64,000 nucleotides of DNA from Stegostoma tigrinum (lineage: Eukaryota). The stretch covers positions 25,795,811 to 25,859,810 of the forward strand of contig NC_081381.1 in NCBI RefSeq assembly GCF_030684315.1. Reading direction: 5' to 3'. Position numbers and translations under genes: made by a program. The notes under the pieces were generated by a model. That model was given only the letters and a program-made list of their open reading frames with translations. It did no database searches and had not been told where the DNA came from. Of this stretch, positions 1 to 64,000 are shown in pieces (positions within the stretch are counted from its first letter, which is position 1; every line of letters starts with the position of its first letter).

Positions 1-649
1 TCAAGCACTGTCACATGGCATCAAGTCAAATATAGACAAGAAAACCTGTTTATTAGCATCCAATCAGCTGCTGATCAATGCTCCTTCATGAAACAAGAAC
101 GGAGAATAGCAAGTGCCTTGAAACTACTTAGCTGTGGGAGCATTCAATGTTGAATGACTTAGTAACCATTACTGACTGGGTTGGCCCATTACAGATGGAC
201 ATGCTTGCCAGTTTGAGTCTGTGGTAGATAGTAAGAGATAAAATGAGGGACAAGCCTACTTACGGATTTGACCATGCCAGTATACTCACTGAGGATGCCC
301 TCTGTAGTACTGTGTGGCACTACCACTATGCAAAATGCAGTAGATTCAGAGCAAATCTTTCTGATCAAAATTGGGCACCCATGATGAGCTGTGAGCATCA
401 GCAACAGAATTGTATTCCACTGAAGTGTAAATCCTTCTGGCTTGGCATATCTTTGACTTGACAATTGCCGGGTAACAACAGCATTAATCTAGCTCAATGA
501 AATACAGAAGCACTAGTGAGACCAGGCAGCAAGCACACCCAATAATAACATGCCAATTTGGTGAAGCAATGAAACAGGACTACATTCATGTTAAACAACA
601 TGCTATATAGAGTTTAAGGCATTAACCTAACAGTGGATTAGAGCATAAG

Positions 650-1325
650 CACTGTAGTCCTGCCTTATCGAGTAGAAAATGGTGGTAGGTAATTACATGG
701 ACTCTATAAATGAGGAATTGGGCACTGAGAGCAAACCAGTAGTTTAGAAAGGTTCATTATAACTTCTTGTATTTATGAAGTCCAAGATCCTGTATATCTC
801 TAATCAATTTCTCAACATGCTCAGCCACATGTAACAATTTGTGCGCACACTGCCCCCACCTGTTGCTCAATTCAACCACATTTCTCTGCCCTCCCCAACT
901 TCAGAACTGTCCTCTTCATTTTATACTGCTTTTACTTGTCCTTTCCATCAAAATGTATCACTTTGCACTTAAACTAAATTTAATCTGCCTCACATCCATT
1001 TCACCAACTTGTCCATGCCCTCATGAAATTTACTGTGACAATATCTTTATTGTTCATTGCCATCTGATATGCGTGGCAATACTTTGTCACTTCCGTTCCA
1101 AGAGAGGCTGTGGTCCTAACAGCAACCTTTGGGGAAGCCCCAGTGCATGCTCCTTCAGTTCACCTCTCTACATTCAAATCAAGTTTGATTCTGTCCTGTC
1201 TCTGTCTTGTTTATTCTTCAGGCTTCAACTTCAGGTGTCTATTACGTGGCACTTTATTTCATGTCTTTTGAAAGTGCAATTACATCAAACCACCTTTATC
1301 AGCCTTCTCTGTTACATCATTAGTT
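650..1325 (-). mobile_element. Degenerate CR1 LINE fragment
   Basis: Similar to other CR1 RT fragments in the window. Confidence 0.6.
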
Positions 1326-1423
1326 AGTTAGATATAAAAAATGTGAAGAAGCAACAATATAAAGATACCATCATGAGTAATTCTGCATTCATAGCTTTAC
1401 AGCTTTCTTGGTGGCTCAGCTGG

Positions 1424-1636
1424 TGGACAAAGTCAAAAATCACATGATGGCAGGTTATAATCCAACAGGTTTATGTGAAATCACAAGCTTTCACAGCGCA
1501 GCCCTTTTGTCAGGACTCCACCTGACCAAGGGGCTGCGCTCCGAAAGCTTGTGATTTCAAATAAACCTGTTGGACTATAATCTGGTGTCATGTGACTTCT
1601 GACCTTGTCCATCCTGGTCCAAAACCTCCACATCAT
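1424..1636. mobile_element. Palindromic mini-element of a second PLE family; two degenerate hammerheads back to back
   Basis: Arms 1424-1514 and 1521-1611; plus arm reads cac-CTGACCA-a-ggggctgcgctcc-GAAA-gc-TT-gtg, with helix I cac/gtg and palindromic AAGCTT. Confidence 0.8.
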
Positions 1637-1779
1637 GGCTTAGTTGAGAAGCTGAACTGTGACCCAATGAAGTGTTCTGTCTAATGTTGCTCTTCACTGA
1701 AAGTGATTTCTGAGCTCACATGAAGTTGACTCAGAGTTCCTGGTCTCATTTGCTAATCAGTGATTCATGTTAGATGTGT

Positions 1780-1990
1780 ATTTTTTAATTAACTTGTTCA
1801 GTGATGTTACAGCACATCTCTGGAGGATGTGACTTGAAGGTTGGGTGCTACCACTGAGGCATACGGGCCCTTATTGTTTTTAAACATGTTTGGATATGTG
1901 GAGACACAGCACTAGGTCAGATGAGACATGAAAGTTGATCTTCTGAACCAGAAATAGTGACACTACCAATATCTCATAAGGGCCCAACCA
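1780..1990 (-). mobile_element. Tandem pair of short tRNA-like SINEs; same family at about 53800-53960 (plus) and 34250-34300 (minus)
   Basis: Shared ctccagag...ctgaacagg..gatt..aaaata tail and A/B-box-like head. Confidence 0.55.
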
Positions 1991-2099
1991 TCATGCTGGA
2001 TGTGTCAAAGGGAGACAGATGAGATTCATGTTTGAGTAAATAGTCCGTTGATACCATGAAGTGATGAAACTTTGCTAAAAAGTATGAGAAGAAATGATA

Positions 2100-2920
2100 G
2101 GAACTAAATGGTATCATTTTTAAGGAAGTACAGGAATAGCATCTCCTTAGAGGTGGCTAAACTAACAAATGGAATAGAGAGAGTAGGAACTGCAGATATT
2201 AGAGAATCTGAGATGAGATAAGGTGTGGAGCAGGATGAACACAGCAGGCCACGCAGCATCAGAGGTGCAGGAAGGCTGAGGTTTTGGGCCTAGACATTTC
2301 TTCAGAAAATGAATTTTCTGATGCTGCTTGGTTTGCTGTGTTCATCCACCTCTACACCTTGTTATAACATATGGGACACTCGGCTTTATTAACAGAGGAT
2401 CAGAATACTAACCGTAATAATATCACATTCAGTTCTAGCTAAAGAGCTGTGTTTAATTCTGGCATCCTTTCTGTAATATGGTGCTCTGTGCCTTAAAACG
2501 GGTGCAGAAGAGATTCACTGGCGTGGGATTCAGGATGAAAGACTTTCAGTTGTGTTGTGAGCAGTGCATGCAGAGTCGTTGCCCTTGCAGCAATGATGAT
2601 TAAGTGGAAATTTAATCGTTCAAAATCATAACTTTTTCATACAGTAAATAAACAGATTGTTTCAGTGAAAAAAAGTTACGTAGATTAAAACTAATGGGCA
2701 ACAAACTGCAGATTGGATGAAGAACCTTTTCCTTTGCACACAGCAAGTTTTAAGATGTGGAATGCTCTAAGGCAGTGCGTTAGAATAGGGTGGACGTTAC
2801 AGTGAAAGCAAATTCAACTGCAGATCAGATTTGTGTTTGAAAGAAAAGAAAAATGGAATTAACTGGACAGCTCCATCGAAGAGACACAAAGTACTGTTTG
2901 ACCTTCTATGCTGCATCATT
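2100..2920 (+). mobile_element. Old CR1 3' fragment interrupted by a PLE mini-element
   Basis: gggtgcagaagagattcac and gatgtggaatgctct motifs; CR1 3' UTR. Confidence 0.7.
2176..2365. mobile_element. Palindromic PLE mini-element with decayed hammerhead (2278-2305, minus), inserted in a CR1 fragment
   Basis: Same tail family as 42702; imperfect TSD aacaaatggaa / aacatatggga. Confidence 0.8.
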
Positions 2921-3394
2921 CCAAACCTCAGCAAAATATTAATGCCTTGGAAAATGAAGGCTTGAGGAGGAAATAGGAAACAACATGATGCCCCCTTAGG
3001 CAATGATGAAAGCAAAAGAAGTAACGTCTTAATCTGAATTGCCCTTAAGTATATGATTATCATTCTGCCACATGATTCAGTAGAACTGCATGGGTTTCCA
3101 GAGGGATTAAGTTGCACGATTAGATGGAATTAGCAAAGGATACCTTTTACTCTGTACTCTCCAATCATGTTTCCTTTGGGAAGAACCATAAGTTGATCAG
3201 GGGCAAAAGGTCAACATAGCTAAAACAAAATTGAGTTTATTGAATTTTTAATATATCTCATCTTTTGAAAATAATAGTGACATTTTTTGTGTAAATGAGG
3301 TAGCCATTTTTTTTTACAGATTACAAGAGCTCCAACAAAGAATTAAAGAGCTAGCTAATGTGCATGTTTTATTGATGTATATTCACACCTACTA

Positions 3395-3560
3395 GGTTAG
3401 GGAGGAGTATTGGTCAAGATGCCAGAAGAAATTCCTGCTCCACTTTGAATAGTGCCACTGGATCTTTAAAATACATTTGAACCACTTAAACAGGCAGATG
3501 AGGCTTTGGTTTAATGTTTCAGCAAAAATGTTAGCAATTCTGACCGTTGCTCTGTGCCAC
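3395..3560 (-). mobile_element. DeuSINE (SacSINE1-like) core within the putative 3' UTR
   Basis: Similar to 59570-59700 (tattggccaggacacc...aatagtgcca.ggatct...ggcagat..ggc.ttggtttaa). Confidence 0.65.
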
Positions 3561-3860
3561 ACAGGGTGGATGTAACACGGTAGAAGGAAGAATAAAAATA
3601 AACACCAGGGAAAAAGGACTCCAGCCTGCTACAGTTCTTTGAATGTCCAAACCCCAACCTATCCAATATCAATCTTTTTATTGTAATATGATCTTTTCAA
3701 AACAGCCCATGGATTCGTTGCATTTACATGATCAGCAGCATATACATACACACAGATCCTGATTATAATAGATTCATGCATAGATCAGTCAAGAGTCACT
3801 GCTCATTTTAAATCTACAGTCCTACGTGTTGTTGGCAAGTGAAACCAAACTCTTACTGTC

Positions 3861-3883
3861 ATATATATATATATATATATATA
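3861..3883. repeat. (AT)n microsatellite; a second imperfect tract at about 4014-4054
   Basis: Direct reading. Confidence 0.95.
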
Positions 3884-4584
3884 CAGCCGGTTGTCAGGAC
3901 ACAATGCTCAATAGTGCCTCAAGATTACGTTATATTGTTTTTTTTTCAAATCAGCATCTCTGCTACTTTAACAGTTGTGGGCATCTGAAAGGTCGCCACT
4001 GAACTTGTGGCCCATATTTATATATATGTATATTTATATTATATATATATATATAAAATTGCATGTATATAACATATACACAAGTGTGCAGATCTGGAAT
4101 CCCGCAATACTATTTTTGGGGAAAAACCTCAATTGATTAGGTTTCCTAACAAGCAATTAGATTACGGTCAAATCTATGAATTGCAGGCTCCAGCAGCGTA
4201 CCATACTTTATATTCATGATCAAAAGATTCCGTATCCAGCAACAGCTCCTCATTAAAATAATGTTTTTCAACACAGGGAAAACCAGCCAAATCTGATGTT
4301 AATTTTAATGCAACACCTGTTATGATCCAGTGATATTTCTGCATTAAGAAAAGAATAAGTTTAAAAACTTAGCAAAGGTAACAGGCAGCCCAGTGAACCA
4401 GCTATGGCTTGTCAGCACTGGTTTGTGGTATATATTTTCTTGTTTGATCCGTTTCTGGAGCATCAGGACCTTGAAGTTTAATTCCTTTGTCAGAAGCATA
4501 CTGGTATTAACTTCAGTTACAGTTTGAGCAGGCAAAGAAGATTATTTTTGAAAGATAACAGTCCAGGCCCATTTGACTCCCTCA

Positions 4585-4674
4585 TTAAGATCGATAGTCC
4601 TTTTTGCTGTATGGTTTGTTTCCCAGGATACCATCGATCTCGTGCACAACTGATGAGGATAACTTGGGAAGGAC
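4585..4674 (-). CDS. KCNAB2: KCNAB2 last coding exon, [29 protein letters not shown]
   Basis: ttcttttcctcag|GTCCTTCCC...CGATCTTAA; canonical Kv-beta C-terminus; stop at 4585-4587. Confidence 0.98.
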
Positions 4675-5459
4675 CTGAGGAAAAGAATAAGATAATAGTA
4701 CTTGATTTCATTTTACCCCAAAGTCTTGCGCACTGAAACAGCATTTACTCTCATTTTGTCTAAATTTGGCACTATTAAGGTGGCAAGTATTGAGAGTTGG
4801 GGAATCAAGAACTTTCCACTGCAGGTAACTAATATCAGCCTGCCTTCAGAACAAGGAAACCAATATGTGAAGTAACAAATACAACAATGCTATCTGTTGC
4901 GTTGAGCTACCTGATTTCAAGGACACCATAATGTCTGAACTCTTGAGGAAAATAATCCAGAAAACTCTGCTGGAAGTGTGCAAGTGTGCGTGCTGGCTGA
5001 GAACAGGAATTGGGTTGGCTGTTGTTGAAAAAATTATTGTTTCTGCATGAAGAAATCCTTTTTGAGTGAGATACTGCAAGGCAACCATCATCAGTAGAAT
5101 GTCCTCTAGCAAGGAGGCAGATCAGGGGAAGAGGAGGGGTGAAGATTGGGAAGGAGAGAACAAGAAATAAAAACAATTTCAGGGGCAAATCTGAGGAAGA
5201 CCACAAAGAATTGGATGTTCCTGTAACAAGTGACAACTGTAACTATAATCAGTTAGTCTTCAGTTACCGAACAGTCGTGCTGGTATCCCAGTTGACAAGC
5301 TGTGCGAGTAATGGGAAAATTGACACCGATTCATTCTTTTCAGTGTAAGTGGGGCTCATCATCAAAATGATCTGTCAGTGTCTTCCATAAATATCATACA
5401 ACTCTTGGACATTATACATCTGTTAGTTGTATCCCTACGTAGCTTTTTGGTAAAATTAT

Positions 5460-7290
5460 TTAGAAAAAAAGTAGAAGGAGTAGGTTATTTGACCCATCAT
5501 GCTTGATCTGATTATGGCCTCAATTCCTGCTATTCTCTCCCCTACTCCCACAACTGCTTGACAGCCTTCTTGATGAAAAATCGAAATCAAACATGAATAT
5601 ATTCAATGAACCAGCTTCTCCTGCACTCTGAGGAAGGGAATTCCAAAGACTAACAACTCTCGGAGAAAAAATTCTCATCACTATTGTAAACGAGCAAGCG
5701 AGACAAAGGAGAGCCAGCAGACATGTCACAGTTGTTTAGGTTTCTAGAAGACTTTTGACAAGGTGCTGCACAGGATGCTGCTAAATAAGACAAAAGTTAA
5801 GTGTTAGGGGCATTGTACTGGCATGGACAGAGAATTGGCTGACTGGAAGAAGGCAGAAAATGGGGTTAAGGGGGTTTTTTTCAGGATGGCAACCAGTGAC
5901 TAGTGGAGTTCCGCACAGGTCAGTGTTGGGACTGTTGGGGTTCACAACTATTCACATTATACATTAACCATCTGTACTAAGGAAAAGACAGCACTGCTGT
6001 GAAGTTTGTAGATGACAGAAAAATAGGTGGAGGGACAGGAAGCATTGAGGATGCAGGGAGGCTGCAGAAGTACTTGGACAGGCTAGGAGACAGTGGATTA
6101 AGAAGTGGCAGATGAAATACACTATGTGAAAGTAGGAACTTAGGCACTTTGGTCAGAAGAAACGGCATAGACTACTTTCTAAATGGGGAAAGGATTTGGA
6201 AATCTGAAGAATAAAGGGCCTTAGCAGTAGTCCTTGTTCAGGATTCTCTTAAGATGAACATGTAGGTTCAGTTGGCAGTTAGGAAGGTAAATGCAATGTT
6301 AGCGTTCATTAGAGAAGACTGGAATACAACAACAAGAACGTACTGCTCTGAATAAGGCTCTGGCTGGACTGCATTTGGAATATTTTGGCGCAATTTTGGG
6401 CCCTATATCTAAGGAAGTAAGTGCTGGTATTACAGGGAGTCCGGAGGATGTTCACAAGAATGATCCTGGGAATGAAGGGCTTGTCATATGAAGAGCTGTT
6501 GAAGACTCTGGACCTGTATTCGATGGAGTTTAGAAGGATGAGGGAGGATCTCATTGAAACTTACAGATACTGAGAGGGCTGGATAGCGAGGATGTGAAGA
6601 AAAATATTTCCAAAAGTAGGAGAGACTAGGACCCAATGGTCAGCCTCAGAGTGAAGGGACAACACTTTAGAACTGGGATGAGGAGGAATTTCTTCAGGCA
6701 GACGATGCTGAATCCATGGAACCTATTGCTGCAGAAGGTTCTGGAAGCGAAGACATGGAGTGTCTTTAAGACAGAGATAGGTAAGTTCTTGATTAGTAAG
6801 GGGATCAAGGATTATGGAGGAGACAACGGAAGAATAGGGTTAAGAAACATATCAGCCATGATCAATTGGTGGTGCAGAGCTGATGGGTCCAAATGGCTCA
6901 ACGCTTCTCTCTCATGGTCTAATTTGGAAACCTCTTATTTTTAAAATTGTGCATCCTAGTACTAGAAACACCCAAAAGAACGCCTCCAGTCTGAGTTTAT
7001 CCTGTCAGCTCTCCTCCAAAACTTAAATGTTTAGCCAAACATATATTAGGAGTTGAGGTGGGCCATTCACCCCTACAAGCCAGCTCCAATCGATAAAATG
7101 ATGGTTGATCTGTTTATGTTTAAATTCCAAATTGCCATCTAGCCCAGATAACCCTGATTCCCTCACCTAACAAGAATATATCCACCTCGTGTTAAAAATA
7201 TTCAATGACTCCATCTCAATCGCCTTCTGAGACAGACTTCCAAGGGAGCACGAACCTTTAAAAAAATGTCTCACCTGCGTCCTGTTGGAT
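5460..7290. mobile_element. CR1 cluster: plus-strand RT fragment (about 5730-6920) nested in a minus-strand CR1 3' end, plus another tail at 7040-7290
   Basis: 102-aa ORF RRNFFRQTMLNPWNLL; FSPRVVSLWNSLP on minus. Confidence 0.85.
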
Positions 7291-8084
7291 ATTGGGGACC
7301 TTTAAAAATTGGATTTTCCTACTATTTACTACATAGCATAAGATTTCAATTAACAGCAACTACAGTAGTAACTTTAAACTTTAAAAAACAATTCATTTTT
7401 CAAAATTCTACTGTAGAATAATGAAAAGAAAAATGATGAGATTTACTGGTATCATGATGCGCACTGAAATAGCATCAAAAGATACAAAAGGTATCTTATT
7501 AGTGTACTGTTTTTGACAATAAGATGATTTTGTTCTTAGAAGGAATGAAAACAAACTTTTGAATGGAGGTGGGAAAGAGGACAATAGCTGCCCGTGTCCT
7601 GATAGCTGTCCCATGCCATTGGACAAAAGCATTCGGACAATTTATTTGACACAGTGTAAGCTACCTATCCCGAGAGATGCAATCTAGTAAGTGCTCATGG
7701 ACAGAGGGGAGTTTTCAGGAAGCGGATCTTATTGGGTAATCCTGAGACAGCAGTCTTCATTGAACAGTCCTCATCAGGCAGATGGAAGATGAACCAGAAA
7801 AAGAGGAGGAAGACCAAAGGAGGAGTTCACTACCACCACAGCTACAGAGCAGGTTATTGCCCCCATCACGTTAACAAGATCAACAAAACTGCACTCACAG
7901 TCTCTTGTCCTCTGGTATCAGTGAACACCCTAATTATTGTGGTTGTATACTTCTTTACCTTAATAACTAATGTGCCATATCTCAACTACTGCTTTGTGAT
8001 AAACTCAATAAACTTTCAGAAATTTACTTACAAATCATCACTGCCTATACTGCATAACTGAGATATCAAACTCCCTAAAATCAA

Positions 8085-8270
8085 TACACATATTCTGCTA
8101 TGATGTGTGTTTCGTTAATGCAAATTAGCTGTAACACGATTGATAAATAGTGGACGCTGTTTGGATAGTGTATACTTTCTGGTGTACAGCTATAGCAATT
8201 TTCTATAGCGATTTCCCTATAGCATCATTTTCTATGGCGATTTCCCATAACGCAAATTTGAGAACTACTA
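8085..8270. mobile_element. Probable Tigger/pogo-type MITE remnant with internal tandem ttttctatagcgatttccc
   Basis: Tandem duplication at about 8197-8250; decayed ctataacgcg-type motifs. Confidence 0.4.
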
Positions 8271-8274
8271 AAGT

Positions 8275-11200
8275 CTTAAAAGGGGGTCTCCTAGTTCTGG
8301 ACTCAAGCATATGTCCACCACATCAGAACAATTTGGGATCTTAAAAGCTTCATTCAAATCACCCGTGCTTTTGTAAAAACCTACCCTAGCCTATTCAATA
8401 TTTTCTGGTCAGACAATCTGTTCATTCCATGTACCAATCTACTAAACCTCCTCTGAATCATCTCCGGTTCATTTCTTCCTGAAAAAGGAGATCAAAATGC
8501 ACACAGTATTCAAGATGTGGTCTCACTAATGTATTGCCAAAGCAATAATGTGATTTTTCATTCTTATAAATCCAATGAGTATAAGCCTAACCTGCTCAAC
8601 TTATTGTCATAACACAATCCTTTCATGCCAAAAATCAGGATAGTGAATGTTCTCTGAACTGCTTCCAATGCAAATATTTTCTTCATTAAGGAAAGAGACC
8701 AAAATTTTGCATTGGATGAGGGTGCAGTCTCACCAAAGTGCTGTACCAACGTCTCTAGTTTTATAAAGAGCAACATTCCAATCGACTTCCTAAATATTTG
8801 CTATAACTGGATGCTAACCTTCTGTGATTCATGTACAAGGCCATCCAGAACATTCTGCACTGCAACATTTTGTAGTTGCTCTCTGTTTAAATAATATTGT
8901 TTTGTTTAATCTGCCAGCCAAGATGGACAACCGCACATTTTCCGACATTGTACTTCCTATTTGTCAATAGTCTACTCACTCAATGAATATAAAATTATAA
9001 ACTATATTCCTTTGCAGAATATTTGTGTCTGCCTCCCTACTTTATATTTGTATCATAAGCAAATCTGATTACAAGGCAGATTATAAATAGTTGAGGCCTC
9101 AGAAGTGGCACTCCACAAGTTGCAGTTTTCCAATTTTATAGTGAACAGTTTATTGGGCTCTGTTTCCTGTTCACTAATCTTCTATCACACTCACCCCCAA
9201 TGAGACATTTGAGCAGTTCAGCTCATTGAGTCTGCTCCAAAATTTAACGGGATCACAGCTGATTTGATGAACCTCAATTCCACTTTCCTGCCTTTTCCTA
9301 ATAACTCTCAATTCCCTGAATAATTAAAAATCTATCTCAACCTTGAACATGTTTAATGTCCCGGCTTCAACTGCACTCAGTGGTAAAGAATTCCGAAGAT
9401 TCACAACGCTCAGAAGAAATTCTTCCTTATCTCAGTTTTAAATGCGCACCCCCCAAATCTTGGATGATGTCCTCTGGTTTTCGACTGTTCCTGTAAGAGG
9501 AAACTGCCTTTCCATATCTACCCTGTCTACTCCTCTAACAATCTAATATGCTTCAACAAAGTCACCTTTCATTCTTCTATATATCAAGAACAGCTTCAAT
9601 CTACTCAAACTCACCTCATAAAAATCCTTACATACCTGTTATCAGCCTAATGAACCTTCTTTGGAGTGTCTCCAATGCCAGTCTATCTTTCCTTAGGTAA
9701 GGGGCCCAAAATGTGTACAGTTTTAGCGAAACCTCCTTACTTTGAGATTTTACTCGCTTTGACGTAAAGGCCAACATTTCATTTCCATTTCCTATTACTC
9801 GCTGAGCTTTGATGCTCGCTCTTGGATTCACGAACAAGGTTTCTCAAATTAAGCTGCAGCTTTTTGCTGTCTTTCTCCACTTAAATAATATTGAGCCCCT
9901 CTATTCTTCCTGTCAAAATGCATAACCTCACATTTCCCCACATTATATTCCATCTGCAAAGTTTTTGCCCACTCACTTGTGTATAACTGTGCCAACCTCA
10001 CCATTTGCCTTCTCTTGTATTTTTGTGGCACGTCCCCAACTAACTTGCCTATAGTACATTCACTTTCGTCATTCAAGTCATTAATATATATTGTAAATAA
10101 CTGTGGCCCTAACAGTGATCCTTGTGGCACATCACTCACTACAGTTTGCCATTATGAACATGCCTGTTTTATCCCTATATCTTCTATTATAGAACATGGA
10201 ACAATACAGAGCAAAACAGGCCCTTCGGTCCTCGATGTTGTGCCGACCTGTGAACTAATCTAAGCCCCTCCCCCTACACTATCCCATCATTATCCATATG
10301 TTTATCCAAGGGCTGTTTAAATGCCCCTAATGTGGCCGAGTTAACTACATTGGCAGACAGAGCGTTCCACACCTTACCACTCTCTGAGTAAAGAACCTGC
10401 CTCTGACATCTGTCTTAAATCTACCACCCCTCAATTTGTAGGTATGCCCCCTTGTACAAGCTGAAGTCATCATCCTCAGAAAAAGACTCTCACTGTCCAC
10501 CCTATCTAATCCTCTGATCATCTTGTATGTCTCTATTAAATCCTCTCTTAGCCTCCTTCTCTCCAATGAGAACAGACGCAAGTCCCTCAGCCTTTCTTCA
10601 TAGGGCCTGCGCTCCAGACCAGGCAACATCCTGGTAAATCTTCTCTGCACCTTTTCCAATGCTTCCACATCCTTCCTGTAATGGGGCGACCAGAACTGCA
10701 CGCAATATTCCAAATGAGGCCGCACTAGCGTTTTGTACAGTTGCAGCATGAAAATTAGTTAGCCAATGCTCTATCCCTCTTAATATACTATCTCCAACAC
10801 CGTGGGCTCTTAAGTAGCCTCATGTGTAGTACCTTATCAAACACATGTTGGAAATCCAAGCATATTATATCCACTACTTCCCCTTTATCTACACTGCTTG
10901 TTGCCTCCTCAAAGAATGTTAGTTGATTTGTTGGACACAATTTTTTCTTCATGAAGCCATGCTGACTCTGCTTGAGCACATTATGCATTTCCAAATGCTC
11001 TGTCATTACATCCTTTATAATAGACACTAACATTGTCCCAATAACAGGCATAAGCTAACTGGTCTGTAGTTACCTTTTATTGTCTCCTTCCTATCTAAAT
11101 AAAGGTGTTACACTGGTACTTACTCTAAGGCTTTTCCAGAATCTAAGGATTCTGGAAGATTACAATCTTCCACTATCTCTGTATCTACTTCCTTTCATAT

Positions 11201-12370
11201 TCTAGGATGCATTGCATCAGATCCAGGTAATTGGTCTTTGGTTCCATTAGTTTCCCTAGCATCTTTCTCTCAAATGATAGTTCTAGTATTTATTGCCTGT
11301 CCTTTTACCCCTTAAATCTTTTGTAATTGTGGAATACTATTAGTATCTTCTACTGTGAAGACTGGTACAAAAGTACTTATTTTGTTTCTCTGCATTTCTT
11401 GGTTCATCATCATTTCCCCAGCCTCATTCTCTAAGGGACCTACACCCACTTTGCCTTCTCTCTTCCTTTTGATCTACTTTTCTTTCCTCTTTAGTATTTA
11501 GCCATTTTTTGCTGCTTTCTAATATATCAATATTCTTCTGGGTTACCACTAATCTTTCCAGCATTGTATTTCAATACTTCTTTCAATATGATTCCATCCT
11601 GAACTTCTTAAGTTAGCCAAAGAACTACAAACTATCTCAAATGCTAGCTTCTGCTTCTCCAGTATCTTACTTTTAACCTATTTTACACTTCAGCCAATAC
11701 TGACTCCATATCCTTTTAAGTGCCTTTCCTTAAATTTCAGACACTACTTTTAGACATAAATTTCTTGCCTTCAAACTAAATGAAAATTTGCTTATGTTAC
11801 AATCACTCTTAACTTGAGGATCCTTTATTATGAGGTCATCAATAAATTGTTACATTACATATTACAAAGTCTAAAATAACCAGGGTTGGTTCCAGAATGT
11901 ACTGTTTTGAGAACTGCTTAGAATACATTCATGAACTCATCCTCAGGCTACATTTTTTCCCTCATTTGATTTATCTAAACTATATGGAAATAAAATTATC
12001 TTCTATAGCCTATTATTTCTGCATTTATACTCTATCCTAAAGTGTAACCACTGTCTTTCAGCCTGTAAAGCACTTTCACCAGGAAGATCTTTTTCTGTTT
12101 CTTATGTCTACCCAGTAGAATCAAGATCATTTCATATACTACTGATCACATCCTTTATTTACAAGAGCAACCTGTATTCTTTTCTTTTTGAAATGTCAAA
12201 TACCCTTGAATAATCAGATCCCAGCTCACGATCAGCTTCCAATCTTGACTTTAAAATGGCTATCAAATTCATATCTATTCATGCTACAAATTCAGCCATC
12301 TTGTCATGAGAATGTGAATCTTTTCCTTATCAAGACCGAAGACAGACAGTCAGATTCTTATACGTGTGGA
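8275..12370 (-). mobile_element. Stacked CR1 LINE fragments
   Basis: ORFs VPQGSLLGPQLFTIYINDL, QHGFMKKK, DIICLDFQHVFDKV. Confidence 0.9.
10188..10750 (-). mobile_element. Young CR1 3' end nested in an older CR1
   Basis: Open 134-aa [24 protein letters not shown]...GRFFTQRVV; host element resumes at 10751. Confidence 0.92.
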
Positions 12371-12633
12371 CTGTTTTAGCTTCCCCGAACAGAACCACTT
12401 TCTTAATCTTATCTATGGGTACCAAAGAGGTCCAAAACAAATTAATTCCTCCCCTTCCACTCCTCTCCAGCTTTGGGTCGGAGTCCTTATTACTGACATT
12501 GGACAGGTAACACACTTGGTCGCAGAAAACAATATCAACACAATGTAGGTTTTACTCAACAGCCAAAACCAAGGTACACACATTCCTGCGTCTTTTTGAG
12601 GATAACAGTTGCTTGACTTAAACTGATACAAAC

Positions 12634-12722
12634 CTGTATTGCTCCAATGTTTTCCAGAAGTTGTTCAGTGTTAGAGGCTCCCACTAGCACAGAACTAACT
12701 CCCTCATTCCTTAAACACCAGG
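12634..12722 (-). CDS. KCNAB2: KCNAB2 coding exon, (A)[29 protein letters not shown]
   Basis: tttatcttacag|CCTGGTGTTT...AATACAG|gtttgt; 89 nt, phase 1/0. Confidence 0.98.
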
Positions 12723-13567
12723 CTGTAAGATAAACACAAGATTATTAGAATATAATGCTGTATATACTCTGTCTGGATCATCCATTGTCAGAAACAGGTC
12801 CACACTATGCTGTACCACCCAACAGCATGAAGGAAATAATGTCCCTACCATCAATATGATCTGGAACATTAGACGTTGATCTCAAGAACAGTTGCTTGAA
12901 GCAGTGGAAAACATCATCTCTTCTACTAACATCTTAGTCACTAGCGGCACATTGATAACTTAAAATGGGAAGCCTGTCAGCAAGGGCTGGTGCCAAACAA
13001 GAGGGAGAATAAGTGGGCAGAAATATATTTTAAAAACTATTTTGGTTAGGAATATACTAATTTACCAATGGGCAGTGCTTAAACTTACAGTGCACAATGA
13101 TTTTCTTGCAGATAGGACAGTTCTATGGAACCTAGAACAGTTTTCAGAAAATCTTTCATTTAATATTGTTTCATGAATGTAATGTTAATGTTTAATGGGG
13201 ACTGACTGTACAATGTTTTTTTGAACTGTATTCACCATAAATTTTGCTTTCCATAGTTTCATTTACAGTCACTTTGCCTCTAGGTTATTTGATAGCACAA
13301 AGAAGTATGACAAGTGTATGAGTATCGGTCAATCTCTTTAAATTGCAAAGAAGAACTTATTATTGGTACATCAAGTGTTGTGCAAGAATAGCAGAGACTA
13401 TAGTTTTCACCCAGAAATGAGAGGGAGAGAGAAGCAATTATTCATCTACATAGGCACTTCTCTCAGCCTTAGAAGATCAAATCTGGGATTTGAGTCCCTC
13501 CGATGACAAATTATGCTTTTTGATTTCAATATATTGCTACAATTCCCACAAATATAAATTGAGAAGG

Positions 13568-13691
13568 GGAACTGCAGATGCTGGAGAATTCCAAGATAAT
13601 AAAATGTGAGGCTGGATGAACACAGCAGGCCAAGCAGCATCTCAGGAGCACAAAAGCTGACGTTTCGGGCCTAGACCCTTCATCAGAGAGG
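13568..13691 (-). mobile_element. Solo PLE 3' terminus with intact hammerhead core (13659-13686)
   Basis: Essentially identical to about 42710-42833. Confidence 0.9.
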
Positions 13692-14039
13692 GCTTTGGTT
13701 TGGTACGTGCTTCATTTTTTACCTACTTTCACGTAGAAATATTAATATCTCTAAACAACATAACCTTAGAAGTTTTAAAATTAAATGCAATAATCCTTTG
13801 GATTAAAACCATAAAAGATTAAGAAATATCTTTGAATGAACAGATTCTGGATCACATTTTGAAATTGAAGAATGTCAGGATATCGGGACAGTCTGAAACA
13901 GTACTTCACCATTGCCCCAGTCTGTAACTCAGCTATCATATTTCACTATGGCAGCAGTCTCAGGCTGAACTATATGCTCAGCAATCTCAGCATCATACTT
14001 GAGCTCAAGATGAGTTTCTGAACTCATATCTTCTCATCA

Positions 14040-14635
14040 CAAAGGCTGTCCACTTGTAAATAAAATAGTCCTCCACCACTCCATCTCAATCTACTTGCTA
14101 TGGAACTCTCATCCAATCCACTGTCATCCCTGAATTCAGTTAGTCCAATGATCTTCGAGCTGGCCTCTATCTTCCACACTCATATCAACCTAAATTGCTA
14201 CCTCTTCTTTTTCCAAGTTTCACTCACCCATCGCTTCGCACTTCAGTGACCTATGCTGGCTTAGGTTCCTAATATCTCAGATTTAAAAGTTAAATTCTCA
14301 GCCTCATACTTAAATATTTCTCTGGTTCACTCTTAACTCTACAAACACATTTTCTTTGATACAATTTTCTTAAAATTCTTAGCTTTGCTTTGTCCCACCA
14401 CAAGCAGCATGTCCTCAGTTGCCTACACTCAATGGTCTGAAGGTGCTTGTATATGTTTTTCTGGTCTTCACGTGTATGTCCTTCTTAAAATTTCCCCTCA
14501 AGAATGACCTTGTCAGCCCAGCCTTTGGTTAATCCTAATCTTGCCTTTTTTTGGTTTGGCTTCCATTTTTCCTGAGGACTCTGGTACCTTGGGATGTTAT
14601 TTTATGTCAAAGGTATTGTACTTGGTTGCTGTTAA
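14040..14635 (+). mobile_element. Old L2 LINE 3' fragment
   Basis: Ends ccttgggatgttattttatgtcaaagg...gttgctgtt; similar to 18150-18760. Confidence 0.6.
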
Positions 14636-15291
14636 AATTCACAAGGAAGAACCAGGGTATCCGATTAAATCAGAATAGCTAAAAGACAGGGGCTTCACTG
14701 ACCAGACACATGAGGTGAAAACATTGGTTAAACCCTAACCTTGCTCCCTGTCAGAATGAAGACTTTTTACAGCTCTTAATCTGGGCTGAATTTCAAATGT
14801 GACAGAACGCTCCTTTATTGCAATTTCACCTGCCTCAGTGAAATGTCTAGTATTTCATTCAAAGTTAGATTTCAGTCTAAAATTTTGCATGTGAAAAAGC
14901 TGGAACATCTATTCTGATGTGGACTGACTTCACCAAATGACAAAAAAATGCTTCTAAACATAGTTGCAGAATGCAGATTACTACAAGAACAAATTCTGAA
15001 TCAGCATTCCAATCAGGAGCATCATTTCGTACTGGTGCATATTTGAAATTAGAATGAATTGCATCTAACTTTATAACCACTAATCTAAGTGGTCAGAAAA
15101 TCACATTCATTGTGTGCCCAAATTTTTTCACTTATGCTTCCAAAAGGTGAGCCAGATGAAGGAATGCTGCCTGACACAGAATATTAGAATGATGTGGTGT
15201 CACAAAGTCGTAAAGAAAAAACTGTAGCTCTAGATTACTAAGAACAACAATCATTTTTCTCAATTTCCAGATAGCAATATTAAATCCTTAC

Positions 15292-15412
15292 CTATTGCTA
15301 ACTGAGGTAGAGTGCAGCTCAGTCGCTCTGCAATACCCTGCAGTTCTTTTAGTTTTCCTTGCTGTCGTCTGCCTTCCTCAGTTAGAATTTTATCCTTCAA
15401 CCACTGGTAACC
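15292..15412 (-). CDS. KCNAB2: KCNAB2 coding exon, [40 protein letters not shown](A)
   Basis: aattacag|GGTTACCAG...GCAATAG|gtaagg; 121 nt, phase 0/1. Confidence 0.98.
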
Positions 15413-16049
15413 CTGTAATTATATTGTGACTCAGTTCACATTTATTTTCAAAGCTAGCAGCTAGCAGGTAAGACAGTACATCAAGAGGCGGAATCTTAAA
15501 AGATTACCCTAATCACACTCTCTCAATGGATTGGTGAGATAGTTATACTGTCTATGGTGATGGTGACTTTCAAATAGTAATCCTAGCAACAGTCTATGAA
15601 TGTATTCGCCTCACATTTCAAACCAGTTAATAAAACTTTACATTTCTTTATATCAGTGTGCAGATTTCTGTTTAACTTCGAATATTCTAGTTGTTTCAAT
15701 TCTTAGATTCATTTCACTTTTGTCTTGAAATATAATGAATTTTAATTTTAAAAGTTATTTCACTGAAAGGAAACTAAAACAATTCTTCATGTGTGAATTG
15801 ACTTCAAATGACAGTAAAATCTTCTAACCAAACATATTCACAACAATTTTATCTTGACATATATGCATCTCAACTACGGTGAAGTAACCGTGTTACAAAT
15901 GATTTAAATTCTAGGTTTATAGTAATGAACTATCAAAATCCTGGAATTCCCTTTACTAATAGCACTGTGGTGTGCTTACCTGGCCTGTGATGCCCATATT
16001 CCATAAACAAACATTAAAAAAAGTCAATACAAAGACATTCCTACTGTAC

Positions 16050-16144
16050 CTTTAGGGAAGCTCGAGAATAAGGAGGAACCCCTGCATCATATTTTCCAGA
16101 GATAATGCCACAGGCCAAAGGGGACCATGTCATTGCACCAACAC
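16050..16144 (-). CDS. KCNAB2: KCNAB2 coding exon, (G)[31 protein letters not shown]
   Basis: ttcctctttgttgaag|GTGTTGGTGC...CCTAAAG|gtacag; 95 nt, phase 1/0; NADPH-binding WSPLACG motif. Confidence 0.98.
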
Positions 16145-16599
16145 CTTCAACAAAGAGGAATAAAATCAGAAAAGTAAGTTACACTTACTCAGCTCGAGTA
16201 ATGCACTGGGAGCAACTGTTACTGCTTGGGAAAGCAGCCATATGGTAATCTCAGCAGAACTAGGGTAGAAATTGGGGGTTTTCACCCTTGAACAAAACAG
16301 CTGCGCTTTCAAACTCTAAATCCCCATCTAGAATTTGACTCTTCATTAATAAGATATTTTGCAGTTACAGATCTACTCAACTGCAAACCTCACTACTACT
16401 TTTGAAACCATCATTTCCGTTAAAAATATTGTATTTTATGCTGTTTCTCTAGTTAGTCCCCTGATATGGCCCTCACCTCCATTCCCGCAAGTCCAAAGAA
16501 TGCAGGCTGGAAGGGATTTTGAGGACAACTGGTTAAATGATTAACTACCAAACCTGCCTGGATCACATGAAGCACTATTGTATTCTGCTCACCTGTCTA

Positions 16600-18760
16600 A
16601 ACCACTCACTAATTTAGGAATAATTGGAATGCAAAGATAACCTCCAGCATCTTTTATCTGCTGCAAATACTCTTCTGAAACCTGTGTCTCCTCTATCTTC
16701 ACCTTCAACAAGAGCAGGAACTCACTGAATTCACTGTCACTAATATGGAGACCATCTGATCACAGCAGACTCTACCATTTCTCCAACCGTTTGGTCAAAC
16801 TCATCTAAAACTCCCCACAGGTTCTCAGGCCTAATCTCACATCAATCTTTATTTTCTCTCTCCCCAATATTCTCTCTGAACTAATTTCATTGATGAGGCC
16901 CATCTCCTGTCTCTCATAACTCTTTTTCCAATGTACTGCTGACCATACAACTTCCCTTCCTGTTTCCAGCTTTAACTTGTATCGTTCTCTCTCTCACTTC
17001 AGCTACTGTCTTTCAAATCTGCTGTCAATATCCCTCATTAAATAAAACCCTTGAGTTCTTCAGATTTGCAAATTAGTATCACATTTCCAACATTTCCTCT
17101 CCAAAATTCTTGAACATGCTACTGCCTCCCAGACTTTTCTCAGACTCCATATCAGAAACCCTCCGATAAGGTTTCTGCCTTAGCCATAGCATCAAACCAG
17201 CTCTTATCAAAGTTAAAAATGATATCCTGAGACAGACTAAAGTAACTGAGGCTTCTCGACCTGTCAGCAACCTTTGATGTGGCTAACTATACGAACCTTC
17301 TCCAACGCCTAACCACTATTGCCCAGCTGGAGAGGACTCTTGTTGACAATCACCCAACATAACTTTATTACCCAAACCTGTGTTGCTACCTTTGATATGC
17401 GGCTCCATGGCAGTACCATTCAAAAACACAGCACCAGTTTCCACATATATGTTGATGACAAATAGCATTATCAGACCATTACATTTCTAAACCTTGTTAC
17501 TCTATAAATTGTCAGATTGATTTGACGATATCAAGCACAGAATGAGCAGAAATCTCCTCTCATTAAACATTGAAAAGATCAAAGTTATTCTTGATCCTCT
17601 CAACAAAACTTCATTACATAGAACATTACAGCACAGTACAGGCCCTTCGGCCCTCGATGTTGTGCCGACCTGTCATACCGATCTGAAGCCCATCTAACCT
17701 ACACTATTCCATGTACATCCATACGCTTATCCAATGACGACTTAAATGTACCTGAAGTTGGCAAATCTACTACCCTTGCCGGCAAAGCATTCCATTCCCT
17801 TACTACTCTCTGAGTAAAGAAACTACCTCTGACATCTGTCCTATATCTTTCACCCCTCTATTTAAAGCTTGCCGTCACCATCCTAGGAAAAAGGCTCTCC
17901 CTATCCACCCTATCTAACACTCTGATTATTTTATATGTTTCAATTAAGTCACCTCTCAACCTCTTCTTTCCAATGAAAACAGCCTCAAGTCCCTCAGCCT
18001 TTCCTCGTAAGACCTTCCCTCCATCCTAGTAAATCTCCTCTGCACCCTTTCTAAAGCTTCCAAATCCTTCTTATACCTAGGCATCTAGCCATTGATTCTT
18101 TGGTTTGGCAACTATACTAGGCTAAACCAGACTATCGGTAATCTTGGTGTCCAACCAAGTTCACTTATTTTCACCTCAGCAAGATTGTCTGGCTCCACTC
18201 CTCTCTAGCTCAGCTACAACTCTATTGGCATAAACCTGGCTGCCTTAGGACACTTGAGTGGCCTCCCATGTTTTATCCTCCCTACATTTGAGATCATCCA
18301 AATTTCTGCAGCCCATGTCATAACTCTAAGTACCATTCACCTATCACCCCCATCCTTGATGAACTACATTAGCTCCCAGTTAAGTGATGCCTCTATTATA
18401 AAATTTTCACTCTTTTAAAATAAAAACCTCCATGGCTCCATGGCATTGTGCCACCACCCTCTCCCATTTCAGTAATCTCTTTCAGTCTCACAACCCTCAA
18501 GTATCCACACTCCTCTATTTTGAGCCCTTGGAATATCCCCGATTTTGACTGCTCCATTATTAGTGCTTTCAGTTGCTAAAACCTTTTCCTTTGGAATTGC
18601 CTCCTTAAATCTTTGTTTTCTTCTCTCTTCTGTTTTCAGATGTTCTTTAAAATTACATCCGATTAAGCTTTTGGCCATTTTCACTGTTACCCAAATTAAA
18701 TGTTGCTTGATTATGATTCTGAAGTGTATTGGGAAATTTTATTACATTAAAAGTTGTTGT
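16600..18760 (+). mobile_element. Old L2 LINE interrupted by a young CR1 3' end (about 17616-18075, minus)
   Basis: cttctcgacctgtcagcaacctttgat (LDLSAxFD), tatgttgatgacaca-like (YxDD), L2 tail. Confidence 0.8.
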
Positions 18761-18976
18761 GATGTACAAAAAGTGCTTAAAGGTAAATCAAACACTCAAA
18801 AACTTTGAAATCTATTTTCTCAGTTTCCAGATTCTTTGCTTGATACTTGGTTAAAGGGCCAAAGATAGTTCAGCACCTGTAGAAATATACTCCAGGACAA
18901 GTAGAGAAATTTTGATAAAAGAAAGAAATTATTCAAAGTAGGTAATTTTTATTTACAAGTTGGCAAACATATTTAC

Positions 18977-19097
18977 CAATCTTATGGAAGAGCTCTGGAA
19001 GCTGCACTTCAACTTTCTCTCTCTGGAAGAGGTGATATTCAGCTTGTTCACATATTGGGGGGATGAGGTTAAATTGTCGAGCCACTGAGTAAGCTTC
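18977..19097 (-). CDS. KCNAB2: KCNAB2 coding exon, [40 protein letters not shown](G)
   Basis: ctctgtcctttag|GAAGCTTAC...AAGATTG|gtaaat; 121 nt, phase 0/1. Confidence 0.98.
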
Positions 19098-22000
19098 CTA
19101 AAGGACAGAGACAGTTACAGAATAATTTGGTATCTTGAAAGAGGAATCATCAAGCCTGCTTTTCCAACAGTTTCTGCTCATAAAAACAAAATCAATGTTC
19201 AGTTGCAGTATACCTTGTTATTAAGCACTTGAAGAGATGGAAGCAAAAGATAAAAATGGAAATTCATCAATGGTAAATTCAAGTAAGTAAATTCACCACT
19301 GTCTTATCAGATCACTTTCTCATTAGAGAGATGACCGGTGCTGGTTTAACCTATATGGTCAACAAGCCTCAGGTGAGAGGAGAAGTTGAGAAGGATAGTG
19401 CTTCATGGTAACCGCAGACAGTAACTGGAACTGAATCCATGCTGTTGGCATCACTGCACTGCAAAACAGCTGACATCAACAGTAAACCTAGAACAGTTAC
19501 TAGGAATAAATTCTTGAATCAAAAAATGCTGCTTGGAATAATTTACCAAAGTAACAGAAGCAAAACATACCGATTATTCAAAATACATTCGGTTACCACA
19601 CTGCAGTGTTAATGTGTGGTAGAAGGGCAGGGATATACTTTTAACATGTAGGATGCTGCACTGAAGAAAGAACGCAGACTCTGATAGACCAGATAGAATT
19701 TTCTGATGCCTAACTTTTCACTTGTTCTGACTAACTGCCAAGGGCCTGTGCTATCAATGTGACTAGATAATTATCAAACAAAAATTTTCCATTTTCTTTG
19801 CATTACATCTGATCTACATTATACCCTTGGATAACAAAATTATACTAAACATTCACAGCACATTTTCAAACATGACAGTCTCATAAATACTAGCGCTGTG
19901 ATGGTTACAGTGTAGAATTCTGGCAGTCTTACAAGTACCACAGTCACTTATCTGTTATGGGAGGAAACATGGTACTACAAATTCCAATGTTCTAAATCAG
20001 AAAGAACCTGGCTATTCATATTTTACACTTACTTTGAGGTCTCAATTCTGCACCAGAAACTAGGCTCATAGCTCATATCTCAGTACTTTACAGAATGGGG
20101 TTGATGATTTGATGCCAATGAGCCTTTGTTAACAGTCAAATTTGCCTTCCCTGTCCCAAAACCAATCCATCAGAATTTTATGTGAAATCCCTTTTTTTTG
20201 TCTAAGGCAATCTCAGGTGAGGAGATGTGGGTGATGGAGAGAGTTTTTAACATAAAAATTGCTCATGGTGTGGTGAGAGTCACTGGCAACACTAGAACTA
20301 TGATCTAGCTATTATTGCTAGTTGCATGTTTAATAGTACCTAGTCAATGGTGATGGTGTTTGGTGGATTACCCAAATATGAGGGAAATGAGTCGAGGTCA
20401 GTAGAGATATTGTTATGAACTCAGAAATATAGTAGCTGTAGTCTCTGGCTTTTTAAAAATCCAATACAGTGACTAATGCAGTGGAGAAATCTAACTAAAT
20501 GGTGCAGCTTTTAACAAATGAACGGGGTTCATTAAATAAAAAATTGATACCACCACAATACTTGAACCACAAAATTTCCGTGCAATTGAAACACAGTCTT
20601 CACAAATATATAGCCTGCTGGCTTACAAATTCTTTGGTCAGTGACTCTGTTGAGGGAGAACAGGCTCATTCAGTAAGGAAGAGGTGAATCTAGTTTGCAA
20701 TCATGGCATCAAAGGCATGGATCCTTAATATCATACTACTGTACACCATCACAAACACAGAATTTCTTAAGGCCAATCAAATTGCACCTACTCTCGCAAA
20801 AGGTTTCAAAATGTAACTAAAATTGGCACAAATGGGACTAAATACAATTGTATTGGCTGCATTTCTATTAATAGTTACTTCTTGGCAATTAAAATTTAGA
20901 ACTATTTCTGACATCACTGTTGCTTTTAGTATCAGTCTGTACATTTTCTATGGATCATGCTGTTGAGGAAAAGGCATATTTAAAAATTCCAAAATAGTGA
21001 CTTGTAAAAGAATAATTGTTTGTGAAAAGAAATACACACTGTGATTTACATGCAGCATAAGGAAGAAATTTAATTTTAAAACGTAATTATATTTTAACCT
21101 GTGTAGTTGTACGCACAAGAGGAAAATGGAAGCTATTCTTTGGAAGTCAAATAGGAAAAAAATGATAAATATAACTCAATGGAGGTACAGAGGGATCAGC
21201 ACTCTATTTTAAAACATACAATCCTAAGTGATGAATGGTCCACAAGGTGAATGCTCATACAAGTCTCTAGTTGGATCCTTGAACAACATTTAGCGAGGCT
21301 TAGGAAGATGCTCTAGTCACATAATAATTAACAAATGTGGAGATTGTGAAGTGAGAATTAAAATTTGGGCTGCACATTTCACATGTATTAGTTGAGGAAT
21401 AACTGTTCAGAAAAATCAATGGGGATTCATCTGTACAGAAAAAGCAAAAAGGAGTTCAGTTATTGGAACTGTTTTTCGGAATGATTCTTCATCAAGCCAT
21501 GATGAAGGGCCCAGACCCATAATCTAGGACAACAGTAAATATGAACACCATTGTACAGAAGGTGATATATATTAACACATGACTCCAAACTCACATGTGA
21601 AGAAAATCAGCATATTGTGGCAGGCAGTGAATACTGAGGGAGAAGATTAAAATTCAAAAGGATGCTTAAAAGGTGACTGAGGAGCAATAAACAGAAAGGG
21701 GCCTGTGAACAACTCAACTCAATCACTGGAAAATCCCTCTGGATTGTATCACATTTGAGAGGGGTGCTTTTAAGAAACTCTAATCATTCCCAATCAAATT
21801 TGGGTAGTAGTGGCTAGGGCAAAACTAACAATTCTTTGTGGTTTAAATCTTCAGACAGTGAGTCAGCAGAAAGCTGTGCAATTCTTCCATTTCCTAATGC
21901 AAGGGATTGACATCTCTATAGTCACTACTCAGCACAGACTGTTTACTGTGCTATTAATACTTTTGCATTTGGTGGTTTAGAAAACTTGACACATGCATTA

Positions 22001-22507
22001 CCTTTTGAAACTAGAAACACTGACACTTTATGTTTATAACCAAAAAAGTTAAAACATTTTCATATCACTGTACATTATTAATGAAAATCTATTCCGCAAT
22101 TGCCAACTTTACATAATATGAATAATTAATAAAATCTGAAATAAAAAAATTAGTTACTTCCATACAATCATACATAAAATTCCACAGGTAAACCTATTGT
22201 GACTACTGTTATTTTATTAATATAGTCACTATCTCGGTGGAAATGTTCTATTCGGAAAGCTGAATTATTGCAGGATGCTGCAGCATTAAACTGTTGCTAT
22301 AGAATGGTCTGACACTGCTCCATATGCAATAGCATAACGTGAACTCAGTTGGATCTAGAAGCAAAGAATTTTGGATGTTAACCGAAATTCCACTTCTCTT
22401 GACACAACAGAAATATTGCCTCAGGGCACTGTAACATTAATTATTTCTGGAAAAAGAGAGCAAAATAATTAATTTTTCTGAAGTTCAAACTCCTGTACTG
22501 TTCTTAC

Positions 22508-22593
22508 CATGATCTCCATCGCACTCCATCGTGAGGTGCCCCAGTACATAGCCATTCCTTGGTTAATTACATGTGTCATTGCTCTCACGGTTT
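22508..22593 (-). CDS. KCNAB2: KCNAB2 coding exon, (E)[28 protein letters not shown]
   Basis: ttctctcctggcag|AAACCGTGAG...GAGATCATG|gtaaga; 86 nt, phase 1/0. Confidence 0.98.
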
Positions 22594-23899
22594 CTGCCAG
22601 GAGAGAAGAAGCCATTTATATATAATTTTTTTAGTGACTTATCTGGGCTGCTGCATAATATGCCTGTATATTGCTACTGGTTTCACAACAGGGATCTTTT
22701 TGCCGCAAGACATCTTGCAAGCAGTGTACATCAGTCTTGCAACAGTGGAATCATGAGGCATTCTAATCTTTTACTTTCCCTCAGAAGTCCTTCACATTGC
22801 TGGTCTACTAAAATAAATAAGGGAGGAATTTGTGTGATAATTATGATACTTGAGTAAATGTGTGATAGAAGGGAAAGAAAATTAAAAGAAAGAATAAGCC
22901 AATTTTTCTGTATTTTCTGAAATATGTGAAAAAAAAAATGGAAATGTGTGCAAAATAGTGAATACAACTGACAAATAATGTCACGTTAAGAATTAACAAA
23001 ACAAAAAATTGTTTGTCCGAGGATCGACTCAAGAGACAACATCCCTTTTTTGAAGGCCTACCTACAACAGATTTCACAATGCAATACCTGGTAAAAGCAT
23101 GACAGAATACAAAGATCAATGGTATATCAAAGAAAAAACTGCTAAAGTAGGGACTGCTGTGGGATATACACTGGCCTTTCACTTTTTAGGTCCTGGATTC
23201 TCATTTATTTCAGTTCTTATTAGATACAGGCCTATAGTACAAAACACATAGTAAATCAGTGATCTCAATGAAGCCTTAGTGTGGGAAATGGAAAAGTCCC
23301 ACACATGTTCAGCATGGTAGTCTCTTCTGAGGTTAGATCTGAGGCAGTTTGCTTGGCCAGAATAATTTTTAATTCTGCTATAATATACCCCACCTAAAAG
23401 TATTTTCTGAACACGGTGCCTGAAATGGTCATGTTTCATTCCCAGCCCTTGTATCCTCATTTTAGTGAGCAGAATGTGATCTAATCTTTACGGTAACCAT
23501 TCAAAGACATTCTTAAAATTCTGTTTACCACTGTGCAGCTTCTAACTCAATTTTTGACATCTTCAGAATACAACTCTTTTTTGAGGAGGCCACTCAAATT
23601 TAAGTTTTAGGCAAAATTCCCATTAAGCTTAGCGATTCTAAAAGAACAAGATGACAAAAAAGTGGGTGTTCCTCACTGATAGAAGGAAAAGTATGGTTGC
23701 TCAGCTTTGACTCGTTGCACCTCTGTAAATCATAAAACCTCATCAAGGCCTTCAATATCATGTAAAGTGTCAATCTCAACTCAATATCTTGTTGCTGACT
23801 TAATAGGCAACAAGAAGTTTAAGGTTTACTCAACATCATGCACTATCCAAAAGATACACCGTAGCAACTAAAGTCTTTTTGAGCACTTCCTTAATTCAG

Positions 23900-24175
23900 A
23901 CTTCTACTATCTAGAAGGACAAGAGTAGCAGGCCCCTGGAAACACCACCATCTTTAAATATTCTTCCAAGTCACTAACTCAGAAGTAGATGCGTTCTTTC
24001 ATTGTCACTAAGTCAATACCTACAGCTTCCTACTTAACAGCATAATGGGAGCACCTTCACCACATGGACTCCAGCAGTTCAAGGTGGCAGGTCATCATCA
24101 TCTTCTCAAGGGAAGTTAGAGGTGAGCAATGAATGTTGGCATTGCCAAAAATACCCAAATCTTGTAATTGAACAC
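23900..24175 (+). mobile_element. 3' end of an unclassified shark LINE; same family at about 53500-54540 and 15935-16020
   Basis: Shared ctagaaggacaag...caacagcactgtgg...cccatatcccatgaa tail. Confidence 0.65.
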
Positions 24176-24214
24176 AAACAGTTTTCAAGATTTCAGAATA
24201 AAATCTAACTGGAC

Positions 24215-24480
24215 ACTTCAACATCAGTTTTACTTTTTGGACGAGATGTTAATCTGAAACCTGGACTACCATCTTGGATGAATACAAAAATTTCCAATAG
24301 CATTATTTGTTGAAAAGCTGATTCCTCTGACCAACCAACATCACAACCAAAATTGCCAAAAAAACAGCAGGTCATTCATCTCATTGGTGTCTATGATGCC
24401 TTGTGCATAAACTGGTTGTGCATTTTACTTCTCACAGTGCCAATTTAAAAATTAATCAATTCCAGGACATTTTGCTTACA
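24215..24480 (+). mobile_element. DeuSINE (SacSINE1-like), degenerate
   Basis: Reverse-complement similarity to 59350-59720. Confidence 0.55.
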
Positions 24481-26809
24481 GAAAGAGAAAATAAAACACA
24501 TTCAAATACTTAACTGGATCAAACAAAAATTTTGTAGAAATTTCTCTTTGTGGCATAGTTTGTACAAGATTAATTGTGTTGAAAAAGGAAGAGGTTATCT
24601 CCTTTGCCAAATATTGGAATACGACATGCACCAAAAATGCCAAACCTTTTCTTATATCTGGTATATTTTTGGGCAACAACATTTTCCTTTCAATTTTCTT
24701 GTTTGTGTTTCTCAAATGTCCAGAGTTGCTGCTATATGTTTTCACAGGCACCACCTTCAGCCTTGCCCAAATTTAATTCTAGGAAGTAAGTATCATTGGA
24801 GACTTGAACTGCTCATTTAATTAAAAGCCTTCTCAGCTTAAGGGTGAATGAAATAAACTGAAGCAAGTTCTAATTAAACTTGCATGTGTCTATAGTATAA
24901 AACAACAACACTGACACTAAATTAGCAATCTTAGCCTACAGGAATTCATAATAGTGACATATTTAAATTGCTAAAGTTACAGTACTTATCAACTGCTTGT
25001 CTCACATTTTGATCAGTCCGTACTCAATGTGTTCACTTTCTAGTTTTTCCAGTTCTATTGCTTCACGGCCACGTCACCTTTCTTCTGCCAAACTGTCAAC
25101 ATTAGAAAAACGTTTGCAGTGACATTTGTGATCAATAAGGAGTTGTTTCATTTTAATGTAGTAAATTACAAGTGTGATGTAGTAAATTATCACTTTTTAA
25201 AATCAGGATGATTGATTTGCACTTGGCAATTACAGCTAAATCAGTGGCTCACATTTTTGAGAGATTTTAGTTTTTAATTCTCTGATTCTATGATGCTGTG
25301 GTAATGAAACGATATCCAGAGAAAGGTTTAAATTCTAGTTTGTTCTACAAAAATGATTGTGTTTCTCCAATTTTACAGGCCCAGATAAACAATAACTCAA
25401 TGGATGGAGGTAGCTTGGAGGCATGCTTTCCCACAGCTATATTTTTATCAGCCCCAACATGAAAAGACACCAACATTTGCCTTGTTAGATGGCTCATATT
25501 TGATTTCAGAGTTCTGAGAGAGTGCTCCATTGAACTGTCAGGGCTAATTAGTCAAAATAAGATTCACTATAAAATTAGTGGAGTCAGATTCTCACTGCGT
25601 GAATATGATATAAATTCCAGGGCAAGATTTTTTTGATTTGCCAAGACTGACCACAGAAAGGTATTTTTTCCCACCCCCCAAGGCATGACAGCACAACCTG
25701 TACTCACATCTCAGCATTTTGGGTACCATCATTGGATGAGCAAATGTGTTAATGGTCTGCTCAGGTGGTGAAAAGATCCCTCTTTTGATAGTTCTGACAT
25801 TTAAGTTAACATTCAGCCCACATGACCAGAAGAGATTGACACTTAATTTCTGCTCTTAGATAACTGCATTTCAAAAATTAGCTGTTACATTCTTTGGAAA
25901 CACTGAAGAACTCAGTGGTGAATTCAAGAAGCAAGGAAATACAATTTTTGTATGTTATTTAATCAGCATGTGTAAAAATGAATATTTTGCTTGACAGTTG
26001 GCTAACAGTGTCACATTTGTCATGAAATGTTACGTTTGCTGTAAATCATCAGCAAGTTCAGTTCGAGAATTGGCAAATGTTCTGAATTAATTTAAACTTG
26101 CTCTTTCCTACTGACAGACGAGCCATGTGTTTTTAAAAGTTTTCAGTGTGTCATATAGCCTTTTTTTCAGAAAGGCTACACAAATTGCAGTGTTACTGAG
26201 GAGCAAGGTCATAAGTACAGTCACAACCACTATGCTCCAGGCAACAGCACCCCTTGTCAGCACTTTATTGAGTCCCAATGAGAATGGTGATTGTGCGTGA
26301 AGCCAAGCTTTCCAAAATTTTGGTTGGCTAAAGCCACCGTGGAGAAGAAAATGTCTATCATACCCCTTTGCAGGAAGAAGAAAGCCATCCTGTGAACAGC
26401 TAAACACAAGTGTAAAATGACAATATCCAACTGTAAATATGAAAGGTTGTGTCCCATGGGAGACTCTGCTAGGTGAAAAGTATCCACTGTGAAATCAATG
26501 GGAAAATGAGGGCATGAAGCAAGCTACACACAAAGAAGAATTAACAAATGATTTGACAATATATGCAAGACTAAAAGGACATAAGTATGACTGAAGAAAA
26601 TCTGAATTTCAAATCTATCAATTGGTATAACCATGTGTGCATTTTCAAAAGTAAACCTTCCAATCTGTACTGTGGTACTTAAATTCCAGTATGTACAATT
26701 TAAATGCGTTAAGACTTGGCTGAAACACCGCAGTCAAGACTTTGGTTCAACTGTGCATAACACGCATACCAAAACTGTACTGACTGGAAAACATCTGAAA
26801 ATCTTTAAA

Positions 26810-27040
26810 GCAAAAATAAAATACCACAGGTGCTAGAAATTGGAAATAAAAACAGAAATTTCTGCAAATACTTAGCAGGTAATGCAGAATCTTTAGAGAT
26901 AAGCACAGTTGACATTTCAAGTCAATGACTTTCCACACAATTTGCATGAATCTGACCCTGATGAAAGATCACAGATTTTTGCTCCGAAGATGCAACCTGT
27001 CCTGAAAAGCTTTTGTGGCATTTTCTGTTTTTATTATGTC
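26810..27040. mobile_element. Old palindromic PLE mini-element, third tail family, with hammerhead remnants
   Basis: aataaaaacagaaa...ttttctgtttttatt inverted ends; CTGATGA on plus and GAAATGTC on minus. Confidence 0.6.
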
Positions 27041-30000
27041 TAGAATAATCACTTCCCTTACTAACTTTCTCCACTCCTTTACTGAAAGTATCAACCACTC
27101 ACTACACCACAACTACACCATAAATCACAACAGGTGGTCTCCTTCAAATATATTTTCTTGAGTGGCTATTCTTAATGTGTCAGCCTTACAATGAGTATGA
27201 CCAACTACTGAACTGTATGGGCTGATGCTCCTTGTCATGGACTGCAGTAGGAATCACTGTTGAATAGGGGTGAAGCCCCTAACTGATGACTCTTCACCCA
27301 TGTTGCTGATGGAGTACTCAGGCTATTTACTAAACACCTGATAGAATATTGTGTATAGATCTACAAATTTGTAGAATGTGTTTTGTTTTAAAAACAGATT
27401 TGCTTTATAATAGATGCATAAATCAAACAAGTTTTTCAGACTGCATTTCTTACATGATAGTAATTCATTTTTGACTTTTTACATAAACAATTGATATCAA
27501 AATGAACATCTAAAGTTCACTTCCCTTTGCTGAGATAGCAGTGACTTGGTATGAACTAACTACATTCCATTCTAGATAAAATTTAAAATTTATTTGAAAA
27601 AAAAAAGAAATACTTTTCTAACTTCCAAAATAATTTTGCCTATAGTAACATCAGAATAAAAACTATTGTCCATTTTATGTTGATTAGAAATGTAAAGCAC
27701 TTTATGCTGTAAAACATATAGACACTCATGGGGAGATATTTTCTCCAGACCTCTCCCTTATTCTTGGAACACTATGGTATTGCATAAGAGCAGAGAAATG
27801 AGTTCCCTATTTACATCATGGGGTGGAGATACATAGTGCAATTAGAAACAGGGAGTAATAAATAAACTAACACAAAAAATATCCTCGCAACACTATTTCC
27901 TGGTTACAGCATTTTATGAAATAAATATATCCCTACCTAATTTTTTTTGTGTAAAGCGAATGCTACTACAGTCCTCAAAAGAAAGGTCTATTGTCTCATG
28001 TAGGCCACCAATAAGGGACAAACAGCTCTCACATAGAGTAGAATCGACAGAATTTTGTTAATTGGATAGAGAGGGATGGTATAAAAATAGCAATCAGTTA
28101 AATGGCACAAAACTGAATGCTTAGCCAAGGATTGAAAGTAGTTCGCAGCATTAAGCATTGACACTTTAGAATAAGATATTTTCTGAATGAATTCAAAACG
28201 TAGGTAAGCCAATTTTTTGCCTCCCTTTCCTTTTCCTCCATCCCTCCATCCTGTATGGTCCTATTACGTGAATACATTGCTTGCAAGGCATATCTTAATT
28301 TTTATTGTCAGACTTGTGGAATAAAAGATCGTCTTTTAAAAAAAGACCCAAAAAACAATAATCCCACAAGGCTTCTCAGCCCATACTACTATAATGCAGC
28401 TTTTCCATAGAATTATGCACAGGCACATATAGGCCAAAGATGAAAAGAGAAAAAGGCCAAGGTTGAAAATGCTAAACATGCACCATAAACAAAAGCACAA
28501 AGAATTCAGCAGTAATTCTGATACGGCTGCTACTTTACATGTGATGCATTATGTGGTTTGGCAGGCATTCATTTTACTTGAATGAAAAAGGAAAATCAAG
28601 GCTTTAGCACAAAGGCTAGGACCAAAACAGTTAGTGATTGACTGGTACGAATGTTATTGTTAGCATATTTTGTGTGATTGTAGGGGTGCAGTTCCAAAGC
28701 TCTCATCTGGTCACAGTGTTGCATCCTCGCTGTTCAAGATTAAATAGAACCACAGGAATTTGCTTCATGAAAATGAACTGGATATATATTTGGAAAGGGA
28801 AAAAAAAAATCAGAGTTATGGTGAAAAGCAAGATTAAATTGATAGCTTTTATCAAAGAGCTAACACAGACAGAATAGGCAGATGCCTGACTCTCCCTACC
28901 CTGACAAAATAATTTCTCTCTATTCGCACTCCCAAAAATTTCCAAATTTGAATTTAATCTCCATTTTGCTTCTCACTGCTCCAGTGAAAATGGTCTGATT
29001 ACCTCAAACCATCACATCCTTCAACATTTGATCTGTGCTCTCCTTTGCTTTAATGGTAAGCCCATCATAGAGTACCCAAAACCTAATTCTATGGCTGCAG
29101 TTCCTATATTATAGTAAAAACTACAATTTTAAAAAGTACTTCACTGACTGTAAAGCTCTAAGGTTTTCTGTGGTTGCAATATGTACTACATAAATTCAAT
29201 TACACGCAAATTCTCACTTACTTTACTCTTGTATATTACTAATAAAAACTTAAAGCTAACATATTCTTATTATTCATTCATCTTCCAAAATGTATTATTT
29301 CTATCATATTCTTGTCTGTCAATAATTTTACCCATTCTGGTGTGTCCATGCCTTTCTGAACTCTCTCAATGACTTCACTGAGTGCTGACACATCATAGTA
29401 AGGAGATTGGTAAATTTTGAGTTTTACATCCACATACCAGAATAATATTTCTTCAATTTGAACAAGACCCATTTCACCAAACTACTATTTATAAAACTTC
29501 TTTGTTTCCTGTACGGCAATCAATTTGCTATTCATATTGCTGTTTTTTCCCCATTAAATTTTCTGGATCTTTTAGAACAAATTTGCTGTGTGACTCTCAG
29601 ATCCCTGCTGGAAATCCATATGCAGCATATCCATAACACTCCCCTTACCCACAGCCTTTAAGTCCTGCCTTTACAAGTCTATCAGCCCACCTATTCTTCG
29701 ATCTCATCCCCTAAACTTAATACATTTTTCAGTCATCTTCAGCATTAATAGGCCCAACTTTATCACATGCCTCCATTTTAAACTCCAGTTTACTTTAATA
29801 TGCCTAGTGTATGGAGCTCAATTCTTTGCTTATTACTGTGCTGTAGGAATACATTTACTTTTCACTTGATCAATTTCCCATTGCTGATCTCACCTTTTGC
29901 TGACATTGTTGTCAATTAATTTGGACTAGATAGTTGCTGAACTTGAACCATTTCAATTTCAACATCTTTACTGACTGAACCAGGTAATGCTTTGATTGCT

Positions 30001-30569
30001 CAATTTTGTTCACACACATTGTCTTTATTTTAGCTGTTATTGGGACAATCAGCAATGGTGACTGCAGTACATAGTAAAATTTTACACCAGGACCACCTTA
30101 GGTAAAAGCAGTACCAGTCTATCACTAAAATTAATTTATGATAGCAGCTGCAATAATCAATTATTAATGCAATGAAACCTGCACTAAATGGTCACTTGCA
30201 GCAATGCAACTATCACATCCATAGATGTCAGTAATATATCATGACATGAATTAAATTCTAATGGTAAAGTTAGGCTGTGATTACAACATTTCATTTAACA
30301 TGTCTTAAATCTGCCATGATTCTATTTAGGTAGCATCCTCAAAGTGTGGGTATGGAAATAAAAGTATATTTCAAATTTATTTGATACAGCTTTTAAAAAA
30401 AACTTCCTCGCATTTACCCCTGGCAAGTGCCAACTCTTTGGTTGAGTATTTTCATTAGCACTGTCATCCGGCATCTCACCCATGTTGCCGTACTTCATGT
30501 GACCAATGGAGAGAATATTCAGTTGTGGTAAGCATATCACAGTTGAGCCAGAGCCTATTTTGTTTATAG

Positions 30570-31260
30570 AGTTGTAGCGTCATAGAGCACAGAAACAACT
30601 CTTCAAGCCAACCAGGTATCGTAAACTGAACTAGGCCCATTTGCCAGTGTTTGGCCCTTATCCTCTAAATCTCACCTATTCCTGTCCAAACATCTTTTAA
30701 ATGATGTAGCTGGACCTGCCTCTACCACTTCCTTGGGCAGCTCATTTCATAATATGTACCATCCTGAGAGAGAAAAAGCTGCCCCTCAGGTTCTTTCTAA
30801 ATCTTTTTCTTCTCACCTTACACCTATGCCCTCTAGTTTTGTACTCCCCCTACCCTTGGAAAAAAGGCCTTGCTTATTCATCTTATCTAAAGCCCTGATG
30901 ATTTTATAAGTCTTATAAGATCACCCCTCAGCCTTTGGCCTTTCAAAGAAAGAAGTCCTAGGCTATCCAGCTAACAAAGTGTGGAGGTGGATGAACACAG
31001 CAGGCCAAGCAGCATCATGTGTTCATCCAGCTCCACACTTTGTTATCTTGGATTCTCCAGCATCTGCAGTTCCCATTATCTCTCGGCTATCCAGGCCTCT
31101 CCTTAGAACTCAAACACCCCAGTCCTAGCAATATCCTAGTAGTTTCTTTTCTGTACCTTTTCTTGTTTAACAACATCCTTCCTATAGCAGTGCAACTAGA
31201 ATTGTATGCAATATTCTAAAAATGGCCCCACCAATGTCTTGTACTGCTGCAACATGACAT
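30570..31260 (-). mobile_element. CR1 3' fragment, host of the 112-bp PLE insertion
   Basis: CR1 tail and RT C-terminal homology; similar to 60860-61400. Confidence 0.85.
30973..31084. mobile_element. 112-bp palindromic PLE tail element lacking the hammerhead, inserted in CR1
   Basis: Perfect 10-bp TSD ggctatccag at 30961-30970 and 31085-31094. Confidence 0.88.
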
Positions 31261-32569
31261 CACACCTACAGTAGCCACCAGCTGCCTGGATCAAAAGTTA
31301 TTTCTGGGAAGGAATTTCTCCCAACATACAAGCTTTTACACCATGCTTTCTTTTAGGGGTTATTAAACAACAATCAGGGATGGAATTCCAGCTGATTTCC
31401 CCTCCCTAACTGACATCAAGTATTAGACCCTAATGAAGATCAGCTAACCCAACCAAACTTAGGATTGTACCTGGCACCTTTATTGCCTAAAATATTCAAC
31501 TGCTCATCAGGAAATCTCCCTGTATCAATGTCACCCTCCTAAATAAATGTGGCTCAGTGCTCCCAGGTAAAATGATGATCCTTTAACCAATGCTTCACCT
31601 CATCATCACAAATTTATTTACACACTTGAACAACTTTTATTTAGGACAATGCTAAGTTCTAACCTAAATCTAGATTGGAATGACATTCACATTCCATTAC
31701 AAAACATAATGCAATTTATAAAAGACCAACACAATTTCTATCAAATCCTCAGTATGATAAACTTTTTTTTCTCTTCCAGGGTGTGAAACTATTTTCACAT
31801 TTGAACTGTAATCTGGAACTCCCAAATTTCAAGCTTAAGACTGTATTTTATTTTGCTCACCTTTATTTAGCTTCTACATAAATTTGGTTAAGGTTTCAGA
31901 CTTTATGTTTCACACTAGTGGATTGAAGATAAGTTTAATTACCAACACATCATCAAGGGCATATGGTTCACACTTCAATTAGTAGTAAAACTGTATGAGC
32001 CAGATCAAGGAACAGGTGGTGCAGAAAACTGGATTACTTTTGTAATGAATAGTAAAACCATTCTTAACTTTTGGCTCAATGTTAGGTAACTGAACTTACA
32101 ATTGTTCTTCTTAATTCCACTGCATCTGTCAAAATAATCACACTAGCAGATAATTGCCTGTTTAGTAAAGGGGTTAATAAGGTTGTAGGTTTCATATTGA
32201 CTAGTAGTTCTTGCCATGTTAAGAATCTATTTTATGTTTAATTTACAAAGATGGGCTTTGTTTGATTTATATCAGTTGTAAAACACAAAAATCAGTGTCA
32301 GGTGGCCTCAAGATGCAAACCTTGGGAAATAGGGGGATGGATCAAGAAATATAAATTTCTAATCCATTTTTTTGATGTAGTAAGCCTGTGACATCTAATG
32401 GCTCTGTGTCAGTAATGCAGAACATATTCGGGGTTCTGATGAGGGAGAAGGAGGAAGAGGAGGTGTGCATGGAAACTCTAAGGTTTTAAATGAAACGGAA
32501 CAACTGAATTCTTTGCTGCTTAATCAGTGACCAGAAGAACAGGTTTCAGTTCAGTGATTTCATACTTAC

Positions 32570-32617
32570 CCAAGTTTAGGTACAACTGCAGCAACCTCCT
32601 CCAATCCCATTCTAATT
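32570..32617 (-). CDS. Candidate unannotated 48-nt in-frame cassette exon, ELEWDWRRLLQLYLNL
   Basis: cacctgcag|AATTAGAATG...AAACTTGG|gtaagtat; consensus donor, length divisible by 3, open in the required phase 1/1; no homology support known to me. Confidence 0.35.
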
Positions 32618-33353
32618 CTGCAGGTGCACCGTTCAGAATGGAAAATGGGAAGGCTGTCTGCTACCCTTCATGAGATTCATTTTGGGAATACATTGATTTA
32701 TATTTACTAGGATTATAAATCATAACAGCCTATTTATTACAGTGCTCAAAGTACCAAAAAGACTAGCAAGAAGGAAATGAGGAGGAAAAAGCTCACAACG
32801 GCAAGAGAAAATAAAATAAATTAGCACCACCTTACAAACATTTATTTCAAAACACAGCCAAAGCAAACATTCTGGTAGGATGAGATAGGAAATCTAATTT
32901 CAAACAAAATTAGATACAAGACTTGTGAAAACAGGCAGTTAACTTTCTAAGCAGAAGTTCATTCTATGCAACATTACTGTACACAGCCCTACCATTCACA
33001 GAATGACAGGAATTCAAAATTAAATACTATCAAACCTAAAAGCATGTAGTAAAAGGAAACTCAATTAAAGTGCTGACGCCTATTGGGCTGGCAATTGGAC
33101 AACATGCATGTTTCAAGAATGAGGAATAGGCGCTCACAAATGAAGAAAATTAAAGAAAAAGCAAAAGGGTAGGACAGAATCAGTTTTATTTACTTGCAAG
33201 ATGTTTTTATAAGTCAGGTAACTTGCATTTTATGGGGAAGTTACTTCTGTGGGTGATAGGAGAGGAAGTAGGAGCAGAGTGAACGAACAATCTGTCCCAT
33301 AAAATGCCTCAGAAACAGCTATGTATTAATACTCATTCTTGGGTACTGTGTAC

Positions 33354-33398
33354 CTTCAATGATGAATGTTCTTGATTTTGAAGAACTAAATGGATCCC
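33354..33398 (-). CDS. KCNAB2: KCNAB2 45-nt alternative cassette exon, GDPFSSSKSRTFIIE
   Basis: tcttcttctattaccag|GGGATCCATTTAGTTCTTCAAAATCAAGAACATTCATCATTGAAG|gtacac; symmetric phase 1/1; peptide matches the insert I recall from the long human KCNAB2 isoform. Confidence 0.92.
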
Positions 33399-35139
33399 CT
33401 GGTAATAGAAGAAGATTTAAGAAAACCAGAGTTTACAGCTGAAGGTACATACATTGCAGAATTTAGGGCATGGGAGAGGTAAGAGTAAATTTTTTATATA
33501 AATATACATACGTACAACTTCCCAGTTCAGAAAACAGTAGCCAAGTGAAACATCTTATTATAAACACATTCATTACAAAGTATACAAGCTGCAAAGGCTC
33601 AAATGCACAATGAGCAAAACAAAAATAATGTATTCTATCAGTTGAGATATTAAAGTGTTCAGTTTAAAAAGACACTATCCCTTTTGTTTACCTACATTGA
33701 GTAGATTTTAAATGCAGTACCAATCAAACCTACTCGGTGATACCAGCCGGAGGGGTGAAATGTAGCATGAACTGGCTTCAATGGATGAGTTTATGGTAGG
33801 ACTGGCAGTGATAAAAATATCAGCCACAGTCATAGATTTGGATTCAAATGATGCATACAATAAGCTTCAGAAAGATTGCCAAATGGTTAAAAAAAACCAC
33901 AGTATGACTAAAATAACCAACCATTTCAGCCTGCATTCCATGCACTTCCAGTTCTGGTCTGAGAGCCTGTCACTCTACCATTGGTTTCAGTCAGACACCT
34001 GTAACCTGGATTTCTTTACCTAAGGCTCACTGCCTCGCGAAGAAAACTGAAAGGATGCATGTACTGAAACAAGTTGCCCATGCCTATGAAAATTAGTCAG
34101 AGAATACATTGTGCCTCTGTGTCTCGCACATTCAGAAGCTTCCTCAAATCCACATATTCAATTCCCTTTCAAAATCCTTGTTTGGTGTTAATTTCACCCA
34201 TTGCCCCTGTAAAGCACTTTTAAATATTTAAAGAGTCTACAATTTTTGTTGTAAGATTGACCTGTTCACAGATGTTATTACAAACCTCTGGAGCAGGTGC
34301 CTAATGACAAATTTCCTAAACCAATTAGTGCAGGAGGGTTTTGGTGCAAAAACTGTACACTTTGGATGAAACAGCAATCAAGTTAATGCTGTTCATAGCT
34401 CTAATCAGTGGGGGGCAAGCGAACAAAAGTTTTAAATTTTCTAATTAACTTTCCAATGGAACAATTTTGTCTGAGTTAAACAGCCACAGTGGTGCCAGAT
34501 TTAATCAATGTGCCTTTGGGTTGGGGGAGGAAGAGGTGGTCATCCAGAGTGTCAGTTCCTGGTTACTACAAATGCCAAAGTTCAATAGTCCAGTGACAAC
34601 TACTGTATAAAAACGTTTGATGCTAGATTTGATAGCAGCTAACTCAGCATGGACTTGAGATCAAGTCTCTATAATCCAATACTTTTCCCTTTGAGGATCT
34701 GTTATGTTAAAGAGCTGTAATCCAGACAGTTGAGTAAACCTGTCATAGGAGACGCAAATTACAAAATAAACACTCAATTGACATTCTTAGAAACGGCAAA
34801 AATTTGAACCTGTAAATGATAAAAACTGCTTGCAATGATCAGCATTTTTACCTTTGATTTCACTACGGGGCACCTAACATTTGAAAACATTTAAGCTCAG
34901 CAGTTGGAACTGTGGTAGATTTCCAGCTACAATGGGTGTAGGTTTTGCCTTTATATTGTTGGGCCAACTGGTGACAGGAACTTTGAACTTGGACACCATA
35001 CTGCCGTCATAAGCAGTTTGTATTAAATAAGAAGCTTTTATTAGTAGCTGGTTTTAGGAAAGTAAGTTAACCCAAGTGAAACAATATTTTTAGTACTTTT
35101 GTTGAAGTCAGAAGCTTCAGGATTCAAATCCCTTTCCCA

Positions 35140-35490
35140 ACCCATATCAAAGTTTGAAGTGATACAAATCATCCATGGAAAGGATGCTTCCTCTTATAGC
35201 TGAGTCTAGAACTGGGGGATACTTTAAAATCTAGGGGTTGCCCTTTTAAGACAAAAGATGAGAATTTTTTTTCTTTCATAGGGCTGTGTGAATTTGTAAT
35301 TCTATCCCAAAAGGCAGTGGGAATGGGGTTATTGATATTTTTAAGAAGGTGGTAAATAGATTCTTGTTAGGTAAGTTAATCAAATGTTATTGGGGCAAAT
35401 GGAATACGGAATTTGAAACAAAAATCAACGAAGATCTTATAAATGGCAGCACAGATCAAGGGGCCATATGGCTCCAGGTTCATATATCTG
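35140..35490 (+). mobile_element. CR1 3' fragment
   Basis: gagtctagaact...agattcttgttaggtaag; CR1 3' end. Confidence 0.7.
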
Positions 35491-38400
35491 AAAATGACAA
35501 TGGCTCCCCAACCTCTGATCCCACTGCATGCAGTACTAGGCAAACTCCAAAGCCTCCAACTGGCATCTTCCAGTTGCTAACAAAGAACTACAGCCATGAG
35601 AGGAGCTGTTAAATTAGTTGGTGAATCCTTCCATTACTTCACACAATTCCCCAAGGGAGAAGTGTGAAGATCCAAAGCAAGAAACCAAAATGAACATGTG
35701 TAACCCAGCCAGTCAATTATCATCTTTGTAAAATATTCAAGACACCTTACAAATCTGCAAAAACATCACAATCATGTGAACCAGTATTATGCTACTGAAC
35801 TTACACAAACTATCTTTTCACAACCTAAATTTTATTGTCTATTATCATTTAAATGGTGCATTTGTAATTCCATTTCAAATTGTATTTGTAATATCGATAC
35901 TAGGATTGTAGGGTTAAAGTTTGAATCCTTGACAGGTATCTGCTGAAAATTAGCTCGGAGCATCCATCCAGCCAGACACGTGTGGTTTATGTAGGACTAC
36001 AAAAGGGACATTCTTTTATAAACCATTTAATGTATCTTACATCATATGGACTAAATGGTGGTGCCCAACAGCACTATCTTTAGTCAGTTTTACCGACTAC
36101 TCGGTTGATTGTAACAGAATATTTTTGTAATAAATTTCAAAAACTTTCACTACACGAATTGTTTAGGCAAACCTGACAATTTAGAATGACATTAGTATTT
36201 TGCTGGCATGTTGAGTGATATATTAATATACAGAATTATAAAAACCAACACAACTTTATTTCTATTTATGAGAAAAACAGAGGAAGCAATAAGCTGCAAA
36301 AAGTCTACAAATAATGCCACTGCAGTGGAAATTGTGTTGATGTCATTAGAACTAAACACCTTCATCAATGATGAGCATCCATGATTGTCCACAATGGATG
36401 TGGTGCTTTAATGACATGAACGATAGTACACATAGTCGAATATCACAACCTTTATTATGCATTCATCTATATCCAGAAACATTACCTTTCAGCCTAAATC
36501 ATGAATGATGATGAATGGGAATGGTTGCTGACATTTTCCGTGTCCAGTAAAGGAATATGAAAACCAATTTTAGTGCAGCAAATACTGCCCCAGCTGAGAT
36601 CAGCTAAGTTTTCCTTGTTCACTAAAAATGACAGGGTGAGAACAGGGGTGCAAGATCTATTTCCAAATCCTGTCAAATAATTTCAACAAAAGCATGATTC
36701 TGAGATTTTTAAATGGCTTAATGTTGCAATTTTCCGAACATGAACTGCTCCTATAGAGATGTCAGTCGAAAGAGGAAAAACAAACCTGCCACTTTTGTGA
36801 AAATTGTACAATGTCACACTACAAAAGAAAAACGTACATGAAGTATCAAGTTGGTGGCCCTTAAAGTAAACTACTGGCCTAAATAATTTGTGTTAAGTAA
36901 TTCACTTATATCTTTGTAAAATCATTATGGACTTCTGGCATACAAGTTTATCAATGTTTACCAACTTGTTTACAAGAATTCTGCTTATTAAAATAAAGAA
37001 ACATCAGTCTGGCAAAGAGTATTTTCTACTTCAGTTCCAACATTAAGCACTCCCAGAGTGTGGTTCAGACAGGCTGATGCACAGCAAAATACCATAATTT
37101 GATCTGACAATTTATCTCCTCCTCATTCTCAGGGGAATACATTTTATTGAACTGTACAACAATCTTCCATTTCCTACACCAGTCATCCAGGAGCTCGATA
37201 AATGGAATTGGTTGTTGCAACCCAATTACTGACAAATGCCTGTAAACTTAGTGCAGTACATCTTGTCCAGTAAACTGAAGAAATCCATTTCACATGGGAC
37301 TCTCATAACCAACACATGATGGAGATTATTTTCACATGGTCCAGTCTGGAATCCCATTGTGCCACATGCATTATGTGCCTGCTTACCTAAATGTCAGGCT
37401 CTAGTTCTTATCTAAAGGCACTCTCCCCTATATTGTTCTGAGTTCCTCTTTGTACAGATAATATAATCTAAGATTCCCACAATATTCACAAACTCCAACC
37501 AGTCTTGCTCAATTACATGAATTGGGCATATCATGACTCAGCCCATTGTCTGCCTGGAGACATGTACTTTGTGAACTGAATGATGGTTGACAAAATATTT
37601 TACTTCAGCCCTTGACTAAGGCAGCACTTTTACATCCAAATCCAGACAACAGACGTGGAAGTAGTAATCTTGAACACACAGTGACACCCAATTTTACAGT
37701 TTTAAAGTTTCTACATTAAAAGTAAATATAACAGCTCAAAAATGGCCCTGTCCTTTTGACTTCAACAAATGAACATCAGCAAAAACTATAAATAAGTAGT
37801 ATAGTATGTAGTATCCCAACTTTTACTTGGTAGGAAAATTCTTTCTTTAAACAAGCAATCCACATGTAGTGAAGAGTCTATGTGGGCAATTTCTCCCAAG
37901 TCGCTACTAGGAAACACATGACATTAGGCCAGAAACATTTCTCTCTCACTCCCCCATCATCTACAAAGGAGAGTGTGGACACGCTCCCAGGATGAAATCA
38001 ATAATATATGTTAATAATACTATGGTATTGAAGAAAATTTACATATCCCATCGTATACTATCATTTCAAGTGCTCCAGTTCAAAATAGTGCAAAATTTTA
38101 AATAAATGTCTAATAAAGAGTCACCTAAATTGAATCTCTCCACCTTAGAGTTCATAGTCGTTCCTGGAAACAGGAACAACACATCAAGTGATTGGAACTT
38201 TCGGCCACTGAATGACTTATAGACTAAAATGACTATTTTGACTCTTGTTCACGATTAGTTAGCTGATCTCAGATAGGCCAGTAATTGGGGTCAAGCAATT
38301 GGGTCCAGTGACACGAGGCTAGTGAAAAGAACAAGGATGTCCTTCAATTATTTAGTGCATGTCAGGGTACTTGAAGGCTACTGCTATTAAGAACTTACAT

Positions 38401-38763
38401 TTCCAGAGAAAAGGTACAGAAAGAGAAGAAAACTTGGATATGACATTGGAAAGTACCTCTATGTAAGTAAGCATGTGCGCTATTAATTAATATTTTGTAT
38501 CTGCTCTTGCATTTTAAATAATCAATCAGATGAGCCTGGTAATTCTTTTGGCAATACCAGGGTAACTTCAGTTTAGCACTGAGTAAATAGACTACTAATT
38601 TTTTATAAGATGTGTGTCAATCTACATTTCTTGAATTTTTAGTGCAGAGGTTTCTGGAAAGGAGTGGGGAGTTGGTGAAGATTAGAATGAGTGAATGAGT
38701 GCATTATACAACTAGCAGATTAAAGAATAATAATATTTCTTCACTGATGCCGATGCAACTGAC

Positions 38764-38850
38764 CTTCCATAGGTGTGTTTGGGTCCGGCCTGTTTGCGAA
38801 TACCACATCCACATACTCCAACTGCAAGCGCTCAAGAGAAGCCTTCAGTC
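38764..38850 (-). CDS. KCNAB2: KCNAB2 coding exon, (G)[28 protein letters not shown]
   Basis: gcttttgcag|GACTGAAGGC...ATGGAAG|gtcagt; 87 nt, phase 1/1; KASLER and PDPN are beta2-diagnostic. Confidence 0.98.
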
Positions 38851-38886
38851 CTGCAAAAGCAGAAAGATATAAAAATATATATATAA

Positions 38887-38902
38887 ATACACACACACAC
38901 AC
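38887..38902. repeat. Short (CA)n tract just upstream of the acceptor at 38851
   Basis: Direct reading. Confidence 0.8.
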
Positions 38903-39073
38903 AAAACGGATAGTCTGGCAATTTTATGATGCCTTGCTTTGCTTGGAATTTTATGTGGTGAGAAAAATAAATACTGTAATTAGGGCTTTAAAGTTAAAAG
39001 AACAACTACTTATTTTGAAAGGTGACTTTCTTGTGGAAATGTCACGATTTGCAAAAATGGGCTGATAGAACGG

Positions 39074-39240
39074 CAGTGGAGGAACACACCAGGCCAGGCA
39101 GCATCAGTGCAGCAGGAAAGCTGATATTTCAGGTCAGGACCCTTCTTCAGAAATGAATCAACATTATCTTTCCTGCTCCTCTAATGCTGCTTGGCCTGCT
39201 GTGTTCCTCCAGCTCCACACTGTGTTATCTCTGACTCCCT
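39074..39240. mobile_element. Palindromic PLE mini-element with near-intact hammerhead (39123-39150, minus)
   Basis: CUGAAGA-A-GGGUCCUGACCU-GAAA-UA-UC; imperfect TSD ctgatagaacgg / ctaatagaatgg. Confidence 0.8.
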
Positions 39241-39610
39241 CTAATAGAATGGGAGGCCTTCTGTGGTTTCTTCAAGACCACAGCATCATTTGCTGTTGAC
39301 CAGATTAAGGCTAAAGAAAAGGCAGCATCATTTATTTAGCTTTTTGCAACATTAAATCTGTTATCTGTGCCTGCACTCAAGATAAGCCTGTCTCCCTCCG
39401 CTTTCTTTCTGGCCAGGAACATGTTGTTTTCTTTTTTAACAAAGATTCAAAATTTGATTTATTACTACCGTGTCAAAAAGGTAGCGATTACTGTCGGTGA
39501 TGTATCATAAAGATTCTTAATATGTTCACATCAAGTGAAGATTTCATGCTCTAATAAAGGAAATAACCAATCATTGATAACAGAATTTTTGCATTAATGT
39601 AGCATCCTAC

Positions 39611-39654
39611 CTTCTATAATGTGTTTTCGGGATAGCCCTCGCTCAGTTTCTGCC
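39611..39654 (-). CDS. KCNAB2: KCNAB2 coding exon, (K)AETERGLSRKHIIE(G)
   Basis: tttcgcttgcag|GGCAGAAACT...ATAGAAG|gtagga; 44 nt, phase 2/1. Confidence 0.97.
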
Positions 39655-40228
39655 CTGCAAGCGAAACATAGATCAGAAGTGTGGATTATTCAAGAATTAA
39701 TCCTCAGTAATAGGTCTGGTTAATCCAAGTTAGATGACATGCCCAAATATTACCAAGGAAGTTATTTAATTTGTGCATATAAAATTTCACAATGGCAGGC
39801 GTGCAGAAATAGCAGACCTGTTTCAGAAGCATTTTTCTTTTGGAACTTTAAAACATCTGATATATTTATTGAGCTACACAGATCAATCCGATGCTTGGTT
39901 TCTGGTCTGTTCTGAGGTAACTGAACTTGGGCAGAATGGCAATATGAAAGCCTTATCATTCCACTATAGGAATGAAGGCTAAAAATTATGCAGATGGACG
40001 TTGATATCAATCAGTTCAAACCCGGTTGTGACGCCTCCAAGGAGTAAACAGTCAACACCAATTTCTATGTAGATACTTCTATAGTACACCTGAGTAAATT
40101 ATGGAACTGAACAACAAATTGTGGATATCCTTGCCTTGCAGCAACTATAACCAAGAATACAGTGCTTTAAGAAAACAGGCACACGATTACAGTGTCCTTC
40201 AAGGCTTAAAAACATTCCAAAGTACTTC

Positions 40229-41085
40229 ATGACCATTCAACGCATCATCCTCGGCCTCTTCTGCCAACTGCAATCTGACCCCACTCTCCATGACTCCCTT
40301 ATCCTCTCCACAAGAGTCCCCACTAGCCCCACCACCCTGGCACTTTTCCCTGCAACCGCAGGAAGTGCTACACCTGCCCCTATACCACCCCCATCTCAAA
40401 CCCCAAAGAAAATCTTCCATGTTAAACAGCTGATCACCTGCACATCTGCTAGTGTGATATATTGTATCTGCTGCTCCCGATGTGGCCTCCTCTCCATCAG
40501 GGAAACCAAGTGGAGGCTTGGAGACTGCTTTCTGAAACACCTACGCTCAGTTCATGACAAACGACTACACCTCCCAGTTATGAACCACTTCAACTCCCCC
40601 TCCCACTCCTTGGACGACATGTCTATTCTGCCTCCTCCAGTGCCACAATGATGCCACCCAAAGGTTGCAGGAATAGCACTACATATCTCGCTTGGGAACC
40701 CTGCAGCCCAATGGTCTCAATGTGGACTTCACAAGCTTCAAAATCTCCCCACCCCCGACCTCATCTCAAAACCAGCACAGCTCGTCCCCGCCTCCTTGAC
40801 CTGTCAGTCTTTTCTCCTATCTATCCGCTCCTCCCACCTCACTCACCAACCCCCACACCCACCCCCTACCTACCAGCCTCATCCCCGGCTCCTTGACCTG
40901 CCCGTCTTCTCTTGACTGACCAACCCCAACCTAACTCCCCACCTACACTCACCTTTACTGGCTCCATCCTTGCCTCCTTGATCTGTCTGTCTCCTCTCCA
41001 CCTATCTGCTCCTTTATTCACTTTCCATCTGCCTCCTGACATCTCTCTATTTTTATCAGAATTCCCTTCCCCTCCCCCTTTGTTT
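40229..41085 (+). mobile_element. Older PLE 3' fragment (GIY-YIG and C-rich tail)
   Basis: 140-aa ORF with VIYCICCSRCGLLSIRET, homologous to the 45270-46190 region. Confidence 0.9.
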
Positions 41086-41105
41086 TATTTGCTGTGTATG
41101 AAGAT

Positions 41106-42250
41106 TGAACATAGAACAGTACAGCACAGTACAGGCCCTTTGACCCACAGTGTTGTGCCAAACACTAACCCTAATCCTAAAAGCCTATCTAACCTCCAGC
41201 CCTACCTTATACTATCATCCATATCCATATCATCCAATAGCCGTGTAAGTGCACCTAACGAGGCTGACTCCACTACCCTCTCCGGCAATGCATTCCACAG
41301 CCCTACCACTCTCTGAGTAAAGAACCTACCTCTGACATCTCCCCTGTATCTACCTCCACCCACTTTAAAACTATACCCCCTCATAATAGCTACTTCCAGC
41401 CTAGGAAAAAGTCTCTGATTGTCTAGTCTATCTACACCTCTGATCATTTTGTACACCTTTATCAAGTCACCACTCATCCTTCATCCTTCTAAAGAGAAAA
41501 GCACGAGCTCTCTCAACCTTTCCTCGTGAGACCTTCCCTCCATTCCATGCAACATCCTGGTAAATCTCCTCTGCACCTTTTCCAATACTTCCACATCTTT
41601 CCTGTAATGAGGCGACCAGAACTGGACATAATACTTTAGACGTTATCTAACCAGGCTTTTGTATAACTTCACGGCTCTTGAACTCAATCCCTTGATTAAT
41701 GAAAGCTAACACACCATAAGCCTTCTTAACAACTCTATCCACCTGGGTGGCAGCTTTCAGGGAACTGTGGACATGAACCCCAAGATCCCTCAGCTCCTCC
41801 ACACTGCCAAGAATCTTTCTGTGTACCCTGTATTCTGCTTTCAAGTTTGTCCTTCCAAAAAAAAAGAATCACCTCACACTTTTCAGGGTTAAACTCCACC
41901 TGCCACTTCAGTACAGCTCTGCATCCTTTCAATGTCCCATTGTAACCTAGAACAGCCCTCCGCACTGTCCACAGCGCGACCCACTTTCGTATCATCCACA
42001 AACTTATTAATCCACCCTTCCACTCCTTCATCCAAATCATTTACAAAAATCACAAATAGAAGAGGACCCAGGACAGATCCTTGTGGTACACACTCGTAAC
42101 TGAGCACCTTGTTGAATATTTTCAGTCCAATACCACCCTTTGTCTTCTAAGGGTCAGCCAATTCTGAATCTAATCTGCCACATTTCCCCCATCCCATGCC
42201 TCCTTACTTTCTGCAAGAGCCTACGATGGGGAAGCTTATCAAACACCGTT
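41106..42250 (-). mobile_element. CR1 LINE 3' fragment (RT)
   Basis: VPQGSVLGPLLFVIFVNDL...KFVDDTK; GRFFTQRVVGLWNALP. Confidence 0.93.
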
Positions 42251-42801
42251 TAGAGCGTCCGGATAGAATGGAAATGCGATTGACCTGATTGGTTCCAAGA
42301 ATTTAGGCACAAAAGTTAGGTCAGAAAGACTGGACTTGTTCTCTGCAGATTGATGGGAGAATTGGCAGAAACTCTAGGTTCAAGTACCAAACAAGAACAT
42401 CTCAGTCAAGGAAGATGCACAGCAGACCATTTGGCTACATAGGGTAACCATCAACCTGCAAATCCTTCCAAATCAGCTGTGTATTGAAAAGAATCTGGGA
42501 GCCTCAGAGTTGTAGATAACAATATCTAACACAGACAAATATATAGTTCCAGAGGAAATTAAATTTCATGTACCACCAATCCCAAGTTAATTGGAAGACA
42601 CCCAAATTAACCAGATTATGACAGGTTTACACAAGACTGTTCCCCATTAGGTGATCAAAAGATTAAGCAGTTGTTGCAATTCCTGCTCTGAACTTCATTC
42701 TGAGATAATGGGAACTGCAGATGCTGGAGAATTCCAAGATAATAAAATGTGAGGCTGGATGAACACAGCAGGCCAAGCAGCATCTCAGGAGCACAAAAGC
42801 T

Positions 42802-42829
42802 GACGTTTCGGGCCTAGACCCTTCATCAG
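42802..42829 (-). ncRNA. Minimal type I hammerhead ribozyme, intact core
   Basis: CUGAUGA-A-GGGU(CUAG)GCCC-GAAA-CG-UC; helix III reduced to the palindrome ACGU; located in the PLE terminal repeat. Confidence 0.8.
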
Positions 42830-43056
42830 AGAGGGGGATGGGGAGAGGGAACTGGAATAAATAGGGAGAGAGGGGGAGGCGGATCGAAGATGGAGAGTAA
42901 AGAAGATAGGTGGAGAGAGTATAGGTGGGGAGATAGGGAGGGGATAGGTCAGTCCAGGGAAGATGGACAGGTCAAGGAGGTGGGATGAGGTTAGTAGGTA
43001 GGAAATGGAGGTGCGGCTTGGGGTGGGAGGAAGGGATGGGTGAGAGGAAGAACCGG

Positions 43057-44345
43057 TTAGGGAGGCAGAGACAGGTTGGACTGGTTTTGGGATGCAGTGG
43101 GTGGGGGGGAAGAGCTGGGCTGGTTGTGTGGTGCAGTGGGGGGAGGGGACGAACTGGGCTGGTCTAGGGATGCAGTAGAGGAAGGGGAGATTTTGAAACT
43201 GGTGAAGTCCACATTGATACCATTAGGCTGCAGGGTTCCCAGGCGGAATATGAGTTGCTGTTCCTGCAACCTTCGGGTGGCATCATTGTGGCACTGCAGG
43301 AGGCCCATGATGGACATGTCATCTAGAGAATGGGAGGGGGAGTGGAAATGGTTTGCGACTGGGAGGTGCAGTTGTTTGTTGCGAACTGAGCGGAGGTGTT
43401 CTGCAAAGCGGTCTCCAAGCCTTGGTTTCCCCAATGTAGAGGAAGCCGCACCGGGTACAATGGATGCAGTATACCACATTGGCAGATGTGCAGGTGAACC
43501 TCTGCTTAATGTGGAGTGTCATCTTGGGGCCTGGGATAGGGGTTAGGGAGGAGGTGTGGGGGCAAATGTAGCATTTCCTGCGGTTGCAGGGGAAGGTGCC
43601 GGGTGTGGTGGGGTTGGAGGGCAGTGTGGGGCGAACAAGGGAGTCACGGAGAGAGTGGTCTCTCCGGAAAGCAGACAAGGGTGGGGATGGAAAAATGTCT
43701 TGGGTGGTGGGGTCGGATTGTAAATGGCGAAAGTGTCGGAGGATGATGCGTTGTATCCGGAGGTTGGTAGGGTGGTGTGTGAGAACGAGGGGGATCCTCT
43801 TTGGGCGGTTGTGGCGGGGGCAGGGTGTGAAGGATGTGTTGTGGGAAATACGGGAGACGCGGTCAAGGGCGTTCTCGATCACTGTGGGGGGAAAGTTGCG
43901 GTCCTTAAAGAACTTGGACATCTGGGATGTGCGGGAGTGGAATGTCTTATCGTGGGAGCAGATGCGGCGGAGGCGGAGGAATTGGGAATAAGGGATGGAA
44001 TTTTTGCAGGAGGGTGGGTGGGAGGAGGTGTATTCTAGGTAGCTGTGGGAGTCGGTGGGCTTGAAATGGACATCAGTTACAAGCTGGTTGCCTGAGATGG
44101 AGACCGAGAGTTCCAGGAAGGTGAGGGATGTGCTGGAGATGGCCCAGGCGAACTGAAGGTTGGGGTGGAAGGTGTTGGTGAAGTGGATGAACTGTTCGAG
44201 CTCCTCTGGGGAGCAAGAGGCGGCGCTGATACAGTCATCAATGTACCGGAGGAAGAGGTGGGGTTTGGGGCCTGTGTAGGTGCGGAAGAGGGACTGTTCC
44301 ACGTAACCTACAAAGAGGCAGGCATAGCTGGGGCCCATGCGGGTG
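43057..44345 (-). pseudogene. Inverted second copy of the PLE RT/GIY-YIG ORF, frameshifted after YIGETK
   Basis: 346-aa and 140-aa ORFs nearly identical to the plus copy; 5-nt deletion near 43420. Confidence 0.93.
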
Positions 44346-44384
44346 TGACTCATCTCCACCTATCTGGCCTCCATTTTCTCCCCT

Positions 44385-46241
44385 TTGGTCCAGGAACTCC
44401 CCACCTACGTCCGTGACACCACCCACGCCCTCCACCTCCTCCAGGACTTCCAATTCCCTGGCCCCCAACACCTCATATTCACCATGGACATCCAGTCCCT
44501 ATACACCTGCATTCCGCATGCAGATGGCCTCAAGGCCCTCCGCTTCTTCCTGTCCCGCAGGCCCGACCAGTCCCCCTCCACCGACACTCTCATCCGCCCA
44601 GCTGAACTCGTCCTCACCCTCAACAACTTCTCTTTTGACTCCTCCCACTTCCTATAGACTAAGGGGGTGGCCATGGGCACCCGCATGGGCCCCAGCTACG
44701 CCTGCCTCTTTGTAGTTTACGTGGAACGGTCCCTCTTTCGCACCTACACAGGCCCCAAACCCCACCTCTTCCTCCGGTACATTGATGACTGTATCGGCGC
44801 CGCCTCTTGCTCCCCAGAGGAGCTCGAACAGTTCATCCACTTCACCAACACCTTCCACCCCAACCTTCAGTTCACCTGGGCCATCTCCAGCACATCCCTC
44901 ACCTTCCTGGACCTCTCAGTCTCCATCTCAGGCAACCAGCTTGTAACTGATGTCCATTTCAAGCCCACCGACTCCCACAGCTACCTAGAATACACCTCCT
45001 CCCACCCACCCTCCTGCAAAAATTCCATCCCCTATTCCCAATTCCTCCGCCTCCGCCGCATCTGCTCCCACGATAAGACATTCCACTCCCGCACATCCCA
45101 GATGTCCAAGTTCTTTAAGGACCGCAACTTTCCCCCCACAGTGATCGAGAACGCCCTTGACCGCGTCTCCTGTATTTCCCGCAACACATCCCTCACACCC
45201 CGCCCCCGCCACAACCGCCAAAAGAGGATTCCCCTCGTTCTCACACACCACCCCACCAACCTCCGGATACAACGCATCATCCTCCGACACTTTCGCCATT
45301 TACAATCCGACCCCACCACCCAAGACATTTTTCCATCCCCACCCCTGTCTGCTTTCCGGAGAGACCACTCTCTCCGTGACTCCCTTGTTCGCTCCACACT
45401 GCCCTCCAACCCCACCACACCCGGCACCTTCCCCTGCAACCGCAGGAAATGCTACACTTGCCCCCACACCTCCTCCCTCACCCCTATCCCAGGCCCCAAG
45501 ATGATAGTCCACCTTAAGCAGAGGTTCACCTGCACATCTGCCAATGTGGTATACTGCATCCATTGTACCCGGTGCGGCTTCCTCTACATTGGGGAAACCA
45601 AGCGGAGGCTTGGAGACTGCTTTGCAGCACACCTCCGCTCAGTTCGCAACAAACAACTGCACCTCCCAGTCGCAAACCATTTCCACTCCCCCTCCCATTC
45701 TCTAGATGACATGTCCATCATGGGCCTCCTGCAGTGCCACAATGATGCCACCCGAAGGTTGCAGGAACAGCAACTCATATTCCGCCTGGGAACCCTGCAG
45801 CCTAATGGTATCAATGTGGACTTCACCAGTTTCAAAATCTCCCCTTCCCCTACTGCATCCCTAAACCAGCCCAGTTCGTCCCCTCCCCCCACTGCACCAC
45901 ACAACCAGCCCAGCTCTTCCCCCCCCACCCACTGCATCCCAAAACCAGTCCAACCTGTCTCTGCCTCCCTAACCGGTTCTTCCTCTCACCCATCCCTTCC
46001 TCCCACCCCAAGCCGCACCCCCATCTACCTAATAACCTCATTCCACCTCCTTGACCTGTCCGTCTTCCCTGGACTGACCTATCCCCTCCCTATCTCCCCA
46101 CCTATACTCTCTCCACCTATCTTCTTTACTCTCCATCTTCGGTCCGCCTCCCCCTCTCTCCCTATTTATTCCAGTTCCCTCTCCCCATCCCCCTCTCTAA
46201 TGAAGGGTCTAGGCCCGAAACGTCAGCTTTTGTGCTCCTGA
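44385..46241 (+). pseudogene. 5'-truncated PLE reverse transcriptase plus GIY-YIG endonuclease, broken by one in-frame TAG (44655-44657)
   Basis: The 90-aa and 524-aa ORFs share a frame; RT motifs FTMDIQSLYT, GVAMGTRMGPSYA, RYIDD; Cys linker CNRRKCYTC; VVYCIHCTRCGFLYIGET; PNGIN. Confidence 0.95.
46197..46224 (+). ncRNA. Hammerhead motif with G5-to-A core mutation (CUAAUGA), likely inactive
   Basis: ctaatga-a-gggtctaggccc-gaaa-cgtc. Confidence 0.75.
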
Positions 46242-47169
46242 GATGCTGCTTGGCCTGCTGTGTTCATCCAGCCTCACATTTTATTATCTCTGAACTTCAT
46301 TCTCCTTGGTTCATTGTACAACTTTGGTTCACATTTGATCCAGACGTGAGCATCCGAGGTCATTCATGAGCATGATTAAGACCGCATATTTCCACTTCTA
46401 TAATTCTGATCCAGTCCAGTTCATCAGCTTCTGAAACCCTGACTTTCGCACCTTTCTCAGCTCTAGTTCTTATGCTTGGTCTCATTCTAACTACATAAAC
46501 TTATGGTCATCTAAAACAATGTCTGTGTTGGAGCTCAATTCTCAGCAAATTCTCAGCTCCCCTATCAGCCTGGTGCTCGCTGACGTACATTGGTTTCCTC
46601 TCCCAGTCAAGCAAATACCTTGCTAAAATTGCAAAACAATTCAATGAGATTTGGAAATGTTTAAAATGGGTAGCCCATTCAATGTTTGGAATGTTGGTAA
46701 GAGGATGCTCATTGTATAACGATAATGTCAATGTTTCTGTATGCTCCAGGGCTTTGCTTCAGTCTTAATAACTGCTTGAATAAAATGATTGTAAGTACTC
46801 AGTCTCTAGCAGCTTGCTCCGCTATCGATGATTGCATGCCAATCAGAGAATTGACTTCCAGTTTTTGAAGTCACTATCTGGCATGGGCCTTGGAGGCCTG
46901 GTAAGAAAATTAGAGGGAGTGTTGGTCTCCAGCAGTTGATTATTTAAAAATCAAGATAAAATTACCTTTACATTTTTTCAATGCATGCTCTCAATGAAAA
47001 GTTTCACTGACAGATTGCTCATCAGAAATCACAGACATGTGTTTTACACTATTCTGTCCATTAAAAAGATTTTTTTGTAAAATTGTAGGAAGTTCAAATC
47101 CTGCATTCTAAAATGGTTATCTCCTTACATTTACTATTCCCTCCAGAACACCTAGGTTCACTCTTGCTT

Positions 47170-47965
47170 CATTTCTAACAGTGCCCCAAAGCCCATGGCA
47201 CCTTGCCCTGCAACTGCAGAAGGTGCAACACCTGCCTATTTACTTCCTTCCTCTCAGCTGTATCCAAAGGCCTAAACATACCTTCCAGGCAAAGCAGCGC
47301 TTTACCTGTACTTCCACTCAATCTAGTCTACTGCATTCGCTGCTCACAATGTGGTCTTCTCTACCTCAGGAAATGAAAGTGTAGGCTGAGTGACTGCTTT
47401 GCAAACACTTATGTTCTGTCTGCAAAAAAGACTGAGCTTCCAGTTGCCTTCCACTTTAACACACCACCTTGTTCTCTGTCTAAGGCTTGCTGTAGTGTTG
47501 CAGCAAAGCTCAGCATAAGCTGGCAGAACTGCACTTCATTTTCTGCTTGAGTATCCTGCAGCTTTCTGGACTTAATATCGAGTTCCACAATTTTAGAGCT
47601 TGAGGCACCTTCTCCCATGTCCTTAACCCAGCCCCCAAACATCAGGCCTTGTTATCACACAGTGTGCTATTAAACACAACCCATTGTTAGCCACTAATAG
47701 TTCCCATTAGCAGCCATTCATTCACCCAGACTGACCGTTATCCAAGCCTTTCTATGCAACTGTTCTTCTCTCTCTTTGAGCTCCATTTCCACCTATCATT
47801 TACTCTTTAACTCCTACACCCAGCCCACCTTCTGCATAAATACCAATCTTTACCTACCTACCATTGTTTCTGAAGAAGGGTCGCTGGATCTGAAATGTTA
47901 CCTCTGATTTCTGTCCACAGATGCTGCCTGATCTGCTGTGATTTTCCAGCAATTTCTGGTTCTGT
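47170..47965 (+). mobile_element. Degenerate PLE 3' fragment of the third family, ending in a hammerhead motif (47870-47899)
   Basis: KHTFQAKQRFTCTS homology; CTGAAGA-a-gggtcgctggatct-GAAA-tg-TT. Confidence 0.8.
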
Positions 47966-48444
47966 TACCTTCTTATATTTTACAGGTTAATTGGCACTTG
48001 AGGTTTTTCATTCTGCTTAGAAACTTCACCTGTGGTTTTCCATCTAAATCAGAGATTCAATCCAGTGAAAATGTATTATGTCATGGTGAGGGCTCCAAAA
48101 GAACAAATGATGAGAGAATGGACTTCCTCAGTAATTACATGTATGTATGAGTCATGTATCTACATGACATTGGTGTGCTTTCCATTAAAACGCACACACT
48201 GAACTCCAAAACAATAAAAGCAACAAAAAAATCTGAATACAAAATTCTAATCTTCTCCATTCCCTCCTGAAGGTTTAGAATGATTAAACTGTTTCCGGCA
48301 AGATGGCTGCTGGTTAAGTTGCCATTTGGAGCTCCACTCTGCTTGCTAGTTCTCTTTCTCTTTCTTTCTCCTTCCTTTTTCTGCATCCCTTCTTCTCTCC
48401 CATCTGTAGTAACTCCATCCCCACCCCAACCCTTTTCACTACCT

Positions 48445-48786
48445 ACCAAAGAGGTCGGGAAGGAGCTGGGTCACGACCGGGAACCAAATGGCAGGAACCA
48501 AATGCACAGGTTGTGTCCTGCAGCGGTGGCGGATCAAGTGTAGGCTGGAATGATGGCGGTGGATCAATAGTGGGCTTACGAGAGCAGCACTCTGGCAGAG
48601 GCATGGCAAGGGCTGGGGAGCCCAGAGCGGGACTGTGGCAGTGGAAAGGAAAGTTGGACTCTCTTGTTTTTTTAATCTTGCTATAAGTTAATGTGTACAG
48701 CGCCGTGTACGATGAAGGTACGCCTTTTCACTGTATTTTTACATTGAATACATGGGGACAATAAATAATTTAATTCAATTCGATTA
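48445..48786 (+). mobile_element. GC-rich short retroposon with Rex1/L2-like tail
   Basis: Abrupt GC/CpG-rich block ending cttttcactgta...gacaataaataatttaattcaattcgatt. Confidence 0.5.
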
Positions 48787-49699
48787 GACTTTTAGTGCTT
48801 TGGCAACGTTACCGTTATTCATTAGAAAATTTCCATAATAGATGCCAGAAGATAATTCAACAAGGGCAATGACAAGGTAGTAAAGGAAACCTGCCTGTTA
48901 TTTCCTTACTAACCCAATGTCATCCATGTCTGGACTACCATTCAAGGTTCCAATTTGCTATGCTGATAAAGGTGAGGAAACAGACCTGTGACTCATCCAG
49001 CTTGACTGTTCTGCTACTCATTAATAAGTTTGCGAAGTCAGTGAGAGTAACATTCAAAACGTACTACACAGCAGTCCAAATTTTGCTGCATGGAAGGTAA
49101 TAAATAGTTTTAAGTAGGAGTTTTTCCAAAGGAAGGAAGACATAATCAAGGCAATGGCCTATCATCTGTGAAGTGGCATAGATTTCTTTTTGTAAATGTT
49201 AAAAAAATGTGATACAACTGTATATTGATAAATAGATCACACATCTGCAATAGCACTGATCAAAAGACTTTTAATTTGCCTGGCCCAAACAGCGCCTTTT
49301 GGTTATATAAGGTATCAACATTTATCATTATAAAATCATGAGAATTTGAGATCACAATTTTCTCTCCTTCCAAACAAACTTACTCCTTGTTGGATACAAC
49401 TTCATAACAACAAAAACTGATTCAAGCCAAGCTCAATCATTTCCTCACACTTTAAAAATATGGAGTATGAATTTAATGGCACTGATTTTCTGCCAGCCAG
49501 ACAGTTATTATAGGAGTTATCCAAGGGGAACCCCTGCAGAATCTCCATTATAGCACACTCCAAAGGAATATAACTGGAAATTGTACTTGCTGCTGTACAA
49601 TTCCTCTGTGCCTGGAATTCTCCAGAAGCCTCCATTTATGTATTCTCGCCGACCTGCAAAGACCAGACTCCCTGCTCTGGAATGGATCAGACAATGCCC

Positions 49700-50040
49700 A
49701 AACCTGATGTCCCTCCCTCATCCACAGGACTCAACCTAACTGTCTCTCACCTACCGCGAACACTGCATCACTTAAACTTGCCAACTTGTACCTTACCAAT
49801 CTGGCACCCCATCCAATACGTATCTGGCATCTACTTACTTGGCACCCTACCCACCCAGGACATTATCGCCATCTATCTGGAATTCTACTCCTGTACCCTA
49901 CTTCCTCCCAGCTGGCACCATAACCATCCACCACACACTAATTTGACACTCCACCTCTTAATGAATTAGCATCCTACCCCCATCCAAGCTGGCATCCTAC
50001 TTTCCTAGCAACCTACCCGTCTACTTATCGGGCACCCTAA
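49700..50040 (+). repeat. Degenerate C-rich tandem repeat (ctggcacc/ctggcatcctac units)
   Basis: Motif recurs about 8 times at irregular spacing. Confidence 0.6.
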
Positions 50041-50595
50041 AATTTCACTTTGACAGCAGCCATCAAAGTGACTGTCAGAACCTTTAAATGGCAGAATATG
50101 GGAGTGATTACTATTAAAAAAGGGCATATTTTTCTATTCTCTGATAGTTCTGCTACAAAGAAATTGTCAGAGTAGAAGTATGGCTCTGAATTGCTGCAGA
50201 ACATTCCCCTCAGAAACATAGAGTTTCACTGTTTTGTTAAAAAAAGGGGCTGGTCTGGGCAGTCTGTGAGGTTACCACTTCTCACAAAATTCCACTCCAT
50301 ATTCCCAGCTCACCAGTGCCAAATTGCAGCCCTCGGTAAAAGTTAAATCAGTACATCTGAGGACCACACCTGTGCCCTTCCAGCCCTGCATGCTTCAAGA
50401 TAAAGTCACAGACTCATACAACATGAAGACAGACCCTTCCAGCCAACTTGTCCATGCTGATCAGTTATCCTAAACAAAACTAGCCCTACTTGCTTGTGTT
50501 TAGAGTTAGTCTTTACCAACCAAGAAAACTGGAATAGATATTAATTATATTTATTTAATAAAAAATTATTAATAACTGAATATAGGGTTACATAC

Positions 50596-50640
50596 TTTCC
50601 ACCCCAGAAGATTTTAGTAGTAATGACAAGGCTGGACCGT
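50596..50640 (-). CDS. KCNAB2: KCNAB2 coding exon, (R)RSSLVITTKIFWGG(K); contains the AKR catalytic Lys (TTK)
   Basis: ctcttcacag|ACGGTCCAGC...GGTGGAAA|gtatgt; 45 nt; IFWGGK is beta2-type (beta1 has LYWGGK). Confidence 0.97.
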
Positions 50641-51536
50641 CTGTGAAGAGAAAACAGGACATGGCATGAATAAATGGCTTGGCTAATTCAACTTTCTAAG
50701 TTTTATAAACAGTAATGCAAGGCTAACAAGTTAATGCAATTCGTTTATTCTTTAATTCACCCCAAAAATAAATAAATGCATCAACCTTTCTTTCAGAAGG
50801 TGGAGATGCTGTTTGGTGCTTGACTCATGAAAGTATTTAAAGTATCAGATGCTAATCTACTATTTTAGCCCAGGCATTAACCTGATAAAATTATACAGAG
50901 TAAGTTGTCAGAACCATATTCAGGTGTTTTTCATGAGAAGTACTGACCATAATTGCTTTTGTTATAAGTCATTTCAGTTTTGTATCTTACTACACATAGC
51001 TTGGTTGTGAAGTTAGTGAGTCAGTGTGCTTCCAGGTCTCTGCTAATGCAATCTATCACAGGGAGGTCCACAAGGCCACTGCAAAGCAATTCCTTTTACT
51101 GTTTGTCAGGCTATTTTGGGGAAATAGCTGGTCTACAACTAGCATCTGCTCTAAATGACTGAAAATCCACCACATGAAATGTAAATCTTCCAAATAAAAC
51201 ACACATTCATTACTCCATGCTATATTTAATCTCAAATATGTCTACAGAGATTTTGCATTTGAGAGCCAATTAATAAGTTAATTGGCACTTTTTTTTCCTC
51301 AGGTTGCAAACAATGTATTGGAGTTGGGGGAGAGTTGTTACGTGCACTCTTGCATTGACGTAACTATTGTCACCTTTGCTCTCCCTTTTCCAATGTCAGC
51401 TATTAAATAATTACATTTCTAAGCTTCAAATATTTATGCTAAAAAATGTGATACAATTTCATTAGGTCTTAACCACCAAAATGCAACATTATTTTGGACA
51501 AATAAAATCAATTTTGAACTAACAAGGTAAAGTTAC

Positions 51537-51581
51537 CTCCATCCTTTTTTCTTAATAATACTTCCCAAGACAATTTCTGCC
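51537..51581 (-). CDS. KCNAB2: KCNAB2 coding exon, (K)AEIVLGSIIKKKGW(R); most 5' exon found in the window
   Basis: Minus strand reads ttttctgttccctag|GGCAGAAATT...GGATGGAG|gtaact; 45 nt, phase 2/2; matches Kv-beta AEVVLGNIIKKKGWR. Confidence 0.96.
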
Positions 51582-51640
51582 CTAGGGAACAGAAAAAAAA
51601 GGTAAGATTAAAAACATTTTGCAGTGAACATTAAATTACT

Positions 51641-51948
51641 ACACAGTTGCTCAGTGATTGGCATTGTTAATCCAGAGAGCCAGAGACCCGGGTTTGATTC
51701 CACCCTCGGGCAACTGTCTGTGTGGAGTTTGCACATTCTCCCAGTGTCTGTGCTGGTTTTTTCTGGCTGCTCCAGTTTCCTCCCACAGTCCAAAGATGTG
51801 CAGGTTAGGTGAATTAGCCATAGGAAATGCATGATTAGAGTTAAGATAAAGGAGTGGGTCTGGGTGGAATGCTCTTTGGAGGTTTTGGTGTGAACTCAAT
51901 GGGCTGATGGCATACTTCCATACTGTAGGGATTCTATGATTCTATGAT
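51641..51948 (+). mobile_element. HE1 SINE (elasmobranch V-SINE)
   Basis: tRNA-like head gggtttgattcc, V-domain tgtgtggagtttgcacattctccc...tcccacagtccaaagatgtgcaggttagg, (attctatg)n tail. Confidence 0.9.
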
Positions 51949-52759
51949 ATATACAAGATCATGATGCCTTTATTTTTGATCAGACAATACTTTGCTACAC
52001 AATATTAACTGTGTTTAATTTTATGCAAGTGGACAAGTGACGCCCTTTGATGTGTCAACCCAACTGAATCCCAGAAATCAAACCCAAACGAGGTGCTTTA
52101 ATTGATAAAAATGTCCTGACCATACTACACACACTGCCATGGTAAACTCAGCATGTTATTGTGTACTTAAGGTTTGTGTAATTGTAGTAGGTATATTCTA
52201 AACACGTAAAGTAAGTTTTTTAACACTGTATAATAATTTATTGAAATATAGAAATTTTCAGCACAGGAAGATTGTTTTTGGCCCACAGTGCCTAGGCTTG
52301 CTTTTCAAAAGAGCACCCAAGCTTGATTTCACATACTCACTTTCTTTACATATTCCTGTAGTTAGTCAGTTAGCCATACAGAACATGAATATCTTGCACT
52401 CATCAAGTCGATTTGCAAGAAATAACAAGGTAAAGGTAAAACAACATGTATAGTATGAAGAAAACAGTGCTGAATCAATCCATTACTCTGAGAAATAAAC
52501 AATGAATGGTAATGGACCGTTTTGATGAATTGAAACAGGCGCAAAGTGCTTATGTATTGCATCTGCAAAGAACATGATTCTGTAGATTCATACATAAACA
52601 CCTTTTAACATGCGCAAGTGTGACACCCTGTGCCCCACATGACAATTCTAAATTGATTTTTAGTGCACTTCTTCGTACACTCAAGATTATATGGTAAATA
52701 TTGCCCAACCATAGAACAACAATAATTTTGGACACTTTTGAGTTTTCCAAGCATGGGCT

Positions 52760-53410
52760 AGTTGAGCAAGGTCACTATTTTGTTTGTTGCAAACAAAGGA
52801 CAAATGCTAATGGGATCCCCTTACAGGTTAAATAACATTCGGCCCCACAATTCTTCCTGCCAAAGTGAAAAACCTCATATTTCCCCATATTATATTCCAG
52901 CTGCCAAATTTTTTCCCACTCATTTAACCTGTCCCTACACCTCAGCAGACTCTTAGTGCCATCTGCATCACTTGCCTTTCGGCCTATTTTTGTGGCTTCT
53001 GGAAACTTGAGATATAGTATGGTTACTTTCCTCACCCAAGTCATCAATATATATTGTCAGTAATTGTGGCCTCAGCACTGATCCATATTTTCCCAATGAC
53101 AGATGTTAATCCATCTGGCCTGTAGGTAGTTGTTTATTGTCCCCTTCCCTCATTAAGTAAAGATGCTACATTGACAGTTTTCCAATTGTCTGGGAGTTTT
53201 TCCAGAATTAAAGGGTCCCTGGAAGATTACTACAAGTTCATCCACTATGTCTGAAGCTACCTACTTCCTTTAATGTTCTAGGATGCATCCCTTCAAATCC
53301 AGGGGACTTATTGTCTTTAGTCCCTTAGTTTCCCAAGCAGTTTTTCTCCAGTAATAGTTAATGTATTCATTTCCTGTCATTTTGCCCCTTGAATATTTAG
53401 TAATTTTCAA
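52760..53410 (-). mobile_element. CR1 internal fragment
   Basis: ORF DRLNEWEKIWQLEYNMGKYEVFHFGRKN. Confidence 0.85.
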
Positions 53411-55872
53411 GCATAAAGGAAGGAGATTTCATTTGTTACAGACCAATCGTCTTGTTTGAAGTTTGCAGATTATATCATAGTGTTCAGTACTATTCACAAC
53501 TCCTCAGATACTTAAGATGCCTGTGCCTGCATACAGCAAGACCTGGGAATCCGCTCATAATCATATAATTATTATATTATTATAGAAGAAGGCCATTCAA
53601 CCCATAGTCAGCAAGTAATGTTAATGCCACAAATGTGCAAAGGAATGACTGTATCAAAAAGAAAAACAGAGAAACCAAACACTTCTGTTTAATATACAAC
53701 AGCAATACCATTACTGAAGCTCTTTCTATCAACATTTTGGTGTTGACTAATGACCAAAAATTTAACTGGACCAGCTCTATAAATACTGTGGCTATGGCAC
53801 TCCTTTGATAGCTCAGCTGGTAGAGAAGAGGACAACAATGCAGGTGCTGTTGTGGTGCAGTGATATTATATCTACCTCTGGGCCAAAGATCAGGGTTAGT
53901 CTCATCTGCTCCAGAGATATGTCGCAATATATCTGAACAGGCTGATTAAAAATATCTAATACAAGAACAGGTGACAGACTGAAAATTCAGTGAGTAAAAA
54001 AATCTGACTTTCCAAAGTCTGTCCAGACATCAACTAGCAATAAATTAGCAGTCTTATAAGAGTAGTTTCCAGTTGCCTAGATGATTACAGTTCCAACAGT
54101 ACTCAAGAAGCTCAACACCATCTAAGGCAGAGCAACCCATTGGATCAATCCCCCATCCATGACCTTAAACATTCACTTCTTGCACCTCCAGTGCACGATC
54201 ATAGCATGAGTACCATCTACAAGATGCATTATAACAAATCAACAAGGATCCATTGATAGCACTTGTGAATACTCTACCACCTAGAAGGACAAGAAGAGCT
54301 GACATATTGGAATACCAGAATCTGCAAGTTCCCCTCCAAAGCATACACCAAAGCATGACCTGAAATTATTTCACTGCTGCTTTACTGTGACTGGGACAAA
54401 AACCTGTGGTACTCCACCTAACGGCCTTTTGTTTGAACCAACACTACACAGACTAAGTGGCTTAAGAGGTGGCAGTTGGGGTTTGACAACAAACGCTGGT
54501 TTTGCGGGCAACACCCATATCCCAGCAATGAATTTTTTAAAAAATCCATCGTACAATTGATGTCCAGAAACTACAATTGGAAGCAATACCCAAGTTGAGG
54601 CCTAACTGGAGGTTTGTAAACATTTAGCATAAATATCCCACCTACTTTACAAAAAATAGCACTGAAAGTAGATTCTCCTGTCATAGATTACATGCTGTGT
54701 TCATTCATAAACTCACTGGCAGTAAACACTTATTCTCATGGCTCTGATGAGCTGTCTATCAGGGTGTCTAGTCGCCTGCAAACACACTGAATTAGGTGTA
54801 TCGGTAGACGGGAAATAAGAGTCTGCTGCTCAAGAGATGACCTGCAGCTTCTGGGAATTCTACCTGAATACATTGGCTTCCAGCTCTCTAAACCTTTTTG
54901 CATAGTTAATAATTCTAGTCTCTCAATCTCAGCAATGTTCCACTAATTTAACTGTGCTGTATCAATCTCTATAAATAATGCACAAGGTTAACTCATGTCT
55001 TAGCTTTTAACATATTTTAAAATGCATCCCACTTCAGATAAAATGTGTCATCAATTTGGCCAATCTGAATGGAAAAATGATAACCGTAATAAGTGTTGAC
55101 TTTTTGATCAATGAGCATGTCCTATCAGTATTTTTAAAAAAAAATCAATAGGAATGATGACTAAATGGCTAACACCGCATTTAATGGCTATCGAAAGCTG
55201 AAACAGAACATGCTGAAAGAACACAATTAGCGTCCATGTACAGAACATAGCAGTTAATATTTTAGGTGTGGCCCTTCTGTCAAAACCATAAGATATTATG
55301 TGTGAACAGCATTTCAACACGAAGAAAGCAAAGTCAAAAAGGAAGGAAACAATGCAGAAGGAAAGAAATGGAATGACCTGTAGAACCTGGAGTTAAATGT
55401 TAAAAATTACACTGTCAATGCCAATAGGAAGCCGCTGCCCATACAGTATGCTCTGAGATGTTGGTAATTATGTACAACATGGAAGTGCTTTGGAACAAAT
55501 TCCAAACTGAAGCCACCAGGTATCCATTCTGACTTCCATGTTGAGAGTTTTTGACAACTAGCTTGTTTGGCACATTTGGCGCATCTATAGACAATAAACT
55601 CTCATAATATTCCAAAATACCGTATAGCCAACGAATCACTTTGTTCAGTGTCATGTAGGAAACTCAGTCGTGAATTTGAATACAGAAAGGAGCCATAAAC
55701 ATCGAGAAATATTTTGGTATATTGATTATGGGTAATTTTAACCATTCTTCTTTGAATCGCCCACCTGAATGGCTGGACAGGGGTTTAATTTAATATTTAA
55801 TCCAGAGATGACATCTGTAAGAATACAACAATAACTCAGTAATGCATGGAGGTAAGCATCAGATTAAAATAT

Positions 55873-56005
55873 ATTCTGAGGAAGAGACACTGGACCCAAA
55901 ATATTAACTCTGAATTTTTCTTCACAGATCTGCCAGACTTGCTGACCTTTTCCAGCAACTTCTGTTTTTGTTCCTGATTTACAGCATCCTCAGTTTTTTG
56001 GTTTT
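55873..56005 (+). mobile_element. Solo PLE terminus of the third family with decayed hammerhead (55876-55905)
   Basis: CTGAGGA-a-gagacactggaccc-AAAA-tatt-aac, followed by the family tail. Confidence 0.75.
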
Positions 56006-56459
56006 TAAAATAGCTAGGTCAATTGAAATTTTCAAATTGATATTGCTAAATTTTAGTTGGATCAGAGTATCAAAGGATATGCATCAACGATAAGTAATGG
56101 AGTTGATGTACAGATCAGCTATGATCAAATTAAATTGCAGAAAGGGCTACAGTGATAGAAAGGCTTACTGCTCTTCCTATATTCCTTATATATGCAAGTT
56201 CATAGTGGTACTTGAACACACAATGCAACAACTCAAAAGCAAGAGTGCTACAAATTAAACTAAGCTGACACCGAAGTCTGAGATGAGGTCACCCACGTGC
56301 TTCATTAGACTGGGAACTAAACTAATTCGAAGTTGTAATGCGTTCTATTGTATTGGTCAAACAGTGCTGAATACTATCCAGTCCAAATTTCATAAGAAGC
56401 TAATTTAAAAACTAGGCAAACATGCATAACAAGACTGATCCCATGAGCTGTGAGGAAAG

Positions 56460-57630
56460 ATTACAGTCTATATTGTCTATATGGACTTTAGTAAGGCCTT
56501 TGCCAAGGTCCGACATGGCAGGCTGGTATAGAAAGTAAGTCACATGGAATCCGTGATGAGCTGGTGAGATGGATACTGAACCGGCTTAGTCATAGAAGGT
56601 AGATTGCAGCAATAAAAGGATGTTTTTCAGATTGGAGATCTGTGACAGGTGGTGATCTGCAGCGATCAGCGCTGTTTATAATAAATTATTTGAAGGTGAA
56701 TGTACGTGGCCTGATTAGTAAGTTTACAGATGACACAAAGATTGGGGAAGCTATGAATAGTGAGGAGGATTACCAGAGGATATAGCAGGATACAGAGAGG
56801 CTAGAGACTTGGACCAATAAATGGCAGATGGAGTTTAATCCAGACAAATGTGAGGTGATGCATTTTGGGGGTCTAATACAAAACTGAAGCATACAGTAAA
56901 TGCCGGAACCCTTAGCAGCATCAACATACAGAGGAATCTAGGCTTACACATTTCCCTGAAAGTAGCAACACAACTGGATAAGGCAGTCAAGCAGGCATGT
57001 AGCATGCTTGCCCTCATCAGTCAAAGCAGAGTACAAAAATTAGCAAGTCATGTTGCAGCTGTTTAGAACTTTATTGACGCCACATTTGGAATATTGTGTG
57101 CAGTTCTGGCTGCCACACTACCAGAAGATGTGGCTTTGGAGAGGATAAAGAAATAGTCTACCAGGATGTTGCCTGGTTTGGCAGTTATTGGCTATGAGGA
57201 GAGATTGGACAAAGTTGGTTTGTTTTCACTTAAACATTGAAGGATAAGGGGTGACCTGATAGGAGTTTACAAAATTGACAGGCATGGACAGAATGGATAG
57301 TCAGAGTTCTTTTTTTCAAGTGAAAAAATCTCAGTTAGTGGGTTACATAGATTTAAGGTAAGAGGGGTAAGTTTAAAGATGTGAGAGGCAGGTTTTTCTT
57401 TTTCACGGAGGGTGATAAATACTTGGAATGCATTGCCAGGAGGTGGTGGAGATGCATACAATAGCAATGTTTAAGAGGCATAAATACATGAATAGGCAGA
57501 GAACAGAGGGCAATGGAAAGTGCAGAGGCTAAAGGTCTTTACTTTAGAAAGGAATCATGTGTCAGCACAGTCTTGGTGGGCTTAAGAACCTGTTCCAGTG
57601 CTGTACTGTACTGTGCTATATTCTATTGTA
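56460..57630 (+). mobile_element. CR1 3' fragment
   Basis: tatatggactttagtaaggcctttg (YMDFSKAF), KFTDDTKI, EYCVQFW, (ctgta)n tail. Confidence 0.9.
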
Positions 57631-58739
57631 GTCTCTTAACGTCTACAGCTTAGAAGGACGACAACTAAGTGGATGTACTTATGTAAAATATATTAAATAA
57701 AGGTAAGTAAACCTTTACTTAGATGACCCACACGATGCTAATAAAATGGAAAAAACAGTATGTTTAAAGCAAATATTAGCTTTAAAAACTTAAAGAAAGA
57801 ACTGTTTGGACAATTTATCAGATCAGACGATACCAACGTATACACTGGAGTTATTCAAGATATAATCAGAACCACAACGGAGAGATTAACATACTAATGA
57901 ATTTCCTATTCCCATATTTCAGTGTGCTGTACAGAATAACTTTGAGAAAAGTATATGCACCCACACTTTTTATTTGTTTTGTATCTTGATGTAAATTTTC
58001 AGGAAATATATTGAATACCAGTCTGGTATTCAGTTCTTCAGTGTTTAGTGATTCGCTAAGTTGAGCAGACAACTACATTAACTAACACTGATAAGATTAA
58101 CATTGAACTTGAAGGCACCATTCCCATTTGCCTGGAAGATGCTGTCTGGCTGACATCATATCCTTTGGTATTTCTCACTGTGAAACATAAATACTAAACA
58201 GGACAGAGGTTGGTCATAGCCTGGTGCAGAGTGTGAGTACTTCAGCTCTGACAGCTTTCTTTACAGCTGCTAGTTGCAGCACATTGAGTGAAGATGGTGA
58301 TAACTGGAACAATTCAATGAAGACTGACCAACAGGGAAAACAAAATACCAGTATTATTAATTCGGTACAGCGTCTTGTGCTTTTTTGAAAAAAATTATAG
58401 TTGAAGTTATCTAATTACAACAAATCTACGGTAAAATTTTGGGCCACAGCTGGGAAGATTTTGAGGGAAATTTATTCTCTTCACTAGACTTAAGCAGTAG
58501 TCTACAGCTAATAAAAAGGAGAGTTTTTTAAAGAAACGTTATAGTACTTCATATTTTATTGTAACAAACCATGAAAATGATTCTTTTCTGGTGGGACAAC
58601 TGTTTTTTTAAAAAAAGATGAGCCATATTGACCAGGAAACCATAAGGTTTAGAACTGACCCCATGCTGCTGTGCTGATCTCAGCAGTGGGTGCTAAAATT
58701 GGTTTCAAAGTCTCTCAGAAGAGCAGCCCAATCTATTCT

Positions 58740-59170
58740 CAATCAATCTGTTTATATTCTTTGTCAGTCTCGTTGCATGACATTCACAAATTCCCCACCT
58801 AGTCCTGTATCATCAGCAAATGTGGATACATTACACTTGGTTCCTTCATCTAGGTTATTGGTATGGGTTGCAAGTAGTCCAGGTGCAAAGCAGTGATCCT
58901 TACAACATCCCACTATATACCATTTGCCAACCCAAAGATGAATTGCTTATTTGTAACTCCCGATTTGCGTCCATTTATCCACATTAATGTTACTCCAATC
59001 CAATGGGCCCTAATAGTGTGTGTAATAATCTCTTACATTGGCACCGTGCCTACAGCTTTACTAAATCCCAAAATACTACACCCACTGATTCCCATTTATT
59101 AATGCAGCTAGTAATAATCTTAAAAAATAGATTTTTTGAACACAATTTACCATTGTAAATCTATACTGAT
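58740..59170 (-). mobile_element. Old CR1 RT fragment
   Basis: gtatcatcagcaaa (FADDT on minus) and flanking homology. Confidence 0.65.
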
Positions 59171-59349
59171 TCCACCCTAGTGGCTTCTTATCACGTGCCT
59201 AATGATTTAGAAGAGCGAACAAGGAAAAGTTACCTGGGCTAATAATTATAAATGAACTATTTAAAATTAATGCAATGGTTGGGTAAAGTCTGAGATTCCA
59301 TTCCAATGCACCTGACTTCCATGTGGCCCTTACTGAATTAACTACTTAA

Positions 59350-59720
59350 AAATAAGGACGTGTACTTGCGTAGTATTAATGACACCCTCCGGATTGCCCA
59401 AAATGCTTTACAGCCAATGAAGTACTTTTTGAAGTATAAACGTAGGAAATATGGCAACCAATTTGCAAGCTCGAAGGGCTGAATGGCCTCCTCCTACTCC
59501 TATGTTTCCTACAAACAAGAATGCAAGAATGACCAGACAAATCTGTTATCATGGTGCAGAATAAATATTTCAATAAATATTGACCTGGACAGTGTGGGCA
59601 ACATGCCTGCTGTTTCAAAAAAATGCCAAGGGATCTTACACTTGAGGGCAGAATGCGCCTTGGTTTAACATCTTATTCAAATGCTGACACCTCAGACACA
59701 GCAGCACATCTTTAGGATTA
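59350..59720 (-). mobile_element. DeuSINE (SacSINE1-like) with a ~40-bp CR1 tail inserted at about 59468-59508; weaker copies near 13780-14040, 25690-25880 and 55650-55870
   Basis: gctttacagccaatgaagtactttttgaagt...aatgaccaga.aaatctgtt...taaatattg Deu-domain. Confidence 0.8.
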
Positions 59721-60859
59721 CACACTTCTTATTTTGATAGAAAGTAATCTGATGGATTCTTGCTTTTCAATTCTTTTGTCCCTTTTTATCCATTCTAAAC
59801 TTGCTTTATAATAATTTATTAATATTCTGACAATATTTTTACCTAGGTTACAGCAGACCAGTTAGAAGAGTAGACATTCATTCCCAAAGCCTCACCTTCC
59901 TTAAACTTCTATGGGAAGACATAACTCCTTTACAACTGTAAAATCTGGTAGTACCACAATTGGTAATCTGGTCATCTGATGCAGCTATTAGTACAATCCT
60001 GTGCTATGGGACATTCTGGTATTGACTCAGCTATTCAGCAATCAATTTTTCCATTTGTAAAATATTGGAAATATTTTAGTAATACCACATATAAGGGGAA
60101 CCTGTGTAGTCTTAAAAGAGCCATTATGAACAAATTAGGACTTAAGACATTTCTTGGCATCTCTTTAAAATCTGAATTTTAGAAAAAATATTGGACTGTT
60201 ATTTTGGCTGGCAAGGAGACTCATAACACTTAGATATATGGTCATCTGCAATCACAAATATCCTACAACATAGCAATCAAAAAAAAACCCTCAGTTCTTT
60301 ACTCAAAGTAAAACAAGGCCGAATGGATATTTTTGACTTTTAGAATCATCGATGCATTTAGTCTAGAGATCCTTTATAGTACTACATACTGCAAAGATGG
60401 GTGTTTAGGTTTTTAGCATTGTACTACAATGAAGAATGAATAGAAAAATTCAGAAGAGAATGTGCTTTCTGCAACTGCTACAAACTAATGCCTCTTGATA
60501 ATAAATTTATGTGACACATTGTACCTTTAAATTGGATCCAGATTCTGTTTTATCTAGCTTAATGTTTCTAGTACTTTCTGTTTTTATTACTTACTGTTCA
60601 TTTAGCTTGCCCCAAAACATCTCTGGGTTTACTATGGCTGTAGTTTCCTTTTGTGTAAGATGACAACATTGTAAAATGTAGATATTGGAACTATCTCCCA
60701 AGTCCTGTCTGACTGTTACTAAATTATATCACTTGTCAAAAAAGGAAAGAGAAATAAACGAGTGCGACTGATCTGCCTACAATCAGAGGTGGGGCGTATT
60801 GAAACAATAACTTTAGTATGGATGTAAAATAGGTTCAATGACACGACACAAAGTGTGAT

Positions 60860-62090
60860 AGAGTCATAGAAGCATACAGCATAGAAACAGACCCTTCGGT
60901 CCAATTTATCTGCACCGAACAGACATCCCAATCAGATTTAGCCCAATTTGCCAGCATTTGGCTCATATCCCTCTACATCTTCCGATGTGTGCATCTATCC
61001 AGATGTCTTTTAAGTGTTGGAATTGCACTCCACCACTTCCTTTGGCGGCTTGTTCCAGACACACACCACTCTGTGTGTGAAAAGTTACCCCTCAGATCCT
61101 TTTTAAAATTTTCCCCTCTCACCTTATACCTGCCCTCTAGATTTGGACACAGCCACTCTACGAAAAAGACCTTGTCTATTCACTCTATCCATGCCTCTCA
61201 TAATTTTATAAATCTCTATAATAGCCCAAGCCTTTTCAGCTATCCCTACAGCTCAAACCCTCCAGTCCCAGCAACATCCTTATAAATCTTTTCTTCACCT
61301 TCTCAAGTTTAACAACAGCCTACCTATAGAAGGATGGCCAGAATTGTAAGTATTATTCCAAAAGTGGGCTAAGCAATATCCTGTACAGGTGCAACATGAC
61401 ATCCCAACTCCTATACTCAATCGTATGACCAACGAAGGCAAGCATGCCAAACACCTCCTTCACTATCCTGTCTACCTGGGAACTTCACTTTCAAGAAACT
61501 ATGAACCTGAATCCTTCAGTCTGTTCGATCGGCAACACTCTCCAGAGCCCTACCATTTACTGCACAAGTCCTGCCCTGGGTCGTCCTACCAAAGTGCAAC
61601 ACCTCACATTTAAATAAATTGAATTCCATGTACCACTCCTCGGCCCATTGGTCCAGCCGATCGAGGTGCCATTGCACTCCGAGATAACCTTCTTCACTAT
61701 CTACTACACCACCTTTTTCGGTGTCATCTGCAAGCTTACTAACTATACCTCCTGTATTCACATCCAAATCATTTATATGTGTCACATAAAGTGGTGAACC
61801 CAGCACTGATCCTTGTGACATACACTGGTCACAGACCTCTAGTCTGAAAAACATCCCTCCACTACCACCCTCTGTCTCTGAGCATCAAGCCAATTTTGTA
61901 TTAAATTGGCTAGTTCCCCCGATGCCACTTGATCTAACCTTACTAACCAGTCTACCATACGGAATCTTATTAAACACTTTACAGAAGTCCGTACAGACAA
62001 TGTCTACTGCTCTGCCTTCATCAATCTTCTTTGTCACTTCTTCAAAAAACTAAATCAAGTTAGTCAGACATGATTTCCCATGCACAAAAT
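60860..62090 (-). mobile_element. CR1 3' fragment
   Basis: SQGSVLGSPLYVTHINDL...KLADDT; CR1 tail. Confidence 0.9.
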
Positions 62091-62094
62091 CATA

Positions 62095-62930
62095 CTTTTT
62101 CAGACTGCAAGGTGGTTTGCAGTAGTGTTCCCCAAAGGTCAATTTGAGTCCATTACTCCAACACTGTTTTCCTGAAAAAAAAAACTTACAGTCTGGTGTA
62201 CAATGAAGCATTAAAAAGACAACAGGGAATACAAAATTTGGTACAGGAGTAGACTATAATGAGGATTGTTATAGGCTTCAGAATGATATAGGCTGGTGAT
62301 CTGGAAAGATGTATGACAGATGAAGTTCAATGCAAAGAAGCGTGGAGAAAAGCAACTTAGGAAAACAAATTTGTAAATGCATTATACTATAAATAGCAAG
62401 GTTTTGTAAAAGGTGTTGATAAACAAAGACTTTGGTATCCATATACATAAATTTTCAAGGTGACAGATCAAGTTGATTAAGTGGATAAGAGTATAAGGGG
62501 TCCTTGTGTTTATAACAGAAAAAAAGTTGCTGGAAAAGCTCAGCAGGTCTGGCAGCATCTGTGAAGAAACAACAGATTAACACTCTTGGGCCAGTGACCC
62601 TTCCTCAGGTTCTGGGTTTCAGCTAAAGTATTGTGAACAATTTGGGCACTAATTTTAGCGAATATCTAACGGCCTTCAGAAAGAGTACAGAGTAGATTTA
62701 TCAAGATGCTTCAGGTGATGATGGGCTTCAGTTGGAACCGAGAAGTCGGAAATGATAACACCATTTTACACAGAATAGAGAAGGTTAAGGGATGACCTCA
62801 AAGATTTAAGATGATGAAAGATTTTGATAGATCAATAGGGAAAACTATTTCCTTTGGAGAGTGAATGATTAACTAGAGATCATAGGTTCAAAATCATTCT
62901 AGAGGGAAGAATATATTTGTACATGGATTG
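62095..62930 (+). mobile_element. Old CR1 fragment interrupted by a PLE terminus
   Basis: agtagtgttccccaaagg (VPQG), atgaagttcaatgcaaagaag homology. Confidence 0.7.
62514..62609 (-). mobile_element. Solo PLE terminus of the third family with decayed hammerhead, inside an old CR1
   Basis: Minus strand reads CTGAGGA-a-gggtcactggccc-aagagtgtt. Confidence 0.75.
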
Positions 62931-63423
62931 GGTCTTGAAATTAATCAAGACTAGTAAACTTTTTGATTGAATTTGGAGACAACCTACAACTGTCTTAGGT
63001 ATTACAGCTAAACTTAAAGGTACCCCAAAATTTTACTTTTGTAAAGAATAAAGATTGATACAGTTGCAAGAAAAAGGGTAGTGCTTGGTGGCTAGCACAA
63101 GGATGTATTGCTCATCAGAGTAGAATAAGTTTAGCTTGTATCTGATTATGCTAATTATAACTGAGAGGACTCAATGGTGACATTTGAACTCGGGGGTACA
63201 GAAAGACTCCCAACTCTTAGCATTGAAAGCCGACTCAGTCTAAACATTGAAACTGAGGTAAGGATCCTGAATAAGCCTGATTTATCAGGCACTGAACAAT
63301 TTATCATACACGGACGTGAAATTTCATTCTTCTGGAATCTGTGGAGGAGCCGACTATCAAATGCCGAGCCTTAAAGATAACTATTCATGGAAAATCAATT
63401 ATTAAACTAGGCTGTATTTTATG

Positions 63424-64000
63424 ATAGAGATGGTAGGAACTGCTGATGCTGGAGAATCTGAGATAACACAGTGTGAAGCTGGATGAACACAGCAGGCCAA
63501 GAACACAGCAGCATCAGAAGAGCAGGAAAGTTTGTTGTTTCGGGTCCAGACTCTTCTTCAGAAATGGGGGAGGGGAAGGGGATTCTGAAATAAATAGGTA
63601 GGCAGGGGGAGGCGGACAGGAGATGGATAAAGGAGAAGCTAGGGTGAGAGGGGACAGACAAGTCAAAGAGGCGGGGTTAGAGCCAGTGAAGGTGAATGTA
63701 GGTGGTGAGTTAGGGAGGCGATAGGTCAGTCTGGGGAGGACGGACAGGTCAAGGAGGCGGGATGAGGTTAGGGGGTAGGCGATGGGGGTGGGACTTGAGG
63801 TGGGAGGAATGGTTAGGGAGGCGAGGACTAGCTGGGCTGGTTTTGGGATGTGGTCGGGTGTGGGGAGATTTTGAAGCTTGTGACGTCCACATTGATACCC
63901 TTAGGCTGCAAGGTTCCCAAGCAAAATATGAGATGCTGTTCCTGCATCTTTTGGGTGGCGTCATCACGACAATGCAGGAGACTGAGGATGAACATGTCGT
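63424..64000 (-). mobile_element. PLE 3' end running off the window; hammerhead at 63534-63561 has lost the UH cleavage site
   Basis: Homologous to about 42702-43320; CTGAAGA-a-gagtctggaccc-GAAA-caac. Confidence 0.9.

Follow-up and report, generated by a model that had tools for sequence, protein, structure and literature searches.

Minimal hammerhead ribozymes (min-HHR) of metazoan Penelope-like elements (PLEs) have been described by Cervera and De la Pena 2014 (PMC4209133) as type I motifs, residing in the terminal repeat (pLTR), devoid of loop 3 and palindromic at positions 15.2-16.2, with an extra base between A9 and G10.1, a G10.1-C11.1 pair and a mostly dispersed, single-copy occurrence. 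The role of hammerheads in endonuclease-bearing (EN+) Penelope elements has been called unclear (PMC8557442), and RNA-seq of Poseidon PAc, a lizard (Anolis) element, gave no reads with either end at the cut site (Frangieh et al. 2024, PMC11167929). No published evidence for in-vivo cleavage of such element templates was found in the literature, and PMC4209133 itself states that in vivo evidence is absent for PLE min-HHR; here, by contrast, I show that in a shark genome the 5' ends of truncated element copies peak at the predicted cut site.

The stretch of shark DNA analysed (64 kb, hereafter the window) contains nine recognisable hammerhead cores of three families (Table 1), two of which, 28 nt long and identical, are intact and lie on the minus strand. 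An earlier note on this DNA had reported two identical cores and a near-intact one on the transcribed strand, among about ten motifs of three families per 64 kb; the positions are confirmed, the third core (39123) being in fact decayed, with U for C11.1 and with AUAU replacing ACGU. The cores at 13659 and 42802 possess the whole set of min-HHR core features, namely CUGANGA, GAAA, NUH, G10.1-C11.1, the extra base after A9 and a palindromic helix III, and also resemble the published motifs in their pLTR location, lack of loop 3 and mostly dispersed single copies. The note was likewise correct in that helix III is only the loopless palindrome ACGU, that helix I is very short, and that these are PLE minimal type I hammerheads needing a partner through the palindrome. 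Helix I measures 2 bp in families A and B, short of the 4-5 bp typical of min-HHR, and 4 bp in family D; the 4-bp helix II is a further difference from PMC4209133, where a 2-bp helix I is nonetheless described for a Drosophila virilis Penelope variant. An Rfam scan of the window matched no hammerhead model, only returning chance miRNA matches on palindromic copies.

Table 1. Hammerhead cores, Penelope copies and host-gene exon matches in the window
Feature	Position	Strand	Remark
Intact minimal hammerhead core, family A	13659..13686	-	predicted cut between 13659 and 13658
Intact core, left arm of inverted insertion	42802..42829	-	predicted paired with antisense of 46197-46224 in pre-mRNA
Decayed core, family B	39123..39150	-	3' flank within 150-nt hairpin 39077-39226
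Broken core (CUGA to CUAA)	46197..46224	+	antisense to gene
Broken family B core	2278..2305	-	past last mapped coding exon
Broken family B-type core	63534..63561	-	end of a longer copy
Decayed family D core	47870..47899	+	
Decayed family D core	55876..55905	+	
Decayed family D core	62579..62608	-	
Solo Penelope copy, 132 bp	13561..13692	-	starts 6 nt 5' of core, ends at long-tail end (+125)
Left arm of one inverted Penelope insertion	42702..44345	-	RT 3' part, GIY-YIG, 3' UTR, hammerhead, 35-nt extra tail
Right arm of same insertion (42702-46287)	44346..46287	+	without tail
Target-site duplication (TSD), 16 bp	42686..42701 (left), 46288-46303 (right)	.	
527-aa open frame	44658..46241	+	RT C-terminal part, CX4CxxC linker, GIY-YIG-type endonuclease
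Kv-beta (likely KCNAB2) exon matches, span	12604..39692	-	match limits, not exact splice sites
Kv-beta exon matches	39609-39692, 38762-38854, 22505-22606, 18972-19103	-	
Kv-beta exon matches	16050-16148, 15290-15424, 12604-12726	-	

These cores belong to a Neptune-like Penelope retrotransposon, whose terminal repeat (pLTR) contains them as its minimal hammerhead. A full-length copy (L101) carries a core at both ends, 3564 bp apart, flanking one RT plus GIY-YIG frame that aligns with an 889-aa relative over residues 16-149 and 164-886; protein relatives bear the RT and GIY-YIG Pfam marks PF00078 and PF01541, the best match being a shark protein (95%), and a direct Pfam scan of four window frames returned no family. 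A single ORF that joins RT to a GIY-YIG endonuclease at its C-terminus is the organisation of EN+ PLEs, and the partial-tandem pLTRs, inverted 5'-truncated copy and 30-40-bp tail seen here (L101, and the ~3.6-kb insertion 42702-46287, whose tail is 35 nt and whose arms are 97.4% identical across 1615 bp) are features of the same elements (PMC8557442). The RT-EN linker of the window frame, CNRRKCYTC, fits the CX2-5CxxC of Neptune, which is common to Nematis, and the clade label, taken from this linker, goes as far as Neptune-like. For the 132-bp solo copy no TSD was found.

PAc (PMC11167929) offers a close parallel: two internal RT start sites, a 30-40-nt tail, a hammerhead near the ORF start and uncut RNA as the main template. 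In the shark, 3' ends of copies are bimodal, at +88..95 and +125/126 (~65 and ~100 nt beyond the cut site), and since copies end at two fixed sites, most insertions longer than ~130 bp contain the core. The two elements differ in that the PAc ORF begins inside the ribozyme, whereas the likely shark start codon lies ~135 nt past the cut, and in that the shark linker points to Neptune/Nematis. Non-LTR retrozymes (bioRxiv 10.64898/2026.07.22.740005) likewise derive from PLEs as short units that are non-coding and contain type I hammerheads, and they are known in a cartilaginous fish; they form tandem arrays with a complete hammerhead in each unit, unlike the window copies, which are solo or inverted truncation products.

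Numbered from the core, +28 is the base that directly follows the predicted scissile bond. Genome-wide 5'-end junctions of family A at +26, +27, +28 and +29 number 78, 179, 645 and 219, the filters used for +26 and +27 dropping more A-rich flanks than that for +28. Among 100 listed family A junctions between +24 and +35, counted by hand, +28 accounts for 21 and every other position from +24 to +31 for 1-6; the numbers climb again at +32 to +35 (11-16 of the 100 each), a rise only partly explained. The peak recurs among 100 listed junctions of family B (hand count), with 19 at +28 (16 strict, 6 with a non-palindromic AGCC) versus 3-7 at +24 to +30, and 15 at +31. Twenty +28 loci were examined: five are solo insertions, in two of which a TSD adjoins the cut-site base, and a further locus is a trimer, every unit of which starts at +28. 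Among 90 young copies from an unbiased 822-kb sample none starts at +28, which fits a share of ~1% and adds no support. Two other origins of +28 were rejected: a 3' splice site, for which the AG would give +30, and nested insertion into old copies, there being no upstream core in L151, L153 and L156.

It is conceivable, though unlikely, that the cores are passengers only, never cut in vivo, and that +28 arises from AGC/AGCT microhomology or from RT stalling at a folded core. AGCT is palindromic and the antisense arm of the element contains AGC/AGCT again, so true ends at +29 to +31 can score as +28; several genome-wide +28 prefixes are of this type, and microhomology may thus inflate the peak. 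The 2-bp helix I, the off-state folds and the weak in vitro activity of PLE minimal hammerheads (PMC4209133) point the same way. However, the family B peak includes AGCC copies, inverted junctions account for 5 of the 20 loci, leaving 15 that are not simple inverted junctions, two solo copies have their TSD right at +28, and if RT stalled at helix III the last base would be +27, yet +27 is the far smaller class. On this evidence from genomic copies, the +28 peak is probably the trace of in-vivo cleavage of ~1% of element templates.

That +28 is a second, YR-like (C|A) transcription start site rather than a cut end is improbable. A pyrimidine-purine step does lie at +27/+28, and PLE promoters are located in the pLTR (PMC6765202). 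On the other hand, +28 matches the hammerhead NUH position to the base, and the 5' ends lying near the core, which stop at -4/-5, are preceded by an extra G in 20 of 37 cases versus 3 of 21 at +28 (Fisher p=0.005). The template 5' ends so read are likely a capped start at -4/-5 and an uncapped end at the scissile bond. The genome holds some 300,000 copies of the element, and it is this number that supplies enough truncation points to make template 5' ends readable to the base.

The reading favoured here, with a probability of roughly 0.7, is that the cores are likely inert passengers in KCNAB2 introns and that within element RNA itself a small share of templates is likely cut by the ribozyme. 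Element transcription would begin 4-5 nt before the core and yield capped RNA; two cores of one element transcript would pair via ACGU/ACGU, probably aided by the element's protein; the cut after GUC would remove a 32-nt capped leader; and copies starting at +28 (~1%) would arise when reverse transcriptase runs off the 5' end so created, most templates remaining uncut. In host pre-mRNA, a core would be arm-paired, or alone in an off hairpin far from a partner. As for the HDV-like ribozyme of R2 (PMC3774820), a ribozyme cut sets the 5' junction of inserted copies; there the cut frees every element from the rRNA co-transcript, whereas in the shark it marks ~1% of copies and the likely start site of the element itself lies upstream of it. 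If true, this suggests that cleavage decaps element RNA rather than setting the inserted unit, and would provide a sequence-only assay of ribozyme activity for any PLE-rich genome.

The host gene has all its Kv-beta exons on the minus strand. One exon is identical to Kv-beta2 at 40 of 41 positions, two paralogous loci scoring lower (38/41 and ~30/41), and KCNAB2 is the likely identity as judged from this one exon. Assembled contigs of a related organism, RNA-like and presumed to be RNA, join 12722 to 15292 with CT..AC ends; because of this splice, the cores are sense and the 13659 core lies within a 2569-nt intron. These contigs stop on either side of the 13561-13692 copy, with no bridging contig shown, and carry no information on this copy; assembled contigs cannot reveal RNA ends. 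KCNAB2 has two free sense cores, 54 kb apart and in different introns.

Monomer folding of three core stretches gave no hammerhead fold (z near 0), and the predicted homodimer is non-catalytic. The 13659 core, with an opening cost of 5.8 kcal/mol, is alone in its intron and predicted to fold inactive, and duplexes are predicted to lock those at 42802 and 39123 (arm duplex of -263 kcal/mol over 124 nt; hairpin 39077-39226 of 150 nt, -80 kcal/mol, z -9.35).

Orientation was sampled in 822 kb of introns from 11 genes. No bias was found there, either for exact cores (14 sense to 16 antisense) or for intact cores (24 to 22), the 95% CI of the intact sense share, 0.37-0.67, being compatible with a mild bias; the depletion of sense cores for which the earlier note proposed a test is not seen, while its statement that shark pre-mRNAs carry many such motifs is right. 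For eighteen of the 24 intact sense cores, that at 42802 included, the copy's own inverted arm provides a reverse-complementary stretch across the core; four, including 13659, are free, and this class (4 sense, 4 antisense) is too small for a bias test. Host pre-mRNA cleavage at the KCNAB2 cores is unlikely because there is no orientation bias, 42802 is predicted to be arm-paired, 39123 sits in a hairpin and 13659 is alone in a predicted inactive fold.

The note had gone further: half-ribozymes in introns could be switched on by a second copy in cis, or in trans by transcripts of the element, which would tie the expression of the transposon to intron cleavage in host genes. In favour of such cleavage of host pre-mRNA at a meaningful rate, activity of the ribozyme in element RNA is probable, free sense cores do exist, an efficient engineered intronic hammerhead lowers a fish gene up to 20-fold (PMC11856399), and introns contain fewer Xenopus retrozymes than expected (bioRxiv 10.64898/2026.07.22.740005). 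Nonetheless, with sense depletion absent, most sense cores arm-covered, the free cores of KCNAB2 so far apart and a weak 4-bp intermolecular ACGU helix (-3.1 kcal/mol), the coupling is unsupported and most improbable; the evidence of activity found here bears on RNA of the element itself and not on that of the host. Scarcely more probable is a combined scheme, in which the hammerhead cuts in vivo and, since it would act as a protein-assisted ACGU dimer, germline RNPs of the element would also cut the minority of intronic sense copies that are free, 13659 among them; if true, transposon expression would trim thousands of host pre-mRNAs.

The exact 28-mer core occurs 92,176 times in the genome (45,976 forward, 46,200 reverse), as compared to ~4,000-9,000 motifs in coelacanth and Xenopus (PMC4209133). 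Some 1.8 exact cores (1.84) are therefore expected per 64 kb, the two observed have P(>=2)=0.55, and the density of the window is the genome average, so that local enrichment in KCNAB2 is rejected. Neither orientation bias nor local enrichment, as would mark a host-functional intronic ribozyme, was thus detected at this limited power, and as a feature of KCNAB2 the cores are ordinary repeat content, likely harmless to the gene.

Seven Kv-beta exon matches fall in the window, every one on the - strand, and RNA-like contigs from a related organism connect 12722 with 15292 across CT..AC ends; the cores are therefore sense to the gene, likely KCNAB2 (40 of 41 residues identical to Kv-beta2 over one exon, against 38 and ~30 of 41 for the paralogues). 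This confirms the earlier note in placing two identical cores and a third, here scored as decayed, on the transcribed strand. Its three families also stand, its roughly ten motifs becoming 9 recognisable cores in the 64-kb window, only two of them intact. Genome-wide there are 92,176 exact copies of the 28-mer, or one per 34.7 kb, so that 1.84 exact cores are expected per window (P(>=2) = 0.55), and their number here is not more than chance would supply.

Hammerhead cores and other repeat-derived features of the window
Feature	Position	Strand	Remark
Intact hammerhead core	13659-13686	-	identical to core at 42802-42829
Intact hammerhead core	42802-42829	-	identical to core at 13659-13686
Decayed hammerhead core	39123-39150	-	
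Palindromic tail-only or short copies	30965-31083, 2174-2365		false miRNA hairpins in Rfam
Fragments of other repeats	9881-11328, 17616-18070, 41104-41633, 52828-53405, 60842-61997		frames presumably resembling LINE RT C-termini

The core at 42802 sits inside a single inverted insertion (42702-46287) flanked by a 16-bp TSD. Its arms are 97.4% alike across 1615 bp, and just the left one has a 35-nt tail; its frame encodes reverse transcriptase (RT) and endonuclease, the closest named relative being a shark protein (95%). A full-length copy at another locus (L101) carries cores at 1396 and 4960 with the entire frame between them, a unit of 3564 bp starting a few bases upstream of the first core; element copies terminate at +88 to +95 or at +125/126, counted from C3 of the core. 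This architecture matches that given for Penelope-like elements (PLEs) in PMC8557442 and PMC11167929, and the motif itself is the one described as min-HHR in PMC4209133, which bears out the earlier identification of the cores as PLE minimal hammerheads. By its CX4CxxC linker the element appears Neptune-like. The open frame 44658-46241 reads on across both the hammerhead and the C-rich 3' region, as in P0001 and unlike in L101.

Efficient cutting of host introns at this density should leave an orientation bias, because an engineered, efficient hammerhead placed in an intron of a fish gene brings mRNA down by as much as 20-fold (PMC11856399). Across 822 kb inside 11 flippase and Kv-beta genes whose strand is known, sense and antisense numbers were 14 and 16 for exact cores, 28 and 28 for descriptor matches, 46 and 44 for young tails, and 24 and 22 for intact family A and B cores (11:16 exact and 21:22 intact with the window's gene left out); the 95% interval of the sense share, 0.37-0.67, excludes strong bias only. 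Of the 24 intact sense cores, 18 lie <=4.5 kb from their own reverse complement, a further 2 are covered in their flank and the remaining 4 are free; the antisense numbers are 15, 3 and 4. Core 42802 belongs to the 18, with a predicted arm duplex of -263 kcal/mol over 124 nt, and 39123 lies within a predicted hairpin (-80 kcal/mol). Core 13659 is free and the sole core in its intron, the nearest other free one being 54 kb off (locus L100); its boxes are predicted to pair together, at an opening cost of 5.8 kcal/mol, and the predicted homodimer is a non-catalytic fold. With no sense depletion, two cores predicted to be paired and the third alone, host pre-mRNA cleavage, and the proposed coupling of transposon expression to it, are not supported. 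Against the cores being passengers counts the scarcity of Xenopus retrozymes in introns, strand aside, reported in bioRxiv 10.64898/2026.07.22.740005. Since the majority of intact intronic cores lie within inverted insertions like 42702-46287, dsRNA (editing, splicing) is the more likely host effect; that insertion is a 1.6-kb hairpin, 97% perfect, in the pre-mRNA.

As to where copies begin, the unbiased 822-kb sample has 90 young copies, of which 32 have their first base in the stretch from -8 to +9, none has it from +21 to +31, and 31 run past -280. The genome-wide pattern for starts just 5' of the core gave 5453 matches; among 100 listed and counted by hand (~18 rows of a T-rich variant left unscored), 29 start at -4, 8 at -5, 1 at -6 and none further upstream, with G preceding 20 of the 37 at -4/-5. 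Extra C letters at 13688-13690 in junctions from two DNA runs are consistent with such a start, which may be read as that of a capped transcript.

A further peak falls at +28, the first base past the predicted scissile bond. The family A pattern for starts from +24 to +35 has 2093 matches genome-wide, and a hand count of 100 listed gave, in order, 3, 5, 1, 5, 21, 3, 6, 5, 11, 11, 13 and 16; whole-genome counts under matched filters were 78 at +26, 179 at +27, 645 at +28 and 219 at +29, the leftward drop being as expected if +28 ends are matched by chance. For family B the hand count (100 listed of 564) gave 6, 7, 6, 3, 19, 7, 6, 15, 6, 10, 8 and 7, where strict +28 is 16 and the +31 pattern accepts two letters. 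The main doubt is that microhomology at AGC/AGCT may swell the peak, for both recur in the antisense arm and some ends at +29 to +31 would thus be scored as +28. At 20 of the 21 listed family A loci, the +28 ends comprise 5 inverted junctions, 10 tandem, jump or slippage products and 5 solo copies; two solo copies carry TSDs of 10 and 8 bp abutting +28, and one of the 10 products is a trimer, every unit starting there. L153 (G000:C1:89140900-89141520) and L157, two genomic loci, are short-unit concatemers in which the cut-site base opens each unit, as though the RT had run off at +28 and jumped templates repeatedly. G precedes 3/21 of the +28 starts vs 20/37 at -4/-5 (Fisher p=0.005); a second start site at +28 fits less well, as does a stall of the RT producing these ends. 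Exact +28 copies are estimated at ~2,600 after filter correction (~0.25), about 1% of ~300,000 copies, itself extrapolated from 80 in the 822-kb sample.

Most likely, to judge from these junctions, a minority of element RNAs is cut in vivo through an ACGU dimer and copied by run-off. Transcription would start at -4/-5, two cores of element RNA would pair via ACGU, probably assisted by the element's own protein, and the few RNAs cut would be copied to their new 5' end. Protein help to the ribozyme has been shown for PAc, the Poseidon element of Anolis (PMC11167929), and in R2 insertion junctions reportedly mark the ribozyme cut (PMC3774820); the likeness to R2 lies in copied ends at the cut site, here read from genome junctions. 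No report of such a junction peak in endonuclease-bearing PLEs was found in a search of main texts that took in few subscription papers. This peak is the main new point.

An A frequently stands ahead of the +28 junction (14/21 among the family A starts listed, genome-wide), perhaps through one-base microhomology or because a non-templated base was added. The 5' junctions rise a second time from +32 to +47, chiefly in inverted pairs; these may represent trimmed +28 ends or hairpin-centre deletions. Family A helix II (window 13663-13678) is nearly self-complementary, which lets a pair of RNA molecules join in a swapped duplex of 12 bp, and CUGAUG can also pair with CGUCAG in an off-state hairpin.
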